Source of the DNA: an uncultured Alphaproteobacteria bacterium | GTDB taxonomy: Bacteria; Pseudomonadota; Alphaproteobacteria; JALCBB01 | Direction of reading: 5' to 3' | Assembly (NCBI GenBank): GCA_958267355.1 | Contig: OY279575.1 | Location: 1,758,295 to 1,822,294 of the forward strand | DNA: 64,000 nt | Part shown: one piece after another, positions 1 through 64,000 of the stretch | Layout of the letters: every line of letters begins with the position of its first letter | Position numbering within the stretch: position 1 is the stretch's first letter | Made by a program: the position numbers and the translations under genes | The notes under the pieces: model-generated | Told to the model about the DNA's origin: nothing | The model's input: only the letters and a program-made list of their open reading frames with translations | Databases searched by the model: none

Positions 1-477
1 GGCGGATCCTTCGCCGCACCTCGCGACACCCGACCCGTCATCATCTCCAGTAACTCAGTGCCACCAGGAATGCTCATAGAAGTCAAAGGTGCCATCGTCA
101 CTCTAAAACACTCCTTCGGCGGCGATATCATCGTCGCAGGCGCAGGACAGCACTTCTTCGTCGCCGCCACAGGCCTACAACACGACATCTGCATACGACT
201 CGCAACCGAATCCACCGCCAAATCTTCTTCGGGTCTGCGCGGAGTCTACGTCGGACCCACAGGCAACTCCCTCACCGCCAATAGCGCCAACGTCAAACGA
301 ATAGAAGACGCCATCTCCAGTAACTCACGCGGCACTCTAGACTCCACCACAGGTAGCATCTTTATCCCGACCATACAAACTAGCGCAGGGCCAACCAACG
401 TGCCAATCGCTCCAAACTCAGCCGACCAAGCCTGCGGCAAAAACAACAACAGAATGATCGCATGGCTGTTGCAGTAA
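1..477 (+). CDS. Type IV pilin-like protein paralog, 5'-truncated by window edge (open frame runs from nt 1; listed ORF 58..477)
   Basis: C-terminal region aligns with the C-termini of the 2887..3582 and 3567..4304 products (HGMLIE.., D[IV]CI..LATE.., ..ACG.. with two Cys = pilin D-region-like). No stop codon between nt 1 and 58 in frame. Confidence 0.45.
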   Translation, partial: GGSFAAPRDTRPVIISSNSVPPGMLIEVKGAIVTLKHSFGGDIIVAGAGQHFFVAATGLQHDICIRLATESTAKSSSGLRGVYVGPTGNSLTANSANVKRIEDAISSNSRGTLDSTTGSIFIPTIQTSAGPTNVPIAPNSADQACGKNNNRMIAWLLQ

Positions 478-488
478 TGCCTATAATT

Positions 489-1650
489 ACCCTGATTTCT
501 AAGCCGCAAAAGAAAGGGTCAGGGTTAGTCTTTCTCGCAACATTTAATCCGCCCGCTTTTTACGCGCCCTTGCGGGCGCTTTTTGCTCGGCTTTACCCCC
601 CTCGCTTCGCTCGGGGTACGCCAAGCCCGCGGGCTCTTGCCGCCTACGGGGGCGTTCACTCACTTCGTTCGTGGATTGCCTTTCAGGCAATCGGCGTGAC
701 GCTTCGCGTCACGCCCCCACCCATCCCCCCCAAAGTTTGCTACGCAAACTTTGACCCCAGCTTTTTTACGGCGGCTTGCGCCGCCTTTTTGCACGGCTCG
801 GCAAGCTTCGCCACGCGTGCCCGCTCGGCACTTCGTGCCTTCGCGCCCCTAGGGGGGTGAATTATTAGATGTCCGTCTAAAAGAAAAAAAGAAAAGAGAA
901 TATAAGTCCAGCCCCTATGGGGGCGGCTAATTAATTAGCCGTGTTCTTAAAAGTAAAAGGGGTAAGGCTAGTTAAGCTTTGGGTGAATAGGAGGTTTCCC
1001 TGCGGGCAACTATTCTTTAATTCCCTCGCGGGCTTCGCCCGCGCTCCCACCCATCCCCCCCAAGCTCACTACGCCACCCTTTATGCACCCTTGCGGGTGC
1101 TTTGCACGGCTCGGCAAGCTCGCCGTGGCGGGCTTGTGAGCTTGACCCCAGCTTTTTTACGGCGGCTTGCGCCGCCTTTTTGCGTGGCTCGGCAAGCTTC
1201 GCCACGCGTGCCCGCTCGGCACTTCGTGCCTTCGCGCCCCTAGGGGGGTGTTAATTAGATAATCCCCTCTATATAAAAAAGTAAAACATAGGGAGAGGTA
1301 AAGAAAATAAAGGCAGAAAATTGAGATTAGTGGGATTAACTGGCTCCCATTTTTGAGACGAAGCCCTGTAAAAGCCTAGCCCGCTAGTGAGACAAAGACG
1401 GGGAAGTAGCGGCTTGCCCTGCAGGGGGCGAAGCCCCCGCAGGGTTTGCGCGATTGAGCGCAAACCGCGGGAGACTAACTTTAATAGGACTGCCCACGCC
1501 GCAGGTCGTCCGAAGGTACCGCGAAAACAAAGTTTTCGCGGTACGCGAACGGCGAGATGCGGCAAATAGCCCGCGCAAGCGGGCGGATTAAATGTTGCGA
1601 GAAAGACTAACCCCAACCCATTTTTCTACGGCTTAGAAATCAGGGTACTG
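489..1650. mobile_element. MITE-like non-coding composite element. Imperfect inverted copies (~65-75 bp) of repeat A (CCCTGATTTCTAAGCCGCA..GGGTYRGGGTTAGTCTTTCTCGCAACATTTAATCCGCCCGC) at 489-556 (+) and ~1575-1650 (-). The interior is GC-rich hairpins with TTGC/TAC loops, a ~110-bp internal duplication (745-858 ~ 1141-1250) and an AT-rich core.
   Basis: Direct sequence comparison of both ends. No credible ORF inside: the 462..860, 941..1243 and 1269..1616 ORFs are translations of repeats. Related A copies are at 17199 and 53561. Confidence 0.45.
562..586 (+). terminator. Rho-independent terminator-like hairpin (GCGCCC-TTGC-GGGCGC followed by TTTTT) just downstream of the truncated pilin paralog. 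Similar GGCGGC-TTGC-GCCGCC+TTTTT hairpins at ~768-792 and ~1167-1191.
   Basis: Perfect 6-bp GC stem, 4-nt loop, T5 tract read directly. Confidence 0.35.
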
Positions 1651-1739
1651 TGAAGACAGGGAAGAAGACAGGAAACCAAAGCGGGCGACTGCCCTCCTGT
1701 AAGGGGGGTAGGAGACAGCTTTGGCAATTAAGGGGGGGG

Positions 1740-2261
1740 CTATTTGAGTGGGAGAATAAGGCGGCGTTTGTACCTCTTGAGCCGAATAAAACCCGCACGA
1801 AGATAAAATTCTTCCACCTGCTCATCCAGCGCATCAACAACCAAGGCATAAGAAGCCGAGCCTTGGCTTAACCGCGTAGCTCTTCTTACAGCATTGGCAA
1901 GAAATTTTAACCCCATGCCCTTTCCTTGGATTGACCGCTCAAGGGCGAATTGTCCAAGCAGGGTTACAGGAACCTTTCGATCACGGGGCAATTTCTTACC
2001 CAATGCATCGGGTAGGGTGTCCGATTCAATGGACTCATTAGACAAAGTATAAAAACCAAGAATCGTTTGCGGATCATCTGTTGTCACGAGTACATAAACC
2101 CGCGCTAAGCCACGCTCTGCATCTTGGCGGGCAAGCCTTTTGAGGTAATGGTCCAACTTCTCATTGCCAGAGTTAAATTGGCTGCGGTCGTGACCTTTAC
2201 CAAATATCCGTACAACGGGCTGACCCTTTAAACCAAAATCGTTTAAGATTTCTCGTCCCAT
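1740..2261 (-). CDS. GNAT-family acetyltransferase, toxin-type (TacT/AtaT/KacT-like) of a type II TA pair
   Basis: 173 aa. Acetyl-CoA motif Q-G-K-G-M-G-L..LANAV. The gene starts within the 3' end of an upstream small ORF (19-nt overlap with 2243..2560), the typical TA architecture. Confidence 0.55.
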   Translation of the reverse strand: MGREILNDFGLKGQPVVRIFGKGHDRSQFNSGNEKLDHYLKRLARQDAERGLARVYVLVTTDDPQTILGFYTLSNESIESDTLPDALGKKLPRDRKVPVTLLGQFALERSIQGKGMGLKFLANAVRRATRLSQGSASYALVVDALDEQVEEFYLRAGFIRLKRYKRRLILPLK

Positions 2262-2560
2262 TCGCTGATAAACTGTCTGTCGTGGGCTTCAAGAGCAGCG
2301 GTAAGGGCTTCGTTGTAGACAATGGGCTCTTCCATCAGTCTCAAGAAAGCTTTCGTTTCTTCAGCGTCAAGTTTGGTTAAGTTGCGCTCCGAAAAACGCT
2401 TCTTGGCTCGCGGAAAAAGAAACCCCTTAATAACCCGCATAACAGGCCAGCGCGAAGTAACAAGATGGTAGTCCCAACGGGCGCGACGGTGGGCTTTGCG
2501 CTCTTTTTTCTCTTCTGCTTCCGCCTGTTTCTCCCAGGCGTTGTCTGTTGTGCTTACCAT
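2243..2560 (-). CDS. Putative DUF1778-like antitoxin partner of the GNAT toxin (start possibly at internal Met near 2440)
   Basis: C-terminal segment LTKLDAEETKAFLRLMEEPIVYNEALTAALEAHDRQF resembles the DUF1778 (TacA/AtaR) C-terminal toxin-binding region (..FLALLDNPP.PNEAL..A...). Translationally coupled to the GNAT gene. The N-terminal RHH region is not clearly recognisable. Confidence 0.4.
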   Translation of the reverse strand: MVSTTDNAWEKQAEAEEKKERKAHRRARWDYHLVTSRWPVMRVIKGFLFPRAKKRFSERNLTKLDAEETKAFLRLMEEPIVYNEALTAALEAHDRQFISEWDEKS

Positions 2561-2632
2561 TGTGGAAAAACTCCGTGTTGGGGTAGGGATAAGGCTAATT
2601 TAGGCGGAAGGCAGGAGGGGCGTCAATTTATT

Positions 2633-2800
2633 ACTTTATGTAGCTCAATTAGGCGTTTGGCTGAAATTATGGGGCTTGGGGGCTGGTGGGGGCTTGGCTC
2701 AATTAGCCCTTTGGCTGAAATTATGGGGCGTGGGGGCTGGTGGGGGATACAAGGGCTGGCACGAATGCCCCGCCGCAAGGCGGAATTCTTGCGGATTTGG
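2633..2800. repeat. Repeat-B family copy (two tandem sub-copies: GGCTCAATTAGSC..GAAATTATGGGGC..GGCTGGTGGGGG..GGCTGGCACGAATGCCSCRCCGCAAGGYG)
   Basis: Shares the GGCTCAATTAGCCC / ACTATGGGGCGTGGCGGTTGGAGG / GGCACGAATGCCGCACCGCAAGGTGC modules with 17430-17790 and 53836-53920. Contains two small tetraloop hairpins (GGCA-CGAA-TGCC, GCACC-GCAA-GGTGC). Confidence 0.5.
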
Positions 2801-2886
2801 GGGTTTGGTGGTAGAATTCAGGCGGTTGGGAATATCCGCCATTTTAGGCAGATTCTAGTGAAAATAAGCCTGTAAGCCAGATTTCC

Positions 2887-3582
2887 GTGAAAATGCAACT
2901 CTCTTCTATGCCTCTTATGCCTCTGCTCCGCAGAAAAGGCTCAAAGCCGCGTGGCTCACGCCGAGCAGGTGTCACGCTGCTCGAAGCCATCGGATTCCTT
3001 ACCGTCGCGACCATCATCATTGCCTCCACGCTCGGAATCTATGAACAAGCCCAGCTACAACTGCGAACCCACAGAACCATCACCGCTGTCGCCATGATGC
3101 ATACCATCGTACGCGGACTCTACGCCAATAGCGTAGAATTCGGCAAAAATATAGACGAAGATATGCACAATATTCTCGTAGATGCCAACGGTATCTCTCA
3201 CGGAATGCTAATAGAAGCCGCTGGAACCAATATGTACGAAATCCGTACCGCCTTCGGCGGACTCGTGCGACTCCGAGTCGGCTCGCGAACCGCCGCCGCC
3301 ACCACAGGAGGCGAAAAAATCAACTTCTTCATCGCCGCCGAAGACCTAGACACAGATGTTTGCATCAATATCTCAACCCAAGCTGTCGGTGCCGCTTTCT
3401 ATGGACTAAAATCTTTCCTCATCAATGATCAAGTCTTCCTACGCGGCACAGGTGGCGTAGATCCGCCCGCCTACACAGGCGCACCGCACTTTCCCGTTTC
3501 GCCCGCTCGTGCCTCCACGGAATGCACCACTTCTGGCGGGGGGATTAAACGCGATAATGTCCTGACTTGGAATTATCAATGA
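2887..3582 (+). CDS. Type IV pilin-like protein (prepilin-type N-terminal cleavage/methylation motif), 231 aa
   Basis: Basic leader ..RRKGSKPRGSRRAG|VTLLEAIGFLTVATIIIAS (Gly-1, Glu+5, ~20 hydrophobic residues). C-terminal D-x-C-I ... T-E-C-T Cys pair. Paralogous to the ORF at 1..477 and to 3567..4304. Confidence 0.65.
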   Translation: MKMQLSSMPLMPLLRRKGSKPRGSRRAGVTLLEAIGFLTVATIIIASTLGIYEQAQLQLRTHRTITAVAMMHTIVRGLYANSVEFGKNIDEDMHNILVDANGISHGMLIEAAGTNMYEIRTAFGGLVRLRVGSRTAAATTGGEKINFFIAAEDLDTDVCINISTQAVGAAFYGLKSFLINDQVFLRGTGGVDPPAYTGAPHFPVSPARASTECTTSGGGIKRDNVLTWNYQ

Positions 3583-4304
3583 TGGCGCAGACTCACTTTC
3601 ATAACCTTCATAGCGTCCGTGGCGTTCATAGCGTCTCGAGCAAGAAGCGGCAGGGCGTAACCCTGCTAGAGTTCATCGGTGTGCTTGTCGTTAGCATAAT
3701 CGTTATCTCTACTGCCATCGCTCTGCTGGATCATTTGGATAATCGTCGCCGCCTAAGCCAAGCCATAGATGGATACCAACTCCTCGCCCACAAAATAGAC
3801 AAGATAGATCTGCGCAACGTCTATCCAGACCCCACGGACCGCACCAAAAAGCTTTTCACAGACGCGGGCACAAAAGAACTTATCGGCTCCGCGAATTTTG
3901 TGCCGCCAGGGTTTTCCTACGAAATGGTCGGCACCGACCGCGTCTTCAAAGACCCCTTCGGCAATAGCATCGCCTTGCAGTCCGTGGATAAAACGCTCAG
4001 TGCCGCGACCCTAGCAAGTCCAGCACAGTGGCGGCACCTAGAACTCGCCATCACAAACGTCAAACAAGATATTTGCATACAGCTCGCCACCGAACTCAGC
4101 TGGGCAAATAACGCCCAACTCGCCGCCATTCTTGTTGAACATGGCGCAGGGCCTACCATCACAACCTTCACTCCCGCCACAGGAACGCTAAAACTCGACC
4201 CCGTGCCCGCGACAACCTTTCCGATACAAGCCTCCGCCGCCAACACAGCCTGCGGCACAAGCGGCAATACCCTACGCTGGCAGTTCGTCAAAGGTCCCGT
4301 ATAA
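3567..4304 (+). CDS. Type IV pilin-like protein, 245 aa
   Basis: ..KKRQG|VTLLEFIGVLVVSIIVISTAIALL N-terminus. C-terminal DICIQLATEL .. ACGTSGNTL motif shared with the two paralogs. Confidence 0.65.
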   Translation: MELSMMAQTHFHNLHSVRGVHSVSSKKRQGVTLLEFIGVLVVSIIVISTAIALLDHLDNRRRLSQAIDGYQLLAHKIDKIDLRNVYPDPTDRTKKLFTDAGTKELIGSANFVPPGFSYEMVGTDRVFKDPFGNSIALQSVDKTLSAATLASPAQWRHLELAITNVKQDICIQLATELSWANNAQLAAILVEHGAGPTITTFTPATGTLKLDPVPATTFPIQASAANTACGTSGNTLRWQFVKGPV

Positions 4305-4324
4305 TTTGCTATAATTGGCTCGTC

Positions 4325-4468
4325 CAAGAAAAGCTCAAGATAAAGCCCGAGAAAAACCCAAGATAAAGCCCAAGATAAAGCCCAAGAGAAAAACCCAAGA
4401 TAAAGCCCAAGAAAAACCCAAGATAAAGCCCAAGAAAAACCCAAGAGAAAAACCCAAGATAAAGCCCA
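4325..4468. repeat. Intergenic tandem repeat (11-13-bp units CCCAAGATAAAG / CCCAAGAAAAA) upstream of the 923-aa pilin-like gene
   Basis: Direct reading. The 4315..4512 ORF (KPKIKPK..) is merely its translation. Confidence 0.8.
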
Positions 4469-4474
4469 GACAAT

Positions 4475-7246
4475 ATGATCCACGCAAGCCCGCATATCGC
4501 AACTGTGCCTGACAATGTTTCAGGACATGGGGTTTCTGCGCCTTGGGTTTCTAAAGGGCGGGTTTCTGCGTGTCGGGTTTCTAAAGGGCGGGTTTCTAAA
4601 CGGCGGGGCTTGTCGCTGATAGAAGTTATCTTCGCCGCCGCCATCGCCGTTATTGGCTTGGCAATGTTCGTGCCGCTCCTTGCCGAGCGCGACGCCACAG
4701 AAGACCTGCATGTCACCGCCGAAATTATGCGCGCCCACGCCCGCACAGCTTCTAACCTTGCTGTCTCCGACCTGCCAATGTTCGGACGACCCAACGACCC
4801 GGGCAATCCGCTTGCCGCCACCACCGACGCAGATGGCGAGTCCGTTGTGGATGATATTAACTTCTTGCCATACTCGCTTCTGCGAGCTGTCCTGACCTGC
4901 ATGGATGCCTCAAGTAAAGCCCAATCAGGCGCACACAATATTCGCGAAGGCGTGCGTGAGTATCCGTCAGACGATGCCGCACTCGTGCTCTACAACGAAG
5001 ACAGAGTAGAACTGCCCGATGGCTCAGGGAATTACCACGAAAGTCTGCTCACCCTTGTCGCCCAAGGGCGTGCCCTAGACGCTGAACCCGCCGCCCGCAA
5101 CCGCGTGCTAACCGACGCCGCCCGCAGAAACCTAGACCGCTACGATTCAATTTGGCGACTCATGTCGTCTCATTGCACTTTCTTCTCCGCGCTGGACGGG
5201 AATAATAATCCTGACGCCGCCACCCTTGAAACCGACGAGCTGAAAATCGCTTGGTCAACGGGCGATGTCGTGCCAAGCGGAACAGGTGTCCAATATGGAA
5301 CCTTCCGTTGCGTAGATGCCGCCTATCTAGACGATCAAGGAAAAATCTGGACTCCAGGGTCGCCAAACCGTATTGACACGCCCGCCGTGCTGGTCGGAGG
5401 CGGTAGCGCCACTTCAGGGCGGGTGCGCTTCGTGGAAATCGATCCTGATACCTGCATCGGGGCGCGACTCCTTGCCGATGCCGCTGGCGGTATCCACTGG
5501 AAATCTTCGCTCGGGCTGGACGACCAAGGAAACGACGCTCGCGTCGCCTTCTACATCGGGTTTGAAGACGCCGATAGAGCCATAGAAGCCGCCATCCAAC
5601 TCGGCAATGGCGGACAAGTCGCCGATACCTTCGCTAACATCTCCGTCGACTCAGCCTACAAGCTCAAGGTCTATGTCGTGCCTCTGCGCTATAGCGCACA
5701 AGCCCACGCCGCACCACTGGCACGGAAAATCGGACCGTCAGCCCTAATCGCGTCTCGCGGGGATTATCACTCGTCGTCTCCGTCACCGCGTCCAAGTGCG
5801 CCCATTGCCTTTCGGAATCCGTTCAGCCAGACACCCATCAGAAACACTTTTATTCCGTGGCCGTTGAAAGATCCGACTGCTTCCAGTCCAGAGCTTTTAA
5901 TCCGCGAGAATGCAGTGGTTATAGACTCGGCAAACTTTGAAAGCAGAACCGCCAACGCTTGGCTCGCCAGCTTTGTCGGCGAGCGGCGGTCTTCTGAAGC
6001 ATCGGGAATTCCCGCCAATGCGATTACCCTCGGGCACTCGGTCTATCACACGACCAATCAGTCGGGCAACGCAGTCGCGGCACGGACTCTACGCAACGAA
6101 GATAACCGCTACGATATTTCAGGCTTCTCCACGCACTTAGCAGGACACGGAAAGCGTCTGATGGATGGCGACACAGCAGGTTTGGGAACTGCAAACCTGC
6201 CGCCACGGAATAATCCTGCCCGCAAGCCGCCAAACGTTGATGCTACCGCGCTTCCCTTGTCGGCGGGTTTGCTCATCGGCACGGCTATGACCAATGCAAC
6301 CGATCTTCATGTAGGCACTACAGGTGGAAACTTGTGGCGCAAGTTTGGTGTTCAAACTGCGGCAGAAGGCCCAAACAATGTCTCGCGCCTCTGGCCACGC
6401 CTTTTGGATGTCGGCTCCGAGCATGAGCCTGTGAGAAGGCTCACAATCCGCGATGATGCAGTCTTCTCGCAGTTGCGGGTGGAACCCGGGGCGCAGGTGC
6501 GGGTGCTTGGCAGAATCGCAGTCGGGGTTTCGTGCGAAGAGTTGGCGGGAGCTTCCAAAGGCTTAGGTGCTGCCCTTACGCAAAAACAAATCGGACAATT
6601 AGAAGGCGAGACAGCTGCGTCGCGAAATCCTGCTCTGGCAAACCCATCCCCTGTTTTAAGTTCGGTTGCCAATCGCTATTCGCCCCTCTGCCACGATGGT
6701 CGCAGCCCCAGCACGACTCCTTCTGCTACGGTTGCCGATGCCGCACCGCAAGCCGCCGAAGTTTCTGCCAATCTTCCCTATCGCGGCTTCTATATGCAAC
6801 CGCACAATAGAGACATTGATTTGGGAACCCACTTCTCCGTCTATACGCGGCAGATTCAGGTTGAAGACGGGGCGGCTTTGGCACTAAGTGTGCGCAAACC
6901 GAACCCCTTCGGTACTGGCGATGTAACAGGTGTGACAGATACCACGGACCACAATATCTTCAAGTACAAAGACTGCCTTTTGGATGACGAAGGCGACTCG
7001 CCAGGTATACCAGGAACGCCGACCAATACGTGGGCTAAAGACCCAGATACTATAACCATCGGCGGCCTCGAATATGATGGTACTAAGGTAGGCAACTTCC
7101 AGATTGCGCGGGGTGCTCCAGAACCTGTTGCGAATAGAGACCCCTTCATACATTCATCAAGAACCCTTACAAGACCCTCCACTGGTGCTTTAAATCCCCC
7201 AGGAGTCATAAGTGGTGTTAAAGAACAAAATGTCTGCCCTAACTAA
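4475..7246 (+). CDS. Giant pilin-like (pseudopilin-like) protein, 923 aa, with prepilin-type N-terminus after an unusually long basic leader
   Basis: ..VSKRRG|LSLIEVIFAAAIAVIGLAMFVPLL. The leader (~45 aa) contains in-frame 15-bp tandem repeats (GGGTTTCTAAAGGGC x4-5 at ~4520-4595). The rest has no domain I recognise. Overlaps the next gene by 35 nt. Confidence 0.55.
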   Translation: MIHASPHIATVPDNVSGHGVSAPWVSKGRVSACRVSKGRVSKRRGLSLIEVIFAAAIAVIGLAMFVPLLAERDATEDLHVTAEIMRAHARTASNLAVSDLPMFGRPNDPGNPLAATTDADGESVVDDINFLPYSLLRAVLTCMDASSKAQSGAHNIREGVREYPSDDAALVLYNEDRVELPDGSGNYHESLLTLVAQGRALDAEPAARNRVLTDAARRNLDRYDSIWRLMSSHCTFFSALDGNNNPDAATLETDELKIAWSTGDVVPSGTGVQYGTFRCVDAAYLDDQGKIWTPGSPNRIDTPAVLVGGGSATSGRVRFVEIDPDTCIGARLLADAAGGIHWKSSLGLDDQGNDARVAFYIGFEDADRAIEAAIQLGNGGQVADTFANISVDSAYKLKVYVVPLRYSAQAHAAPLARKIGPSALIASRGDYHSSSPSPRPSAPIAFRNPFSQTPIRNTFIPWPLKDPTASSPELLIRENAVVIDSANFESRTANAWLASFVGERRSSEASGIPANAITLGHSVYHTTNQSGNAVAARTLRNEDNRYDISGFSTHLAGHGKRLMDGDTAGLGTANLPPRNNPARKPPNVDATALPLSAGLLIGTAMTNATDLHVGTTGGNLWRKFGVQTAAEGPNNVSRLWPRLLDVGSEHEPVRRLTIRDDAVFSQLRVEPGAQVRVLGRIAVGVSCEELAGASKGLGAALTQKQIGQLEGETAASRNPALANPSPVLSSVANRYSPLCHDGRSPSTTPSATVADAAPQAAEVSANLPYRGFYMQPHNRDIDLGTHFSVYTRQIQVEDGAALALSVRKPNPFGTGDVTGVTDTTDHNIFKYKDCLLDDEGDSPGIPGTPTNTWAKDPDTITIGGLEYDGTKVGNFQIARGAPEPVANRDPFIHSSRTLTRPSTGALNPPGVISGVKEQNVCPN

Positions 7247-9098
7247 TCTCGCGTCTCGCACTTCTGGTGCGTCCGCCCATCGCGTGGATGGCTACATCTG
7301 CGGCAACGGGCAAGCCCCGCATTGCACCCGTACTCGCCGCTCCCGCAGGGGCTTCTCCCGCAGGGGCTTCACCATGTTGGAAGTACTAGGCGCCTTGGCA
7401 ATTGCCTCCATTATGTTGGTAACCCTAACTTGGGTTCAGCTCGGCGGAGCCGCTTCCTACTCAGAGCGTGTAGATGAACGCCGCGCCCAATACATCGCCA
7501 GCGTTATGCGACAGGTCTTTGAAGCCGAACGCGGACGCGTACTCAACGATTACCAAGAACACAGCTTCCTCGCACATATGGGCTTAAACGGCGAGGCAAC
7601 AACTCTGCCCGACGAGCAAATCTACGACCCCACCGACCCCAATGGCGGTGCAGCAGGTGTCGCAGTCGGCTTAAACGGAAATAACATTGATGATTTTGAA
7701 GAACTCGTCCCGCGCTCAGGAGTCAATTTCTCAGCCCGCCGCGAAGGCGCAACTTCACCGCGTGAAATCCAACCCACAGGAGCAACGCTGGCAAGCCAAG
7801 GCTATATGCCGCTCGGACACTCCACAGGGCTAGACCCACAGGCTCTAGGCGAAGCCGCAGGCGCACCCCTGCCCCTCAGTATCTATTACGGACGGATTCG
7901 CCCCGATGCCCTCGTCAGCGGACTCTGCGAACCAGGCGTAAGCACAGTCAATAGCGATGGCGCAGGTGCCTCTGGCAAATGCAAAGCCGAAACCTACGCA
8001 CATAGCACAGGACGCGCAGGAGCAAATGTTTTTAGTGACACAACCATAGATCCCGAATTTGGATATGTGCCAGCAAATAACCCAGGAGCAATCACACCAC
8101 TGGGTATTTCTATGCGCCTAACTGCAGCTGTTGATGCAGGGTGCGCCTCTGTCTCGGTTGTCTGCGCAGACCAGATGGTCTTCCCGTTCTTGGGCTACTA
8201 CGGCACCCAAGGAACAAGCAAAAAAGTCGTCGTCACAGACGACACAGCATTAGCCATCGTCGTCAAAACCAACTTCACAAGCGCACAAATTCCAAGCGAA
8301 CGAGTCTTGCGACGGGTAGCAGAATTGCTCGCCCCCTACGGCGGCTACGGCTTACACAGCGACCACAGCTCAGAAGCCCTAGCATACTACGCCTGCCTAC
8401 CCCACATGACCGACTTTGAAGGCACGCGCAATGGCTTCTGCAGCTCAACGCCGCCGAACATCTATAAGCCCTCCAACACGCCAACCGAAAGCGCAATCGT
8501 CGGCGGCAGATTGGCATGGCGATACCTCGCTAAAGAATTACCCCTGCGCGATGCAGGGAAAACCCTTTTCTCCACAACCGATTCCGCCACGCCACCAACG
8601 CCGCAGACAGCAACAATTTCTACAGCCCACCCCCTGCAGGTGCAAGGACAACTCTTTATGGTCGGACTCTTCGGGCGACGCAATTCCGTTCAACACGCAC
8701 TGGAAGTCGCCAGCTTTGACGCCCTATCAGAAGAAGGAGACGGACCCACACTCTACTTCAGCGGCGATGGCGGCTTCGTAGATGCTCCCACAAGCGAAGT
8801 CGACTCAGGCGAAGTCGCAGGACGCAACATCGGATTCGTCTTCAGCCAAGATGTCACCATTGAAGGGGATCTGGTCGTCCAAAGCGACGCCGTTATCGCC
8901 GCCCCCGCCCGTGTGCTCATCCCCGACGCAGAACTAGACCTAGAAGGCGGCGCATTCTTCGCAGGAAGACCACACGGCAACGCGGCTTTCCGTAGAGACG
9001 AAATCTACCCCTTCCCCAACATCTATGTCACAGGCGGTGTAAACGGAAACCTGCCCAACTACGACGCCCGCATACGCCTAGAGTTTTTGGCTGACTAA
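7212..9098 (+). CDS. Giant pilin-like protein, 628 aa (start may be Met at ~7230)
   Basis: ..TRRSRRGFSRRG|FTMLEVLGALAIASIMLVTLTWV, i.e. Gly-1/Glu+5 followed by a hydrophobic helix. Confidence 0.55.
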   Translation: MVLKNKMSALTNLASRTSGASAHRVDGYICGNGQAPHCTRTRRSRRGFSRRGFTMLEVLGALAIASIMLVTLTWVQLGGAASYSERVDERRAQYIASVMRQVFEAERGRVLNDYQEHSFLAHMGLNGEATTLPDEQIYDPTDPNGGAAGVAVGLNGNNIDDFEELVPRSGVNFSARREGATSPREIQPTGATLASQGYMPLGHSTGLDPQALGEAAGAPLPLSIYYGRIRPDALVSGLCEPGVSTVNSDGAGASGKCKAETYAHSTGRAGANVFSDTTIDPEFGYVPANNPGAITPLGISMRLTAAVDAGCASVSVVCADQMVFPFLGYYGTQGTSKKVVVTDDTALAIVVKTNFTSAQIPSERVLRRVAELLAPYGGYGLHSDHSSEALAYYACLPHMTDFEGTRNGFCSSTPPNIYKPSNTPTESAIVGGRLAWRYLAKELPLRDAGKTLFSTTDSATPPTPQTATISTAHPLQVQGQLFMVGLFGRRNSVQHALEVASFDALSEEGDGPTLYFSGDGGFVDAPTSEVDSGEVAGRNIGFVFSQDVTIEGDLVVQSDAVIAAPARVLIPDAELDLEGGAFFAGRPHGNAAFRRDEIYPFPNIYVTGGVNGNLPNYDARIRLEFLAD

Positions 9099-9113
9099 CC
9101 GCCGATAAACAAA

Positions 9114-10604
9114 ATGACCCATCGCAAAAATACCCACGCCCGCCCGCCCGCCGCACCACGCAAACGCCGCGGCTTCTCAGCCATTGAGGCGATGGGTGCT
9201 GTCACCATCGGAGTCGTCTTTATCGCTCTCGCGGTTGGTATCCTCGCCGACCAGAGGGAACGCGAACGCGCCAGCGTACTCGCCGCCGATCTCGCCCTCG
9301 CCCTAGAAGGCGGCGAAAATTATCTGCGCGCCAACCTAGAAATCTTCTCACAAGACAATGACGAACTCGGCGTCGCCGCCACCCAAAGCCAACGCAAAGC
9401 ACAGGAAATCTGCCTGTCCGATATGGTGGCAGGGGATTACATCCCCAGCCATCTCTTCAGAGATAACGGCACAACAACGCCCTTCGGCTTGCGGATCCAT
9501 GTCTCCGCCGCCCGCCTAGAAAACGCCAACACCGAAAAACTCGGCAAACCAGACCTCTACGCAATCGTCGCCTTCACACAAGGCGATACAGCCCTATTCT
9601 CCAATAAAGCCCTCCTCACCACCGCCGAACACCTCGGCGACAAAGGCGGATACGGCACCGACACCAATAGCGGACGCTCCTTCATCGGGTGGGGAACAGG
9701 CTACGCCAACAACGCACTCAACCAAGACGCACCCACCACCACACCCGCCAACACAGGGCCGCTATGGCAATTCAGTGGCACCCCCGCCGCTTCTGACTTT
9801 CCTGTCGTCGCCACGCTCGGCTCCTGCGCAACCCTAACCCCAACCAACCCAACCATCAATATGACAGGACAAGCCGTCGCTGTCGCCTTCGTCACCGTCT
9901 ATCCGCCAAGCAAAATCGCCGCCCTAGAAATCTTAGAAAAACAAACCCTAACCACAGACGAATTCCGTGCCGCCGCCGCCGTAGAAGTCATACGCGAAAA
10001 TGTACGCGCATACCTCCCCACCGACGCCACAGACGAATATATCTCAGGCTGTGGCACCACCACAGTACGCATGAAACGCTTCGCAGGCGCAGACCCAGCC
10101 CAAACCTTCCAAACCTTCCCCGTCTTCTCAGGCGTGGGCAGTACTACCATCTCCAGAGATCTCAACGCCTCTGCAGTAGAGCATTTCTGCTACAACGGAA
10201 ACTATGTCGTCCCCAACCCGCATATGGCACGACTGCAAGTCAGCAACATCAACGCCCACACCATAGAAGCAATGCGACTCGTCATCACAGGCAATAACGG
10301 AATCCTAAAAGTCAAAGGCGACCTGAAAACACCCGCCCTGCGCATAGACGCAAACGAACTGCTCGTAGACAGAATGGTCTTCAATGAAGGCGTAAAATCA
10401 AGACGCTTCAACCAAAATGGCGCCTACGGCTTCGCACAACCCCTCAATAACCTCTACATCAATAACCGTCCGCGAGTCGCCTATGTCTGCGGCTATCGTA
10501 GCCCCACCGCCACCTCCGATGTCTCCGTTAGCAGCGGCTCTGCGCTGGGATTAGGTAGCGTGCCAACAGCCACAGCCTGCGCAAGCCCCTTAGGCTCCAA
10601 CTAA
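9114..10604 (+). CDS. Large pilin-like protein, 496 aa
   Basis: MTHRKNTHARPPAAPRKRRG|FSAIEAMGAVTIGVVFIALAVGIL. Confidence 0.55.
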   Translation: MTHRKNTHARPPAAPRKRRGFSAIEAMGAVTIGVVFIALAVGILADQRERERASVLAADLALALEGGENYLRANLEIFSQDNDELGVAATQSQRKAQEICLSDMVAGDYIPSHLFRDNGTTTPFGLRIHVSAARLENANTEKLGKPDLYAIVAFTQGDTALFSNKALLTTAEHLGDKGGYGTDTNSGRSFIGWGTGYANNALNQDAPTTTPANTGPLWQFSGTPAASDFPVVATLGSCATLTPTNPTINMTGQAVAVAFVTVYPPSKIAALEILEKQTLTTDEFRAAAAVEVIRENVRAYLPTDATDEYISGCGTTTVRMKRFAGADPAQTFQTFPVFSGVGSTTISRDLNASAVEHFCYNGNYVVPNPHMARLQVSNINAHTIEAMRLVITGNNGILKVKGDLKTPALRIDANELLVDRMVFNEGVKSRRFNQNGAYGFAQPLNNLYINNRPRVAYVCGYRSPTATSDVSVSSGSALGLGSVPTATACASPLGSN

Positions 10605-10639
10605 GCCCGCAAAAATAACACCGCACCACAACGCACAAC

Positions 10640-10760
10640 GCCGCAACGCTACATCATCGCATCGCTACAACGCTACATCGCTACAACGCTACATCGCTAC
10701 ATCGCTACATCATCGCAACGCTACATCGCTACATCGCCGCAACAACGCCGCAACGCTAAA
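10640..10760. repeat. Octanucleotide tandem repeat (CGCTACAT / CGCTACAA, ~10 units) ending ~30 bp upstream of the 10789 GTG start
   Basis: Direct reading. Unit length 8 is not a multiple of 3. Confidence 0.8.
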
Positions 10761-10788
10761 CCACCACCGCTAAACCAGAGATCCAGCC

Positions 10789-12603
10789 GTGTACCCCTTC
10801 ATCGTCTTCGCCATCTTCGCCTTCGCCATCGCCGCCGCATGGCACGACATGGCCTTTGACGCCGCCAGCGAAGCGCGACTCAATAAACAACAATCCCAAG
10901 CCCAAAACTTCGCAAACTTCGCCGTTGCACTACACGAAGCCGTAGCCACTCCGTTCTTTGACCACGACGAAGATGTAGCCACCGCCCCCGTACGCGCCTT
11001 CGCCTTCTCACGCGACTTCATCGCCCACAGCCAAGGCGGAAAAATCATCTACGACGAACGCAAACACGCCATCACCAACAAAAATATCGCCGACAATCCA
11101 ACCACCACAACCGCCTACACCGAATACGCAAACCTCTTTCAAGACTTTCTCCGCGACCTGCGGAAAAGCTCCGCCACCGCCGCGCAAGCCCCTCTCACCA
11201 ACACCGCCAGCCCCGCCTACCTAGCAGAAACCGACGAATTCGCCCGCAAAGCCCCCATAGAAGGACTCATACAAACCCTCTTCGGATGCTCGTCCTACGC
11301 AACCCCAGGACTCTCAATCTCAGCAGGAGACCCCGCCCAAAGCTCCAGCCAACTCTGCGGCTTCAACACAAAAGCCGCCGCCGCCGACACCAACACAGGC
11401 GGACCCGCCGCAGGACGATACGGATACGCAATCGCAACCCACATCCTGCCCTGGGCAGATGGCTTAACCATACGAGCCGTCGCAGGGGATCCGCCAACCC
11501 TCAGCTACACTCCAACCCCCACCCTAAGCGACCCCACCCAACTAACCGAATACAGCGCAAAAATCATCTCCCGATACGACCCCAAATCAGGAACCAACGC
11601 CGAACGCGCCACCGCCATAAATGACAAACTGCTAGAACTCTACCAAGAATACGAAACCGCCAACGCCCAACTACGCAAATTCAGAGCCGTACGCCGCGAC
11701 ACACTCTTCAACGCACGGCAAAAACTCCGCCTGCCCGAAGGCGTCTATGTACGCGCCTGGCTCGGATGCACCCTAGAAGGCGGAATCAACGCCGCCAACG
11801 CCCTCGCCACAGACCCCAACTTCAGCACCATACCCGACGATGTCTACTCCGCCTCAAGCTACGACGAAGGCGAAAGCGCAAACTATCGCCGCCGCGTACA
11901 ACGACTCTGCGGCGCAACCAAAACCACCAACCCCCTCGCCCTCATCGTCTGGCTAGAAACCGAAGACGGAAGCGGCGGACCCACAGGACAAATCATCGGA
12001 TTAGACGAAGGCGCAGTCCATGCCGAACTGCAAAAACTCCTGCCCGCCACAACCCGACTGCGCTTCGGCATCGGCAGAATGACCTCAGTCGTAGACCCCA
12101 ATATACCAACATCCACCACATTCCTCAGAACCGTAGCCGACCTAACCCCAGCCTCGCCAACAGGCGCCAACCGCAGAGGCATACACCAAACCGTAGACCA
12201 ACCCGCCGCCGGCTTAGGACGCGCCCAACTGCTCGGATTTCCCACACCCGACGGCACACCCAGAGGAATCCTGCCACGCCAAGACTTCGCCGCCATCGTA
12301 GAAACAGGACTCACCGCCAACCTGCCTCTGCGCTTCACATCCCGAGTCAGCGGCAGCAACACCTTCTATGACGGCAGACCCGAAGCCCCGCTCGCCTTCT
12401 ATTCAGTCTTCCCCATCGCCGAAGGCTTTGACGCCACCGACACCGCCTTCAGACCCTCACCAGACCCGCAAGTCGTCTCAAACGAAAGCGCATGCAGTGG
12501 CGGCGCAAGCGGCTGGATGTTCCAAGAAAACTCAGTCGCAACTAGACGACTCTGCATAGACCTATCAGCAGCTAGCTTCACAGATCTCCAAGACCAACCC
12601 TAA
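10789..12603 (+). CDS. Signal-anchored protein of the pilin-like cluster, 604 aa, GTG start (no canonical G-x4-E motif)
   Basis: N-terminal uncleaved-type hydrophobic segment YPFIVFAIFAFAIAAAW followed by a soluble Thr/Pro/Ala-rich body. In-frame stop 6 codons upstream fixes the start region. Same strand and spacing as the upstream pilin-like genes. Confidence 0.45.
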   Translation: MYPFIVFAIFAFAIAAAWHDMAFDAASEARLNKQQSQAQNFANFAVALHEAVATPFFDHDEDVATAPVRAFAFSRDFIAHSQGGKIIYDERKHAITNKNIADNPTTTTAYTEYANLFQDFLRDLRKSSATAAQAPLTNTASPAYLAETDEFARKAPIEGLIQTLFGCSSYATPGLSISAGDPAQSSSQLCGFNTKAAAADTNTGGPAAGRYGYAIATHILPWADGLTIRAVAGDPPTLSYTPTPTLSDPTQLTEYSAKIISRYDPKSGTNAERATAINDKLLELYQEYETANAQLRKFRAVRRDTLFNARQKLRLPEGVYVRAWLGCTLEGGINAANALATDPNFSTIPDDVYSASSYDEGESANYRRRVQRLCGATKTTNPLALIVWLETEDGSGGPTGQIIGLDEGAVHAELQKLLPATTRLRFGIGRMTSVVDPNIPTSTTFLRTVADLTPASPTGANRRGIHQTVDQPAAGLGRAQLLGFPTPDGTPRGILPRQDFAAIVETGLTANLPLRFTSRVSGSNTFYDGRPEAPLAFYSVFPIAEGFDATDTAFRPSPDPQVVSNESACSGGASGWMFQENSVATRRLCIDLSAASFTDLQDQP

Positions 12604-12779
12604 CCGCACAGGTTCATCCGTCAGGTCGTGGGGTGTAGGTCGTAAGTTGTGGATTGTAACTTGTAATTCGCTAAACCGCCCAAGGCAAGTCAGCTAGTCG
12701 CAATCCGCCAAACCGCCCGATGCAAGTCAGCTAGCCGCACACCCCAAGTTGTAAGTCTAAAGTTGTAAGTCGTAACGAA

Positions 12780-14879
12780 GTGACGAACTTCTCCTTCGTT
12801 TTTGCGCCGCTCCTGCCCGTCGCGCTCATCGCGACACTCGCCGCCGTCGCCCTCATCGCGCTCCTGCCCGCAAGCCTCGCCCGCGCCCGCGGCACCAGCC
12901 TGCGACTCGCCTTCTTCGCCCTTCTGCTCTTCGCTCTGCTCGGGCCCACCCTAGAACAACAAAGTCAGGAAACCCTGCCCACCATCGCACTCGCCATCTT
13001 AGACCGCTCCGCCAGCCAAACCATCGGCGCACGCGAAGCCCAAACCAATCAAGCCCTCGCCGCACTCACCTCCGCCGCCGAGCGAATCAACGCCGAGCTC
13101 ATCATCGCCGAAACCCCACGCTCAGCCGAATCAACCCAACTCCTTTCAACCCTCGCCAGCGAACTACCACGACTCAACCCACAACAACTCGGCGCAGTCT
13201 TCTTAATCAGCGACGGACAAGCCCACGACACAGAAATCAAACCCAACCTTGCCGCCCCCGTCCATCTGCTGCTCACAGGCTCAGCACAAGACCAAGACCG
13301 CTCTCTAGAACTCATACAAACCCCACGTTTCGGACTCCTCGCCCGCGAAACCCAAGTCAAAGTCTCAGTACAAAGCCGCGGTAAAGGCGAAAGCTCCGTG
13401 CCCGTCTCGCTCAAACTCAACGGCGAAGTCTTGCAAAGGCTTCAACTCTCCGCCAACCAAGAACACACGCTATCGTTCAAACTCACACGCCGCGGCGAAA
13501 ACTTCGTAGAGCTAGAAACGCCAAGCTCCGCCGATGAAATGACAGAAGCCAACAACCAAGTCGGCTTCGTCATCAACGGCATTCGCGACCGCCTGCGCGT
13601 GCTCATCATCTCAGGACACCCCCACGCAGGACAACGCGCCTGGCGCGATCTGCTCAAATCAGATCCCGCCGTAGATCTGGTGCACTTTAATATTTTGCGC
13701 GAACGCGAAGACGATGTACGCGCCAATGTTGAAGAACTGTCGCTTATTGCTTTTCCTGTTGATCAACTCTTCTTGGAAGACTTAGATGGTTTTGACCTCA
13801 TCATCTTTGATAGATACTTCTTACGCGGACATCTACGCGCCCCGCACCTAGATGCTGTCGCCAACTTTGTTCTCGCGGGCGGGGCGTTGCTCGCGGTCGC
13901 GGGCGAAGAATTTTCAGGGCCTGGCACTTTGTACAACGGAGTCTTCACCTCTGTCTTAGCCGCGCAACCTGTCGGCGAAATTCGCCGTGCCGCCTTTCGT
14001 CCGACCCGAACCGAGCTGGGCTTGCGCCATCCCGTCACCGCCAAGCTCAACGAAACCGCGAACCGCCCGTGGGGGCAGTGGTACCGCCGCAATCGCGTCC
14101 TGCCCGCCCAAAACGATAGCCCCGTGCTCCTCGCCGCCGAAAACGAACCCCTGCTCATACTCGCCCGAACAGGGCAGGGACGCTCGGCACTTCTCGCCAG
14201 CGACCAAATCTGGCTCTGGGCCCGCGGCCACGACGGCGGCGGACCCGAAGCCGACCTGCTACGGCGACTCGTCCATTGGCTCATGCGCGAACCCGAGCTG
14301 GAAGAAGAACGACTCCTGCTCAAAGCCGAAGACAACCAAATCACCGTAGAACGCCGCTCTTTATATCCCGTAGAAGGCAATGCCGCTGTCGTGCAACTCA
14401 CCGCTCCCAACGGCACGCCGCAAGAAATCACCCTACAAACCGTAGAAGACCAAACAGGCGGACGCGCCATCGCCAAGCTCAACAACGCCGCCGAAGGCTT
14501 CTGGCGTGCCACCCAAACCATCACCCACACAGCAGGGCAGGGCAACGCCAACCAAAAAGAAATACTAGAAGCCTTCGCACTCGTCGGACGAAACCTACAA
14601 CGCGAATTCGCCACGCCCTTTTCTACGCCCGAACTTTTGCGTCCGTTGGTTAATCAAACAGGCGGCTCAGTACTACGGCTAGAAGAACATCCAGAACCAC
14701 GCCTGCGGCGTATCCGTAGCCAAACTTCAGCAGGCGGACGCGGCGATTGGCTCGCAGTTTTAGATAAACGCGCCACCCGAACCCTAAATACCGAAGTCAT
14801 CCCGCTTCTGCCCGCCCCGCTGGTCGCCGCTCTTCTGCTGGCTCTTCTGCTCTTCGCTTGGCGGCGGGAATCACGCTAA
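12780..14879 (+). CDS. Membrane protein with N-terminal double-transmembrane (two_anch-type) domain, central class-I glutamine-amidotransferase-like fold and C-terminal TM anchor (Bat/DUF4159-related family), 699 aa, GTG start
   Basis: N-terminus F-x-x-P-L-L-P..LIALLP pattern. ..DLVHFNIL..FDLIIFDRYFLRGH..LAGGALLAVAGEE.. block. C-terminal LLPAPLVAALLLALLLFAWRR. In other alphaproteobacteria this family normally sits with MoxR/DUF58/vWA genes, which are absent here. Confidence 0.5.
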   Translation: MTNFSFVFAPLLPVALIATLAAVALIALLPASLARARGTSLRLAFFALLLFALLGPTLEQQSQETLPTIALAILDRSASQTIGAREAQTNQALAALTSAAERINAELIIAETPRSAESTQLLSTLASELPRLNPQQLGAVFLISDGQAHDTEIKPNLAAPVHLLLTGSAQDQDRSLELIQTPRFGLLARETQVKVSVQSRGKGESSVPVSLKLNGEVLQRLQLSANQEHTLSFKLTRRGENFVELETPSSADEMTEANNQVGFVINGIRDRLRVLIISGHPHAGQRAWRDLLKSDPAVDLVHFNILREREDDVRANVEELSLIAFPVDQLFLEDLDGFDLIIFDRYFLRGHLRAPHLDAVANFVLAGGALLAVAGEEFSGPGTLYNGVFTSVLAAQPVGEIRRAAFRPTRTELGLRHPVTAKLNETANRPWGQWYRRNRVLPAQNDSPVLLAAENEPLLILARTGQGRSALLASDQIWLWARGHDGGGPEADLLRRLVHWLMREPELEEERLLLKAEDNQITVERRSLYPVEGNAAVVQLTAPNGTPQEITLQTVEDQTGGRAIAKLNNAAEGFWRATQTITHTAGQGNANQKEILEAFALVGRNLQREFATPFSTPELLRPLVNQTGGSVLRLEEHPEPRLRRIRSQTSAGGRGDWLAVLDKRATRTLNTEVIPLLPAPLVAALLLALLLFAWRRESR

Positions 14880-14949
14880 CACACACAAAACATCTAAAAC
14901 ACTAAAACATCTAGAACACTAAAACGCCTAACAACGATGGCGGCAAGGC

Positions 14950-15549
14950 TCACGCATCATCCTTACGATGCCACGGCACAGACAAAAACGGAATCCCATC
15001 TTCCTGCAGTTCGCGCCGCTCTTCTTCGGTGCTCTCACCGTAAATCCCTCGGGTTGCATCTTCGTCTGCCGCGTCTCCTAGCTCTTCTCGCTGCTCTTCG
15101 CGCTCGTTGTGGCGACGACGGGCTTCTTCAGCAAACCGCTTGCCAACATAGTCGCACTCGCTCTCCACATGGCGGCGTAAAGTCTGCAGAAATCGACGGG
15201 CTTGCTGCTCCGCACTCGGAGCCGCTATCTCACGCCGCCGCAGTGCCACAGAGTCAGACCCTGTGGCTTCGTTTGCGCCCGCGTCTGTGTTTGCCTCTGT
15301 GCCCGCGTCTGTGTTTGCTTCCGCACCCGAAGCCTGTGCATCGCTCGGCGAAGCCCCAGACTTCATCGCCCGCCGCGAAGCACTCTTGGCAGAAACCGAT
15401 GGCGCCATCAACGCCAAGTCAATCTGCTTGCTCTCACAAACAGGACAGGTCAAGCGGCCCAGACGTTTCTCGCGAGCAAAGCCCGCCGAGCCACGGAACC
15501 ATCCGTCAAAAGTGTGCCCTTCAGCACAGCGCAGAGAGTAGTGAATCAT
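14950..15549 (-). CDS. DUF1178 family zinc-ribbon protein (start at Met8 of the ORF 14950..15570)
   Basis: MIHYSLRCAEGHTFDGWF..CPVCES signature. Carries an in-frame repeat (EANTDAGTEANTDAG). Confidence 0.55.
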   Translation of the reverse strand: MIHYSLRCAEGHTFDGWFRGSAGFAREKRLGRLTCPVCESKQIDLALMAPSVSAKSASRRAMKSGASPSDAQASGAEANTDAGTEANTDAGANEATGSDSVALRRREIAAPSAEQQARRFLQTLRRHVESECDYVGKRFAEEARRRHNEREEQREELGDAADEDATRGIYGESTEEERRELQEDGIPFLSVPWHRKDDA

Positions 15550-15762
15550 CGCCCAAAAAAAGCCCGTCAAAAGAAGCTTGTCATAAGAAGTCTGTCAAGG
15601 GAAGTCGGGCGCAAAAACTCCCAGCAGGAAACGCGTTCAGGAAACACACCCAAGAAATACATCTAGGAAACGCGCCCAGGAAATACACCCAAGGAACGAG
15701 AAATACGCCCAGGAAATACATCCAAGAAACGCACCGCGCAAACCCCGCCCTTTCATTATATA

Positions 15763-17205
15763 GTGATGCCACCCACAGGAAACAAGACCATGCCACAGAA
15801 AAAACCAAAAACCCCGCCCAAAGCCCCGTCCAGTAAGACAGAGGCTAGGCAAAAAACCCCACAAAGCCACAACAAAGAAAACCCGCGCCTCGCCAAGCAG
15901 GTCAAGCGCCATCTCCGCGTCAGTAGCAGCACCAGTAGCCTCGCCATCAAACTCCTGCTCTCGCGACTCACAGGAGCCGAAACCCAAACCAACGCCAACG
16001 AAGTCAAACGAGTACTCGGCGGACTCAAAGGCCCCCTAATGAAAATCGCACAACTCTTAGCAACCATACCCGACGCCCTGCCTCCCGAATATGTACAAGC
16101 CTTGCAAGAGTTGCAGTCAAACGCTCCGCCCATGGGCAAGTGGTTCGTCGCCCGCCGCATGCAGAGCGAACTCGGAGCCAACTGGCAAAACCAATTTGAT
16201 AGCTTCGATCTACAACCCGCCCACGCCGCTTCCTTAGGACAAGTGCATTTCGCCGAACGCAACGGCACAGCCTTGGCAGTCAAGTTGCAATATCCAGATA
16301 TGGAGTCAGCAATCACCGCCGACCTAGCACAGATGAAACTCGCACTCGCCGCATACCACCGCCTAGACGCAACCATAGACGCACGCCGTATGCTAAACGA
16401 ACTCGCCGAACGCCTCGCCGAAGAACTAGACTACCAACGCGAAGCCACACACCAAAAACTCTTCGCCTCCATTCTGGCACAAGAAAACAAAATCGCCGTG
16501 CCACATCCTGTGGTAGAGCTTTCCACCAAACGCCTGCTCACCATGAACCGCCTAACAGGCGCACCACTCGTCAAATGGCTAGAAACCAAACCCAGCCAAA
16601 CCGCCCGCAACCAACTCGCACAACTCCTTCTACAAGCCTGGTACCTGCCCTTCTATCGCCACGGAGTCCTGCACGGAGACCCGCATCTCGGCAACTACAC
16701 AGTCGCAGGAACAGCACAAAATCCAAGCCTAAACCTTTTAGACTTCGGCTGTGTACGAGTCTTCCCACAGCAGTTCGTACAAGGCGTGCTAGACCTATAC
16801 ATCGCCACCCGCGACAAAAATCAAGACCTCGCACTACACGCCTACCACGCCTGGGGCTTTGAAGACCTAACAAAACGACGCGACCTGCTCGCCGCACTCA
16901 ACCTATGGGCAGAGTTCATCTACGCACCACAACTAGAAGACAAAGTTCAGCCCATCGTCCAAGGCGGAGTCGCCGCCGAAGGCAGCACCGTCGCCGCCCA
17001 AGTCTATCAAGCCATCAAAGCCGCAGGCGGAGTCGCTCCGCCAGGGGAGTTCGTGCTTATGGATCGCTCCGCCGTTGGCTTGGCCTCTGTCTTCAGCCGC
17101 CTCGGCGCAGAACTCAACTGGTGCCAAGAACTAGGCAAACTAGCAGAAGAATTCATCCCCCAAAACTTCACCAAACGACAAAACGAAGTCCTAACAATAC
17201 CCTGA
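15763..17205 (+). CDS. ubiB: ABC1/UbiB-family atypical protein kinase
   Basis: GPLMKIAQLLATIPDALPPEYVQALQELQSNAPP..LGQVHFAE..LAVKLQYPD kinase-like motifs. The stop codon (TGA) lies inside the first bases of a repeat-A copy. Confidence 0.7.
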   Translation: MMPPTGNKTMPQKKPKTPPKAPSSKTEARQKTPQSHNKENPRLAKQVKRHLRVSSSTSSLAIKLLLSRLTGAETQTNANEVKRVLGGLKGPLMKIAQLLATIPDALPPEYVQALQELQSNAPPMGKWFVARRMQSELGANWQNQFDSFDLQPAHAASLGQVHFAERNGTALAVKLQYPDMESAITADLAQMKLALAAYHRLDATIDARRMLNELAERLAEELDYQREATHQKLFASILAQENKIAVPHPVVELSTKRLLTMNRLTGAPLVKWLETKPSQTARNQLAQLLLQAWYLPFYRHGVLHGDPHLGNYTVAGTAQNPSLNLLDFGCVRVFPQQFVQGVLDLYIATRDKNQDLALHAYHAWGFEDLTKRRDLLAALNLWAEFIYAPQLEDKVQPIVQGGVAAEGSTVAAQVYQAIKAAGGVAPPGEFVLMDRSAVGLASVFSRLGAELNWCQELGKLAEEFIPQNFTKRQNEVLTIP

Positions 17206-17810
17206 TTTCTAAGCCGCAGAAAAATGGGTTGGGGTTAGTCTTTCTCTCACTGTTTAAGTTACGGCGGCTTACGCCGCCTAGTGCCGTGAAGCGGTGCGCT
17301 ACGCGCAAGACGCTTCACGGCGTCCGCTTCGCTCCGTTCGCTGACGCTCCACTCCGCTCGCGTTCGTGCCCTACGGGCACTCGGTGGGTCTTCATCTCCA
17401 TAACGGGAGCCAGTTAATCCCCCTACTCTAGGGAAATTGGCTCAATTAACCCGTTACTAAAACTATGGGGCGTGGCGGTTGGAGGAAGAAACAAGGCTTG
17501 GCACGAATGCCGCACCGCAAGGTGCCCGCTCCGCTCGCGTTCGTGCCCTACGGGCACTCGGTGGGTCTTCGTCTCCATAACGGGAGCCAGTTAATCCCCC
17601 TACTCTAGGGAAATTGGCTCAATTAGCCCTTCCATTGAAACTATGGGGCGTGGCGGTTGGAGGAAGCAACAAGGGCTGGCACGAATGCCGCACCGCAAGG
17701 TGCTTGGCACGAATGCCGCACCGCAAGGTGCTTGGCACGAATGCCGCACCGCAAGGTGCTCCCCCCGTAAGGTGCCCAGCATTGACGCTACATCGCAAGG
17801 CGGCTAGGAT
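17199..17810. mobile_element. Composite A/B repeat element: repeat A (17199-17250), hairpin block, then B modules including a ~190-bp internal tandem duplication and 3 x 28-bp TTGGCACGAATGCCGCACCGCAAGGTGC
   Basis: Direct comparison with 489-556, 2633-2800 and 53561-53935. The 16905..17417 ORF is a translation artefact (LISKPQKNGLGLVFLSLF recurs at each A copy). Confidence 0.5.
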
Positions 17811-17839
17811 ATAGGCCTGCGCAACAATTTTTCTTGTTA

Positions 17840-18125
17840 CGTGGGCGGAAGGGGAAAAAAGCCTTTTTCGCGAAGTGGGAAGGTGTATGCCAAACAGAAA
17901 CCCACCAACAAAACACACCAACCAAAACACACGAGCAAAAACACACCTGCAGAACACACCAACCAAACCCTACCCGCAAAAACCTACCCGCAAAAACACA
18001 CGAGCAAAAACGCACCCGCGAAAGCACCAGTAAAAACGCACTGCAGAAAAACACCAGCGGAAATGCATCTGTAAAAAATTCTGGCAAAAACGCACCAGCA
18101 GAAACGCAGCTGTAAAACACAGAAG
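17840..18125. repeat. A/C-rich low-complexity repeat tract (AAAAACRCAC-like units, ~280 bp) immediately upstream of the DUF1013 gene
   Basis: Direct reading. Essentially no G+T on the top strand. Confidence 0.7.
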
Positions 18126-18180
18126 CAAAAGCGCGTAGGTGAAAGTGTCAGTGCACATCACACCATCAGGAGAAATCGCT

Positions 18181-19134
18181 ATGGCTCGTCCGCGTAAGAC
18201 ACCCCCTAAGGAATATCCGTTGATGCCGCGCGCCACCGCCGTCTGGCTCGTCGAAAATACCGCCCTAACCTTCGGACAAATCTCCGACTTCTGCGGACTC
18301 CATCCGCTCGAAGTACAGGGCATCGCCGACGGCGAAGTCGCCATCGGCGTGCGCGGCGCAGACCCCATCGCCAACCATCAGCTCACACGAGCCGAAATCA
18401 CTCTCGGTGAAGAAGACTCCGCGCACGAACTGCATCTTGCTGAGCGAAGAGTTTCAGCTCCGAACCGTAAAACAATCGGACCGCGCTACACCCCCATATC
18501 AAAACGACAAGACAAACCAGACGCAATCGTTTGGCTACTACGCAATCATCCAGACCTGAAAGACGCACAGATCGCTCGACTCATCGGCACCACAAAAAAT
18601 ACCATCCAAGCCATTCGCGACCGCCGCCATTGGAATAGCGCCAATCTGCGTCCGCGTGACCCCGTGCTGATGGAGCTTTGCACTTCCGAAAACCTGTCGC
18701 ACGAAGCCGAACGCGCCAAACGTGCCCGCGAGCGCGCCGAAAAACGCGCCGCCAAAGAAGCCAAGATTAAAGGTATCGCCACAACTTCCGAAGTCGCGGA
18801 TAAGGCGGCGGGCGATGCTGTGGGTATTTCCGCAGGGGTGGCTACGGAGTCGGCGGCTATAAGTTCAAGTGCGGCTATGGAGTTTTCTCTCGCCACAGCG
18901 GCAGAAGCAGCTTTTACGCCAACAACAACGGCAGAAACTACGCCAACAGGAGAAGATATGTCTGCAAAGACTCCGCAAGCGGAAAGCCCGCAGGAAGAAC
19001 AGAAAAGCCAAGCCCCCGATGACGCTTCTGCCGACTCTTCTGCTAACGCTTCTGCTGACTCTTCTGCTTCTGAAACTACGCCCGAAGATGACTCTCCCTT
19101 CGCCGCCTTGCGGGGGTTTAAGCTAGACTCCTAA
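18181..19134 (+). CDS. DUF1013 family protein (alphaproteobacteria-specific; start at Met15 of ORF 18139..19134, preceded by AGGAG)
   Basis: MARPRKTPPKEYPLMPRATAVWLVENTALTFGQISDFCGLHPLEVQGIADGEVA signature. Acidic/Ser-rich C-terminal tail contains tandem repeats. Confidence 0.65.
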   Translation: MARPRKTPPKEYPLMPRATAVWLVENTALTFGQISDFCGLHPLEVQGIADGEVAIGVRGADPIANHQLTRAEITLGEEDSAHELHLAERRVSAPNRKTIGPRYTPISKRQDKPDAIVWLLRNHPDLKDAQIARLIGTTKNTIQAIRDRRHWNSANLRPRDPVLMELCTSENLSHEAERAKRARERAEKRAAKEAKIKGIATTSEVADKAAGDAVGISAGVATESAAISSSAAMEFSLATAAEAAFTPTTTAETTPTGEDMSAKTPQAESPQEEQKSQAPDDASADSSANASADSSASETTPEDDSPFAALRGFKLDS

Positions 19135-19170
19135 CAAGCCGCGTTGCAACGAACAGGCTTGTCTTGTCTC

Positions 19171-19203
19171 CGCACTAAAAAAGCCCCCACAAATCCGTGG
19201 GGG
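19171..19203. terminator. Bidirectional rho-independent terminator between the DUF1013 gene (+) and rpsU (-)
   Basis: AGCCCCCA-caaatccg-TGGGGGCT hairpin followed by TTTTCTTC, with A-run upstream. Confidence 0.6.
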
Positions 19204-19229
19204 CTTTTCTTCTCACAAGAACAACACAA

Positions 19230-19517
19230 TCAAGACGAAGAAGGCGGTGCCGACGGAGTCGGCCGCACAGTGCGCTTGCGTCGCAAACGGCGAATCCGCC
19301 TGCCCGCTTCTTCACGCTCGCGCTTGCGCCGCTCGGACGGCTTTTCAAAATGCCGCCGTAGCTTCATCTCGCGAAAGACTCCACCACGCTGCATCTTCTT
19401 CTTCAGAACACGAATTGCTTGCTCAACATTGTTATCCCGAACCGATACTTCCACGGCTGTTACCTCTCTTTTGGGGGAATAAAAAACGCGGGTAGCTCCC
19501 GCGCCAATAGCCGCCAT
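19230..19517 (-). CDS. rpsU: 30S ribosomal protein S21 (start assumed at Met57 of the 19230..19685 ORF; could be slightly shorter)
   Basis: [57 protein letters not shown] matches S21. Confidence 0.8.
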
Positions 19518-19588
19518 TCTAGCAAGCAAAAGAGCCGATTGCAAAACCAGCACACAAAGCGCAGACTTCAGTACAATCACCGCATAAA

Positions 19589-19652
19589 ACCAGTAGCCAG
19601 TACCCCGTAGCCAGTGTCCGTAGCCAGTACCTAGTGCCCCGTAGCCCGTAGT
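19589..19652. repeat. 9-bp tandem repeat (GTAGCCAGT variants) in the rpsU/COQ9 divergent intergenic region
   Basis: Direct reading. Confidence 0.7.
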
Positions 19653-20306
19653 ATGTCTGACCGCCTGACAAATCGTCTCTATCAAGCCGCACTTCTAGAA
19701 GTGCCCGAACACGGCTGGAGCGATTTTGCCCTCACCACAGCCCGTCGTCGCCTAGCAGAAGCAGGCGAAGACCTGCCACACGGAGCCGAGCGTTTGCTTT
19801 TTGCGAAAGGCGGGCGCGGCTTGCTGGAACGATGGCTCCAAGAACAAGCCGAAATCGCCGCCACGCAACTTATACAATCAAACATAAAAGGCACAACCCG
19901 CCGCGTGGAATTCGGTGTCATCGCCTTTTTACAGTGCCTAGAAGATGCACCTGCGCTTGCCTCCCGCGCCCACGCCCGATTGCTTTTGCCCGATGCGGCT
20001 CCGCTGGCGGCGAAGCTGCTGTGGCACATCGCCGATGCCATCTGGTCAGCCGTGCCTGACCCATCGCTGGATTACAACTGGTACAGTAAGCGGACAATCC
20101 TGTCAGGCGTCTTAGCCCGCACCCTAGCCCGCCACCAACGCGACAACTCGCCCAATAAAACACAAACCCGCCAAGAACTCACCCGCGATCTACAACGCGC
20201 CGTTAAAGTCGGCGGGACTTTGGGTACGGGAGTACAGCAAGCTTTGTCTCTTCCCGAAAAAGCCTTTGCGGTGGCTTGTCGGGTACGGGCGGGGCGAAAC
20301 CCTTAA
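19653..20306 (+). CDS. COQ9-family protein (the 'rpsU-divergently transcribed protein' family)
   Basis: Position divergent from rpsU, and a ~215-aa helical protein. Sequence similarity itself is only weakly recognisable to me. Confidence 0.5.
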
Positions 20307-21394
20307 TCATCGGCTCCGGGTAAATAGAGCAAGGCACCGAACCAACGCCAGACTCCGCCGCCCAGAGGAAGAGTGCAGTTCAAGCGTGAGCGGCTGAGTG
20401 GCAAAGGCTCGTTGCGTAAAACTTTAATTGTGCGGTCTGTTTGTTCGGTCGCGATAGTGTTTCCGCCTAGATAACAGGTCAAGCCGCTCAAGCTGCCCGC
20501 CGCTTCGTCAATTGTCATTTCAATCGGCGGCGGCGGATTCTGCTTCAAGAATGGATCGCTCGGCGTGAAGTGGGTGACTCCCATGGGTTGGCTTTTGAGT
20601 GCCAAGTTTAAACGGCTGACGCTGGTGTGGGTTCCTGACATCGCGTAGCGGGTCAGGGCAAAGCGATTGCTTTTTGTCCAGACAGGGCCAGAGTGTTGGG
20701 CAAAAGCCGCCCGAAACCCCGCCGCCCGAATTTCTTGCTCGTACGGCTCGCTGTATTCGCCGTAGGGATAGGTATAGAGACGCGGCACTGCACCCAGCTC
20801 ACGCCGCCATACCTTGTTCGCCTGTTCTAAATCAGAAGCACGGGCGGAGACGGAGTAATTGACTAGGTGTCCGTGGTCGTGGCTGTGGTGGGCTAGGGTG
20901 ACAAGCGGGTCTGCCGCCATCTCGCGGACTTCCTGCCAAGTCATATAGCCGCCCAGCTTTTGTTCTAGCGGCTCGGTGGCGATGGCTAGGGTGAAAGGAA
21001 AACCATACGCACGAAAACGTTTCCACGCCACTTCGTAGGTAGAGCGGTATGCATCATCTATCGTAATCACAACCGCTCGCTCAGGAAGTGTAGCCTTGCC
21101 CTCTAGAGCGTCTATCAAGTCTGCGGCAGGGATAACATTCCAGTTGTTGTCGCGCAGTTCGGCTAAGTGGGCTTCAAAGTCAGCCAGCGGCGTATTGGTT
21201 GAAGGAATATGGTCTTCGCCAAAACGATGATAGACCAACACAGTCGCCAGCTTTTGAATTTCGCTCGCTTGTGCCGCCTGTATGGTGGGCGGTGGGCTTG
21301 GTAGGATTCCTATCGCCACAAGCCCTGCCGAAATCAGCAGAGCGAGCGGCACAAGGGCTAGACCACGCCAGCGGTTTATAGGCGAAGGTTTCAT
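20303..21394 (-). CDS. Polysaccharide deacetylase (NodB-homology) family protein with signal peptide (ORF extends to 21484 through a repeat-encoded N-terminal extension)
   Basis: VLVYHRFGED..ITIDDAYRSTYEVAW..HSHDHGHL motifs. Signal-like MKPSPINRWRGLALVPLALLISAGLVAIG. Confidence 0.65.
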   Translation of the reverse strand: MKPSPINRWRGLALVPLALLISAGLVAIGILPSPPPTIQAAQASEIQKLATVLVYHRFGEDHIPSTNTPLADFEAHLAELRDNNWNVIPAADLIDALEGKATLPERAVVITIDDAYRSTYEVAWKRFRAYGFPFTLAIATEPLEQKLGGYMTWQEVREMAADPLVTLAHHSHDHGHLVNYSVSARASDLEQANKVWRRELGAVPRLYTYPYGEYSEPYEQEIRAAGFRAAFAQHSGPVWTKSNRFALTRYAMSGTHTSVSRLNLALKSQPMGVTHFTPSDPFLKQNPPPPIEMTIDEAAGSLSGLTCYLGGNTIATEQTDRTIKVLRNEPLPLSRSRLNCTLPLGGGVWRWFGALLYLPGADD

Positions 21395-21488
21395 AGTCCT
21401 GTGTTTTATAGGCCTATGTTTTATAGGCCTATGTTTTATAGCCCAGGGTTTTATAGCCCAGCGGTTTATAGGTGAAGGTTTCATAGTC
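21369..21488. repeat. Tandem 16-bp repeats (TGTTTTATAGGCCTA-like) bounded by a ~30-bp direct duplication (CAGCGGTTTATAGGYGAAGGTTTCATAGTC at both ends)
   Basis: Direct reading. Translates in frame as KHRPIKHRPIKHR at the deacetylase N-terminus. Confidence 0.7.
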
Positions 21489-21555
21489 TAAATATACCAC
21501 TCAAATTGAGAGAGGAAAATTAAGCAGTGAAATTAAAAGGCGGAAATTAACAGGG

Positions 21556-21728
21556 AGAAAATTGGCAGGGCAAAAAACTGATAGGGTAAAAAACTGATAG
21601 GGCAAAAAAACTGATAGGGCGAAAAACTGACAGGGTAAAAAATTGATAGGGCAAAAATTGACAGGGCAAAAATTGACAGGGTAAAAAACTGATAGGGCAA
21701 AAATTGACAGGATGAAAATTGACAGGGC
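21556..21728. repeat. Intergenic minisatellite, ~16-17-bp unit (CTGATAGGGYAAAAAA / TTGACAGGGCAAAAA) x ~11
   Basis: Direct reading. No spacer-like unique segments. Confidence 0.85.
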
Positions 21729-21798
21729 AGGCGGAATGGATTAAACTCTCCACATAAACAATACGCCGCGCAAAATCAACCCGAACACAGGAAGGCGT

Positions 21799-22458
21799 AT
21801 GATGGACTCTGCTTCCAAGCCAGCAACTTCTAAGCCAGCAACTTCTAAGCCAGAAACGCACAAGCCAGCGGCTCTTAATCAAGAGGGCTTAAATCTGCTC
21901 TTCCACGCAGGGCGGACTTTCAAAAAGTGGCAAAGCAAACCTGTGCCACAAAGTCTGCTGGAACAGGTGTGGGAACACGCGGCTTTGCCTCCGACAAGTT
22001 TTAATAGCGCGCCGATGCGGGTGGTCTTTGTTGTTTCAGACCAAGCCAAGGCAAGGCTGATTCCGCACTTGATGGAAGGCAATGTGCCACAGGTGCAAGC
22101 CGCTCCTGTGACCGCAATCATCGCCCACGACAACGAGTTTCATCAGCAGTTCAGCAAGCTGTCGCCGCATTATGATCCGTCAGGGTTTTTCGCGGGCGAT
22201 GAGAAAACAGAATTCCGCCACCAAACCGCTTTCCGCAATGGCACACTGCAAGGCGGGTATTTTATTCTCGCCGCTCGTGCCTTCGGGCTAGATTGCGGGC
22301 CCATGTCAGGCTTTAACAATCAAGGCGTAGATCAAGAATTCTTTGCTGGTACTTCGTATGCTTCTAACTTTCTGTGCAACCTTGGCTACGGCGATGATGC
22401 AGGATTGCATCCACGCGCTCCACGCCTGACCTTCGCTGAAGGTGCGTCTGTGGTGTGA
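21799..22458 (+). CDS. Nitroreductase-family protein (RutE/YdjA-like NAD(P)H oxidoreductase)
   Basis: RTFKKWQSKPVPQSLLEQVWE..PTSFNSAPMRVVFV..GGYFILAARAFGLDCGPMSGF motifs. N-terminus carries an in-frame KPATSKPATSKPETHKPA repeat. Confidence 0.65.
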   Translation: MMDSASKPATSKPATSKPETHKPAALNQEGLNLLFHAGRTFKKWQSKPVPQSLLEQVWEHAALPPTSFNSAPMRVVFVVSDQAKARLIPHLMEGNVPQVQAAPVTAIIAHDNEFHQQFSKLSPHYDPSGFFAGDEKTEFRHQTAFRNGTLQGGYFILAARAFGLDCGPMSGFNNQGVDQEFFAGTSYASNFLCNLGYGDDAGLHPRAPRLTFAEGASVV

Positions 22459-22618
22459 AGCCACGATGTAAAGCTAGAGTGTAAAGCTAGGGTGTGAAGC
22501 CACGATGTAAAGCTAGGGTGTAAAGCTAGAGTGTAAAGCCACGGTGTTAAGCTAGGGTGTAAAGCTAGAGTGTTAAGCCACGATGTGAATCTAGAGTGTT
22601 AAGCTAGGGTGTGAAACC
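22453..22618. repeat. Tandem ~11-12-bp repeats (GGGTGTAAAGCTAGA / GTGTGAAGCCACGAT) starting at the nitroreductase stop codon
   Basis: Direct reading. Confidence 0.8.
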
Positions 22619-22697
22619 AAGGCGCACAGACAAAAGCCCCATCAAGTAAAACCCCATCAACTAAAGTTCAATCAAGCAAAGCTGAATTATTCGCCCC

Positions 22698-23567
22698 GTG
22701 CTTCCCATACTTGCCCTAGATAGCGCAGGGCAAACCTGTTCTGTCGCTCTTGCCTATCAAGACTCAGCGGGAGCTGAAAAACAGGCAGAACGACAGCTCG
22801 GCTCCACGCGCAACTTTGAAACCCAACTGGTGCCACTAGTACAGGAAGTTTGCACCGCAGCCAAGTTGCAGCCACAAGACTTGTCAGCGGTGGTTATTAC
22901 GCTCGGACCAGGAAGCTACACAGGTCAGCGTTTGGCTCTTTGTTTTGCCTCAGGCTTGCGTGTCGCTCTTGGCATACGCAGTTTGGGTTTTACCAGTACG
23001 CTACTTGCCGCTCGCACTGCCCAGCGTTTGCTCGTAGAACGCGGAGTCAAGCACGGGCAGATCGCTGTGCTTTTGGACTCACGGCGGGCAGAACCCTTCG
23101 CCCAGTGCTTTTACTTTCAAAAGATGGAGCAAGATACGAAGCAAGGTACGGGTCAAGGGATGAAGCAAAATACGGAGCAGGGTACGGAGCAAGATACGAA
23201 GCAAGGTACGGAGCAAAATACGAAGGGGTTAGAGGCAACGGGAGAAATCGTATCGCTGGCACAAGAAGATCTTGCCGCTTGGTTGCAAGAAGCTGAATCA
23301 ACTGCTGCACAAACCACAACAGGCGAGTCGCTTTTCGTTTGTGGTGATGCCTTAAGCGATGACAAGCTTGCGGCTCTGGTGGCTCAAGCTGTGCCTAAGG
23401 CAGAGATTTTGTCCGCCATTGGACGGGGCAGGGTGGCGGAGCTGGTGGAGCTAGCCCGCGAGGCTATGGGTCAGGCCACAGACGAGCCTGACAAGCCGCT
23501 CCAAGCCGCCTATGTGCGGGAGCCAGATATTTCAGCTCCACGCCGTTCGTTTCTGGAAGGCGTATAA
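22698..23567 (+). CDS. tsaB: tRNA threonylcarbamoyladenosine biosynthesis protein TsaB (YeaZ), GTG start, with ~30-aa repeat insert
   Basis: LALDSAGQTCSVALA..GPGSYTGQRLALCFASGLRVALGI. In-frame 12-bp repeats (QDTKQGTGQGMKQNTEQGTEQDTKQGTEQNTKG) at ~23132-23226. Confidence 0.75.
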   Translation: MLPILALDSAGQTCSVALAYQDSAGAEKQAERQLGSTRNFETQLVPLVQEVCTAAKLQPQDLSAVVITLGPGSYTGQRLALCFASGLRVALGIRSLGFTSTLLAARTAQRLLVERGVKHGQIAVLLDSRRAEPFAQCFYFQKMEQDTKQGTGQGMKQNTEQGTEQDTKQGTEQNTKGLEATGEIVSLAQEDLAAWLQEAESTAAQTTTGESLFVCGDALSDDKLAALVAQAVPKAEILSAIGRGRVAELVELAREAMGQATDEPDKPLQAAYVREPDISAPRRSFLEGV

Positions 23568-23619
23568 TGCCAGCGTGGGCGGAGGCTTGAAATATAAACG
23601 CGGCTCGGTAGGCGTTGAG

Positions 23620-24282
23620 ATGGAACAATTTCTCAGCAACTGCCGAAAACGCGGACTGCGGATTACTCCGCAACGAAGACAGGTAATTGAAACCTTGCTA
23701 GAAGCACAGGATCATCCCGATGCGGCAACTCTGCATCAGCGAGTCCGCCGCCGCAACCCTACGATTTCAGCCGCCACTGTCTATCGCACACTTAATCTTT
23801 TAGAAGAAGGAGGAATTTTAATCCGCCACGATTTTCAAACCAGTATGCAAAGAAACGCGCAGAGAAATATACAGAATAATATTGAGGGAAATATACAGAA
23901 AAATGTAAAAGGAAATGTAAAAGGAAATGTACAGAAAAGTGTACAGGGAAATGTACAGAAAAGCGTACAAGGAAATGTAAAAAGAAATATGCAAGGAAGT
24001 TCTTCCGCCCGCTACGAGTTAGCAGGCGAGCACCACGACCATTTGATTGACCTGCAAAATGACTCCGTGGTGGAGTTTTATGACGAAGAGCTAGAAGAAC
24101 TGCAAGTCCGTATCGCCGCCCGACTCGGATATCAGCTCGTCAATCACCAGATGATCCTGTACGGCATTCCGAAAAAAACCAGTAAAGCTAGTGCGCCAAG
24201 TCCAAGCCGCAAAACAGCTTCGCCAAAACCAGCAAAACCACAACCAGCAAAACCACGTAAGGGAAAAACAAGCCAAAGCTAG
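23620..24282 (+). CDS. fur: Fur-family transcriptional regulator (start at Met37 of ORF 23512..24282) with in-frame 12-bp repeat insert
   Basis: RGLRITPQRRQVIETLLEAQDHPDAATLHQRV..ISAATVYRTLNLLEEGGIL ... HHDHLIDLQNDSVVEF. The insert NIQNNIEGNIQKNVKGNVKGNVQKSVQGNVQKSVQGNVKRN sits between the DNA-binding and dimerisation domains. Confidence 0.75.
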   Translation: MEQFLSNCRKRGLRITPQRRQVIETLLEAQDHPDAATLHQRVRRRNPTISAATVYRTLNLLEEGGILIRHDFQTSMQRNAQRNIQNNIEGNIQKNVKGNVKGNVQKSVQGNVQKSVQGNVKRNMQGSSSARYELAGEHHDHLIDLQNDSVVEFYDEELEELQVRIAARLGYQLVNHQMILYGIPKKTSKASAPSPSRKTASPKPAKPQPAKPRKGKTSQS

Positions 24283-24335
24283 GAATTGCCGCTCCGCATA
24301 GCCCGTGGTATAAACGCATTACTCGCATACGCACT

Positions 24336-25835
24336 TTGACCTTGATCCGCACCTTTCACATTCGCACCTACGGGTGCCAGATGAACGAATACGACTCCGC
24401 GCGTATTGCTGACCTGCTGGTTGCGCGTGGAGCCGAGCCTGTGCCCACGCCCGACTCCGCCGACTTGGTGGTGCTGAATACTTGCCATATCCGCGAGAAG
24501 GCAGCGGAAAAAGTCTATTCAGAACTCGGTAGACTGGCACTTCTGCGTAAAGGAAATTCACGCCGCCCCTTGCTCGCAGTCGCAGGCTGTGTCGCCCAAG
24601 GCGAAGGCGAAGAAATCTTACGCCGCGCCCCGCAGGTAGATTTCGTAATTGGTCCGCAATCATTTCATCGCTTCAACGAACTGCTAGACGCAGAACTTGC
24701 AGACTCCACAGAAGCTAGCGAAGCCACAGAAGCTAGCGGAGCCACAGAAGTTACAGAAGCCACGCCAAGCACAAAAAACAAAAAACGCCGCAAAGAAACC
24801 CGCCCACGGCGTATGGCACTAGATTTTCCGCTTGAAAGTAAGTTTGATTTTCTCCCCGAAGAACATTTGCCCCGTGGCGTGTCTGCCTATCTTGCAGTCC
24901 AAGAAGGCTGCGATCGGCTGTGCAGCTTTTGTGTTGTCCCCTATACACGCGGGCCTGAGTTTTCACGGACTCCCGAAGAAGTCTTGGCTGAAGCAGACAG
25001 ATTGTTCGCCCAAGGGGTGCGCGAGCTAACGCTCTTAGGGCAGAATGTTAATGCCTACCAAGCCCAAGACGCACAAGGGCAGGAGTGGGATTTAGCACAG
25101 CTTTTAACAGCACTCCACGAGCGGGCTGACTGCTTGCGGCTGCGCTATACCACTTCGCATCCCTTGGCTTTGTCGGATTCCTTAATTGCCGCCCATAGAG
25201 ATTTGCCGAAGTTGGCTCCGTATCTGCACCTGCCCGTGCAGTCAGGAAGTGATAAAATTCTACACGCGATGAATCGCCGCCACACAATCGCCTACTACCA
25301 CGAACGAGTCGCAAGCCTGCGAGCCGCTCGCCCCGATATCGCCCTGTCTTCCGATTTCATCGTCGGCTTCCCTGGCGAGAGCGAACAGGACTTCGCCGCC
25401 ACCCTAGCCCTAGTCAATGATATTGGTTTCGCCCAAGCCTATGCGTTTAAGTATAGTCCGCGCCCTGGCACGCCCGCCGCAGAAATGGATGACCAAGTCC
25501 CCGAAGCCGTCAAGGAAGAGCGTTTGGCAGGATTGCTTCAACTCCTTGCCGCCCAGCAAGCCGCGTTCAATCACAAAAGCCAAGGAATGATCCAAGAAGT
25601 TCTGCTCGTAGAACGCGGCAAACACAAAGGGCAATGTAAGGGGCGAAGCCCGTGGATGCAGTCGGTGGTAGCGCAGATACCCGAAGAATGCTTGGGGCAG
25701 ATGGTGTCGCTGAAGATTGTGCGGTCAGCTCCGCGTAGTTTGGTCGGTGAGCCAGTTGCAGAGTCTAGGGCAGTAGGGGGTGCAGTAGATGGCGCAAGAA
25801 ATGGTGCAAGTAATGTGGGGGTAGCTTCACTGTGA
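24336..25835 (+). CDS. miaB: tRNA-2-methylthio-N6-dimethylallyladenosine synthase MiaB (with in-frame repeat insert)
   Basis: FHIRTYGCQMNEYDSARIADLL..VLNTCHIREKAAEKV..radical-SAM CxxxCxxC (CDRLCSFC). 15-bp repeats encode STEASEATEASGATEVTEAT. Confidence 0.9.
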   Translation: MTLIRTFHIRTYGCQMNEYDSARIADLLVARGAEPVPTPDSADLVVLNTCHIREKAAEKVYSELGRLALLRKGNSRRPLLAVAGCVAQGEGEEILRRAPQVDFVIGPQSFHRFNELLDAELADSTEASEATEASGATEVTEATPSTKNKKRRKETRPRRMALDFPLESKFDFLPEEHLPRGVSAYLAVQEGCDRLCSFCVVPYTRGPEFSRTPEEVLAEADRLFAQGVRELTLLGQNVNAYQAQDAQGQEWDLAQLLTALHERADCLRLRYTTSHPLALSDSLIAAHRDLPKLAPYLHLPVQSGSDKILHAMNRRHTIAYYHERVASLRAARPDIALSSDFIVGFPGESEQDFAATLALVNDIGFAQAYAFKYSPRPGTPAAEMDDQVPEAVKEERLAGLLQLLAAQQAAFNHKSQGMIQEVLLVERGKHKGQCKGRSPWMQSVVAQIPEECLGQMVSLKIVRSAPRSLVGEPVAESRAVGGAVDGARNGASNVGVASL

Positions 25836-27073
25836 ATTCAGGAGTGAATTCAGGAGCGAATGCAGGAGTGAGTGCAGGAGCGAGCGCAAGCGCAGGCGCA
25901 GAAGTGAGCGCAGAAGTGCGCCAAACCACTTTCAACTTACGCTTCGCCGACAATCAAGCCGCCGCTTTGCTTTTTGGTCCGCACGGAGACCACTTAACAC
26001 TCCTAGAACGATTGCTAGATGTGCGGATTGTCACCCGCGGCTCTGCACTCGCCGTTTCAGGCAAAGCCACACAAGCACATACCGCCCGCTCCATTTTGGA
26101 TGGCTTATACAAAAAGGCAGCAAATGGCTCTGCACTCAACGCCGATGACATTCGCGCCGCCGCCGCCTTCGCCACAGAAAACATTTCCGCCGCTAAAAGC
26201 ACAGAGACTAAAAGTACAGAAAGTGAAAACACAGAAAGCGAAAGCACAGAAAGCGTGTCCGTGGCAGGGGCAAGTAGTGAGCCAAGCACAGGGGCAGATA
26301 CAGGGGCAGGGGTAAGCACGGGGGTAGGCACAGGGGCAGGGGTAAGCACAGGGGCAAGTACAAGCACAGAGATAAGCACAGAGATAAGCACAGGGGCAGG
26401 CAGACGCGCCTTGCCTTCCTTCGCCACACCCCGCCGCACAATCGCTCCGCGCACCCCAGGACAAGCCAAAGCCATGGAAGCCCTGCTCGCCCATTCAGTT
26501 GTCTTTCTGTCAGGTCCCGCAGGCACAGGCAAAACCTACCTAGCCGTCGCCGCCGCACTCGCCGCCCTAGCAGACGGAATCGTTGAACGAATTGTGCTCT
26601 GTCGTCCCGCCGTAGAAGCAGGCGAGCGACTCGGCTTTCTGCCAGGGGATCTGCGCGAGAAAGTAGACCCGTATTTGCGTCCGCTCTATGACGCACTGGG
26701 GGATATGACAGACGGACAAACACTTCGCCGCCGCTTGGAGCAAGGCACGATTGAAGTGGCTCCGCTCGCCTTTCTGCGCGGACGCAACTTAGCCCGCGCC
26801 TTTATCATCCTAGACGAAGCCCAAAACACCACGCCCGTGCAAATGAAAATGTTCCTAACCCGACTCGGCGACGCAAGCCGCTTAGTCGCCACAGGCGATC
26901 CATCGCAGGTAGACCTGCCCGCCGACCAAGAGTCAGGCTTCGCCGACGCTTGGCAACGTTTCGCCCACGCCCGCTGGCTCGGTGCCATAGCCCTACACGA
27001 AGAAGATGCAGTACGGAATCCGCTCATCGCAGAAATCTTGCGCGGCTATCGCCGCAACAAACAAGAAACATAA
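25832..27073 (+). CDS. ybeZ: PhoH-family protein (YbeZ) with two repeat inserts in the N-terminal region
   Basis: LSGPAGTGKTYLAVAAA..LCRPAVEAGERLGFLPGDL..ILDEAQNTTPVQMKMFLTRLG. Ser/Thr/Gly repeat blocks at ~25840-25920 and ~26200-26400. Confidence 0.85.
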   Translation: MNSGVNSGANAGVSAGASASAGAEVSAEVRQTTFNLRFADNQAAALLFGPHGDHLTLLERLLDVRIVTRGSALAVSGKATQAHTARSILDGLYKKAANGSALNADDIRAAAAFATENISAAKSTETKSTESENTESESTESVSVAGASSEPSTGADTGAGVSTGVGTGAGVSTGASTSTEISTEISTGAGRRALPSFATPRRTIAPRTPGQAKAMEALLAHSVVFLSGPAGTGKTYLAVAAALAALADGIVERIVLCRPAVEAGERLGFLPGDLREKVDPYLRPLYDALGDMTDGQTLRRRLEQGTIEVAPLAFLRGRNLARAFIILDEAQNTTPVQMKMFLTRLGDASRLVATGDPSQVDLPADQESGFADAWQRFAHARWLGAIALHEEDAVRNPLIAEILRGYRRNKQET

Positions 27074-27869
27074 CCCGAAGAGTCACAATCAGCAGGAGTC
27101 GCAGTCAAAAGTGAAAGTGCAAACCGAAATACGCATTTCTGCTCCTTCGTGGTATCGCTTGGGAAAGGATTTGCATCCGCTGATCCAGCGTTCCGTAGAA
27201 GCCGCTGTCGCGGTTGTGCCTGACTCCGTGCAACGCCACGGCACACGGCAAGGGCAAGGGCAAGTTCAAGGGCAAGGGCAAGGAAAAGTTCAAGGACAAG
27301 TTCGCGGACAAGGACAAGGGAAAGTTCAAGGGCAAGTTCGCGGGCAAGGGCAAGGGCAAGGGCAAGTTCGCGGACAAGGGCAGGAGATGCAGATCGTGTC
27401 GGTCGCAGTCTTGTTAGCAGGTAAGCAAAAACTCCGCGCGTTGAATCGCACTTTTTGCAATCAAGACAAAACCACAGATGTCTTAGCCTTTCCCGCCGAT
27501 CCCGCAGTCGCCGCCTTCGCCCACAAAGAACAAACCCTGCCGCTCGGCGATCTAGCAATCGGCTGGGAACCATGCCTAGCATCAGCAACAGCGTTCGCCG
27601 CCACGCCACGCCAACAACTACAGCATCTAATCATTCACGGCACTTTGCATCTGCTCGGACTCAACCACAAAACCGATTCGCAAACCCGTAGAATGCGTAG
27701 CCTAGAGTCAGCCGCGTTGCAGTCTTTGGCTGTCCCTGACCCGTGGCGGGGGCTAGATACGGCACGGGGTACGGCACAGGGTAAGGCACGGGGTAAGGCA
27801 CAGGGCAAGCCACGGGCAAGGACAAGGCGCAAAAAAGCAAATCTACCGCCCGCCCAATCTGCCGCCTAA
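27006..27869 (+). CDS. ybeY: rRNA maturation endoribonuclease YbeY (real start probably ~27100) with Q/G-rich repeat inserted inside the domain and a repeat-encoded C-terminal tail
   Basis: ..TDVLAFPAD.. and H..IHGTLHLLGLNH zinc motif. Repeat QGQGQVQGQGQGKVQGQVRGQ.. (~27250-27385) lies between the first and second conserved segments. Second repeat at ~27763-27830. Confidence 0.8.
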   Translation: MQYGIRSSQKSCAAIAATNKKHNPKSHNQQESQSKVKVQTEIRISAPSWYRLGKDLHPLIQRSVEAAVAVVPDSVQRHGTRQGQGQVQGQGQGKVQGQVRGQGQGKVQGQVRGQGQGQGQVRGQGQEMQIVSVAVLLAGKQKLRALNRTFCNQDKTTDVLAFPADPAVAAFAHKEQTLPLGDLAIGWEPCLASATAFAATPRQQLQHLIIHGTLHLLGLNHKTDSQTRRMRSLESAALQSLAVPDPWRGLDTARGTAQGKARGKAQGKPRARTRRKKANLPPAQSAA

Positions 27870-27919
27870 AAATCCGCTTCGTGCTACACTAACCACACTT
27901 CGCTTGAGGAACCAATAGT

Positions 27920-29056
27920 ATGCAGTCCCTTACAAGTGCTTCCGATACAATGCGCCAAGCAGACGACTCTGCATCCGCGCTTGGAGGCGAAGACCCAGAG
28001 CCACCATCTAGGCTCAACCAACTTCAGCCCAACGAGACTAGGCACAGTGAGTCTAGCAATGGCGAGTCTAGCAGCAGTGAGTCTAGCAATAGTGAGTCTG
28101 GCAATAGGGAGTCTAAGCCCAATACGACTCCGTTAAGTGTGGCAAAAACACAAGCGCACGAAACAGCACACAAAAAAGCACACAAAAAATCACGCCGTAA
28201 AAACCCAAGAAAAAAGATACTGCGCGTACTGCATTTCTTCACCCGCTCAGAAAAACAAATATTACGCCGCTCGCTACTCTCGGTGCTGGAACATCTCCCC
28301 GCCGATACCAATATGCAAGCCCTAAAAGATACCGAACGCGCAATCTTAGAAAATCTTCTACGCCACCGCGACCGTGCCGTTGAAGACCATATGGTACCCC
28401 GCTCGGAAATCTTCGCACTTCCCGCATCAGCAAGCCGCGCCGAAGCCCTGAAAAATATGCGCTCGGCGGGCCACTCACGCGCACCCGTCTATGAAGAGTC
28501 GCTGGATAACACCAAAGGCTATCTGCATCTCAAAGATCTAATCGGACTCGGCGAAGCCAATGACAAAGACCACGGAGAAGACTCCATTCGCCAACTTCTG
28601 CGGCAGGTTATCTTTACCTCTCCCGCTATCAATAATCTAGACCTGCTACGCCAAATGCGTATGCGCCGCACACACCTAGCCCTTATCGTTGACGAACACG
28701 GCGGCGTAGATGGACTCGTCACCATAGAAGACTTAATAGAAGAATTCTTCGGCGAAATAGAAGACGAACACGATGTTAAAAGCAATCCGCCAAAATTACA
28801 GAAACGCGCTGATGGTGCAGTTTCCGTAGATGCACGATTCAGGCTAGAAGACTTGCCTGCGGATATGTACCAAGAACTCCGTGCCGATGCGGAAGAAGAA
28901 AACATAGACACAGTTGGCGGCTTCGCCGCTTGGGTCGCAGGCTATGTTCCAAAACAAGGCGAAACACTCACGCACCAAGCCAGCGGCTTGCGCTTCTACA
29001 TCAACGCCGCTGGACGCCGCCGCGTAACCCACTTGTCAATCGCTCCGCCGCAGTAG
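27920..29056 (+). CDS. corC: CorC/HlyC-family CBS-domain Mg/Co efflux-associated protein (YbeX) with N-terminal SESSN repeat
   Basis: DHMVPRSEIFALPA..CBS pair..IVDEHGGVDGLVTIEDLIEEFFGEIEDEHD..transporter-associated C-terminal domain. Confidence 0.85.
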   Translation: MQSLTSASDTMRQADDSASALGGEDPEPPSRLNQLQPNETRHSESSNGESSSSESSNSESGNRESKPNTTPLSVAKTQAHETAHKKAHKKSRRKNPRKKILRVLHFFTRSEKQILRRSLLSVLEHLPADTNMQALKDTERAILENLLRHRDRAVEDHMVPRSEIFALPASASRAEALKNMRSAGHSRAPVYEESLDNTKGYLHLKDLIGLGEANDKDHGEDSIRQLLRQVIFTSPAINNLDLLRQMRMRRTHLALIVDEHGGVDGLVTIEDLIEEFFGEIEDEHDVKSNPPKLQKRADGAVSVDARFRLEDLPADMYQELRADAEEENIDTVGGFAAWVAGYVPKQGETLTHQASGLRFYINAAGRRRVTHLSIAPPQ

Positions 29057-29074
29057 CGGAGTTGCGCGGCTCCC

Positions 29075-30829
29075 GTGCGTCTGCCACAAGGCTTAACCCA
29101 AGGCCTAAAGGGGTTTGCTGGCGCGTTGGTGACTCCCTTTCGGCGGCGGATGGATATTTCGTTCAAACAAGGCTTGGCAGTCGCTCCGCTGTGGGGCGGA
29201 CTTGCCGCACTTGCCCTGCCACCGCTCTACCTGCTGCCGCTCGGTTTGCTCGGACTCGCCGCTTGGTTTCGTCTGGTCGCTTGGGCAACTTGTCCGCGCC
29301 ACGCCTTCTGCTTGGGCGGGCTTTTCGCCTTCGGCTATTTTCTCGGCGGCTTGTGGTGGATCGCCTTCGCCTTTCAGTATGAGTCAGGTCTTTTGGCGTG
29401 GGCGGGGTTTCCGTTGGTTGTGCTTTTGGCTGCGGGCTTGTCGCTTTTCTGGGCAGTCGCTTCAGCTGGCGCACGATTTGCCCGTCAAGGCGTGGCGCGG
29501 GTCTTGCTTTTTACAGCGGCAGTTCTAGCGGCGGAGTTGGCACGGAGTTTTGTGTTGGGGGGATTTCCGTGGAATCCGATTGCGTCTTTTTGGGCTGGCT
29601 CGGCAGTGACTTTGCAGCCCCTAGCACTTTTCGGCTCTGACCTATGGAGCGCACTTACAGTTTTCGCCTGTGCCGCCGCTGTGAGTCTGGTCTATGACGG
29701 TAAAGCGGGAAGTGCAGGGGAAGTTGCAGGGAAAGGTGAAGTTGCAGGTAAAGGCGAAGGGGAAGTTGAAAGTGAAATTGAAAGTAAAGGGGAAAAGGAA
29801 AGCGCAAGGGTTCGGGTGGAGCGGTATAGCTCCATCGCGGTTTTGGTTCTAGCTGTTGTCCTGCCGCCTGCTACGCTTCTAATCAGTGGAGCGCAAGTAG
29901 CAGTCGCGCCACCAGCCCAAGAAGTTGCGGGCGTGCGCTTGCGGCTTGTCCAGCCCGCCATCGCCCAAGAAGACAAGTGGAAACGCGCCCAACGCCGCAA
30001 AAACCTAAACCTGCAATACCAACTTCTCACCACAGCAGGAAACTTCACCCACGCCATCCTGCCCGAAGCCACAGTCGCTTGGCCGCTCAACACTGCCGCA
30101 ACCGTGCGCTCGCTTTTGACTTCTGCACTTCCGCAAGAGGGGAGTTTAATCATCGGCGGAATTACACGCCTGAATCACCAACAAGCAGAAGCCGTACCAA
30201 GGCTACATAATTCGCTTTATGTTTTAGACAGCACAGGTGCCATATCAGCACGATACGATAAGCATAGGCTTGTGCCGTTCGGTGAGTTTATTCCGTTCAG
30301 TCGTTGGCTTCCTGCCACACGCCTAACCAACGCCGAAGGAGTCATTGATTACACGCCTGGCGATGGTTTGCGTACGCTTGTCGCTTCTTCGGGTGCTTCG
30401 GGTGCGCGGGTTTCTGTGCCGCCGTTTTCTCCGTTGATTTGTTTTGAAGTGCTTTTTTCAGGACGAGTCGTTCAGCACGGCACAGCCCGCGCCAGTTGGC
30501 TTGTCAATCTAACCAACGATGCATGGTTCGGACAGACTTCAGGTCCATATCAGCACTTCGCCGCCGCCCGTATGCGAGCCGTTGAAGAAGGCTTGCCGCT
30601 CGTGCGCTCCGCCAATAACGGAATTTCTGCCGTTATAGATGGGCGCGGACGAATTCAAAGCCTTTTGCCTCTCGGAGCCCGTGGCGTTTTAGACGCAAAC
30701 TTGCCACAGGCTTTGCCTCCGACGGGGTTTGCGCGGTTTGGCTTGCGCCTGCCGCTCGTAGCCTTGGCTTTTTTTGCTGTGGCGTTTCTAATCGCGCAAT
30801 TGGCTCCGCCTGTTCTGCGCCGCCCATAA
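29075..30829 (+). CDS. lnt: Apolipoprotein N-acyltransferase Lnt (with in-frame GEVAGKGEV.. repeat between TM region and CN-hydrolase domain)
   Basis: Multi-TM N-terminus. LRLVQPAIAQEDKW..YDKHRLVPFGEFIP..LICFEVLF..NLTNDAWFG motifs. Confidence 0.9.
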   Translation: MRLPQGLTQGLKGFAGALVTPFRRRMDISFKQGLAVAPLWGGLAALALPPLYLLPLGLLGLAAWFRLVAWATCPRHAFCLGGLFAFGYFLGGLWWIAFAFQYESGLLAWAGFPLVVLLAAGLSLFWAVASAGARFARQGVARVLLFTAAVLAAELARSFVLGGFPWNPIASFWAGSAVTLQPLALFGSDLWSALTVFACAAAVSLVYDGKAGSAGEVAGKGEVAGKGEGEVESEIESKGEKESARVRVERYSSIAVLVLAVVLPPATLLISGAQVAVAPPAQEVAGVRLRLVQPAIAQEDKWKRAQRRKNLNLQYQLLTTAGNFTHAILPEATVAWPLNTAATVRSLLTSALPQEGSLIIGGITRLNHQQAEAVPRLHNSLYVLDSTGAISARYDKHRLVPFGEFIPFSRWLPATRLTNAEGVIDYTPGDGLRTLVASSGASGARVSVPPFSPLICFEVLFSGRVVQHGTARASWLVNLTNDAWFGQTSGPYQHFAAARMRAVEEGLPLVRSANNGISAVIDGRGRIQSLLPLGARGVLDANLPQALPPTGFARFGLRLPLVALAFFAVAFLIAQLAPPVLRRP

Positions 30830-30995
30830 ATCGCTATCCTTACAAAAGGACACAAAACCAGATACGCCTGTTAACAAAAAACCATACAGATTTCAAAGAA
30901 ACTACACAAAGAAATTTGCTCATACCATCATCGCTCGGCTATAATCAAACCAATCGCGTAACATCTAGGCACTACGCAAAACAACTCACTTAGAG

Positions 30996-31817
30996 TTGAA
31001 AACAAAATCAATAGCAAACCCTATCAGCGAATCCATCGCTACACGATCCACGATTAACAAAACTCGCCGCCACGAGTCATCTTTCACTTTTGAAAACGTA
31101 AGCCCGTCCGTTGCAACAACAATAGCGGACACTTCTTTTCATTCCAACGCAGGAGGAGCCAAAATGCCACAGGGAAGGCGCAGGTTGGACACAAACCGCA
31201 AACCAAAAACCGCTAAACTCACCGCCAAACAAGCCGCGAAGCAACGCGCATCCACACCCGTAGACAAAGTCGTCGGAACCTGTGTGCGCGAACGGCGGAT
31301 TGTCCTTGGTTGGAGCCAAGAAGAACTCGCGGAAAAACTTAAAATCTCGTTCCAGCAAGTACAGAAATACGAAGCTGGCACTAACCGCATCGGCGCAAGT
31401 CGGCTCTACCAAATCGCCCGCGTCTTAGACACGGATGTAAACCACTTCTACGGCACCTTGCCAATGCCCGCCCAAGCAACAGGGGGGAAGAAAACAAGCC
31501 AGCGAGTCGCTCCCGAGCTGCGTGAGGTGGCGAATCCGATCACCCCAACACCGAAGGGCAAGGCACAACAAAACAAAGGACAACAACGCGCCGCTCTAGC
31601 CTTAGTACGGCACTACTATAAGATTCAAAGTCCGAGTGTGCGCCGTGGATTGGTGCAGACTGTCCATGCCTTTTCTGACCAACAGGGCAAAGCTTCCGCC
31701 ACCAAAAAGGGAGCTAAGAAAAGCACGAAAAAAACGGCTAAGAAATCCGCCAAGAAGACTACAAAAAAAGCGGCGAAGAAATCCGCGCGCAAAAAGACCA
31801 CGCGCAAAAGGCGGTAA
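30996..31817 (+). CDS. XRE-family helix-turn-helix transcriptional regulator with histone-H1-like Lys/Ala-rich C-terminal tail (start may be the Met at ~31164)
   Basis: VRERRIVLGWSQEELAEKLKISFQQVQKYEAGTNRIGASRLYQIARVL HTH. Tail KKGAKKSTKKTAKKSAKKTTKKAAKKSARKKTTRKRR. Conserved position between lnt and metK. Confidence 0.7.
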   Translation: MKTKSIANPISESIATRSTINKTRRHESSFTFENVSPSVATTIADTSFHSNAGGAKMPQGRRRLDTNRKPKTAKLTAKQAAKQRASTPVDKVVGTCVRERRIVLGWSQEELAEKLKISFQQVQKYEAGTNRIGASRLYQIARVLDTDVNHFYGTLPMPAQATGGKKTSQRVAPELREVANPITPTPKGKAQQNKGQQRAALALVRHYYKIQSPSVRRGLVQTVHAFSDQQGKASATKKGAKKSTKKTAKKSAKKTTKKAAKKSARKKTTRKRR

Positions 31818-32130
31818 GGCGTAAAAGCGGTATGGGGTAAAAGTGGTACGGGTAAGCGGTATGGGGTAAAAGCGATTAGCCACAGAAGCCGTATAGGGCA
31901 AAAGCGGTACGGGCAAGCGTTAAGGCGTAAAAGCCGTATAGGGTAAAAGTGATTAAGGGCTAGAGAGGTAAGGCGTAAAAGCGGTTAGGGTAAGAGTGGT
32001 TAGCCACAAAAGCCGTATGGAGTAGCCACAAGGGCAAGAGTGGCACGGGCAAGCAGTAAGGCGTAAAAGCCGTTAGGGGCTAGATGGGTTAGCCACAGAA
32101 GCGGTTAGGGGCAAAAGCCGTAAAAAGCCA
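31815..32130. repeat. Degenerate tandem repeats (GGTAAAAGCGGTATGG / GGCGTAAAAGCCGTTAGGG units) over ~315 bp
   Basis: Direct reading. A further 14-bp repeat (GTATCTGTAAAGAT x5) lies at ~32419-32490 just upstream of metK. Confidence 0.75.
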
Positions 32131-32533
32131 TAAGCAATAAACAGGCTTTCAAAAACAGGCTTTCAAGACCAAGCTTTAAAGCCCCAAAATTCACCCCACA
32201 AAACCGCTCCATAAAATCGCTCCATAAAACCGCTCCACAAAACCACTCCGCAGATGCCACGCAATGGCTCTGGCAATTGCCCTGCCGCTGGTTCCTATAC
32301 TTTTCCCCAGATCGCTGACCGATAAGTCGCGATTTCTACTAAAAATCAAGGCTGGCGAATTGTTTTTCAAGCCTGTCCGTGGCAGTCTTGTTAATGACCC
32401 CGCAGAAACTTCCGCACAGGTATTCGTAAAGGTATCTGTAAAGATGTCTGTAAAAAGGTATCTGTAAAGATATCCGTAAAGATGTCCGTGCGGACTCGCG
32501 CAACACAACTTCACAACAACTCTAGAGACTCCA

Positions 32534-33775
32534 ATGGCGGCTCTTCTCGCGCGGCGCGGTTCTTGGCAATTCACCAGCGAGTCGGTGAGCGAAGGCCATC
32601 CCGATAAAGTCGCAGACCAAATCTCAGACGCAGTCCTAGACCTGTGCCTTACTCGCGACCCAAAAGCGCGAGTCGCCTGCGAAACAATGGTAAGCCAAAA
32701 CCTTGTCACCATCGGCGGCGAATACCGATTTCAAGATGGCTCAAGCCTAGACGACTCCGCGTTGGAGACACTGGTGCGCTCGGTCGTACGCGAAATCGGC
32801 TACGAAGAAGAAAACTTCCATTGGCAAGAACTAGAACTACGCAATCAACTCGCCCCGCAGTCTTCCGAAATTGCAGGCGGAGTAGATCATCGCCAAGATA
32901 AAGAAATCGGCGCAGGTGACCAAGGAATTATGTTCGGCTATGCCACCAACGAAACCAAGTCGCTTATGCCTGCTCCGATTCATTATGCCCACGAAGTCTT
33001 GCGCAAGCTAAGCGCTTTCTGGCACACCCCTGACGGACAAACACTCGGACCCGACGCTAAAAGTCAGGTAACCCTACGCTATGACGGAGCAAATCCTGTA
33101 GCGGTAGATCGCTTGGTCGTGTCAGTGCAACATCGCTGTCCTGTCGGAGAAGTGCGAGAGTTAATCTCTCCCATCGCACGGGGCGTTTTTGAAGACGCGA
33201 ACCTAGAACTGCCAAGCGAGCCAGAAGAAAAATGGTTTCTGGTTAACCCATCAGGAAGCTTCACCCAAGGCGGACCCGCCGTAGATGCAGGACTCACAGG
33301 ACGCAAAATTATTGTTGATACCTACGGTGGCGCCGCTCCGCATGGCGGTGGCGCTTTTTCAGGCAAAGACGCAAGCAAGGTAGACCGTTCAGCCGCCTAC
33401 GCCACACGCTATCTGGCAAAGAATGTCGTAGCCGCAGAATTGGCTTCCGCCTGTTTGATTCAAGTTTCCTACGCCATCGGGCAAGCCGAACCCTGTAGCT
33501 TTTATCTCAATCTTTTAGGCGATGTCCAGTGCGATGAAGAACAGCTGCAAAGCCATCTGCAAGAAATCTTTTCTTTAAAGCCAGGGGATATCGCCGCCCA
33601 GTTGCAGCTGCATCTTCCAAACTATCAACAGACAGCAAAATACGGACACTTCGGACGTACCTATGACGACAAGTCCAAGGCTTTTTCTTGGGAGCAGAAA
33701 AACCTTACAGCAACGCTCAAAGGACTCGTCTCAGGCGGAGTGTCTTCAGCCATACCACTGCGCCGCTCGGCTTAA
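32534..33775 (+). CDS. metK: S-adenosylmethionine synthase
   Basis: FTSESVSEGHPDKVADQISDAVLD..GAGDQGIMFGYA..DTYGGAAPHGGGAFSGKD. Confidence 0.95.
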   Translation: MAALLARRGSWQFTSESVSEGHPDKVADQISDAVLDLCLTRDPKARVACETMVSQNLVTIGGEYRFQDGSSLDDSALETLVRSVVREIGYEEENFHWQELELRNQLAPQSSEIAGGVDHRQDKEIGAGDQGIMFGYATNETKSLMPAPIHYAHEVLRKLSAFWHTPDGQTLGPDAKSQVTLRYDGANPVAVDRLVVSVQHRCPVGEVRELISPIARGVFEDANLELPSEPEEKWFLVNPSGSFTQGGPAVDAGLTGRKIIVDTYGGAAPHGGGAFSGKDASKVDRSAAYATRYLAKNVVAAELASACLIQVSYAIGQAEPCSFYLNLLGDVQCDEEQLQSHLQEIFSLKPGDIAAQLQLHLPNYQQTAKYGHFGRTYDDKSKAFSWEQKNLTATLKGLVSGGVSSAIPLRRSA

Positions 33776-34512
33776 AGCATAGCTTTTTGCAGTCAGCTCG
33801 TCAGCACAGAATAGAACCACCACGCGGACGCAAAACTCCGCGACGGTTATCCGCACGGCGCAAGACTCTTTTAGAACAAGGCGTATCGCAGTTTGGGATT
33901 AATGCGAAAGAAATTCGCACAGCGACTCCCGCTTCGTGTCTGCCACAAGCTTGGTTTGGCGAGTCCTTCACAGGCAAAGTGTTTCTAGAAGTCGGCTTCG
34001 GCGGCGGTGAGCACTTGGTCGCAATCGCCCAAGACAAGCCGCACGATGGCTTCATCGGTGCCGAAGTTCATCAAGGCGGACTTGCCAACTGCTGTGCGCT
34101 CCTAGCAGAAAATCAAGTTGAAAATGTACGACTCTTCGCCGAAGATGTCCGCACACTTCTAACCGCCTGCACCGACAATGCACTAGACGGAGCTTTTGTT
34201 TTATTTCCCGACCCATGGCCAAAACGCCGCCACGCCAAACGGCGGATCATCTCGCAAGATTTCCTAGACGAGCTGGCACGGGTACTACGCAAAGGTGCTG
34301 TTCTGCAAGCGGCAAGCGATGACCCAGTCTGCCAAGTCAGTCTGCTACAAGAACTTCTGGCACACAAAGCCTTCGCTTGGAACGCAACACAAGCCGTACA
34401 TCCCGCTCGCTGTTGGACAAAGCCCCCGCCCAATTGGCACTCCACCCGCTACGAAGCCAAAGCCCTAAAAGCAGGACGCAAACCCATATATTTAACTCTA
34501 TTCCGCGTCTAA
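33688..34512 (+). CDS. trmB: tRNA (guanine46-N7)-methyltransferase TrmB (true start probably downstream of the metK stop, ~33780-33830, non-ATG)
   Basis: FLEVGFGGGEHLV..FPDPWPKRRHAKRR motifs. Confidence 0.85.
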   Translation: MGAEKPYSNAQRTRLRRSVFSHTTAPLGLKHSFLQSARQHRIEPPRGRKTPRRLSARRKTLLEQGVSQFGINAKEIRTATPASCLPQAWFGESFTGKVFLEVGFGGGEHLVAIAQDKPHDGFIGAEVHQGGLANCCALLAENQVENVRLFAEDVRTLLTACTDNALDGAFVLFPDPWPKRRHAKRRIISQDFLDELARVLRKGAVLQAASDDPVCQVSLLQELLAHKAFAWNATQAVHPARCWTKPPPNWHSTRYEAKALKAGRKPIYLTLFRV

Positions 34513-34635
34513 ACCCGTATTTCACAGGTATTTGCTCTGTCTTGTCTTTGGCGGCAAAAAGGCCTATATTCTGGGTGAGGGTTTGGCGTTCCTGAACCCT
34601 TAGCCCGCTTAGGCTTCACGAATGAGATTTTGAAA

Positions 34636-34662
34636 CCAGCGGGCGAAAGCCCGCTTTTTTTG
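34636..34662 (+). terminator. Rho-independent terminator after trmB
   Basis: AGCGGGC-GAAA-GCCCGCT stem-loop followed by T7. Confidence 0.7.
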
Positions 34663-34722
34663 TCGCTTCTGCTTCTAGGGCTTCTAGGGGGTGGAAAGCA
34701 AGGAAACGGGGTTTTAGGGACA

Positions 34723-35060
34723 GATACGGCTAACACGCCCCACAGAAGCCACAGGAGCTGTTTGTAGGGCTTTTATGGGGTGGAAAGCGGAATTGGCACA
34801 GATACGCCCCACAGAAGCCATAGGAGCTGTTTATGGGGCTTTTATGGGGTGGAAAGCGGAATTGGCACAGATACGCCCCACAGGAGCCATAGGAGCTGTT
34901 TAGGGGGCTTTTATGGGGTGGAAAGCGGGATTAGGCACAGATACGCCCCACAGAAGCCATAGGAGCTGTTTAGGGGGCTTTTATGGGGTGGAAGCGGGAT
35001 TTGCCACAGATACGCCCCACAGAAGCCATAGGAGCCGTTTAGGGGGCTTCTAGGGGAAAT
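34723..35060. repeat. 69-70-bp minisatellite x5 (GATACGCCCCACAGAAGCCATAGGAGCTGTTTAGGGGGCTTTTATGGGGTGGAAAGCGGAATTGGCACA), bounded by GGGCTTCTAGGGG direct repeats
   Basis: Period measured from recurring GATACGCCCC (34801, 34870, 34940, 35009 approx). Confidence 0.85.
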
Positions 35061-35078
35061 ATACGGATAAAAACACAA

Positions 35079-35885
35079 ATGCGACTACCACGCACCACAG
35101 AAGCCCAGTTTTCTTCTCGCAGGACAACAGAAGGGCTCAGGGCAACAGAAGAACAAGGAGAGCAATGGCTCGCACAGGATTCTTGTGTCCATCTGCGGCT
35201 GGTCTGTGAGCCCGCTATGCGGCAGGTGGCAGAGTCAGCAGCGCAACTCGCCGAGTCAGCCGCTTCAGCCTTAGGCTTCGCACTTGTGCGACTCCAACTC
35301 ACAGGCGGACGCAAACCCCGCCTACAAGTGCTCGCCGAACGCCCTGACGGCAGCTTTTCGCTAGACGATTGCGCAACCCTGTCACGGAAACTCTCCACCC
35401 AGCTAGATGCCCAAGACGAAGCTGGCAATGCGTCTGGCAAGGCAATTCAAAGTGCTTATGTTTTAGAAGTTTCGTCTCCGGGAATGGAACGCCCATTAAC
35501 TCGTCCGCAAGATTTCACCGCCTACGCGGGTCGCTTGGTGCATCTACGCCTAAATCGCTTTGCGCCACAAAAACGCAAAAAATATCTCGGCACTTTAATC
35601 GGAGTTGAAGGAATCGGACTCGAAGGAAACGGACCCGAAGGCGAAAATCTTATCCTTCAAATCCAAGAAGACGAAACCACGCTCAAAATTCCACTCGCGC
35701 AAATCGCAGAAGTACATTTGCATCTGGCTTCGCCAAGACAGACAAAAACCCAAACAAAAACACACGGCAAAGCAAAAGCCAAAAACACCAAAGGGAAAAA
35801 CAAAAAATCTTCCCTACTTGCAAACCTGTCGTCTAAACCAATAGCTCCACACCACAACAGCAAAACCAACAGAGTTGCCCCATGA
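35079..35885 (+). CDS. rimP: Ribosome maturation factor RimP (start probably ~35215) with basic repeat-rich C-terminal tail
   Basis: ALGFALVRLQLTGGRKPRLQVLAERPDG..YVLEVSSPGMERPL. Confidence 0.8.
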   Translation: MRLPRTTEAQFSSRRTTEGLRATEEQGEQWLAQDSCVHLRLVCEPAMRQVAESAAQLAESAASALGFALVRLQLTGGRKPRLQVLAERPDGSFSLDDCATLSRKLSTQLDAQDEAGNASGKAIQSAYVLEVSSPGMERPLTRPQDFTAYAGRLVHLRLNRFAPQKRKKYLGTLIGVEGIGLEGNGPEGENLILQIQEDETTLKIPLAQIAEVHLHLASPRQTKTQTKTHGKAKAKNTKGKNKKSSLLANLSSKPIAPHHNSKTNRVAP

Positions 35886-37558
35886 TCACAACCCGACTAC
35901 ACCGCAAAGAACTCATGGAAGTCGCCAATATGGTGGCACGTGAAAAAGGCATTGAACTGGAAGAAGTGGTTCAGGCGATGATCCTTGCCTTCCAAAAAGC
36001 AGGACAAGCCAAATACGGACACGAAAATGATATCCGCACCGAAATTGATCCCGAAAGCGGAGAAATCCGCTTCTATCGCTGCCTGACCGTCGTAGAAGAA
36101 CCCGAAAACGCCGCCGCCGAAATCACCACCGCCGAAGCACAAGCCCGCGAACCAAAAAACCCAGAACTCCACGAACTCGGAGCCGTACATCGCGAACTTC
36201 TACCACCCATCGATCTAGGACGAATTGCCGCCCAAACCATCAAACAAACAATCGTTCAGCAAGTCCGCGAAGCCGAACGCACCAGACAATACGAAGAATT
36301 CAAAGACCGCGTCGGCGAAGTCATCAACGGAATCGTCAAGCGCGTAGAATACGGCAGTGTACTCGTAGATCTAGAACGCGCCGAAGGCTTGCTACGGCGC
36401 GATGAAATTATTCCGCGTGAAACCCATCGCATCGGCGATCGCACCCGTGCCTTCATTTACGATGTGCGCAACGAAGGACGTGGTACACAGATTTTGCTCT
36501 CGCGGTGTCATCCACAGTTTATGGCAGAGCTTTTTGCTCAAGAAGTCCCAGAAGTCTATGACGGAGTCATTGAAATCAAATCCGTCGCGCGCGACCCTGG
36601 CTCACGAGCCAAAATCGCTGTGATTAGTCACGATAGCTCCATTGACCCAGTCGGAGCCTGCGTCGGTATGCGCGGCAGTCGCGTTCAAGCCGTAGTCGGA
36701 GAACTGCAAGGCGAAAAAATAGATATCGTGCCTTGGTCTGCAGATCCTGCAACTTTTGTCGTTAATGCTTTGGCTCCTGCGGCGATTACCAAAGTCATCG
36801 TAGACGAAGAAAAAGACCAAATGACCGTAGTCGTCGCCGAAGACCAACTCTCACTCGCCATCGGAAGACGCGGACAAAATGTCAGACTCGCCTCACAACT
36901 TACAGGCTGGCAAATTGAACTCCTAACCGAAGAACAAGAAAGTGCTTCACGACAAGAAGACTTCCAAAAACGCTCAACATTCTTCACCGAAGCACTAGAT
37001 GTAGACGATATGATCGCGCAACTCCTTGCCGCTGAGGGATTCGTAAATCTAGAACAAATCGCTGAAACTTCTCCCGTAGATTTGGCACAGATAGAAGGCT
37101 TCGACGAAGGACTCGCCGAAGAACTCTGCACCCGTGCCCAACAATGGCTAGACGAACAAATCCGCGGCTGGATAGAAAAACGCCGCGCCGCAGGAGTCAC
37201 CGACGAAGTCGCCGAAAGCGAAGGATTAACTCCTGCAATGGTCGCACGACTCGGCGATGCAGAAGTGCGAACCCTAGACGACTTAGCTGGACTCTCACGA
37301 GACGACTTAGCAGACGCCTTGGGGGATTTATCTCCGTCGGTGGAGGAAATGGATAGAATTATTCTCACCGCACGCCAGCGTTGGTATCCTGACGAAAGTC
37401 TTCTGCCCGAAGAAAGCGAAGAAGAAGAAGCAGAAGCTCCGTCAGCTGTCAGCGAAGAACTACGCGCCGCAGAAGCTGTCTTTGCAGCTCCTGAAGCCAC
37501 GGGCGAAAGCCAAGAACAAAAAACCACGCAAAAAGAAATCGGAGACAATAGCGCGTGA
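35882..37558 (+). CDS. nusA: Transcription termination/antitermination factor NusA
   Basis: MVAREKGIELEEVVQAMILAFQKA.., S1 and KH regions, acidic C-terminus. Confidence 0.9.
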   Translation: MITTRLHRKELMEVANMVAREKGIELEEVVQAMILAFQKAGQAKYGHENDIRTEIDPESGEIRFYRCLTVVEEPENAAAEITTAEAQAREPKNPELHELGAVHRELLPPIDLGRIAAQTIKQTIVQQVREAERTRQYEEFKDRVGEVINGIVKRVEYGSVLVDLERAEGLLRRDEIIPRETHRIGDRTRAFIYDVRNEGRGTQILLSRCHPQFMAELFAQEVPEVYDGVIEIKSVARDPGSRAKIAVISHDSSIDPVGACVGMRGSRVQAVVGELQGEKIDIVPWSADPATFVVNALAPAAITKVIVDEEKDQMTVVVAEDQLSLAIGRRGQNVRLASQLTGWQIELLTEEQESASRQEDFQKRSTFFTEALDVDDMIAQLLAAEGFVNLEQIAETSPVDLAQIEGFDEGLAEELCTRAQQWLDEQIRGWIEKRRAAGVTDEVAESEGLTPAMVARLGDAEVRTLDDLAGLSRDDLADALGDLSPSVEEMDRIILTARQRWYPDESLLPEESEEEEAEAPSAVSEELRAAEAVFAAPEATGESQEQKTTQKEIGDNSA

Positions 37559-38391
37559 GCCTTTCGCTGCCATCTGCTGCTTCTTCTGAGCGGGCGACTC
37601 CTGCAACGGGCGTACTGTCAGGAGAGCAGACAAAACACAGCGCAAGAAAACAGAGCACAGAAAAACAGGGCGCAGAAAAGCAGGGCGCAGAAAAACACAG
37701 CACAGAAAAACACGGCACAGAAAAACACAGCACAGAAAAACAGAGCGCAACAAAACGCTGCTGCCTAACACGTAACGAACTACCCCGCACCAAAATGGTG
37801 CGCTTTGTTGCTTCTCCCGAAGGTGTGCTGGTGCCAGACCTTGCCGAACGTCTGCCCAGACGCGGAGCTTGGGTAGCCGCAACAAGCCTAGCTAGCGTAG
37901 AGTCGTCAGCACTTGTTTCCGCCTTAAAACGCGCACTCAAAGTGGAGACTCTGCATCCAGAAGTCTGCGGCAAGACGCTTATACAAAATACACAGGTGGC
38001 ATTAACGGCACGCATTCTGTCAGAGCTCGGACTCGCCCGCCGTAGCGGCTTGGTGGTAAGTGGCGAACAGCAAGTGCGGGCAATCGTTCAAGAACGCGGC
38101 GAGCAGGTGCGGATTCTTCTCCAAGCAACAGACGGAGCAGAAGACGGAGTTAACAAAATCGTCCGACTGATGCACCATCGCGCCCAAGACTGCTTGTGCC
38201 TGCAAGTCTTCTCCGCCGAAGAACAGGGACACGCCTTAGGACGCAATAGCGTTGTCCATATAGTTGTTCTGTCGGCTCCTGCCAATCGTAAGTACAATCC
38301 GTCAAGCCGTGGCGAAGATGGCCTGACAAGCCGCCTGAAAACAGACCTGACAAAGCTACAGCTAATCAACCGAGGGCAGAAACATGTCTGA
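37555..38391 (+). CDS. YlxR-like (DUF448) RNA-binding protein with N-terminal 15-bp repeat block and C-terminal extension
   Basis: CCLTRNELPRTKMVRFVASPEGVLVPDLAERLPRRGAWV motif. Conserved nusA-ylxR-infB position. Repeats KQGAEKQGAEKHSTEKHGTEKHSTEKQ at ~37652-37760. Confidence 0.7.
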   Translation: MSLSLPSAASSERATPATGVLSGEQTKHSARKQSTEKQGAEKQGAEKHSTEKHGTEKHSTEKQSATKRCCLTRNELPRTKMVRFVASPEGVLVPDLAERLPRRGAWVAATSLASVESSALVSALKRALKVETLHPEVCGKTLIQNTQVALTARILSELGLARRSGLVVSGEQQVRAIVQERGEQVRILLQATDGAEDGVNKIVRLMHHRAQDCLCLQVFSAEEQGHALGRNSVVHIVVLSAPANRKYNPSSRGEDGLTSRLKTDLTKLQLINRGQKHV

Positions 38392-41200
38392 TACTCTCTC
38401 GGATAAAAAGGCAGACAAAAAAGCCAAAGACGCGGACGAAAAAGAAACAAAACCCGCCCGCACAGCAGGCGGCAAACTAAAACTTTCAGCGCGTTCTGAA
38501 ACAGGACAGATTACGCAATCGTTTAGCCGCAATCGCACTAAAACAGTCCAGGTTGAGGTTAAGCGACGCACCGCCGCCAAGCCAAAGACAACTGCAAAAG
38601 CAACGGCAAAAACAGCAAGCAAAGCGGAAGCAAAAACTGCGTCCAAGACAGCGGCGAAGGGTACAGCTAAGGCAACTGCAAAGGCGGCAACGAAAACCAG
38701 TCCGCGCACAGGAGAAACAACAACGCGGTCAGGCTCCACCAGTCAGCGTGTGCGGGAAGCCCAAGCAAGTGCAAGCGCAGGGGGCTTGCTGGCTTCCGAA
38801 CAGACCGCTCGCCAACGAGCCGTAGAACAAGCCCGCGTCCGTGAGCAAGAACGCGCCCGCGAACAGGCGGCAAAGATTGCCAAAGTTGCGCGGGAGAAAA
38901 ACATTGTCTCCAAGGAAGAAAAAGTCGCAAATGCACCTGCACCTGCGTCTGCTCCTGAGGCGAAAGGCAATACGGGGCGGATGGTACGCCCATCAGTGGT
39001 GCGCACACGAGCAGAAGCACAGGCTGATGAACGCGCCGCCACGCGTTCGGCTTCGGCACGAGCGGCTTCTACGCGCACGGCGACTCGTCCGCCACGGGCG
39101 GGGCGGGGTGCGGCTGGAGAAACCCGTCCGCAAGGGCAAGCCCGCCCACAAGGGCAAGCCCGTCCGCAAGGACAAGACGGACAAACCACCAAGCCCCGCG
39201 AAGAAACAGAGTCGCGTCCTGCCAAGAGCAAGCGCAAGTCCGCTAAGGGGCCTGGTGGTGCGAAAAAGCGTGACGAGCCGCGTCGCCGTCAAGGCAAGCT
39301 GACAATCGCCCAAGCCCTTGAGGGAGAAGATTACGAAAATCGTATGCGCTCGCTCGCTGCGGTGCATCGCAAACGCGAGCGTGAGAAACGCGACTCGCTA
39401 GAACGCCTGCAGGGTGGAGCCGCAAAAGTTGTCCGTGAAGTGATTGTTCCCGAGACGATTGAAGTGCAAGAACTGGCTTCGCGTATGGCAGAGCGGGTAG
39501 ATGATGTTTTATTGCAGTTGCAACGGCTGGGTATGCGCGTGTCGGCTGAAGATGTAATTGATGCTGATACTGCAGAGCTGGTGGTTTCAGAATACCGCCA
39601 CAGAATTCGCCGCGTGACAGCACTGGATGTTGAAGAAGGCTTAGAGGGAGAAGAAGATAAATCTGAAGATTTAGTTGCGCGTCCGCCTGTGGTGACGGTG
39701 ATGGGGCATGTGGACCACGGCAAAACTTCTTTGCTGGATGCAATCCGCCGTAGCGACCAAGCCGACAAAGAAGCGGGTGGGATTACCCAGCATATCGGTG
39801 CGTCTTTTGTTGAGCTCAAGGGTGGGCGGCAGCTGTGTTTTATTGACACGCCTGGCCATATGGCGTTTACGGCTTTGCGGGCGCGTGGAGCGAATGTGAC
39901 CGATATTGTCATTCTGGTGGTGTCAGGAGAAGACAGCGTGATGGAGCAAACCCGTGAAGCCTACGACCATGCCAAGGCGGCGGGAGCTACGATAATTGTC
40001 GCGGTGAATAAGATGGACAGACCACAGGCGGATTTGAATCGTGTGAAGAATGATTTGCTGGCTTTGGGGATTGTTCCTGAAGATATGGGCGGAGAAGTAC
40101 AAGTCGTGCCAACCAGTGCCAAGACAGGAGACGGAGTAGAAGATTTGCTTGAAGCCGTGTTTTTACAGGGAGAGCTTTTGGCGTTGAAAGCCAATCCGAA
40201 GCGTGATGGGCAGGGTGTGATTTTGGAAGCCAGCTTAGAGCAGGGGCGTGGAGCGGTGGCTACGGTCTTGGTGCGGAATGGTACTTTGAAGGTAGGGCAG
40301 AACTGTATCGCGGGGCGGCAGTTTGGACGGGTACGGGCTTTGACTGATTGGCGGGGCAAGCGGGTCAAGGAAGCGACTCCTGCAATGCCTGTTGAGATGA
40401 TCGGCTTGGACGATGCACCCGAAGCGGGCGATGGTCTGCTGGTTTTGGAAAGCGAGCAACGCTGTCGGGAAATTGCTGAAACGCGGCGTGAACGCTATCG
40501 CCAGCAGACGATTGCTGCATCGGCGCGTTCTGACCCTGAAGATGTGGAAGATTTGCTCCGCCGTATGGAGCAACAAGACAATGAGACTCCTGTTTTGAAC
40601 TTTGTGCTGAAAAGCGATGTACGTGGCTCGGCGGAAGCGGTGAAAGCGGGGCTAGAAAAATTGTCGGGTGATGAAGTGGAAGTGCGTATCTTGCATAGCG
40701 GAATTGGCGGAATAAAAGAGTCAGATATTCTGCTGGCGAAAACGACAGGGGCTTCAATTTTTGGATTTAATGTGCGGGCGACTCCGCCTGCTCGTGCCCT
40801 TGCCGAGAAGGAAAAAATCACCCTGCAGTACTACAAAACGATTTACGAGCTGTTAGATGATGCCAAGGCGGCGGTGGAAGGTAAGCTTGCACCTGAGAGT
40901 CGCGAGCAGTCTTTGGGTGAAGCTGAAGTGCGTGAAGTTTTTGATATCACGCGCCACGGTCGCGTTGCGGGTTGTCAGGTACTAGAAGGAGTCATTCGCC
41001 GCAATGCACGGGCACGGGTGGTGCGGAGCGGTGAAATTCTGCACGATGGCAAGTTGCGTTCGTTGCGGCGATTTAAAGACGAAGCGGGTGAAGTGCGTCA
41101 AGGTTTGGAATGCGGCTTGAGCTTGGAGAACTTCCAAGACTTTGCGGCGGGTGACCGCATAGAGTGCTATGAGGTACAAGAAGTCGCGCGTAGCCTTTGA
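38384..41200 (+). CDS. infB: Translation initiation factor IF-2 (N-terminal region contains several in-frame repeat blocks)
   Basis: VVTVMGHVDHGKTSLLDAIR..DTPGHMAFTALRARGANVTDIVILVV..NKMD G-domain. Repeats AKATAKTASKAEAKTASK.. (~38590-38700) and RPQGQARPQGQARPQGQ (~39125-39175). Confidence 0.95.
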   Translation: MSDTLSDKKADKKAKDADEKETKPARTAGGKLKLSARSETGQITQSFSRNRTKTVQVEVKRRTAAKPKTTAKATAKTASKAEAKTASKTAAKGTAKATAKAATKTSPRTGETTTRSGSTSQRVREAQASASAGGLLASEQTARQRAVEQARVREQERAREQAAKIAKVAREKNIVSKEEKVANAPAPASAPEAKGNTGRMVRPSVVRTRAEAQADERAATRSASARAASTRTATRPPRAGRGAAGETRPQGQARPQGQARPQGQDGQTTKPREETESRPAKSKRKSAKGPGGAKKRDEPRRRQGKLTIAQALEGEDYENRMRSLAAVHRKREREKRDSLERLQGGAAKVVREVIVPETIEVQELASRMAERVDDVLLQLQRLGMRVSAEDVIDADTAELVVSEYRHRIRRVTALDVEEGLEGEEDKSEDLVARPPVVTVMGHVDHGKTSLLDAIRRSDQADKEAGGITQHIGASFVELKGGRQLCFIDTPGHMAFTALRARGANVTDIVILVVSGEDSVMEQTREAYDHAKAAGATIIVAVNKMDRPQADLNRVKNDLLALGIVPEDMGGEVQVVPTSAKTGDGVEDLLEAVFLQGELLALKANPKRDGQGVILEASLEQGRGAVATVLVRNGTLKVGQNCIAGRQFGRVRALTDWRGKRVKEATPAMPVEMIGLDDAPEAGDGLLVLESEQRCREIAETRRERYRQQTIAASARSDPEDVEDLLRRMEQQDNETPVLNFVLKSDVRGSAEAVKAGLEKLSGDEVEVRILHSGIGGIKESDILLAKTTGASIFGFNVRATPPARALAEKEKITLQYYKTIYELLDDAKAAVEGKLAPESREQSLGEAEVREVFDITRHGRVAGCQVLEGVIRRNARARVVRSGEILHDGKLRSLRRFKDEAGEVRQGLECGLSLENFQDFAAGDRIECYEVQEVARSL

Positions 41201-41777
41201 TGCGGTGAGTCCGCATCGGGTTTCTGGTGGCGCGGAGAGACATACGGTTTCTGACGCGGCGCGGGCGGCTTCGGGTCTTGTCCAACGCAAGGGAGCGCAG
41301 GGTGTGCGCAATCGGCGGCTGGCGATGCTGGTGCGTGAGGCTTTGGGTGAAGTTTTTGCGCGTCCTGAAGTTTTGCGCGCTCCCTTGTTGGAGCAAGCCC
41401 GTCTGACGGTCACCGAAGTGGATTTGTCTCCTGATTTGTCTTTGGCGCGGGTGAAGCTTTTGCCCTTGGCGGCTTCTTTGGGCGATGCTTGGGATGCAAA
41501 AACCATTGCGGCATTGGAAGCCGAACTTGCCGAGGCGACTCCGCGGGTGCGCAAGGCGCTTTCTGAACGCGTGGAGTTGAAACGCACCCCGCGTCTAGAC
41601 CTGCGCTATGACCGCCATCGCTTAGAAGCGCAAGATATGGAAGCCAAGCTGGCGCAAAGAAGTTTGGCACGAAGCCAAGAAACCGCTCGCCAAGATGCGG
41701 ATAAAAATACAGATGAAAATACAGGCGAAGGCACAAGTGAAGGTATAAGTGAAGGTGCAGGTGAAGATAGCAGGTGA
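41169..41777 (+). CDS. rbfA: Ribosome-binding factor A (start likely downstream, ~41300) with repeat-encoded acidic tail
   Basis: RRLAMLVREALGEVFAR..LTVTEVDLSPDLSLARV..ELKRTPRLDLRYD. Confidence 0.8.
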   Translation: MRYKKSRVAFDAVSPHRVSGGAERHTVSDAARAASGLVQRKGAQGVRNRRLAMLVREALGEVFARPEVLRAPLLEQARLTVTEVDLSPDLSLARVKLLPLAASLGDAWDAKTIAALEAELAEATPRVRKALSERVELKRTPRLDLRYDRHRLEAQDMEAKLAQRSLARSQETARQDADKNTDENTGEGTSEGISEGAGEDSR

Positions 41778-41842
41778 AGGTGCAGGTGAAGATAGCAGGT
41801 GAAGGTGCAAGCGAAGGCGCAAGCGCAGATGCAGGCGAGCGA
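41704..41842. repeat. Tandem 12-15-bp repeats (GGTGAAGGTGCAGGTGAAGATAGCA) spanning the rbfA 3' end and the rbfA-truB junction
   Basis: Direct reading. Confidence 0.75.
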
Positions 41843-42812
41843 TAAGGCTAAACAGTCTGTGCGCAGACGCATAGATGGCTGGCTCGTCTTAGACAAGCCG
41901 CAGAACTTAACTTCTACGGCAGCTTTAGGAGCCGCAAAGCGATTGTTGTCGGCAAAGAAAGGCGGACATAGCGGCACATTAGATCCACTGGCAACGGGGG
42001 TTTTGCCTTTGGCATTCGGACAAGCGACAAAAACTGTGCCTTGGGTGATGGCGAGTGAGAAGACCTATCGTTTTACGGTGCGTTGGGGCGTTGAAACCGA
42101 TACGGACGATGCAGAAGGCAAAGTTGTCCGCGAGTCGGATTTGCGTCCGTCTCGGGCGGCGATTGAAAAGGCTTTGGTTAATTTTCGCGGACAGGTACGG
42201 CAGGTGCCGCCTGCTTTTTCGGCTTTGAAGTTAGCAGGAGTCCGTGCCTATGACCTAGCCCGCAGTGGAAAGACTCCTGACTTACCCGAACGCACTGTGT
42301 CGGTTTTTGCTTTTGACTTGCTGGAAGCCTTGCCTGACCAAGCTGAGTTTATCGTTCGTTGTGGCAGTGGTACTTATGTGCGGGCTTTGGCGCGTGATCT
42401 GGGGCGTGACTTACATTGTTTGGGCCATATCACGGCTCTACGCCGCACAGCGGTGGGGGGCTTTGGCGAAGCGGATGCAATCAGCTTAGACAGGCTTTCC
42501 GAACTTAGCGATGCAGACTCGGCTGAAGCGGTGCTTTTGCCTGTGGCGGCGGGCTTGTCTTCTTTGCCTTCACTGGTCTTAGACGCCCCCGCCGCCACAC
42601 GCCTTACCAACGGACAAACAGTAGAGCTAGCCTCTAAAGCACTCCAGCCAGAAGGCGCGACAGAAGCTCTAGCAGAAGCTCTAAAAGACGGCACTACAAT
42701 CGCAGTCTTTACCAATGGCACGGCTGGCAAAGCTGGGGGTTTACTGGCAATCGCCGAGTCAAGCCAAGGCCTTCTAAAACCCCTAAAACTCTTCCCCTTG
42801 CCCCAGAAGTAG
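41799..42812 (+). CDS. truB: tRNA pseudouridine(55) synthase TruB (start probably Met at ~41829)
   Basis: DGWLVLDKPQNLTSTAALGAAKRLL..GHSGTLDPLATGVLPLAFGQATK. Confidence 0.9.
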   Translation: MKVQAKAQAQMQASDKAKQSVRRRIDGWLVLDKPQNLTSTAALGAAKRLLSAKKGGHSGTLDPLATGVLPLAFGQATKTVPWVMASEKTYRFTVRWGVETDTDDAEGKVVRESDLRPSRAAIEKALVNFRGQVRQVPPAFSALKLAGVRAYDLARSGKTPDLPERTVSVFAFDLLEALPDQAEFIVRCGSGTYVRALARDLGRDLHCLGHITALRRTAVGGFGEADAISLDRLSELSDADSAEAVLLPVAAGLSSLPSLVLDAPAATRLTNGQTVELASKALQPEGATEALAEALKDGTTIAVFTNGTAGKAGGLLAIAESSQGLLKPLKLFPLPQK

Positions 42813-42926
42813 CGTGAGAAGTGGCGTGGTGTTTGTCTGTGCTTACCCTTGACGGGTTGGCGGGGGTGTGGCACAAATGGGGGGAACGAACAACAGAAAT
42901 AAAGACAGAGAGAAAGAAACACAGGG

Positions 42927-43190
42927 ATGAGCCATCCTGACAAGCGAGCGATCATCGATGAATATCGCTCCGCCAGTGCGGACACAGGATCACCAGAAGT
43001 GCAAATCGCGCTTTTTACGCATCGTATCCGCCATTTGACTGAGCATCTGAAAATCAACAAAACCGACCACGCATGCCGACGCTCGCTACTCAAGCTCGTC
43101 GGTCGCCGTAGGCGGTTGCTGGCATACCTGCGGCGTGAAGACGCAGAACGACACAGCAAGTTGATCGAGAAGCTGGGACTACGCGGTTAG
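42927..43190 (+). CDS. rpsO: 30S ribosomal protein S15
   Basis: [50 protein letters not shown]. Confidence 0.95.
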
Positions 43191-43295
43191 TCAGCAGCTT
43201 GGCTTGCGCGGCTTGTCCGCGTCCTGAAACAGAGAAAACACAACGAGCCACGCTACGGCACTCCTGTGCGGAGGGCTTGTCGCGTTGCTTCGCTA

Positions 43296-43430
43296 ACCAC
43301 ACGCAAACCACGCGCAAATCACGCGCACAACACACACGCAAATCACGCGCACAACACACGCGCACAACACACACGCAAACCACACGCACAAATCACGCGT
43401 ACAACACACACACGCACAACACGCGCACGC
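43296..43430. repeat. Minisatellite (CACGCGCACAACACACACGCAAAT-like ~22-bp units) in the rpsO-pnp intergenic region / pnp leader
   Basis: Direct reading. Confidence 0.8.
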
Positions 43431-43559
43431 TTGAGTCGTTTGTTCTAGGTAAGGCTTTGCCTTAAGAGCCGAAGACTTGTAGCGCAGACTTCAACACAGA
43501 CTCCAACGGGGACAAACAAAATCCCCGCAGGGAATAAAAAAGGAATACGGAGAACAAAA

Positions 43560-45794
43560 ATGTTTCAAATCCACAAAGAAACTACCGAGTGGGCAGGACG
43601 CACACTTACCCTAGAAACAGGACACATCGCTCGCCAAGCCGATGGTGCAGTCGTTGCAACCTATGGCGATACAATTGTTTTGGCAACGGCGGTGGGGGCA
43701 CGGACTCCGCGGGCGGATTTAGATTTCTTTCCGCTGACGGTGCATTACCAAGAGAAAAGCTACGCCGCAGGAAAAATTCCAGGCGGATTCTTCAAACGCG
43801 AAGGTAGGCCAACAGAAAAGGAAACTTTAACTTCGCGGTTGATTGACAGGCCAATTCGTCCGCTGTTTCACAAGGACTACAAAAACGAAACCCAGGTCAT
43901 CGCCACCGTGCTAAGCCACGACCAGGAGAATGATCCTGATATTGTGGCGATGATTGCGGCTTCGGCGGCTTTGACTTTGTCGGGTATGCCGTTCTTGGGG
44001 CCAATCGGAGCCGCACGAGTCGGCTATCGTGATGGCGAGTACTTGATTAATCCGACTTTGGCTGACCGTGAAGACACCAAGCTGGACTTGGTGCTCGCTG
44101 GCACAGCAGAAGGCGTGTTGATGGTAGAAAGTGAAGCCCACGAGCTGTCTGAAGATGTAATGCTGGGGGCAGTGCTTGCGGGGCACGAGTCTATGCAGTC
44201 TGTGCTGGATGCCATTCGCCGTCTTGCCGAGTCAGCGGCAAACGAGCCATGGGAGTTAACGCCACCGCCAGCCCGTAAAGCCGAGCTGGCGGAAGCTTTG
44301 GCGGCAAGCTGGGCAAATCCGTTGCGTGAAGCCTATGCCATCGTGGATAAGCTCGCCCGCCGCGATGCCATCGCCACGGTCAAGGAGCAAGCGAAAGAAG
44401 CCCTTGCCACCCAAGAAGGAGACGAAACGCTTTTCTCGGGTGTGTTTAAGGCTTTGGAAGCAGATCTTGTCCGCCGTGCGATCTTGGATAAAAAAGTGCG
44501 CATTGACGGACGCAAAACTGATGAAGTTCGTGAAATCGTTTGCGAAGCGGGAATTTTGCCGCGTTCGCATGGCTCGGCACTTTTTACGCGGGGTGAAACG
44601 CAAGCCCTTGTCACCGCCACGCTCGGCACAGGACAAGACGAGCAGATTGTTGATGGTTTGGCAGAAAACTATCGCGAGTCGTTTATGCTGCACTATAACT
44701 TTCCGCCTTACTCGGTGAACGAGACGGGGCGTATGTTAAGCCCTGGTCGGCGTGAAATCGGACACGGTAAGTTGGCGTGGCGGGCAGTGCATCCGTTGCT
44801 GCCTGAGAAGGAAGATTTTCCCTATACCTTGCGGATTGTTTCGGAAATTACCGAGTCCAATGGCTCGTCTTCTATGGCGACTGTCTGCGGGACTTCGCTT
44901 GCCTTGATGGATGCAGGGGTACCGTTGAAAAGTCCTGTGGCGGGAATTGCTATGGGCTTGATTTCTGAAAGCGATGGCTTTGCTGTCCTGTCGGATATTC
45001 TGGGCGACGAAGACCATCTGGGCGATATGGACTTCAAAGTCGCTGGCACAGCCGAAGGAATTACTTCCCTGCAGATGGATATTAAAATTACTTCCATCAC
45101 GCCCGAGATTATGCGTACTGCTTTGGCTCAAGCCCACGGTGGGCGGATTCATATCTTAGAGAAGATGAACGAAGCTTTAGAAAGTCCGCGTGAAGAAATG
45201 TCGGATTTTGCTCCGAAGATGGAAACGCTCGTTGTCGCCAAAGAAAAAATACGCGATATCATTGGCACAGGCGGTAAGGTAATCCGTGAGCTTTGTGAGA
45301 CCACGGGTACCAAGATTGAAGTGGATGATGAAGGCGTGGTTAAGGTGGCGGCTCCTGATGGCAACGCGGTGGCGGAAGCGGTGGCGCGAATCCAAGCCAT
45401 TGTCGCCGAGCCCGAGCTGCACGAAGTCTATGACGGGAAAGTCGTGAAGATTATGGATTTCGGTGCCTTCGTGAATTTCCTTGGTGCTAAGGATGGGCTG
45501 GTGCATATCTCGCAACTTGTCCCCGAGCGGGTTGAGTCGGTGGAAGATATTGTCTCAGAAGGAGACCAAGTCAAAGTGCAGGTTATTGGCTTTGACGATC
45601 GGGGGCGGGTTAAGCTTTCTATGCGGACCGTAGACCAAGAAACGGGCGAAGTCGTGGAAGATCCGCCACCGCCGCCATCTAGAGACCGCGAACGGCGGGG
45701 CGGCGGACGCGACGATAGACGCGATGATAGGCGGGGCGGCAATCGCGGACGCGATGGCGGAGACAGGCGCAGGAGTCGCCCGCGTTATGACTAA
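43560..45794 (+). CDS. pnp: Polyribonucleotide nucleotidyltransferase (PNPase), with Arg/Asp/Gly-rich C-terminal tail
   Basis: [32 protein letters not shown].., two RNase PH domains, KH and S1. Confidence 0.95.
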
Positions 45795-45796
45795 CA

Positions 45797-46015
45797 CGGC
45801 TCTATAAGCCGCTTAACACGGCTCTACCGAGTTATGATTAAAGCGGCTCTACGGGGCGATTAGCCTATTCTCTCCGCGTTATGACTAATACGGCTCCACA
45901 GGGCGATTAGCGTGGCTCTACCGAGTTATGATTAAAGCGGCTCCACGGGGCGATTAGCGTGGCTCTGCCGAGTTATGATTAAAGCGGCTCCACAGAGCGA
46001 TTAGCGTGGCTCTGA
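45797..46015. repeat. ~46-bp minisatellite x ~4-5 (GGGCGATTAGCGTGGCTCTACCGAGTTATGATTAAAGCGGCTCCAC) directly after the pnp stop
   Basis: Direct reading. Confidence 0.85.
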
Positions 46016-46043
46016 AGCCCGCTTTGAAGCCCAACCCAAAGCG

Positions 46044-46073
46044 AAGCCCCCGCCCAAAAGCGGGGGCTTTATA
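46044..46073 (+). terminator. Rho-independent terminator after pnp
   Basis: GCCCCCG-cccaaaag-CGGGGGC hairpin followed by TTTAT. Confidence 0.55.
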
Positions 46074-46261
46074 CTTGCTGTTTGCGATTCTAATCAGGGT
46101 ATAATTGCGCCGATTCGTTTTTCCGCCAAATCGCGACTCCAAATCGCGACTCCAGCGAGTCGCCAACAGGCGGGGAAATGAAATCAGAAATGGAAGCTCG
46201 GGAGATTAAACTCCCAAAGAAGCCACACAGGAAATCAAGGGGGAATCAAGGGGGAAACGCT

Positions 46262-46657
46262 ATGTCCGAAGAAAACAACGCAGGCAGCTCGCCAATGAAC
46301 AAAGCCGCAGAGCTGCTCACCATCAAAGGAATGCCAAGCGTGGTCTGGCTGGTGCCTGCACTTATCCTGCTTATCGCTTGCGTGCCAACCGAGTGGGCAA
46401 GCTGGTACTACGAAACCCTGCGTTGGGTTTCGTCTCTGTGCTTCCTTTCCATCATCGCCGCTGAGTGGCGGGTTAAGACCGCAGAACGCACACCATGGAT
46501 TCTGCTCTATGTCTTTTTGCTGGTGATTTTCAATCCGTTTTATGTGATGTCTTTTGAAGTTCAGGCGCACTGGATCATGATGGATGTACTGGGGATTGTG
46601 ATCTTGCTGATACACTGGCTGGAAGTCCGCCGCGAAAGAAAGACAGAAATGGCGTGA
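46262..46657 (+). CDS. Small integral membrane protein of unknown function (3-4 predicted TM helices; start at Met29 of ORF 46178..46657)
   Basis: Hydrophobic segments VVWLVPALILLIACV, WVSSLCFLSIIAA, ILLYVFLLVIFNPFYVM, IMMDVLGIVILLIHW. Confidence 0.4.
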   Translation: MSEENNAGSSPMNKAAELLTIKGMPSVVWLVPALILLIACVPTEWASWYYETLRWVSSLCFLSIIAAEWRVKTAERTPWILLYVFLLVIFNPFYVMSFEVQAHWIMMDVLGIVILLIHWLEVRRERKTEMA

Positions 46658-46664
46658 AGGGGCT

Positions 46665-46960
46665 GAAAGGCACTAGAAGCCGCTAGAAGTCGCTAGAAGC
46701 CACCAGAAGCCACTAGAAGTCGCTAGAAGCCACTAGAGCCACTGGGAAGCACCAGAAGGCACATAGAATCGCCAGAAGGGGTATTGCGGCACCAGAAGGG
46801 CTAAAAGCCACCAGAAGCCGCTAGAAGCCACCAGAGCCACTGGGAAGCACCAGAAGGCACATAGAATCGCCAAAAGGGGATATACGGCACCAGAAGGGCT
46901 AAAAGCCATCAGAAGCCACTAGAAAGCACTAGAAGGGGTTTAGAAGGCACAGACAGCCAC
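46665..46960. repeat. Tandem ~10-bp repeats (CACTAGAAGC / CACCAGAAGC) with an internal ~120-bp duplication
   Basis: Direct reading. Confidence 0.8.
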
Positions 46961-47011
46961 GCCCCACCGCTCAAAGTCCGTTAGGGCTTTACCTATCGCT
47001 TAGGGGCTTGC

Positions 47012-47635
47012 CTATGGCGTGTGCGATTTCGCCCGCCATTTCTGCTTGCGTAGAGTCAAATAAAATGCACCTGCTCCGCCGTGGTGCGGATAGGCTTCTT
47101 GCCAAGCAATCACCCAAGCCGCGTTGTCAGGCCGTTCAAGCCATTTCGGAAGCTCACGGCGGATTGCACCCTGCGGTCTGCCATCTGCGTCTCTCCCTTG
47201 CCCTGTGACAACAAGCACAAGCCGCGTACCATCCGTGGCGTGAGCTTGAATAAAAACTTCTAACTGCCGCTCGGCTTCGGCTAGGGTTTTGGCGTGTAGG
47301 TCTAGTTTTGCTCCTACAGGCTTGCGGCGGTTTTTTAAGTCGCGGTCTAGTTGGCGGCTGAGTCCGTAGTTTGGCTTGGGCGGAAACTGCGGCTTAACGG
47401 GTTTCGGTGCGGGCGCAACTTGGCGGGGCTTTGTGGCTTTTCCTTTTACGCCTTTTGTGGCTTGTGGCTTGTCTGGTGGCTTGGCTTGTTGTTTAGGCTT
47501 GGCAGGGGCTTTAGCCAGCGGGGTTTTGCGCCCCTTCAGGGGGCGGGTTTCACGCCGCACCCTGTCCCAAAGTGCTTGGCTGTCTTCTTGGGCTTCTGTG
47601 GGGCTTAGAGTGGGCTGTGGCGCACGTTTAGACAC
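47012..47635 (-). CDS. Smr-domain protein (MutS2 C-terminal-like)
   Basis: AKLDLHAKTLAEAERQLEVFIQAHATDGTRLVLVVTGQGR.. Smr motif. Proline/lysine-rich N-terminal half. Confidence 0.7.
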   Translation of the reverse strand: MSKRAPQPTLSPTEAQEDSQALWDRVRRETRPLKGRKTPLAKAPAKPKQQAKPPDKPQATKGVKGKATKPRQVAPAPKPVKPQFPPKPNYGLSRQLDRDLKNRRKPVGAKLDLHAKTLAEAERQLEVFIQAHATDGTRLVLVVTGQGRDADGRPQGAIRRELPKWLERPDNAAWVIAWQEAYPHHGGAGAFYLTLRKQKWRAKSHTP

Positions 47636-47637
47636 AA

Positions 47638-48294
47638 CTATACCCGTTCAGACAAGCGAATTGCCGCTTTGGTGATTCCGCGAATCGCAAAACGTAAGGC
47701 AGGGTAGCCCGTAGCTTCTTCTCCGCCACTGGCACGGGCAGTTTCGCGGTGTGCCGCTTCTTCTTCCGCAAACCGCGCTAGCTTCTGGCGTAAGGCAGGA
47801 CTTCCCGTAGCACTTTTCTCTAAAGCTTCCACCTGGTCGGCGTAGTGCCCTTCAATGACTTCTTCCACGGCAATCGTGCAAGCCATCGCCGCCTTGGCTC
47901 CAAGCAAGCCTGTTGTGGCTCCTAGCAACCAGCCGCCGATATGCCACGCAGGTTGCAAAGCTGTCGGACGCACCCGCTCCTGATGTAGCAGTTGATTAAA
48001 GGCTTCTAGGTGTTCGCGTTCTTGCTCTAGCATTTCGCGCACGGTCGCTAGAGTTTCTGCATCCGCCGCTCCGCTTTTTTCTAGAGCCGCGAGTTGCCCT
48101 TCGTAGATCCGTTGGGCTCCGTATTCGCCCGCATGATCAACCCGCAAAGCACGGGCTAGGGCTGGCTCGGCTTTTTGGCGTGGGGCTTTGTCCGTTGCTT
48201 TCTTTCTGGGCTTCTTTTTGGACTTTGTAGCCTTGCTTGTAGTCTTGCCCGTGGTTTTGCTTGTGGTTTTGCTTGTGGTTTTGCGTTGGGTCAC
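47638..48294 (-). CDS. coq7: Demethoxyubiquinone hydroxylase Coq7-family di-iron protein, with repeat-encoded basic N-terminal extension (TTSKTTSKTTGKTTSK)
   Basis: LRVDHAGEYGAQRIYEGQLA..EQEREHLEAF..EEEAAHRE ferritin-like E-x-x-H motifs. Confidence 0.75.
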   Translation of the reverse strand: MTQRKTTSKTTSKTTGKTTSKATKSKKKPRKKATDKAPRQKAEPALARALRVDHAGEYGAQRIYEGQLAALEKSGAADAETLATVREMLEQEREHLEAFNQLLHQERVRPTALQPAWHIGGWLLGATTGLLGAKAAMACTIAVEEVIEGHYADQVEALEKSATGSPALRQKLARFAEEEAAHRETARASGGEEATGYPALRFAIRGITKAAIRLSERV

Positions 48295-48821
48295 GGTTCG
48301 CTTGCCTCCTGTAGCGGAGCTTTACGCCTTGTCCGTAGAAGCAGGAAGGCTAAAGCGGCAGTGGCACAGGCTGAATAGACCAAGTTCCAGCCCGCAATGG
48401 AAAGCCCAAGGAAAGTCCAAGGAGCTAAATCACAACGCACAGGCTTGCGCTCTAAGATGTCAGCAAAGGCACTGCCCGCTTGGCTCAAGTCCAGAGACGG
48501 ACTCGCACAGACAAGCACGGGAATAACTCCCGCTTCGGTCAAGACATGCCACAGAGCTAATCCCGTAGAAGCAAGCAGGGCAATCAAGGCAATAGACAAA
48601 AACACAAGGGCAAGGCGGGTTCGTGCCTGCAGATGAAGCAGATTTCCTGCCGCAACTACGCCTGCGGCTAGGGCTGTCATATGGGCGTAGCGTTGCCACC
48701 AGCACAGGCGGCAGGGTTCAAGTGCCAAGTGTTGCTCAAAGTAGAGATAGGCGGCGAGTAGGGCTATGCCCGTGGCTAAGACCACGAACAAAGCCGCAGG
48801 AAGTAAGGGATGAGCTTGCAT
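48291..48821 (-). CDS. dsbB: DsbB-family disulfide bond formation protein B
   Basis: Four TM segments. LEPCRLCWWQRYAHM (CxxC-like pair in the first periplasmic loop). Confidence 0.6.
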   Translation of the reverse strand: MQAHPLLPAALFVVLATGIALLAAYLYFEQHLALEPCRLCWWQRYAHMTALAAGVVAAGNLLHLQARTRLALVFLSIALIALLASTGLALWHVLTEAGVIPVLVCASPSLDLSQAGSAFADILERKPVRCDLAPWTFLGLSIAGWNLVYSACATAALAFLLLRTRRKAPLQEASEP

Positions 48822-48850
48822 CAGGGCGATTATACAGCGGGGCGTAGCTT

Positions 48851-48962
48851 AAACAGGCTAGGCAGGGCTAGGAAGGCTAGGCAGGGTAAAAAGGCTAGGA
48901 AGGGTAAAAAGGCTAGGAAGGGTAAAAAGGCTAGGCGGGGTAGGTTAGGGCTAGGCAGGATA
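48851..48962. repeat. Tandem repeats (GGCTAGGAAGGGTAAAAA units) between dsbB and the DedA-like gene
   Basis: Direct reading. Confidence 0.8.
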
Positions 48963-48975
48963 AGGCGGGGTTAGG

Positions 48976-49713
48976 TCAGTGTAGAAGCAGCAGGACAAGC
49001 CCAAACACCACCGCCAAGCCTGCCAGCGAAACCCAAGGCAAGTGGCTGTCAATAAAGCGGCGCACGGAATCGCCCCAGATACGCAATAGAATCGCTTCTA
49101 TGTAGAATCGCGCTCCGCGTGAGAGGAGAGAAAACACCACAAAGGTCAGGAGCGGCATACCTGCCGCTCCACTGGATAGAGCTATGACCTTGTAGGGAAA
49201 GGGGGTAAATCCGCCCATAAAGACAAACCAAGCCCCCCAATCGCGGTATAAGGCTCGGGCTTCGTTAAAACGCTCTGTAACGCCCAGAGCGTTGATTAGA
49301 GGCAAGGCGAGCGACTCATAGGCCCACACCCCCAGGAACCAGCCAACAAGCCCTCCAGCGACAGATGACAGCGTGACAATCGCGGCAAAAAACAGGGCGC
49401 GTTTGGGGCGTGCTAGGCACATTGGCAAAAGCAGGGCTTCGCAGGGGAGAGGAAAGAAAATTCCCTCTATGAAGGAAAGCCCGCCCAGCCACCAAGAAGC
49501 CCGTGGCGAAGCACTGAGCGATAGGGTGCGATTCCACAGGGAATCCAAAAGCCCCCGCAAGGAATCAAAGCGCAAGGAACTAAAGCGCAAAGAACCAAAG
49601 CGCAAAGAAGTAAGGCGCAAAGAAGTAAGGTGAAGGAAGGCGAAAAGCCCGCGTTTTTTCTGGTGCTGGTCTGGCGGTGGCGGCGGTAAATCCGCTTCAG
49701 GGGCAGGAGTCAC
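48976..49713 (-). CDS. DedA/YqaA-family membrane protein with repeat-encoded N-terminal extension (LTSLRLTSLRFGSLRFSSLRFDSLRG)
   Basis: ..YRDWGAWFVFMGGFTPFPYKVIALSSGAAGMPLLTFVVFSLLSRGARFYIEA. Confidence 0.6.
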   Translation of the reverse strand: MTPAPEADLPPPPPDQHQKKRGLFAFLHLTSLRLTSLRFGSLRFSSLRFDSLRGLLDSLWNRTLSLSASPRASWWLGGLSFIEGIFFPLPCEALLLPMCLARPKRALFFAAIVTLSSVAGGLVGWFLGVWAYESLALPLINALGVTERFNEARALYRDWGAWFVFMGGFTPFPYKVIALSSGAAGMPLLTFVVFSLLSRGARFYIEAILLRIWGDSVRRFIDSHLPWVSLAGLAVVFGLVLLLLH

Positions 49714-50693
49714 TTCTTTGACTCATCGTTGTTGTGCCCGTTGCCCTGTCCGTCTCCCTGTCCGTCTCCCTGTCCGTCTCTGTGCCCATCGCTGTGCCCG
49801 TTGCTGTTGGGAGCTTCCAGCACCGCGTTTTCACGCCGCGGAATCGCCACCGCATGCAAACCCCCATCAACATGCAAAACTTCGCCCGTCACCCCTTCGG
49901 ATAAAGACGAAACCAGATACAAAGCACTTCGCCCCAGCTCGTGCGACTCGGGGTTATGTTTGAGCAACGCATTCGCCGCCGACCATGAAAAGATATAGCG
50001 TCCCGACGATATAGCCGCACCCGAAGAAGTCCGCACAGGACCCGCAGAAATCGCGTTAATGCGAATTCCCTTGCCGCCCAAATCCGCCGCCAGATAGCGC
50101 ACACTGGCTTCTAAGGCAGCTTTGGCGACTCCCATAACATTGTAGTTGGGTACTACGCGTTCGGCTCCGAGATACGATAAAGACAAGATCGCGCCGCCAG
50201 CTTGCATATACCCTTCAGCCGCCCGTGCCACTTCGGTCAGGCTATAACACGAAATTTCCATCGCCTTGCGGAAGTTTTCAGCAGAGACACGCATATAGTC
50301 TCCCGCTAGGTCATGGCGCACAGCTCCCGCAATGGAATGCACCACGAAGTCTAGCCCCGCCTGCCAATTGTCGGTCAAATGCTGAAAGACTTGCGCCGCC
50401 GAATTTTCCTGGCTGACATCACAGATCAGCGGCGGCTGATTGGATACAGGTTCAATAATTGGCGCAATCCGCCCCGCTAAAGTTTCATTCTGTGCCGTGA
50501 AGGCGAGTTCAGCTCCCGCCGCATGCAGGACACGAGCCACACCCCAAGCAATGGAGTGGCGATTAGCCGCTCCCATAATGACTCCCCGCTTGCCCTTGAG
50601 CAGTGGGCCTGGGTCAAAGTCTAAAGGCGTTTCTTCAGACACTTGTTTGCCTTCGCTTAAATCTCCGCCGCCTTGCGGAATAAGAGCGAACAA
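49710..50693 (-). CDS. fabI: Enoyl-[acyl-carrier-protein] reductase (NADH) FabI, with repeat-encoded C-terminal tail (DGQGDGQGDGQGNG)
   Basis: KGKRGVIMGAANRHSIAWGVARVLHAAGAELAFTAQNE..SYLGAERVVPNYNVMGVAKAALE. Confidence 0.9.
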   Translation of the reverse strand: MFALIPQGGGDLSEGKQVSEETPLDFDPGPLLKGKRGVIMGAANRHSIAWGVARVLHAAGAELAFTAQNETLAGRIAPIIEPVSNQPPLICDVSQENSAAQVFQHLTDNWQAGLDFVVHSIAGAVRHDLAGDYMRVSAENFRKAMEISCYSLTEVARAAEGYMQAGGAILSLSYLGAERVVPNYNVMGVAKAALEASVRYLAADLGGKGIRINAISAGPVRTSSGAAISSGRYIFSWSAANALLKHNPESHELGRSALYLVSSLSEGVTGEVLHVDGGLHAVAIPRRENAVLEAPNSNGHSDGHRDGQGDGQGDGQGNGHNNDESKK

Positions 50694-51913
50694 TTCGTGC
50701 CGCCAAAGCCAAACGAGTTAGACATTGCTAGCTTGACCTCTCGGCTTAGAGCCGCTCCACGGACAAGCGGAAATTTTTGCGCTATCGCATCAGGCGAGTC
50801 CAAGTTCGCTGTCGCCGGACAAAACCCCCCACGCATCGCCAAGAGCGAAATTACTGCTTCAATGGCTCCTGCTGCTCCTTGGGCGTGTCCTGTGAGCGAC
50901 TTGCTGCTGCTAATCGGCGGCGACTGCTCAGGACTGCCAAAGGCTTCAGCAATTGCTTCTAGCTCAATTCCGTCTCCGACTTTGGTGCTGGTGCCGTGGG
51001 CGTTGATGTAGTCAATGGTTTCGCCATCTTCTAAAAGGTTAATTGCCTGTTTCATGCAGCGTGCTGCTCCTTCCCCCGATGGAGCTACCATATCGGCTCC
51101 ATCGCTGGTGATACCGCCGCCTAAGAGCTCTGCCCAGATGGTGGCTCCGCGGGCTTTTGCTCGCTCCCAATCTTCAAGGAGCAAAACCCCCGCCCCGCCC
51201 GAAATCACAAAGCCATCGCGTCCCGCATCATACGGACGACTCGCCGCTTCCGCCCGATTGTTATAGCCGCTGGATAAAGCCCCCATCGCGTCAAACAGCA
51301 TAGAAAGGCTCCAGTGCAGGTCTTCGGCTCCGCCTGCCAGCATAACTTCGGCGTCTCCGCGGCGGATATAATCCGCCGCCACAAGAATGCAGTGCGCTCC
51401 CGTAGAGCAAGCAGACGAAATGGAAAAACTCGGCCCGCGTACCTTCAACGCTGTCGCCAAGTTCGCGGACACAGTAGAAGACATACAACGCGGCACCATA
51501 TACGGCCCGATCTTTCGTGTACCTCCTGACTCGGCAAGAATCCGTGCTGCTTCCACCTGATTAGAAGTGCTTGGCCCACCCGAGCCCATCACCAAGCCCG
51601 TTTTTTCGCTTTCAACTTCGTTTGCTTCGAGTTCTGCGTTAGCGATTGCTTGTTGGGCGGCGATGTATCCGTAGCCTGAGCCTGGGCCCATGAAGCGCAA
51701 AAGCCGCCTGTCTATGTGGTCGGACAGGTCTAAGTCAATGGCTCCTTCTACATGGCTACGAAACCCGCGTTCGGCATATTCAGGAGCAAAACGAATTCCG
51801 CTTGTTCCTTGGCGTAGGGCAGTTTCCACTGCTTGGCAGTCATTGCCAATAGACGACACCACGCCCACACCCGTGACTGCAACACGGCGAGAAGAATTCG
51901 CTAAGTCGGTCAA
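50657..51913 (-). CDS. fabB: 3-oxoacyl-[acyl-carrier-protein] synthase I
   Basis: RRVAVTGVGVVSSIGN.. KAS fold with active-site Cys (SSACSTGAHCI) and HGTSTKVGD. Downstream of fabA in the same operon. Confidence 0.85.
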   Translation of the reverse strand: MTDLANSSRRVAVTGVGVVSSIGNDCQAVETALRQGTSGIRFAPEYAERGFRSHVEGAIDLDLSDHIDRRLLRFMGPGSGYGYIAAQQAIANAELEANEVESEKTGLVMGSGGPSTSNQVEAARILAESGGTRKIGPYMVPRCMSSTVSANLATALKVRGPSFSISSACSTGAHCILVAADYIRRGDAEVMLAGGAEDLHWSLSMLFDAMGALSSGYNNRAEAASRPYDAGRDGFVISGGAGVLLLEDWERAKARGATIWAELLGGGITSDGADMVAPSGEGAARCMKQAINLLEDGETIDYINAHGTSTKVGDGIELEAIAEAFGSPEQSPPISSSKSLTGHAQGAAGAIEAVISLLAMRGGFCPATANLDSPDAIAQKFPLVRGAALSREVKLAMSNSFGFGGTNCSLLFRKAAEI

Positions 51914-52455
51914 GATTCTTCCACGGGCAAAGCCGCGCCTTCAGGAACCACAATGACTCGCAAGTCTTCTGCACGATAGACAACTTTTCCGTCGGCTTCT
52001 ACTTCTCCATCGGCAAGGATAACCTGCGCCCGCCGCAAAATCCGCTTCGGATGCACCCGATAGACCAACTGCTTAACCGCAGGCGTAATCTCGCCCAAAA
52101 ACTTAATGCTTCCTGTGCCCAAAGCTCTACCGCGTCCCTTGAAGCCAAGATAGCTCAAAAAGAAACCTGACAACTGCCACAAGCCATCAAGCCCCAAACA
52201 GCCTGGCATAATCGGATCATCACGAAAGTGACAAGCAAAGTACCAGTGCGAGTCCTTCACCTCGGTTTCTGCTATGGCTTCGCCTTTGCCGAATCGTCCG
52301 CCTGAGTTGTGCATATAGGTTACTCTGTCTAGCATCAGCATTGGCGGCAAAGGCAAACGCGGAGCATTGCCACCAAATAGCTTTCCTTCGGCTCCGCGAA
52401 TGAGTTCTTCATACGAGAAGCTGACGGGCTTGTCTGCGGGAGTGGTCTGGTCCAT
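51910..52455 (-). CDS. fabA: 3-hydroxydecanoyl-[ACP] dehydratase/isomerase FabA (start at MDQTT, Met29 of ORF 51910..52539)
   Basis: SHWYFACHFRDDPIMPGCLGLDGLWQLSGFFLSYLG. Confidence 0.9.
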   Translation of the reverse strand: MDQTTPADKPVSFSYEELIRGAEGKLFGGNAPRLPLPPMLMLDRVTYMHNSGGRFGKGEAIAETEVKDSHWYFACHFRDDPIMPGCLGLDGLWQLSGFFLSYLGFKGRGRALGTGSIKFLGEITPAVKQLVYRVHPKRILRRAQVILADGEVEADGKVVYRAEDLRVIVVPEGAALPVEES

Positions 52456-52544
52456 AGGGCAAATATACAGGAGACGAAGGATAATAACGCAGTCTAAGGG
52501 AATCCAAGGGAAGCTATGCAGAATCCGCGCAAAATTCACGCAGA

Positions 52545-52810
52545 ATCCCCGCAGAATCTTGAGCAGAATCCTAAGCAGAATCCTAAGCAGAATCTATGCG
52601 AATTCAAGAAAACTCGCAGAAAGCCCAGAAAATCCTAGAAAACCCACAGAAAGCCCAAGAAAACTGCCAAAAAGCCTAGAAAACTCCCAGAAAAGCCCCA
52701 AAAACTTAAGAAAACTGCTGAAAAGCCTAGAAAACTCCCAGAAAAGCCCAGAAAACTCCCAGAAAAGCCCCAAAAACTTAAGAAAACTGCTGAAAAGCCC
52801 GACAATCAAC
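52545..52810. repeat. Tandem ~10-12-bp repeats (CAGAATCCTAAG; GAAAACTCCCAGAAAAGCCC) in the fabA-irr divergent intergenic region
   Basis: Direct reading. The 52367..52906 ORF is a translation of it. Confidence 0.8.
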
Positions 52811-53041
52811 TCTGCGCTAATAGGGCTAAGACGAATTCAAGGACGAATTTTGCCGAAAATGAATCTAACAACTGCTCAAATCCGTAAAAAAACCTTGAAA
52901 ATATAGTAATATGGAGAAAAAAAGATTTTTTTGTCAAAAAAAAGTCTTTTTTATTCCAATTCGCCCCAATTTCGGCTATACTGGCTTCCATAACCAAGCG
53001 ACGCATAACAATTCCGATCCCTTCCAAGCAGGAGACCAAAA

Positions 53042-53512
53042 GTGGAAGAAACCGCCAAACTTGCTGCTGCCCAAACCGCCGCTGCTGCCCTAAAAGAGCT
53101 GCTCAAAAAACGCGGATTGCGTCCCACCCGCCACCGCATGACCGTCGCTTTGTTGCTCTTTCCCAACGGACCACAGAATGTGATCCCCCGCCACTGTACG
53201 GCGGAAGAAATCCACCACGCTGTGCAAAACAGCGGAACCCAGATGTCACTGGCAACTGTCTACAACACGCTTAACCAGTTCAGCCAGTACGGGATCCTAC
53301 GCAAAGTCTCAGGCGGAGCAAACTGCTCATTCTACGACACAGTCACCGAGCCCCACCACCACATCTACCACGAGACCGAAAACCGCCTGGAAGATGTATC
53401 TCCGCACACGCCTGAATTTCAATCCATTGCCGACACGCAACGCAAGCTTGCGCCCAACTCCAACGTTGAGGTGATGGTGCGCGTATCCCGCCCCACAAAA
53501 ATCGCTTCCTAA
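53042..53512 (+). CDS. irr: Fur-family iron response regulator Irr
   Basis: RGLRPTRHRMTVALLLF..ATVYNTLNQFSQYGILRKV..EPHHHIYHE (HHH motif). Conserved position divergent from fabA-fabB-fabI as in other alphaproteobacteria. Confidence 0.75.
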   Translation: MEETAKLAAAQTAAAALKELLKKRGLRPTRHRMTVALLLFPNGPQNVIPRHCTAEEIHHAVQNSGTQMSLATVYNTLNQFSQYGILRKVSGGANCSFYDTVTEPHHHIYHETENRLEDVSPHTPEFQSIADTQRKLAPNSNVEVMVRVSRPTKIAS

Positions 53513-53560
53513 CTTTTTTACGCACCCTTGCGGGCGCTCTTGCCGCATCTCGCCTGTCTT

Positions 53561-53935
53561 CTAACTACCCTGATTCCTAAGCCGCAAAAAAATGGGTCAG
53601 GGTTAGTCTTTACTTCAACATTTAATTTACGCACCCTTGCGGGTGCTCTTGCCGCCTACGGCGGCGTCCGCTTCGCTCCGCTCGTTTCACTCCGCTACGC
53701 TTGCGCTCGTGCGCTACGCGCACTCGGTGGGTCTTCATCTCTAAGGTTGGGAAAGGGCAAGCCGCTACTTCCCCGTCTTCATCTTACTGGTGGGTTAAGC
53801 CTTTATAGGGCTTCATCTCAAAAATGGGCAGTGGCTCAATTAGCCCTGTATTGAAACTATGGGGCTTAACGGCTGGTGGGGGCATAACACTTGGCACGAA
53901 TGCCGCACCGCAAGGTGCCCGCTACTTCTGCCGTC
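53561..53935. mobile_element. Composite A/B repeat element between irr and the TPR gene (A at ~53561-53625, hairpins, B at ~53836-53920)
   Basis: Same module order as 17199-17810. The 53528..53854 ORF (LIPKPQKNGSGLVFTSTFNL) is its translation artefact. Confidence 0.5.
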
Positions 53936-53978
53936 TAGCTATAAAATTAAGGATTAAACCGCTTGAACGCACAAGCCC

Positions 53979-55031
53979 CTAACACTGCAATTCATCCTTA
54001 AAACCTCTAACCCCAGACAAAATCTCATCTTCAATAGCCTGCGAAAGCTCCATGCGAGCCAAAGATTCTTCAAATAAAGATTCAGACCGCCTAAGCTCGC
54101 GACAAGTGCGACTATAATCTCCCCTATAGCCAGCCACGCCAGCAAGACCAAAATATCCAATCGCAGATAACATCTTGTTATCTAACTTATCACTCAACTT
54201 CACAGATTTTTTGAAAAACTTTCCCGCCTTAATCCAATCACTCCGTATCACCTCTACGCCACCAAGGAAAAAATACGCAGCTACCAGCCTGTCTTCATCT
54301 CCATTTTCTTCGTATAACTCAAGAGCCTTGTCAATAAATGACTCTGCTTCCTCAAGCTCATCTTCATCCGCTTCCTCAAATACAGTCCCACCAACAGCAA
54401 TTAACGCAAGCCCCGCATAACTGTCAGCAAGCTCTCTTTTATAGTCCAAAGATTCACTAATCTCCCGCGCACGGCGAAACAACTTCTCCGCATCCTTCAC
54501 AGAACCCGAATTTACCTCCAAAGTCCCAAGCAAATTGTAAGTCTCCGCCATTCCTTTCTGATCACCCAAAGCGTCATACAGGTCTAGTGCCTGTTGATAC
54601 AGATCCTGCGACTCGTCAAGGTTTGCACTCTCGTACCCAATCGTCTCAAGAGCAGACAATCCCGAAACAACAGTGCCAATCTTATTGTAGCTAGCCGCAA
54701 TTCCCCCCTTGTCATCTAAACCTTCGTAAAGAGCTAACGCCTCTCTATGATGCGACTCTGCTTCATTAAAATAGTTGTGTAGTACCGCAATATCACCAAG
54801 AAAATTATGCGTCTCAGCAAGGTGACTCTTAGCATCAGACGCTTCAAAAAGCGGAACCGCCTGAAGATACGCTTCCTTGGCTTCGTCAAGCCGCCACGCC
54901 TTGTGGTGCTCGCGTGCCGCCTCGAAAAGAACAACAGGATCTTCTTGAGCAAACGCAAAACGCGCCGCTCCAAGCGACAACACCACGCCCAAAGCAAGGA
55001 CAAAAACAAAAAGAAAGCTACGAACCATCAC
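53979..55031 (-). CDS. Tetratricopeptide-repeat protein with signal peptide
   Basis: MMVRSFLFVFVLALGVVLSLGAARFAFAQ. Repeated A-x-x-Y-x-x-A-L-x-L-Y / E-A-x-x-x-F TPR-like units. Confidence 0.6.
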   Translation of the reverse strand: MMVRSFLFVFVLALGVVLSLGAARFAFAQEDPVVLFEAAREHHKAWRLDEAKEAYLQAVPLFEASDAKSHLAETHNFLGDIAVLHNYFNEAESHHREALALYEGLDDKGGIAASYNKIGTVVSGLSALETIGYESANLDESQDLYQQALDLYDALGDQKGMAETYNLLGTLEVNSGSVKDAEKLFRRAREISESLDYKRELADSYAGLALIAVGGTVFEEADEDELEEAESFIDKALELYEENGDEDRLVAAYFFLGGVEVIRSDWIKAGKFFKKSVKLSDKLDNKMLSAIGYFGLAGVAGYRGDYSRTCRELRRSESLFEESLARMELSQAIEDEILSGVRGFKDELQC

Positions 55032-55081
55032 GGCAACATAGCACAGATCTACAAAATCATACCTGTTTTTAAAAAATCAGG

Positions 55082-55954
55082 TTAAGAATAACTTTCCTTC
55101 TGCGCACTAACCAGCAGGCGGAGCCAGGCGGGGAGGTGGGAGGACTCGCCTCGGCGGGCAAACATAGTCGCTACGCCAGTCGCCGCATCACGACGCTGCT
55201 CCGCATCTTCAGGATCAAGACCTAAGCACAAAGCATAGTTAGACACTATCCTGCCCCAATTGCGACGCACAGAACCATTCGCAACCCGTCCAGAGTGATA
55301 CACCGACTCAAACGCCATACGCTGTCCGTCTTGTCGCCGCGCCGCTTCCACAAATGACGGAAAACCACGCAACGATCCCGTCGCATAGTATATGTCAGTC
55401 GCCACAAGACGCTGCCCGTCCGTTAGCCCGTGCCAGTGCGCTTCGCCTATCACTCCAGCCGCCGCTTCTGCTCGCTCAAGAATCTCCAACGATAAACGCT
55501 CGCGAACCCACGACAAAGGCAATTCCAAGTCAGTACAATCACGCCAGTCAGATGCTTGACGGACACTAGCCAAACCTTCCGCCGCCGCTTCACGCAAAGC
55601 TGTCCAAGCCGCTCGCTTTTCTGCCGTGTCCGCCGCAATGCCCGCTCCACGCCGCTCAAACGGCAAAGATGTAAACGATTGCTCGTCAGAACACAAAAAG
55701 CCCACTCCCACTGTCACCAAGCCCTTCGTGTCAAGATACGGATGCAAGACCACTCCTTCATGACGCTCAAAGTGGCGGATGGCCCGCGTTAGTGCCGCTC
55801 CGTTCATAGTTAGTGTGCTAGTTGGGGGAGGGGTGGGCTTTGCCGCTGATTGGGGGGTAGGGGCAGGTTCAGGGGTAAGGGTAGATTTCGGCTTCATAAC
55901 AGACTCCACGATACGCAGTTTCGCAACTCCCATAGTAGGAATTGAGACTTTCAC
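55082..55954 (-). CDS. Lysozyme-like (GH24/phage-lysozyme-like) domain protein with Pro/Thr-rich N-terminal linker (start uncertain)
   Basis: IRHFERHEGVVLHPYLDTKGLVTVGVGF resembles the E-G-x5-Y-x-D-x-x-G-x-x-T-I-G-x-G catalytic region of GH24 lysozymes. Confidence 0.4.
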   Translation of the reverse strand: MKVSIPTMGVAKLRIVESVMKPKSTLTPEPAPTPQSAAKPTPPPTSTLTMNGAALTRAIRHFERHEGVVLHPYLDTKGLVTVGVGFLCSDEQSFTSLPFERRGAGIAADTAEKRAAWTALREAAAEGLASVRQASDWRDCTDLELPLSWVRERLSLEILERAEAAAGVIGEAHWHGLTDGQRLVATDIYYATGSLRGFPSFVEAARRQDGQRMAFESVYHSGRVANGSVRRNWGRIVSNYALCLGLDPEDAEQRRDAATGVATMFARRGESSHLPAWLRLLVSAQKESYS

Positions 55955-56095
55955 TCCCCATTTTCAAATTTTTTCTCGCCCTTACACGCCTTATCCGCCT
56001 TACACGCCCATAAGCCGCCAATGCCGCCAATTTCATCTCCCCCTATACTCGCCTTAATACCCCCCCATAGCCCCACAATACTCCCACGCCAAAAC

Positions 56096-56510
56096 CCGCT
56101 TATATCTTCACGCTAAAACCCGCTTATATCTTCACGCCAAAAGCCGCTTATATCTTCACGCCAAAAGCCGCTTATATCTCCACGCCAGAACCCGCTTATA
56201 TCTCCACGCCAAAAGCTGCTTATATCTTCACGCCAGAACCCGCTTATATCTCTACGCCAAAAGCCGCTTATACCCCTACGCCAAAACCTGCTTATACCCC
56301 TACGCCAAAAGCTGCTTATATCCCTACGCCAAAAGCCGCTTATATCTCTACGCCAGAACCCGCTTATATCTCTACGCCAGAACCCGCCTATAGCCCTACG
56401 CCAGAAGCCGCTTATACCCCTACGCTAAAACCTGCTTATATCCCTACGCCAAAAGCCGCCTATATCTTCACGCCAGAACCCGCTTATATCTCTACGCCAA
56501 GCCACGCCGC
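56096..56510. repeat. 24-bp minisatellite x ~17 (CGCTTATATCTYCACGCCARAASC)
   Basis: Period 24 measured between successive CGCTTATATC occurrences. No intervening unique spacers. Confidence 0.9.
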
Positions 56511-56726
56511 TCAGCCGCTAAAATAGCCACAGAGACGCTAAAACAGCCGCTCAGATGCTCACAGAGACGCTAAAGAGACGCTAACAAGAATGTGGTAGGC
56601 TCGTAAAAGCCCCCCTGAAATACTTTATGGCTTCTAACCCCTCCCTGTCGCCTCCACAGGTGCCATAGGAGAGGACAAGCAACAACGCAATCCCGTAAGC
56701 CCCCGCTTCAGCCCCGTTCAGCCCAG

Positions 56727-58574
56727 ATGTCCGCTAAAGACCCCATCCACAGTGGCGAGCAAAACCCCGCACTCGCCGCTCGCGGCGGAGCTTCCGCCAC
56801 GCTCACAGGTGCGCCAGAGCGAGTGTTTCTTTTTGACACTACGCTCCGCGACGGAGCCCAGACCCGTAGCATAGATTTCACGCTCGTAGATAAAGTCCGT
56901 ATCGCCCGCGCCCTGGACGCGCTAGGCGTAGATTACATAGAAGGCGGATGGCCAGGCGCAAACGCCATAGATGACTCCTTCTTCGCCGACCCGCCAGAGC
57001 TCAAGAACGCGCAACTCACCGCCTTTGGAATGACACGCCGTAGCGGCCGCTCCGCCGACAACGACGAAACCCTGCGCGCACTGCTCAACGCTAAAGCTCC
57101 CGTTGTTTGCATGGTCGGCAAAGCCTGGAAATACCAAGCCGAAGAAATACTAAAAGTTTCAGGCGCAGAAAATCGACGGATGATTTCCGAAAGCCTCGCC
57201 CTAATAAGCCGCCACAAAAATGAAGTGCTTTTTGATGCCGAACATTTCTTCGACGGCTGGGCCGATGATCGCGATTTCTCCCTGTCGTGCCTAGAAGCCG
57301 CGCTAGAAGGCGGAGCCGACTGGCTTGTCCTATGCGACACCAATGGCGGAGTTCTGCCCGAACGTATCGTAGAAACCATCCACGAAGTACGACAAGCCCT
57401 GCCCGAAGCCAAACTAGGAATTCATCTCCACAACGACACCGAAACCGCCGTCGCAGGAAGCCTTGCCGCACTTACCGCAGGTGTCAGACAAATCCAAGGC
57501 ACCTGCAACGGATTCGGCGAACGCTGCGGCAATGCAAACCTAATCTCGCTCATCGGCTCGCTATCACTAAAAACACGATGGCAAACACGGGTAACACCAG
57601 AACGCTTGCAGAGACTCAGCGAAGTCTCAGGGCTTCTAAACGAACGAGTCGGTAGACTTCCTGACCCAAGTGCCGCCTATGTCGGCGTACAAGCCTTCGC
57701 CCACAAAGGCGGATTACACGCCTCAGCAGTCGCTAAAGATCCGCGGTCTTACGAACACATAGAACCCGAATGGGTAGGCAATCGCCGCGAAGTACTAGTC
57801 TCAGACCAAGCAGGACGAGCCAATGTACTCACCCGATTACGACAGCTCGGTATGGAAGTAGATGACAAAACCGCTTCCCTAAAAGATCTTGTCAAACGCA
57901 TCAAAGAACGCGAAGCCGCTGGCTATTCATACGAAGGCGCAGATGGCTCGCTGTGGGTACTAGCACAACGTTTCTTACACAATCGCTCCGAGCCGTTCTT
58001 GGTGGAGCGGTTCCGCCTAATCAGTGAGCGAAGACGCAACGCTCTAGGCGAGCAAATCACCGAAAGCGAAGCCACCGTATCACTCATCGTCGGTAGCCAA
58101 GAACAGCAAATGACCGTAGCACTCGGGCAAAGTGGACCCGTAGATGCACTCAATCGCGCTTTGCGTAAAGCACTTCTGCCTATCTTTCCAAGCTTAGAGC
58201 CTATGGTCTTGAGCGACTATAAGGTGCGGATTTTAAACTCCAGTGATGGCACGCGAGCCACAACCCGTGTCCTGATAGATTGGACTGATAACGAACTGGA
58301 GTGGACAACGGTTGGAGTCTCTCCGAATATACTGAACGCTTCTTTGGAAGCCATCGTAGACGGAGTCTTCTGGCGACTCTTCTCTGCCGAAGATGCAAAT
58401 AAGGTAGGTAAGGTAGGTAAGGTAGGTAAGGCAAAGACAGCAGGCGTAGCAGGCACAGCAAGCAAGGTAGCTAAGGCAAAGACAGCAGGTACAGCAAGCA
58501 AGGCACAAGCCGCCCACGCCAAGAGCAAAAAGACAAAAGGCAGACAAGAAAAAGCAAACGTTTCCGTTGCGTGA
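56727..58574 (+). CDS. cimA: Citramalate synthase / LeuA-family (CimA-type) with repeat-encoded basic C-terminal tail
   Basis: VFLFDTTLRDGAQTRSIDF..HLHNDTETAVAGSLAAL..LeuA-allosteric-like C-domain. Tail KVGKVGKVGKAKTAGVAG... Confidence 0.65.
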   Translation: MSAKDPIHSGEQNPALAARGGASATLTGAPERVFLFDTTLRDGAQTRSIDFTLVDKVRIARALDALGVDYIEGGWPGANAIDDSFFADPPELKNAQLTAFGMTRRSGRSADNDETLRALLNAKAPVVCMVGKAWKYQAEEILKVSGAENRRMISESLALISRHKNEVLFDAEHFFDGWADDRDFSLSCLEAALEGGADWLVLCDTNGGVLPERIVETIHEVRQALPEAKLGIHLHNDTETAVAGSLAALTAGVRQIQGTCNGFGERCGNANLISLIGSLSLKTRWQTRVTPERLQRLSEVSGLLNERVGRLPDPSAAYVGVQAFAHKGGLHASAVAKDPRSYEHIEPEWVGNRREVLVSDQAGRANVLTRLRQLGMEVDDKTASLKDLVKRIKEREAAGYSYEGADGSLWVLAQRFLHNRSEPFLVERFRLISERRRNALGEQITESEATVSLIVGSQEQQMTVALGQSGPVDALNRALRKALLPIFPSLEPMVLSDYKVRILNSSDGTRATTRVLIDWTDNELEWTTVGVSPNILNASLEAIVDGVFWRLFSAEDANKVGKVGKVGKAKTAGVAGTASKVAKAKTAGTASKAQAAHAKSKKTKGRQEKANVSVA

Positions 58575-59395
58575 GGAATCGCGTGACTGACCCAATAGCG
58601 AATTTGGCAATTGTCTTAGTGCGTCCGCAGTTGGCGCAAAATGTCGGAATGACAGCCCGCGCAATGGCAAACTGTGGTGTTGTGGATCTGCGTCTCGTAA
58701 CTCCGCGATTTGCTTGGCACGATAGGCAAGCACAAGCAGAAGCCCAATCATCAGCTGGACGCAACAGCAAAATCGCCCACAAAGTTCTAAACCAAGCACA
58801 AGTTTTTTCTGACTTACCTAGTGCGCTCGCCGATCTACAACGGGTTTGGGCTACCAGCGCACGGACGCGCGATGTCGCAGTACCGCAAATGGACTTGCAA
58901 GAAGCTATGGCTGAAGTTGTCCTTGCCCAAGAGAAAAACTTGCGAACAGGAATTCTATTTGGTCCCGAACGCACAGGCCTAGACAATGATGAAATGGTTT
59001 TCGCCGAAGCACGGGTTTTTATCCCCTTGGCAGAAGGCGCAACTTCTCTCAACTTGGCACAAGCCGTATTGCTCACCTGCTGGGAGTGGCTACAGGCACA
59101 ACACGCCGCAGAAGCTATACCCCACGCCACACCCGCCACGGAAAGAAGCAGAAGTGCGGGAAGGCGTGAAAGTCCGGCTCGGCGTGAAGTGCTGGACGGG
59201 TTCTTGACCCGATTAGAAACAGAGCTAATCGCCGCCGATTACTATCCGCCAACAGAAACAGCAGAGACAATGCGCCGCAACCTGCGGGCTTTCTTTGCCC
59301 GTAGCCACGCCACAGCACAGGAAATCCAATCGTTAGAGGGAATGCTACGCGCACTTGCAGCACGCCGTGCCCTGCGGAGTAAAAAAACCGATTAA
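58571..59395 (+). CDS. SpoU/TrmH-family RNA 2'-O-methyltransferase (TrmJ-like)
   Basis: LAIVLVRPQLAQNVGMTARAMANCGVVDLRLV..ILFGPERTGLDNDEM..PLAEGATSLNLAQAVLL. Confidence 0.75.
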   Translation: MRNRVTDPIANLAIVLVRPQLAQNVGMTARAMANCGVVDLRLVTPRFAWHDRQAQAEAQSSAGRNSKIAHKVLNQAQVFSDLPSALADLQRVWATSARTRDVAVPQMDLQEAMAEVVLAQEKNLRTGILFGPERTGLDNDEMVFAEARVFIPLAEGATSLNLAQAVLLTCWEWLQAQHAAEAIPHATPATERSRSAGRRESPARREVLDGFLTRLETELIAADYYPPTETAETMRRNLRAFFARSHATAQEIQSLEGMLRALAARRALRSKKTD

Positions 59396-59547
59396 TTCGT
59401 GTTCTTTACGAATCCGCTTTTTTACGAATTCTTTTTTTACGAATTCATTTTTAAAGTAGCGTAAAGACAATTTGTACCAAGCCAAGTCTTCTTCGTCTGT
59501 ATCGTTTAAATTAGTGTCTTTAGCTGTGCCAAGCTTTGCTTGGCTAA

Positions 59548-59637
59548 GTCTTGTACAGACCACACACAGAAAGCTATAGACCACATACAGAAAGCTATAG
59601 ACCACGCATAGAAAGCTATAGACCACACACAGAAAGC
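59548..59637. repeat. 20-bp tandem repeat x4 (CACACACAGAAAGCTATAGAC) flanked by a ~44-bp direct duplication of the tlyC 3' end (59459-59503 and 59635-59679)
   Basis: Direct reading. The upstream copy encodes a pseudo C-terminus (..NDTDEEDLAW vs ..EDDADEEDSA). Confidence 0.8.
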
Positions 59638-59661
59638 AAATCTGCGTAAAGACAATTTGTA

Positions 59662-60981
59662 CTAAGCCGAGTCTTCTTCGTCTGCATCATCTTCAGGCTT
59701 GCGCTTCGTCAAACGCACCTGCGTAATGCTAGTCCCATCAAGAGCCAAAATCGTACAATCAAAATCTAATAAGCGAAAACTTTCCCCCGTTTCAGGCAAG
59801 TGCTTCGCTTCATACAAAATCAATCCCGCCAGAGTAGATGCATCTTCGTCAGGCAAGCGCCAAGCAAAACGCCGATTCAAATCACGCAAACTTGCCTTAC
59901 CCGCAATCCGCCAGCTGTCAGACGACTCTTCAATTACTTCTTCATCGGGGAGTGGATCCACTTCGTCAAAAATATCTCCGACAATTTCTTCCAGCACATC
60001 TTCTAGGCTGACAATACCCAAAGTCTCGCCGTATTCATCTACAACAATCGCCAAATGCTCACGGCGATTGCGAAAGGCTAAAAGCTGAGTATGCAAATCG
60101 GTTGAGTCAGGAACAAACCACGGCGCACGACTCAAACTTTCCGCCGTAGGTGCAGGCTTTTGCTCTGCGCCCGCTTGCGCTTGCTTGACCGTCGCGCTTT
60201 TGGCAAAAAAGCTTAAGACTTCTTTCACCTGCAACACGCCGATGATGTTTTCCGCACCACCTTGATGGACAGGCAAGCGGGCAAAGGTGGAGTCCAGTGC
60301 CACTTGCAAAAGTGCATCGCCCGCCAAATCTGCCGCCACGGTCTTTACCTCCGAGCGGTGAATCATCACTTCTTCAACCGTTAACTCTTGTAAGTCCAAA
60401 ACCGAGTGCAACATAGAGCGGCGATCTTGCTGCTCACCTTCACCGTAGGCTTCTATCGCTCCACGGAGTTCTTGCTCTTCGGCTTGGTCCTGTTCTTCGT
60501 CCGTGCCGTTGTTCTGCCGCCCCAGCAAAGCATGCGCCAGCCAGTGAATCACCGCCACAAACGGACGCGCAATTAAGGTCAAAGCACTCAAAGCAGGTGC
60601 AGCCCGCTTAATAGATCCTTCAGGATTACGCAAAGCATAAAACTTCGGCAAAACTTCGCCAAAGAATGAAATCAATACAGTCATAAGAATTGTCGCCAAA
60701 GCAATTCCCTTGTCACCAAAACGCACCACCAAAAAACCCGCCGCTAGAGAAGTCGCTAGGGTGTTGGTGAGATTATTGCCAAGCAAGATGGCTCCGATTA
60801 CGCGGTCGCGTTTTTCAAGCAAGGGCTCAACGCGGCGGGCGCGTTTGTCTCCTTCCTTGGCTTGGAAGAGTAGGCGGGCACGATTGCTGGCAGTCAGTGC
60901 CGACTCCGAGCCTGAAAGAAAGGCACTGCCGCAGAGCAACAAAAAGATCAGGGCAAGTAGCAGAAAATCACTCATTTTCAA
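59662..60981 (-). CDS. tlyC: HlyC/CorC-family (CNNM, DUF21 + CBS) hemolysin-like transporter TlyC
   Basis: MSDFLLLALIFLLLCGSAFLSGSESALTASNRARL (DUF21), CBS pair, CorC_HlyC C-terminus. Confidence 0.85.
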   Translation of the reverse strand: MKMSDFLLLALIFLLLCGSAFLSGSESALTASNRARLLFQAKEGDKRARRVEPLLEKRDRVIGAILLGNNLTNTLATSLAAGFLVVRFGDKGIALATILMTVLISFFGEVLPKFYALRNPEGSIKRAAPALSALTLIARPFVAVIHWLAHALLGRQNNGTDEEQDQAEEQELRGAIEAYGEGEQQDRRSMLHSVLDLQELTVEEVMIHRSEVKTVAADLAGDALLQVALDSTFARLPVHQGGAENIIGVLQVKEVLSFFAKSATVKQAQAGAEQKPAPTAESLSRAPWFVPDSTDLHTQLLAFRNRREHLAIVVDEYGETLGIVSLEDVLEEIVGDIFDEVDPLPDEEVIEESSDSWRIAGKASLRDLNRRFAWRLPDEDASTLAGLILYEAKHLPETGESFRLLDFDCTILALDGTSITQVRLTKRKPEDDADEEDSA

Positions 60982-60997
60982 TCTGTGTCGTGTCTTA

Positions 60998-61085
60998 GGT
61001 GGGTAAGGGTAGTGCTAGGCAGGTAAGGGTAGTGTTTAGGCAGGTAAGGGTAGTGCTAGGTAGGTAAAGGTGGTGTTTAGGTAGG
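60998..61085. repeat. ~22-bp tandem repeat (GGTAAGGGTAGTGCTAGGCA) x4 between tlyC and aroB
   Basis: Direct reading. Confidence 0.8.
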
Positions 61086-61125
61086 TACAGCTTCGGCTCG
61101 CAAGTTGTCGCGTGGGTAGAAAGGA

Positions 61126-62253
61126 TTAAGCAAGAACTTCACGCACGGCTTGTTGTTCGGCAGTACAGGGGAAAACAGCTTGCCCTATGGCTTGGAGTAA
61201 AACGAAATGTATTTCCCCGCCCGCAGTTTTTTTGTCATAGCGCATTGCCTGTACAATTTTGTCGTGGTGGCTTGCGTCAAGTCCGATATCGCTCAAGGCA
61301 ACAGGAAGACCAAGCCGCTGATTGAGTCGCATTACAGGTTCAGCAATCGCTTGCGCCATTCCAAGGCTTTCAGACAATCGTGCCGCCAAGACCAAACCCA
61401 AGCCCACAGCTTCACCATGCTTCAAGGCTTGGCTATCGTGTCCGAGCGTTGTTTCTAAGGCGTGGGCAAAGGTATGACCCAAGTTTAAAAGCGCACGTTT
61501 GCCCGTTGTATCCCTTGCATCATCCGCCACAATCCGCGCCTTGTGTTGGCAAGACTTCTGCACCGCCACGCCCAAGACTTCAGCAAACGCCGAGTCCTTT
61601 GGATTGCTAAGAATCGCCGCCTTGTCTTCTAGCCAAGCGAAAAAGTCTGCATCAAAGGCAAGTCCATATTTTATGATTTCAGCAAATCCGCATCGCAGTT
61701 CGCGCACAGGCAAGCTGGACAGAACAGACAAATCGCACAGCACCAAACGAGGTGAGTAAAAAGCTCCGATAAGATTTTTTCCGTGGCGCGTATCTATCGC
61801 GGTCTTCCCGCCGACAGATGAATCCACCTGCGCCAATACGCTTGTCGGCACCTGCACCACAGACACACCGCGTAAAAGCAAAGCCCCCGCAAGCCCTGTG
61901 ATATCGCCTACCACTCCACCACCCAAAGCGATGAGTGCATCGCTTCGCTCTATGCCGTTGGCTAAAATTGCATCCGTGAGTGCTTCCAATCGCTGCCACG
62001 ATTTTTCGCTCTCCCCTAGCGGTATCGTGTGCAGAAAAACTTTTGCTCCTGCCGACTCTAAAGACTCCCGTACAGCAGGAGCGTAAAGCGGAGCCAAAGT
62101 CGTATCACTCACAATATGCACAGATCTGGGCAAATCACCCAACGCAGTCGCAATCAACTCCGCCGCTCGCGACAGTAGCCCCGCGCCAATCTGAATTTCA
62201 TAGGGCACAGCCTGCCCATCTGCAACCCGCACAATTTGCACTGCACTCGTCAT
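61126..62253 (-). CDS. aroB: 3-dehydroquinate synthase
   Basis: GGGVVGDITGLAGALLLRGVSVVQVPTSVLAQVDSSVGGKTAID..NLGHTFAHALE. Confidence 0.95.
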   Translation of the reverse strand: MTSAVQIVRVADGQAVPYEIQIGAGLLSRAAELIATALGDLPRSVHIVSDTTLAPLYAPAVRESLESAGAKVFLHTIPLGESEKSWQRLEALTDAILANGIERSDALIALGGGVVGDITGLAGALLLRGVSVVQVPTSVLAQVDSSVGGKTAIDTRHGKNLIGAFYSPRLVLCDLSVLSSLPVRELRCGFAEIIKYGLAFDADFFAWLEDKAAILSNPKDSAFAEVLGVAVQKSCQHKARIVADDARDTTGKRALLNLGHTFAHALETTLGHDSQALKHGEAVGLGLVLAARLSESLGMAQAIAEPVMRLNQRLGLPVALSDIGLDASHHDKIVQAMRYDKKTAGGEIHFVLLQAIGQAVFPCTAEQQAVREVLA

Positions 62254-62317
62254 AGCCGATTAACCATAGCGGATACCATACCGCAAATTCCTGCTACCGA
62301 ATTCTCTAAGCAAGCAG

Positions 62318-62911
62318 TCATAAAGATTTTTCATGCTCCGTAAAAAGTTCTTCCAAAGCATCTAAGGTCTGGGTGTTGTTCGTGTGTCCTGCCGCTAAAC
62401 GATAATTAGCCTGCGCATAGATCGCCTTGCGCTCTTCATACAAACGCTCCAACGCCGCCAAGGGAGTCGCATCCCGCGTCAGCAACGGACGAGTCTTCAC
62501 ATTGCCAAGCCGCTCCGCAATCACCTGCGGAGCAATATCTATCCACACAGAAACCCCATAGCGTTGGATCTGAAGCCGATTGTCTGGATCTAAAAAAGCT
62601 CCGCCACCCAAGGCAATCACCGCCGCTGGACGAATCTGCAACAGCTCCGCCACAGCTTCGCGTTCAGCACGGCGGAATTCAGCTTCTCCATCTTCAGCAA
62701 AGATGCGGTGAATCGGCTTGCCATGCAAACTCGCAACCCGCTTGTCACTATCACGGAAATCACGCCCCGTACGCCGCGCCAAACGCCTGCCCAACGAAGA
62801 CTTACCCGCACCCGAAAGTCCAACCAAAACCCAATGCGGAGCCACAGCAGTAGCGTCTTCAGGCGCACAAGGCGCAGATTGCGGAGAGTCAGGCTCAGGC
62901 ATCACAGGCAA
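62318..62911 (-). CDS. aroK: Shikimate kinase
   Basis: VLVGLSGAGKSSLGRRLARRTGRDFRDSD Walker A. Operonic with aroB. Confidence 0.9.
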   Translation of the reverse strand: MPVMPEPDSPQSAPCAPEDATAVAPHWVLVGLSGAGKSSLGRRLARRTGRDFRDSDKRVASLHGKPIHRIFAEDGEAEFRRAEREAVAELLQIRPAAVIALGGGAFLDPDNRLQIQRYGVSVWIDIAPQVIAERLGNVKTRPLLTRDATPLAALERLYEERKAIYAQANYRLAAGHTNNTQTLDALEELFTEHEKSL

Positions 62912-63049
62912 TTCTGGTCAAATTGGACAAATTCGCCTATTGTGGCAAGGGGTTAGTATCTGATTCGCTCCCCGCAAGGAGCATAAATTAGGGGCTCAAA
63001 AGTGATAGAGATTCCTGAAGAAGGGCACTTTCGCGGACTCCAGCCGCAA

Positions 63050-63400
63050 GAGCGCAAAAACCATAGCAAGCCGCTCGGCAGTAGCCCTAGCCCCAGCCAC
63101 GGCACAAGCCGTAGCCCTAGCAATAGCCCTAGCCGTGGCACAAGCCCTAGCCTTGGCACGAGCCGTGGCAGTAGCAATAGCCCTAGCCACAGGAATAGCC
63201 CTAGCCGTGGAAATAGCCCTAGCATTAGCCCTAATCGCTCTATGAGCCGATTCGCCAGCCGTAGTGGGAGCAACACCACAAGCCACTCCATACGCCGCTC
63301 TACGAGCCGCTCCGTAAGCCACGCCATAAACCACTCTGTAAGCCACGCCATAAGCCGCTCCGTAAGCCAGAGCGGTAGCCCGCTCGCCACAGACCAAGCC
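63050..63400. repeat. Tandem 18-24-bp repeats (AGCCCTAGCCGTGGCACA / CGCTCCGTAAGCCACGCCATAA). The + frame reads as an SR/SPS-rich low-complexity 189-aa ORF (63002..63571) ending in a TM segment.
   Basis: Direct reading. Coding status unresolved. Confidence 0.6.
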
Positions 63401-63567
63401 CGAGGCAAAGCCCGCTCCAGAAGGCAAGGGAAAGTCCTAGCCTGGGCACTAGTACTCGCCGCCGCACTAGCAGTCTGCTCAGTCGTGCTAGTCGTGCTGT
63501 GGAGCCTTGAACTCCCACCACCCACCGCCGATGTGGAAATCGAAATCCCTACCTCACGGTTCGGTCA

Positions 63568-64000
63568 GTGACCCAAATAACATTGACTCCACAGCGTGAA
63601 ACCACACGCCGAGCCTTTAAACAATTTCTTCCAGCACACGCCCCGCTGGCACGCCGCGCAACGCTTCGCATAGCACTTTGCATAGCACTGTGCGCAAGTC
63701 TGCTCTATGTAGCTCTGCTTTACACGACTCTGCCCCGCACGACTCTACCCCGCACAACTCTAGTAGCAGAACCACGCAACTTGCTTGTCCAAATCGCCCA
63801 CGCCCAAGAAGAGCCCATCGCACCCGAAAGCACCACTCCCGAAAGCGATGCACCCGAAAGCGATCTATCCGAAGGTGATGCACCCGAAACCACCACTCGC
63901 GAAAGTGATGCACCCGAAAGCGTTGACGAAATACCGCTGGAAGAAGAAGCCGTAATCCAACTCTTCCCCGCCGATGACCTGCTAAACGACGAGCCACAAG
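63568..64000 (+). CDS. Possible partial gene (runs off the window) for a signal-anchored acidic repeat protein (..LRIALCIALCASLLYVALLY..AHAQEEPIAPESTTPESDAPESDLSEGDAPE..)
   Basis: Open frame 1 from a GTG at ~63568 to the window end. Hydrophobic segment then 15-bp repeats encoding DAPES units. Confidence 0.3.
   Translation, partial: MTQITLTPQRETTRRAFKQFLPAHAPLARRATLRIALCIALCASLLYVALLYTTLPRTTLPRTTLVAEPRNLLVQIAHAQEEPIAPESTTPESDAPESDLSEGDAPETTTRESDAPESVDEIPLEEEAVIQLFPADDLLNDEPQ

Follow-up and report, generated by a model that had tools for sequence, protein, structure and literature searches.

Which apparatus do five consecutive genes for prepilin-like proteins serve, three of them encoding giants, when no assembly ATPase, platform protein, secretin or prepilin peptidase is found within the 64-kb window (the whole stretch of DNA analysed here)? 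The host, an uncultured sponge-associated alphaproteobacterium, has a circular genome of about 1.86 Mb (the source contig is itself circular, 1.86 Mb), and its relatives originate from metagenomes of sponges and other sources. A preliminary description of this DNA was correct in reporting that the machine genes are missing, but the reason is the position of the window edge, which lies downstream of them. Our analysis indicates that positions 1-12603 are probably the distal half, coding for pilins, of a type IVb pilus (T4bP) locus that spans about 28 kb of the chromosome. What is unusual about this locus is its conserved group of five genes for minor-pilin-like proteins, three of which are giant and have no detectable relatives elsewhere.

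Prepilin-like genes of the window

Genes B to H are all located on the plus strand with overlaps or short gaps between them (Table 1). B to F form five consecutive genes at 2887-10604, each with a prepilin motif of the form G↓(V/L/F)(T/S)x(I/L)E followed by a hydrophobic helix at the N-terminus, where the glycine at position -1 is residue 28 (B), 30 (C), 45 (D), 52 (E) and 20 (F). The motif, written as G[FMLVIA][TS].[ILVMF]E followed by at least 14 hydrophobic or small residues, was searched in the six-frame translation of the 64 kb. Exactly five matches were observed, all at the N-termini of B-F, and none in 200 shuffles. The open reading frames, their lengths and the run of five same-strand genes were thus as the preliminary description had given them. 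Profile support for each single protein was weak. Pfam N_methyl matched C, D, E and F with 14.8-19.2 bits, all under the 21.2-bit cut-off (E 0.021 for C, 0.0038 for D and 0.0015 for F), and did not match B; among the pilin-like proteins of the window, only E passed the TIGR02532 cut-off (19.3 bits, cut-off 16.3).

Table 1. Features of the pilin-coding region and its neighbour, in window coordinates.
Feature	Position	Strand	Description
Pilin A, C-terminal 158 codons	1..477	+	259-aa PilS-like pilin, predicted type IVb; L015 17291-18070
Probable toxin-antitoxin pair	1740..2560	-	173 aa + 105 aa; about 75% nucleotide identity to L001 4085-4887
Pilin B	2887..3582	+	231 aa (gene callers: 224); G↓VTLLE; small PilS-like pilin
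Pilin C	3567..4304	+	245 aa (gene callers: 241); G↓VTLLE; second small putative minor pilin
Tandem repeat	4324..4468		C-D spacer; 12-nt unit, about 12 copies
D	4475..7246	+	923 aa; 45-aa leader; G↓LSLIE; body of about 880 aa, fold not recognised
E	7212..9098	+	628 aa; 52-aa leader; G↓FTMLE; lineage-specific body
F	9114..10604	+	496 aa; 20-aa leader; G↓FSAIE
G	10789..12603	+	604 aa; signal-anchored, without prepilin motif
H	12780..14879	+	699 aa; membrane protein with two N-terminal TM helices, GATase1-like middle and C-terminal TM helix

B and C are pilin-sized and each carries a cysteine pair (159/213 in B and 170/229 in C), which is conserved in the pilin alignment. B gives weak Pfam matches to PilS (E 0.0046) and Bundlin (E 0.03). 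It is the conserved first member of the minor-pilin block, with orthologs at the equivalent position in the relatives L002, L010 and L011 (39-75% identity). C overlaps B by 16 nt and its orthologs were found immediately 5' of the D gene in every relative. The spacer between C and D holds an array of 12-nt units with two TATAAT boxes just upstream and a promoter-like site at 4277-4305 (10/12 matches). The number of copies varies by strain, the array being markedly shorter, by 73-84 nt, in the other four of five aligned contigs, and its flanks are identical.

The pair of genes on the minus strand is an inserted passenger and not a component of the pilus. It is probably a toxin-antitoxin system and represents a duplicate, since diverged, of the GNAT/DUF1778-like pair that lies upstream of pilin A. 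The upstream copy matches Acetyltransf_7 (1.4e-7) and the window copy has no Pfam match at E<=1e-4.

Machine genes upstream and the type of the pilins

Genes for TcpQ, a PilN-type secretin, PilO, a 189-aa protein, the ATPase and the platform protein were found 8.2-15 kb upstream of the window on the same contig (L015), where the order is argG, TcpQ, Secretin, PAP_PilO, the 189-aa protein, T2SSE, T2SSF and pilins. The scores were 54.2 bits for TcpQ, 62.8 bits for Secretin and 27.3 bits for PAP_PilO (cut-off 26.7), and the 189-aa protein occupies the PilP position between PilO and the assembly ATPase. In the relative L002 the best match of the secretin was TIGR02520, the PilN type IVB family (2e-62). 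Neither the window nor the 17.6 kb upstream of it yielded a prepilin peptidase. The machine genes are followed by three PilS-like pilins and, last, by the invariant block B-C-D-E-F-G.

The three PilS-like pilins have 248, 279 and 259 residues, the last being pilin A, and are candidates for the major subunits. Pilin A, noted in the preliminary description as a paralog cut by the window edge, is the third paralog of the major-pilin type: its gene starts 302 nt before the window and encodes on the source contig a complete pilin with G↓VTFIE at residue 44. Within the first 40 residues of the mature proteins, 37-38 positions are identical among the three, and their heads share about 45% identity. 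The pilin profile matched the structures of PilS (1q5f, 1.1e-5) and BfpA (1zwt, 9.3e-5). Furthermore, an AF2 model of P0001, which is 97% identical to pilin A, has a pLDDT of 79.6 and its ten best Foldseek matches in the PDB are all type IVb pilins (TcpA, PilS, CofA). By sequence profile and predicted fold, the pilins are therefore of type IVb.

These observations bear on whether the filament is of a new class, as the preliminary description had considered. The five pilin-like genes and G after the major pilins would suit a new class, as would the bodies of D, E and F, which are essentially without relatives, the leaders of up to 52 residues as read, and the lack of a peptidase and of PilV in the cluster. 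However, the machine components found all bear the signature of a T4bP (TcpQ, PilN-type secretin, PAP_PilO) in an R64/PAPI-1-type gene order, the ATPase and platform protein are 33-36% identical to those of a PilO2/PilV cluster of the same order, and the pilins show the type IVb fold. The evidence from upstream thus speaks against a new filament type, which we regard as highly improbable.

The same resemblance raises the question of a thin pilus for conjugation or mating-pair formation (R64/IncI PilS-PilV, PAPI-1) on an integrated mobile element, in which case D, E and F would act as adhesins that recognise the recipient. The closest annotated relatives of the machine, like its gene order, are those of plasmid and ICE T4bP; most ATPase matches (3,553 records) are on plasmids (2,551 predicted conjugative); a Bosea cluster contains PilV; and toxin-antitoxin pairs and MITE-like repeats were inserted in the pilin array, together with a restriction-modification gene in a sister species. 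Yet gene calling between IalB/argG and the housekeeping genes gave no relaxase, T4SS, integrase or shufflon recombinase, and the proteins of the locus have no similarity to PilV. The chromosomal site was also observed to be constant, either downstream of argG (L002, L008, L015) or beside H (L010, L011, L019). Genomes that share this site have pilus proteins that are only 29-37% identical, and therefore the locus is likely to have been inherited vertically for a long time. A conjugative role is thus improbable, only slightly less so than a new class of filament.

The giant proteins, gene G and their conservation

D, E and F resemble each other only in their first 60-75 residues, which form the N-terminal pilin helix, and no match to the PDB was found for any of them (for D by sequence and by profile). 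The impression that their bodies belong to no assignable domain was borne out, as they match no family or structure. Orthologs of D have 910-974 residues and are 32-54% identical (L011, L012, L010 and L002), and all eight mature cysteines of D are invariant among them. E overlaps D by 35 nt and has very few relatives: eight homologs among 5.8e9 proteins, and nine among 1.84e9 representative proteins by full HMMER. Three of its six mature cysteines are invariant across orthologs. Only the N-terminal helix is confident in its AF2 model (pLDDT 33.7), and its sub-threshold matches to PilV, GspH and GspI are confined to this helix. Orthologs of F have 441-530 residues with two invariant cysteines. 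The distant contig L020 contains an F-like gene of >1286 aa after an E-like gene of 1080 aa. The machine of the locus is an ordinary T4bP one, whereas D, E and F are oversized and are not homologues of GspH-K, Msh proteins or PilV.

G is linked to the pilins by conserved gene order only; it has no profile similarity to pilins and, by Pfam profiles, no PilY1 beta-propeller signature. Its first ~80 residues, which include a hydrophobic segment, are conserved among relatives that are only 26-31% identical overall. The remainder is highly variable in length, the protein having 571 aa in L011, 1129 aa in L019/L002 and 2119 aa in L010, where a BT_3987-like Ig-type domain was found (E 1e-8). By analogy, G is probably a tip-associated adhesin or effector.

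The order B-C-D-E-F-G downstream of the machine genes is kept in L002/L019, L010 and L011/L012 at 29-60% identity. The dN/dS values, which are rough with dS near saturation, were 0.19-0.42 for B to F (0.27 for D and 0.19 for E), 0.63 for G, the highest of the set, and 0.11 for H, similar to the housekeeping gene ABC1. A decaying remnant, in which pilin-like reading frames persist in a repeat-ridden, reduced genome that no longer makes the pilus, would suit the abundant repeats, toxin-antitoxin insertions and low-complexity leaders, the D gene split into two open reading frames in one strain contig and the fragmented machine genes of one alternate contig. We consider it the least probable of all the readings, since all the genes are intact on the source contig and several others, dN/dS is below 1 for every gene, D, E and F keep several cysteines and motifs unchanged across deep divergence, and synteny is conserved.

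H does not belong to the pilus module, with which the preliminary description had grouped it as a Bat-like double-TM protein. Two N-terminal TM helices are indeed visible by inspection and the GATase1_like profile matches below threshold (19.5 bits, cut-off 27), but no match to BatA or TIGR02226 was found. More than 7,900 full-length homologs of about 40% identity were found across Alphaproteobacteria (Azospirillum, Roseovarius and others), and in L010 the gene lies on the opposite strand. H is a widespread, conserved chromosomal housekeeping neighbour. In Roseovarius its full-length ortholog is the fourth gene of a MoxR-DUF58-BatA/DUF4159-GATase1-like operon, whereas in the host lineage the three upstream partners are not beside H and the pilus locus is found there instead.

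For B to G, the best explanation, and in our judgement a likely one, is that of a type IVb pilus locus with B-F as minor pilins and G as a tip-associated part. The earlier idea of a minor-pilin and tip-adhesin module is thus the best reading of these genes, although an undescribed type of filament is not supported. The class III signal peptides of B-F would direct them into the inner membrane where, assuming that they are processed, a prepilin peptidase whose gene would lie elsewhere in the genome cleaves them. By way of their alpha1 helices, which carry E5, they may then assemble into a priming complex that comes to lie at the tip of the pilus. The TcpB/CofB trimer in other T4bP and the HIJK complex in T4aP and T2SS would be its analogues. 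D, E and F would be 'modular' pilins whose large disulfide-rich bodies are displayed there, and G may dock by its conserved N-terminal ~80 residues and present its length-variable, fast-evolving adhesin or effector part. By analogy we infer tip location, complex formation and adhesin function for D, E and F, and attachment or colonisation in the host is a likely role of the pilus.

B-F might instead form the short pseudopilus or priming complex of a T2SS-like secretion device, with G as its exported substrate. The T4bP TCP and CFA/III are known to export TcpF and CofJ respectively (PMC10191384, PMC8179133). G has no prepilin motif, is always last in the block, is its fastest-evolving member, varies in length (571-2119 aa), and its N-terminus can be read by inspection as a Sec signal peptide ending AAA↓W. 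We hold this to be unlikely, because three PilS-like major-pilin paralogs with a type IVb fold are kept, which argues for a real filament, and the conserved start of G would be uncommon in a signal peptide that is cleaved off and is more in keeping with a docking or anchor segment. The secretion and tip-adhesin readings are mutually compatible.

Comparison with known systems

The machine genes follow the order of the R64/IncI1 thin pilus and the PAPI-1/ICE T4bP (PilL/M-N-O-P-Q-R-S-...-V), namely a TcpQ-family protein, a lipoprotein-type secretin (PilN family), PilO, a small protein, ATPase, platform protein and pilins, and the pilins are likewise PilS-like. The same order was found in a plasmid cluster of Bosea sp. 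RAC05 (annotated PilO2, PilV), whose five shared components are 28-36% identical. In contrast to these systems, the locus lies in the chromosome, has been passed on vertically and has no conjugation genes in its vicinity, and its cluster has no PilV homolog, shufflon, PilT-like second ATPase, peptidase or transglycosylase. There are three major-pilin paralogs, and B-F together with G replace the single PilV.

Modular pilins are widespread (PMC10191384, PMC8179133) and their extra part is thought to be tip-exposed and ligand-binding (PMC8179133). S. sanguinis PilB and PilC and Thermus ComZ are examples, and D, E and F share their layout, in which a bulky extra part comes after the class III signal peptide and alpha1. 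In D, E and F, however, this part matches no known domain and its modularity is inferred from size only.

The tips of T4bP are formed by large minor pilins such as CofB of ETEC CFA/III and TcpB of V. cholerae TCP, modular E5-bearing proteins that prime assembly and may present a secreted partner, for example CofJ (PMC10191384, PMC8179133). The locus shares with CofB/TcpB and CofJ/TcpF a gene for a large, here putative, minor pilin beside the major pilin and a non-pilin partner that would be presented or exported. However, none of D, E and F resembles a PDB chain in sequence, and this includes CofB and TcpB; instead of one homotrimeric minor pilin there are five pilin-like proteins: three different giants (up to 923-974 aa, and >1286 aa in L020) and two small ones. 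CofB is close in size to F. A count of five is also higher than the one to three minor pilins known from described T4bP.

The tip complexes of T4aP and T2SS (PilHIJK/FimU-PilVWX with PilY1/PilC; GspH-I-J-K) differ in that no family-level match was found and the machine here is T4b rather than T4a or T2SS. Nevertheless, they comprise a block of four to five co-transcribed pilin-like genes followed by a large non-pilin protein, and B-F with G would follow the same logic as the T4aP minor pilins with the PilY1 adhesin.

Gene order, assembly machine and boundary of the locus

The exact sequence of D, the largest of the pilin-like proteins encoded in the window, is carried by a circular metagenome contig of 1,859,045 bp (ERZ19433661 hifiasm.ptg000096c). 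A part of this contig (L015) ends inside the window, where a window position equals the L015 position minus 17593. Its genes are arranged in the order IalB and argG, a TcpQ-family protein, a secretin, PAP_PilO, a 189-aa protein, a T2SSE ATPase and a T2SSF platform protein, followed by a 248-aa pilin, a 279-aa pilin, a few hypothetical genes, a GNAT/DUF1778-like toxin-antitoxin pair and pilin A (259 aa), which is cut by the window start. A second toxin-antitoxin pair (window 1740-2560) precedes B, the first of five prepilin-motif genes. As this order was read on the same contig, the assembly machine is placed 8.2-15 kb upstream of nt 1, and machine and pilin genes form one locus of about 28 kb. 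The preliminary description had listed the assembly ATPase, platform protein, secretin and prepilin peptidase as missing, which is correct for the window but not for the locus; only the peptidase is still absent, with no A24 prepilin peptidase found across the window and the 17.6 kb that precede it (82 kb examined).

Within the cluster, the B/C and D/E genes overlap, E and F are separated by 15 nt, and spacers of 170-184 nt are found at C-D, F-G and G-H. The 231-aa reading of B has no exact database record because gene callers choose a later start. In the strain contig L007, at 97-99% identity, D was called as two ORFs of 363 and 522 aa (positions 14792-17564); a frameshift, or else an error of assembly, is indicated near codon 329. 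The remaining part of the window carries alphaproteobacterial housekeeping genes (DUF1178, ABC1, TrcR, COQ9, miaB-phoH-ybeY-corC-lnt, metK, rimP-nusA-infB, pnp, fabA/B/I and aroK/B), and no tRNA or Rfam match was observed across the 64 kb. Several housekeeping proteins exceed the length of their Pfam domains through apparent low-complexity extensions (TrcR 331 aa, Fur 256 aa and YbeY 287 aa). We also noticed that on the + strand of window 8000-20000, which covers E to H and the genes that follow, C exceeds G (GC skew -0.2 to -0.33) and A exceeds T (AT skew +0.13 to +0.32).

Coordinates of the pilin-like genes and their downstream neighbours in the window
Feature	Length (aa)	Window position	Strand	Source
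Pilin A gene, 3' end		1-477	+	ORF listing
B	231	2887-3582	+	ORF listing
C	245	3567-4304	+	ORF listing
D	923	4475-7246	+	ORF listing
E	628	7212-9098	+	ORF listing
F	496	9114-10604	+	ORF listing
G	604	10789-12603	+	ORF listing
H	699	12780-14879	+	ORF listing

An undescribed type IV filament had been proposed for this cluster; the upstream genes are instead those of an R64/PAPI-1-type type IVb pilus machine, and from gene content and pilin modelling the filament is predicted to be a type IVb pilus of the R64/PAPI-1 kind and not a new filament class. Pili of this type are recognised by a gene cluster, placed ahead of the pilin genes, for a TcpQ/PilL-M-type protein, a PilN-type secretin, PilO, PilP, the ATPase (PilQ) and the platform protein (PilR). 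The TcpQ, Secretin and PilO Pfam matches on L015 are all above cut-off. The best NCBIfam family for the secretin of a distant relative (L002) is TIGR02520, the PilN type IVB secretin (2e-62, 211 bits, below the equivalog cut-off of 288), and the 189-aa protein was identified as "PilP" from gene position alone.

Type IVb major pilins are characterized by a PilS/TcpA/CofA-like head, a residue other than Phe at +1 and a leader longer than that of type IVa pilins. Pilin A and its two upstream paralogs (the A-type pilins) display these traits: position +1 is Val, and the leaders as read measure 11, 32 and 44 aa. A pilin profile built from 33 sequences matched the solved type IVb pilins PilS (1.1e-5) and BfpA (9.3e-5), and the ten best PDB matches of an AF2 model of an A-type pilin (pLDDT 79.6) are TcpA, PilS and CofA; the model has the pilin fold, in which a long alpha1 helix packs on a beta-sheet head. 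The mature N-termini of the three A-type pilins are identical over 37-38 of the first 40 residues while their heads are about 45% identical, with two Cys conserved. Recent gene conversion would also yield a near-identical alpha1 helix but was rejected, as nucleotide identity across this common N-terminus is only 71-82%; the identity of the protein is therefore kept by selection. In our reading the three A-type pilins are variants of the major subunit that can co-assemble. The small pilins B and C are PilS-like and located immediately 5' of D in every relative. B has weak matches to PilS and Bundlin, and a single-sequence PDB search with it gave nothing meaningful.

The ATPase search matched thousands of plasmid genes, most of them on conjugative plasmids of enterobacteria, and the best-scoring alphaproteobacterial match was found on a Bosea plasmid. 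The cluster on this plasmid has the order TcpQ-family protein, secretin, PilO2, hypothetical protein, ATPase, platform protein, PilT-like ATPase, hypothetical protein and PilV, and the TcpQ, secretin, PilO, ATPase and platform genes of our locus follow the same order at 28-36% identity. A tblastn search of PilO against plasmids gave no match. Pili of the R64/PAPI-1 type have a tip adhesin of the PilV type, with a shufflon in IncI plasmids. BLASTP detected no similarity between the Bosea PilV and B-G, no PilV family HMM matched above cut-off, and no recombinase was called in the locus. The retraction ATPase is not part of the locus, as is also the case for TCP. The plasmid matches raise the question of a mating pilus on a mobile element, and this is argued against by the absence of conjugation genes together with the fixed site by argG and H in deeply diverged genomes. 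The locus sits between argG/IalB on one side and H, DUF1178, ABC1 and TrcR on the other, and related genomes keep it at this same chromosomal site, which rules against carriage on a conjugative plasmid or ICE. A literature search on this lineage, or on type IVb pili in sponge symbionts, found nothing relevant.

H is the chromosomal boundary of the pilus locus and lies outside the pilus module. Its full-length homologs number more than 7,900, with identities of about 40%, and occur in Azospirillum, Roseovarius and many others, and the dN/dS of H is housekeeping-like (0.11, the same as for ABC1). In Roseovarius the ortholog is the fourth and last gene of a MoxR-DUF58-BatA/DUF4159 operon, in which the BatA/DUF4159 protein is a separate gene upstream of it. 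That the usual partners of H are missing here, as first described, was confirmed: MoxR and DUF58, present in Roseovarius, are absent beside H in the window, in a sister species (L011) and in a distant MAG lineage (L019). The pilus locus occupies the place of these partners. In another distant lineage (L010), H is on the opposite strand after an unrelated ORF. Two N-terminal TM helices can be seen by eye in H, and neither PF07584 BatA nor TIGR02226 matched it at E<=1; PF07090 GATase1_like scored 19.5 bits, below its cut-off of 27, and many full-length homologs carry PF07090 in precomputed annotation. A genome-contig scan with the single H protein found nothing.

Prepilin-motif proteins and the giant bodies of D, E and F

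Five consecutive prepilin-motif genes had been described from the sequence, and this reading holds. A type IV pilin starts with a class III signal peptide, in which a hydrophilic basic leader ends in Gly and precedes some 20 hydrophobic residues with Glu at +5. In each of B-F the motif G|(V/L/F)(T/S)x(I/L)E leads into a run of 14 or more hydrophobic or small residues, with the Gly at -1 located at residues 28, 30, 45, 52 and 20 respectively. Across six frames of the 64 kb the motif expression matched only the N-termini of B-F, and no match occurred in 200 shuffles. Family models give a less clear result for these N-termini: PF07963 N_methyl scored C, D, E and F at 14.8-19.2 bits (cut-off 21.2) and did not match B, and TIGR02532 passed only for E (19.3, cut-off 16.3), with D below at 11.9. 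An E homolog (P0038) is named by NCBI as a prepilin-type N-terminal cleavage/methylation domain protein. By analogy, B-F would be processed by a prepilin peptidase encoded elsewhere. The leaders of D and E hold in-frame 15/30-nt tandem repeats (RVSKG... and RRGFSRRGF; window 4530-4607 and 7340-7370), and the D leader of the sister species has a SGRAS-type repeat that is longer still; expansion of these leaders appears to be unconstrained.

The D, E and F families are alike only over their first 60-75 residues, which correspond to the leader and alpha1. As the hhalign similarity is limited to this N-terminal helix, the three proteins are not paralogs in their bodies, and common descent throughout was rejected. 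Their order downstream of the same machine is kept in two sister-species contigs from the same sample (L011 and L012) and in two distant MAG lineages (L002/L019 and L010), to which the pilus proteins are 29-37% identical. Orthologs range over 910-974 aa for D, 437-607 aa for E and 441-530 aa for F. All eight mature Cys of D are invariant among orthologs, and E has long invariant motifs that include GRIRPDAL, VTDDT and PYGG. The dN/dS values against the sister species, which are rough as dS is near saturation, are 0.27 for D, 0.19 for E and 0.42 for F, compared with 0.11 for H and ABC1. From these patterns D, E and F are predicted to be functional, fast-evolving, extracytoplasmic proteins.

Homologs of D, E and F are detectable only in a handful of uncultured Alphaproteobacteria. 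As an example, relatives of E numbered eight among 5.8 billion clustered proteins, an exhaustive HMMER profile search of 1.84 billion representatives gave nine, and a contig scan of 185,579 GTDB species genomes with the E profile gave one match. In a distant 64%-GC contig (L020, Logan SRR33616140_2573), an E-like pilin of 1080 aa is encoded directly ahead of an F-like pilin longer than 1286 aa, so the E-F pairing extends to another lineage with proteins that are larger still, and large size is a hallmark of these families. At 923-974 aa here, and above 1286 aa in that contig, few pilin-like proteins of larger size have been noted. The C-terminal extensions of the 1080-aa and 1012-aa E relatives were tested as fused F, D or G and this was ruled out.

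No PDB sequence matched D, E or F, whether single sequences or family profiles were used, and CofB and TcpB were among the PDB targets. Pfam and NCBIfam searches for body domains in D, E, F, G and their orthologs gave N_methyl-type matches only, two exceptions apart; a D ortholog has a sub-threshold DUF7927 match. The GspH-K, FimU/PilVWX and MshO/P/Q family HMMs did not match the bodies either; their only matches were for E, within its N-terminal helix (residues 46-110), and with E-values of 0.005-0.12 these fall far short of the cut-offs. AF2 run on E with an eight-sequence alignment gave a pLDDT of 33.7 and modelled only the alpha1 helix (residues 55-116).

The variable partner G, repeats and insertions

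G has no prepilin motif, and what relatives conserve is its first 80 or so residues, which comprise a hydrophobic segment and then a helix. Beyond this part it varies, with lengths of 571, 1129 and 2119 aa among relatives, and its dN/dS of 0.63 against the sister species is the highest of the set (dS near saturation). The longest homolog (2119 aa) has an Ig-like BT_3987-type domain, and a single-sequence PDB search with it gave nothing meaningful. G was considered as a leaderless pilin, and this was dropped as hhalign detected no similarity between its N-terminus and pilins. A conserved docking end joined to a variable body would suit a tip-associated adhesin or an exported effector.

A 12-nt tandem repeat, CCAAGATAAAGC, is present in about 12 copies (window 4324-4468) in the stretch that runs from two TATAAT boxes at the end of C to the start codon (ATG) of D. 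In four strain contigs of the same sample the flanks are identical and the array is markedly shorter (73-84 nt less). On sequence grounds this array is a candidate for level or phase variation of D expression. Other short tandem repeats with units of 8, 24, 37, 17 and 13 nt (window 10628-10754, 12665-12739, 14883-14925 and 15641-15729) fill the F-G, G-H and H-DUF1178 spacers and surround the start of the ABC1 gene; these seem to be a general habit of the genome and not specific to the pilus.

The two GNAT-toxin/DUF1778-like antitoxin pairs that flank pilin A (window 1740-2560 on the minus strand and L015 16152-16954) are diverged at about 75% nucleotide identity, and the window copy had no GNAT Pfam match at E<=1e-4. 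REP/MITE-like families of 109-119-nt direct and inverted repeats surround pilin A and these pairs (window approximately 480-1700, which is 6014-7221 in the pilin A stretch L001, and L001 3150-4035), and spurious ORFs across them have peptide strings in common, such as ISKPQKKG...LVFLATFNPP. In addition, a type IIG/MmeI-like restriction-modification gene of about 1,060 aa is located within or beside the pilin array in the sister species and another relative (L006 10811-15619, L011 688-3876 and L004 3346-6513). The pilin array appears to be an insertion hotspot.

Proposed tip complex and comparison with known pili

Tips built from TcpB/CofB, from HIJK and from PilY1 serve as models for tip assembly (PMC10191384, PMC8179133), and we drew a model for B-G by analogy with them. 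On the platform, B-F would form a heteromeric complex that nucleates assembly and stays at the tip, the A-type pilins would polymerise beneath this complex, and the large bodies of D, E and F, with G docked by its N-terminal module, would give ligand or host binding. We therefore offer, as a tentative proposal that we rate somewhat below an even chance, that a heteromeric complex made up of five different minor pilins both primes and caps this type IVb pilus, that these include the giant modular D, E and F with folds so far absent from every database, and that together with the length-variable G it forms a large lineage-specific host-recognition organelle at the tip. The locus may in that case encode a candidate host-attachment organelle of a reduced-genome alphaproteobacterial lineage, relatives of which were recovered partly from sponge metagenomes.

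The usual description of type IVb pili is of simple systems whose tip has a single large minor pilin or at most three. Reviews likewise assign them fewer minor pilins than type IVa pili (PMC10191384). The machine and major pilins of our locus are of an already known kind, and what is new is the minor-pilin block, in which a hypervariable partner accompanies five pilin-like genes, and the three giants among these have orphan bodies unrelated to one another; an ordinary type IVb machine is thus paired with this block and with three major-pilin paralogs. The block is less surprising because large modular pilins are already known to be widespread (PMC8179133). If D-F do form a tip complex, the known "modular pilins" would gain new folds, and type IVb tips would be as elaborate as those of type IVa pili and type II secretion systems. 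Such an organelle would be the type IVb functional counterpart of the type IVa HIJK-PilY1 tip, made of unrelated parts.

Follow-up and report, generated by a model that had tools for sequence, protein, structure and literature searches.

In-frame minisatellites in housekeeping genes and dense intergenic minisatellites in a genome region of a sponge symbiont of the order GM7ARS4

Bacterial genomes are normally nearly free of minisatellites, and their conserved housekeeping proteins rarely take insertions. The contingency loci of Haemophilus, Neisseria and Mycoplasma and the variable-number tandem repeats (VNTR) of M. tuberculosis have a slippage-driven copy number that varies between close strains; contingency repeats either have frame-shifting units or are found in the promoters of particular surface and virulence genes. 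Rickettsia palindromic elements (RPE) are a dispersed palindromic family of about 100–150 bp, found in frame inside genes. In Plasmodium falciparum, hydrophilic, repetitive and length-polymorphic inserts lie between conserved protein blocks; they are credited to replication slippage, and their tolerance is explained by their looping out from the fold (context in PMC3140889).

According to secondary sources, the tandem content found by Tandem Repeats Finder (TRF) at default settings is 6.3% for E. ruminantium, where the mean period is about 139 bp, and 0.38% for E. coli (PMC3287509). The tandem-repeat plasticity of E. ruminantium is said to target non-coding regions (Collins et al. 2005 and Frutos et al. 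2006, via PMC10710844). A study of low-complexity regions in prokaryotes describes the proliferation of short repeats as widespread and transient and as able to affect ancestral functions (Persi et al. 2023, PMC10120016).

The DNA analysed here, called the window, is a 64-kb stretch of a circular 1.86-Mb PacBio HiFi genome of the GTDB order GM7ARS4 ('Ca. Methylospongiales'), obtained from the sponge Halisarca caerulea. The organism is a reduced-genome sponge symbiont; the description of the region as free-living-looking, given in a reading made from the sequence alone, does not hold, and the likening to host-associated bacteria in that sequence-only reading is literally apt, since the source is a reduced symbiont whose host is the sponge. 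Tandem repeats are reported in neither of the two papers that mention GM7ARS4. The circular HiFi contigs have a coverage of 23–27×. The completeness score of the circular genomes is only about 88%; the inserts described below lengthen proteins and may lower profile-based scores, and genome reduction could explain the value equally well. The best MiaB match among GTDB species representatives is only 54–57% identical. As these representatives are too distant, the relatives compared are metagenome contigs reached through the protein database. They include two further strains, which together with that of the window are three co-resident strains from one sponge, 98.5% identical outside arrays, and a sister species with 89% identical MetK. 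The data comprise the window and loci of about 21 kb from relatives, so that 'genome-wide', as the repeat process had been called, is an extrapolation from these.

Arrays were called by TRF and genes identified by Pfam. The window contains 81–83 tandem arrays, the longest of 415 bp, which together occupy 6817 bp, or 10.7% of the sequence (8.0% at default TRF settings). The shuffled window contains 0–65 bp of arrays (about 0.1%), and syntenic reference loci of other alphaproteobacteria have a median array content of 0.44% and a pooled content of 0.70% (loci of at least 8 kb among 80 fetched). Arrays cover 41% of intergenic bases versus 5.3% of coding bases, and 28 of the 53 genes possess an array of at least 30 bp. 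Units of 12–15 bp had been proposed for the genes; 12 and 15 bp are the commonest lengths and account for nearly all coding periods, but the full range is 6–18 bp. The median intergenic period is 14 bp, 12 and 15 being the flanking multiples of three. Among arrays of at least 40 bp, the period is divisible by three in all 26 coding arrays versus 9 of 27 intergenic ones (Fisher p ~1e-7), as the proposed in-frame character requires. Many arrays are degenerate, with a unit identity of 65–90%, and some may be old and not recently active.

The intergenic class can be illustrated by three minisatellites:

21529–21727, no strand assigned: intergenic minisatellite in the deacetylase–nitroreductase spacer, periods 14/16/46 bp (TRF), an example of the class with periods not divisible by three
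22452–22619, no strand assigned: intergenic minisatellite upstream of tsaB, periods 13/39 bp (TRF)
31807–32003, no strand assigned: intergenic minisatellite downstream of the HTH gene, periods 16/45 bp (TRF)

Strain differences of 33 and 49 bp are found in the first of these; the second is 180, 54 and 154 bp long in the three strains, and the third differs by about 100 bp. A related 16-bp array at 32065–32118 forms, together with the third, the sole pair of arrays sharing a unit. On the plus strand, A is strongly enriched and T depleted in intergenic arrays, whichever way the neighbouring genes point (AT skew 0.36 versus a background of 0.13); this skew is not predicted by simple slippage. Searches for known RNAs (Rfam) and tRNA genes found none in the window, repeat-rich spacers included.

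Compared with E. ruminantium, as secondary sources describe it, the window shows the same combination of a small host-associated alphaproteobacterial genome, several percent of repeats, arrays that expand and contract between strains, and a strong intergenic bias. However, the units here are about ten times smaller and in-frame arrays are present in about half of the genes, housekeeping ones included; the lineage is also unrelated, belonging to GM7ARS4 and not to Rickettsiales, and has a GC content of 54%. As in P. falciparum, the inserts are hydrophilic, vary in length and lie between conserved blocks of housekeeping proteins, but that organism is an extremely AT-rich eukaryote with Asn/Lys inserts, whereas this one is a bacterium with defined 12- and 15-bp units encoding G, S, A, E, T, K and Q. 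With RPE the arrays have in common extra in-frame DNA at structurally permissive sites in essential genes of an alphaproteobacterial symbiont; unlike RPE, they are tandem, and no sequence is common to the loci. Like contingency loci and VNTR, they differ in copy number between close strains; unlike contingency repeats, arrays in the window's genes never break the frame, so that phase variation of that type is not seen, and housekeeping genes are hit indiscriminately. Three characters of VNTR are present: head-to-tail copies beyond chance, strain differences mostly of whole units between conserved flanks and the lack of a common element. Set against the cross-genome statistical trend of Persi et al. 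(2023), this is a single extreme lineage, with intergenic DNA dominated by repeats and about half of the genes affected.

All genes named in the sequence-only reading between 22698 and 31817, the HTH regulator aside, contain arrays called by TRF, and Pfam agrees on their identities. The arrays of the first three genes are as follows:

23118–23225, plus strand: internal in-frame array of TsaB, 12-bp unit AGCAAGATACGA (TRF), peptide of (T/K)(E/Q)Q(G/D/N) type
23860–23998, plus strand: wing array of the Fur-family regulator, 12-bp unit, NVQG/KGNV type, most of a 53-aa insert
24223–24256, plus strand: C-terminal tail array of Fur, PAKPQ repeats, 9/15 bp (TRF)
24706–24763, plus strand: MiaB linker array, TEASEA repeats, 18-bp unit, joining the UPF0004 domain to the radical-SAM domain
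25789–25815, plus strand: C-terminal array of MiaB, 12 bp (TRF)

The TsaB array is an insert specific to the window in comparison with orthologues, and the lengths measured at its site in the three strains are 120, 204 and 84 bp. The sister species has an array with a 15-bp unit at this site; the consensus units of the two species, compared directly, have a common GCAAGAnAC core. In the winged-helix domain by which Fur binds DNA, the 53-aa insert sits at the wing-hairpin tip; its place corresponds to the junction of residues 76 and 77 in the Fur protein of M. gryphiswaldense (4RAY), and it is without a counterpart in the sister species or the outgroups. In the AlphaFold2 (AF2) model the insert has a pLDDT of 60–78 and is flanked by strands 66–69 and 130–133; the core superimposes on 5FD6 with a target-normalised TM-score of 0.84. 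The C-terminal array of Fur is 15 bp longer in one strain, and its place in the sister species is taken by another array, which is longer. MiaB contains Pfam domains at residues 7–106 and 188–359, and residues 122–161 are the insert relative to orthologues; the same site in the sister species holds a longer array of different repeats. The C-terminal MiaB array is 72 bp longer in each of the two other strains.

The genes that follow contain these arrays:

25832–25918, plus strand: N-terminal array of PhoH, 12 bp, VNSG/ASAG repeats (TRF), overlapping the MiaB stop codon
26196–26255, plus strand: internal array 1 of PhoH, 15 bp, STE(S/T)K repeats (TRF)
26284–26400, plus strand: internal array 2 of PhoH, 12/30 bp, STGAG repeats (TRF)
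27247–27382, plus strand: internal array of YbeY, 6/18/36 bp, QGQG(K/Q)V repeats, part of a 52-aa loop insert
27761–27816, plus strand: C-terminal tail array of YbeY, 12 bp, (A/G)(Q/R)GK repeats (TRF)
28033–28115, plus strand: N-terminal array of CorC, 15 bp, SESSN repeats (TRF), an insert relative to orthologues
28152–28193, plus strand: second N-terminal array of CorC, 12 bp, AHKK repeats (TRF)
29707–29785, plus strand: internal array of Lnt, 12/18 bp, GEVAGK/GEVESE repeats
31707–31814, plus strand: Lys-rich C-terminal tail of the HTH_3 regulator, (A/T)KK(S/T) × ~8, decayed 12/24-bp periodicity

PhoH has three arrays by TRF and not two, as had been counted. The first of them, with strain differences of 12–18 bp, may lie partly upstream of the publicly called start at 25868. 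Internal array 1 is N-terminal to the ATPase domain (Pfam PhoH from residue 204) and is 15 bp longer in one strain; internal array 2 is an insert relative to orthologues, shows strain differences of 12 and 30 bp and is missing in the sister species, where PhoH has 356 aa. The 52-aa insert of YbeY is placed inside its single catalytic domain (residues 72–123 in comparison with orthologues). In the AF2 model it is a coil with a pLDDT of 51–57 between helix 21–35 and strand 94–103; the core with the His motif has a pLDDT above 90, and solved YbeY structures are matched with target-normalised TM-scores of 0.76–0.83. The lengths of the internal array in the three strains are 148, 82 and 70 bp, and those of the C-terminal array, located in a tail of low pLDDT, are 68, 188 and 140 bp. 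Both YbeY arrays had been recognised from the sequence; a further one had been placed at the N-terminus, but the N-terminal extension contains no repeat.

Strain differences in the first CorC array are 15 and 30 bp, and it is because of the different lengths of this array that the members of the CorC cluster have 378, 377 and 372 aa. The second array is 12 bp longer in each of the two other strains. The Lnt array (insert residues 215–248) separates the N-terminal membrane domain (41–200) from the CN-hydrolase domain (291–545), as delimited by Pfam; it is 36 bp longer in each of the two other strains and missing in the sister species. The array claimed for the HTH regulator is a Lys-rich periodic tail, but its periodicity is decayed, with an autocorrelation of 0.56 for a 24-bp lag, and below the TRF threshold. 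In the sister species this place is occupied by a clear 102-bp array with a 12-bp unit, and the outgroups lack the tail.

Elsewhere in the window, arrays are present as proposed in RimP, YlxR, InfB, RbfA, COQ7, FabI, DUF1178, TrcR/DUF1013 and the nitroreductase. Two of them serve as examples:

37622–37756, plus strand: N-terminal array of YlxR, 15 bp, EK(H/Q)(S/G)(T/A) × ~9 (TRF)
48225–48284, minus strand: N-terminal array of COQ7, 12 bp, KTTS × 5 (TRF, peptide, Pfam)

The YlxR Pfam domain comprises residues 68–136, and the coding (minus) strand of the COQ7 array is T-poor. The array in CimA exists but is minimal (9 bp × 3.5). The one assigned to 'DedA' (49556–49628) is also present, but it encodes hydrophobic repeats, has a T-rich coding strand and probably lies upstream of the true start. 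The deacetylase array (21368–21488) is real, but its coding status is uncertain because most of it precedes the publicly called start at 21394. Minus-strand ORFs at 62953–63997 are doubtful as genes and were excluded from the peptide statistics; their repeat peptides look implausible, and a plus-strand ORF at 63002–63571 is at least as likely.

Hydrophobic residues make up 7% of the coding repeat peptides, compared with about 30% of the window's proteins. In those frames of intergenic arrays that are free of stops, the value is 38%; stop codons interrupt 70% of the intergenic-array frames. The coding repeat peptides are rich in G, S, A, E, T, K and Q. Low-complexity peptides at termini or in inter-domain loops had been proposed; the inserts lie at termini, in linkers or in loops. 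The inserts are flanked by conserved blocks, are lacking in orthologues and, in the AF2 models of YbeY and Fur, have a low pLDDT outside the folded core; both folds are predicted to stay intact. The inserts appear to be translated, to judge from the open frames that strains and species preserve, and the proteins bearing them are presumably still functional.

When each protein is aligned with its syntenic orthologues (at most 15), inserts coincide exactly with arrays, and lineage-specific inserts are found in TsaB, Fur, MiaB, PhoH, YbeY, CorC and Lnt. Two outcomes had been named that would speak against such a reading, namely the same segments conserved in close relatives and assembly artefacts, and neither was observed. 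Sites of TsaB, MiaB, the HTH tail and the Fur and YbeY C-termini contain inserts at the same positions in both sister species, and the core common to the TsaB units also points to old, conserved features of the clade with no ongoing process; because the TsaB, MiaB and HTH-tail sites are filled in both species, some arrays predate the species split. For most arrays, however, antiquity is ruled out by comparisons of species and strains. The sister species has a repeat content of 13%, with just as many arrays but largely at other sites: the wing insert of Fur is missing there, as are the arrays of PhoH, CorC and Lnt, and it has its own arrays lacking here, e.g., in TrmB. Relatives at 67–75% identity contain 2–7% of repeats, the load rising over relatives from 2–3% through 7% to 11–14%, and the distant relatives L088 and L086 have almost no arrays and proteins of canonical length (YbeY 152 aa, TsaB 205 aa). 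Among strains diverged by only 1.5%, the length of 25 of 30 arrays varies, confirming the suspected copy-number polymorphism, and nearly all of the indels between them (about 40 per 21 kb) lie within arrays. As a general explanation, ancient conservation is thus very unlikely. Errors of sequencing or assembly deserve attention in any metagenome assembly, where tandem repeats are a known source of them, but the arrays are far shorter than the reads of the circular HiFi contigs, are obtained with two assemblers and in three haplotypes, and recur in independent HiFi contigs; related arrays are present in another sample and in a short-read (Illumina) sponge metagenome contig. Moreover, length differences in genes are all multiples of three, most of them whole units, whereas intergenic ones include 1, 13, 16, 26 and 49 bp, and artefacts would not respect the frame. 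An artefactual origin can hardly be credited.

The in-frame repeats could instead be adaptive, serving as disordered linkers and tails (for solubility, condensates or host interaction) or as contingency loci that tune proteins via copy number. In favour of this are repeat peptides that are strongly hydrophilic and uninterrupted by stop codons, the use of some sites for arrays in both sister species, and a hypervariable copy number; the Lys-rich tails of the HTH regulator, YbeY and Fur could plausibly bind nucleic acids. However, non-coding DNA is about eight times denser in arrays of the same unit size class, and therefore the generating process is not gene-directed; the same proteins differ in arrays, or lack them, between sister species, and the affected housekeeping proteins are unrelated, both cytosolic and membrane-bound, with no common function. 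A filter of purifying selection accounts for the hydrophilicity without any benefit, and an adaptive origin is accordingly unlikely. A dispersed selfish element, inserted in frame and then amplified locally, is suggested by a superficial likeness to RPE, namely in-frame insertions at permissive sites of housekeeping genes in a host-associated alphaproteobacterium. When the consensus units of 46 arrays were compared all against all, in every rotation and on both strands, they were pairwise no more alike than shuffled units; no unit families beyond chance were found, and a unit is shared only by the two adjacent intergenic arrays mentioned above. Since units of different arrays are unrelated, the arrays are not a mobile element. 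The units are also far below the size of known mobile elements, indels are whole tandem units and there is no Rfam match, which makes a selfish origin highly improbable.

The reading preferred here, to which we assign a probability of about 0.8, is that of a high-rate, slippage-type tandem duplication acting everywhere in the DNA and filtered by selection in genes. Short tandem duplications, with a preferred unit of about 12–16 bp, would arise and change copy number at an exceptional rate through slipped-strand mispairing or unequal exchange among adjacent units; of these molecular events, we infer slippage. The duplication process would be blind to the reading frame, and intergenic arrays of any period would pile up until they made up about 40% of that DNA. 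Selection within genes would purge all arrays except stop-free ones with units divisible by three, and the survivors would also encode hydrophilic, flexible peptides, placed terminally, in a linker between domains or in a loop at the surface. With arrays filtered for phase, peptide and position, the conserved fold would survive.

At the root of this may lie a weakening of replication or repair, relaxed selection in the small population of a symbiont, or the two together. A heritable defect or alteration of replication or repair, specific to the symbiont lineage, is a tentative explanation of the repeat load, possible but rather doubtful. Candidates would be the lagging-strand processing of flaps and primers (Pol I 5′-nuclease, RNase H) and the set of single-strand exonucleases and helicases that normally suppresses short tandem duplications. 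The narrow unit size of about 12–16 bp and the A-rich, T-poor asymmetry of intergenic arrays would fit such a defect.

This lineage departs from both norms given at the outset, the scarcity of minisatellites in bacterial genomes and the paucity of insertions in housekeeping proteins. Its arrays represent a natural map of the tolerance of essential proteins, including TsaB, YbeY, Fur, Lnt, IF2 and FabI, to insertions of 10–50 residues, and dozens of hypervariable markers distinguish co-resident symbiont strains in one sponge. Relatives graded from 2% to 14% of repeats offer a series in which to look for the genetic basis of minisatellite proliferation. If a replication or repair defect is behind the repeat load, the lineage would amount to a naturally occurring 'minisatellite mutator', and the gradation across relatives would make the causal gene change mappable by comparative genomics.

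The window lies, by exact-sequence match, on circular contig hifiasm.ptg000096c (1,859,045 bp) of ENA ERZ19433661. A bin of GTDB order GM7ARS4 from a metagenome of the sponge Halisarca caerulea has been described as circular and 1,859,046 bp long, with 23x HiFi coverage and a CheckM completeness of 87.75% (PMC12391866). 'Candidatus Methylospongiales', which has GM7ARS4 as its type genome, comprises sponge-specific alphaproteobacteria with small genomes (1.6–1.8 Mb) and a type III secretion system (PMC7313196). Tandem repeats go unmentioned in these two accounts of the lineage (PMC12391866, PMC7313196).

Tandem Repeats Finder (TRF) returned 229 rows at a score of at least 30 for the 64-kb window; at a score of at least 40, these merge into 81–83 arrays spanning 6.8 kb, or 10.7% of the sequence. 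Mononucleotide shuffles of the window contain 0–65 bp in arrays. Under identical settings, the repeat content of reference loci (those of at least 8 kb among 80 syntenic loci of other alphaproteobacteria, 1.34 Mb in total) is 0.70% pooled, with a median of 0.44% and a maximum of 3.4%. Default TRF parameters give a repeat share of 8.0% for the window; the published default-TRF shares are 6.3% for Ehrlichia ruminantium, the textbook case of a repeat-rich bacterium, and 0.38% for E. coli (PMC3287509). No array exceeds 415 bp. The longest unit (69 bp x 4.7, 93% identity) is found at 34735-35056, in the spacer upstream of rimP; this array belongs to another size class than the 12–16-bp arrays and is about one unit shorter in one strain (72-bp difference).

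The sequence-only reading had placed in-frame minisatellites in a series of conserved proteins. Its gene identities agree with Pfam for TsaB, the Fur-family regulator, MiaB, PhoH, YbeY, CorC, Lnt and the HTH_3 regulator at 22698-31817 and, elsewhere, for RimP, YlxR, IF2, RbfA, COQ7, the DedA/VTT protein, FabI, the CimA/LeuA-like synthase, DUF1178, TrcR/DUF1013, the nitroreductase and the polysaccharide deacetylase. TRF located arrays within most of these genes; the claim fails or needs a caveat for the HTH_3 tail, CimA, DedA, the deacetylase and the first PhoH array, which are decayed or minimal, or may lie wholly or partly upstream of the start. Two arrays bear on annotated gene boundaries:

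49556-49628, minus strand, DedA array with a 15-bp unit encoding hydrophobic TSLRF-type repeats
41700-41835, array running from the RbfA C-terminal tail through the stop codon into the spacer preceding TruB

The DedA array peptide is hydrophobic, in contrast to those of all other coding arrays, and precedes by about 55–80 residues the Pfam VTT-domain match, which begins at residue 109; the true DedA start is probably downstream of the annotated one, and the array is probably intergenic. The RbfA array includes the stop codon; the period is 12 bp in the coding part, and a 25-bp (non-3n) duplication follows the stop. The TruB start predicted at 41799, inside this array, is probably likewise placed too far upstream.

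Two further regions contain long ORFs. At 62953-63997, a repeat-dense stretch, ORFs are present on both strands, those of the minus strand encoding odd hydrophobic repeats; the plus-strand ORF 63002-63571 encodes a Ser-, Pro- and Arg-rich protein with a C-terminal hydrophobic segment. Pfam gave no match for this ORF or for the antisense ORFs. Consecutive large plus-strand ORFs of 224, 241, 923, 628, 496, 604 and 699 aa occupy 2908-10604 and continue to 14879, a region where GC skew is strongly negative and AT skew is positive. No Pfam domain is on record for them, and four show weak, sub-threshold matches to pilin-type families: the 923-, 628- and 496-aa ORFs to the prepilin N-terminal methylation motif (PF07963, E 0.0009–0.004) and the 224-aa ORF to PilS (E 0.004). 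The region may encode a cluster of giant proteins of the pilin-like or pseudopilin type.

In a 53-gene model assembled from public gene calls and Pfam, arrays make up 41% of intergenic bases versus 5.3% of coding bases; they occur in 20 of 30 spacers of at least 50 bp, and 28 of the 53 genes hold an array of at least 30 bp. Neither an Rfam family nor a tRNA gene was found in the window spacers. All 26 coding arrays of at least 40 bp have a period divisible by three, versus 9 of 27 intergenic arrays (Fisher p ~1e-7), the latter being the one-third expected by chance. Coding periods are nearly all 12 bp (14 arrays) or 15 bp (14 arrays); the intergenic median is 14 bp, with 63% of periods within 9–17 bp. 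This looks like a single process with a preferred unit of about 12–16 bp, only 12 and 15 bp, the adjoining multiples of three, persisting in genes. Hydrophobic residues constitute 7% of coding repeat peptides, about 30% of window proteins and 38% of the stop-free frames of intergenic arrays (minus-strand ORFs of 62953-63997 excluded); 70% of intergenic-array frames contain stops.

Intergenic arrays are strongly A-rich and T-poor on the plus strand, with a pooled AT skew of 0.36 (up to 0.84) versus 0.13 in non-repeat spacers. Examples of A-rich intergenic arrays are:

4324-4468
17893-18121
43291-43430
46667-46935
52605-52800

The bias is independent of neighbour orientation and holds between two minus-strand genes as well. 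It hints at a strand-specific component and may be linked to the replication strand.

The gene order TsaB-Fur-MiaB-PhoH-YbeY-CorC-Lnt-HTH is kept in Kiloniella, Azospirillum and many MAGs. When each protein was aligned with up to 15 syntenic orthologues, the window-specific insertions coincided with the arrays:

TsaB, 10 and 26 aa
Fur, 53 aa internal and a 22-aa tail
MiaB, residues 122-161, in the linker from the UPF0004 to the radical-SAM domain
PhoH, several segments preceding the ATPase domain
YbeY, 52 aa internal and a 30-aa tail
CorC, at the N terminus
Lnt, 34 aa separating the membrane domain from the CN-hydrolase domain

On Magnetospirillum gryphiswaldense Fur (4RAY), the Fur insertion point maps exactly to the junction of residues 76 and 77, which we take to be the turn of the wing hairpin in the DNA-binding domain. 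AlphaFold2 models of YbeY and Fur were built with alignments of database homologues. The YbeY core, including the His motif, has pLDDT >90 and target-normalised TM-scores of 0.76–0.83 to the E. coli, S. aureus and A. aeolicus proteins; the insert is modelled as coil (pLDDT 51–57) between helix 21-35 and strand 94-103. Alignment and model thus bear out the earlier placement of this insert inside the catalytic domain between conserved segments. The Fur core is also confident (target-normalised TM-score 0.84 to Mur 5FD6), with the insert (pLDDT 60–78) between both wing strands. The inserts are predicted to loop out, leaving the fold undisturbed.

At least two more haplotypes are present in the same sample, on a 1.87-Mb circular contig (L083) and a 374-kb alternate contig (L082). 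Outside arrays, their identity to the window across 21 kb is 98.5%; each shows about 40 indels relative to it, almost all of them within arrays. Length polymorphism among the three haplotypes affects 25 of 30 arrays in the shared region (15/20 coding, 10/10 intergenic). Coding-array differences of 12–120 bp are all multiples of three and mostly exact unit multiples; intergenic differences include 1, 13, 16, 26, 33 and 49 bp. Because arrays differ in length, protein length varies among strains only in repeat-bearing genes:

TsaB, 289 / 317 / 277 aa
YbeY, 252 / 270 / 250 aa
Lnt, 584 / 593 / 593 aa
IF2, 938 / 952 / 932 aa

S21, COQ9, MetK, TrmB, NusA and YlxR are constant in length. We infer, as a rough order of magnitude, that the per-array length-change rate is about 100 times the per-site substitution rate.

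A sister species from the same sponge (L085, 1.84-Mb circular contig; identity to the window 76% for MiaB and 89% for MetK) has 13% repeat content and a largely different array set. It lacks the Fur wing insert and the PhoH, CorC and Lnt arrays, and its TrmB holds a 165-bp array absent from that of the window. The TsaB and MiaB array sites are common to both species with differing units; a few sites already held arrays before the two species diverged. More distant relatives contain fewer repeats:

L088, same sponge, MetK 75% identity, 3.3% repeat, YbeY and TsaB of canonical length (152 and 205 aa)
L086, another sample, MiaB 67% identity, 2.1% repeat
L087, Illumina sponge metagenome contig, MiaB 68% identity, 6.9% repeat

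The trait has therefore intensified along the lineage of the window. NusA of L088 (17389-19053) is 94.6% identical to that of the window (35882-37558), against 75% for MetK, 69% for COQ9 and 66% for Lnt, which could reflect gene exchange between same-sponge symbionts or unusually strong conservation. At L088 7497-9834, MiaB and PhoH are split into short ORFs (288 aa and fragments; a 156-aa PhoH piece), which may be pseudogenes or errors of a low-coverage linear contig.

For most arrays, the turnover in L085 and the low repeat content of distant relatives rule out inserts as ancient conserved features. An assembly artefact is likewise rejected: the arrays, at most 415 bp long, lie within HiFi circular assemblies, reappear with different assemblers, haplotypes, samples and sequencing technologies, and vary in length in keeping with the reading frame. 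Nor is a dispersed element involved, the 46 array consensus units compared being no more similar than shuffled units; one unit is common to only two arrays, both intergenic and adjacent. A role as contingency loci is excluded, since coding arrays of at least 40 bp, all 3n, cannot produce a frame shift. The best-supported account, for the ~3.5% of the genome covered, is slippage-type duplication and contraction filtered by purifying selection in genes. A very high rate of such tandem duplication and contraction would act on all DNA, and selection in genes would spare only 3n, stop-free, hydrophilic arrays at loops or termini. Candidate root causes, alone or combined, are lost or weakened suppression of short tandem duplications and relaxed selection in a small population of symbionts. 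The A-rich, T-poor composition of intergenic arrays is beyond what simple slippage explains.

The repeats of E. ruminantium have a mean period of ~139 bp (PMC3287509) and, according to another account, grow and shrink chiefly in non-coding DNA (PMC10710844). With its expanding and contracting tandem repeats, this species is the nearest bacterial precedent; the window units, however, are far shorter, and arrays reach roughly half of the window genes, essential ones among them. Housekeeping proteins of Plasmodium carry low-complexity inserts, the nearest protein-level analogue of those in the window. Features resembling both cases come together here in one new lineage.
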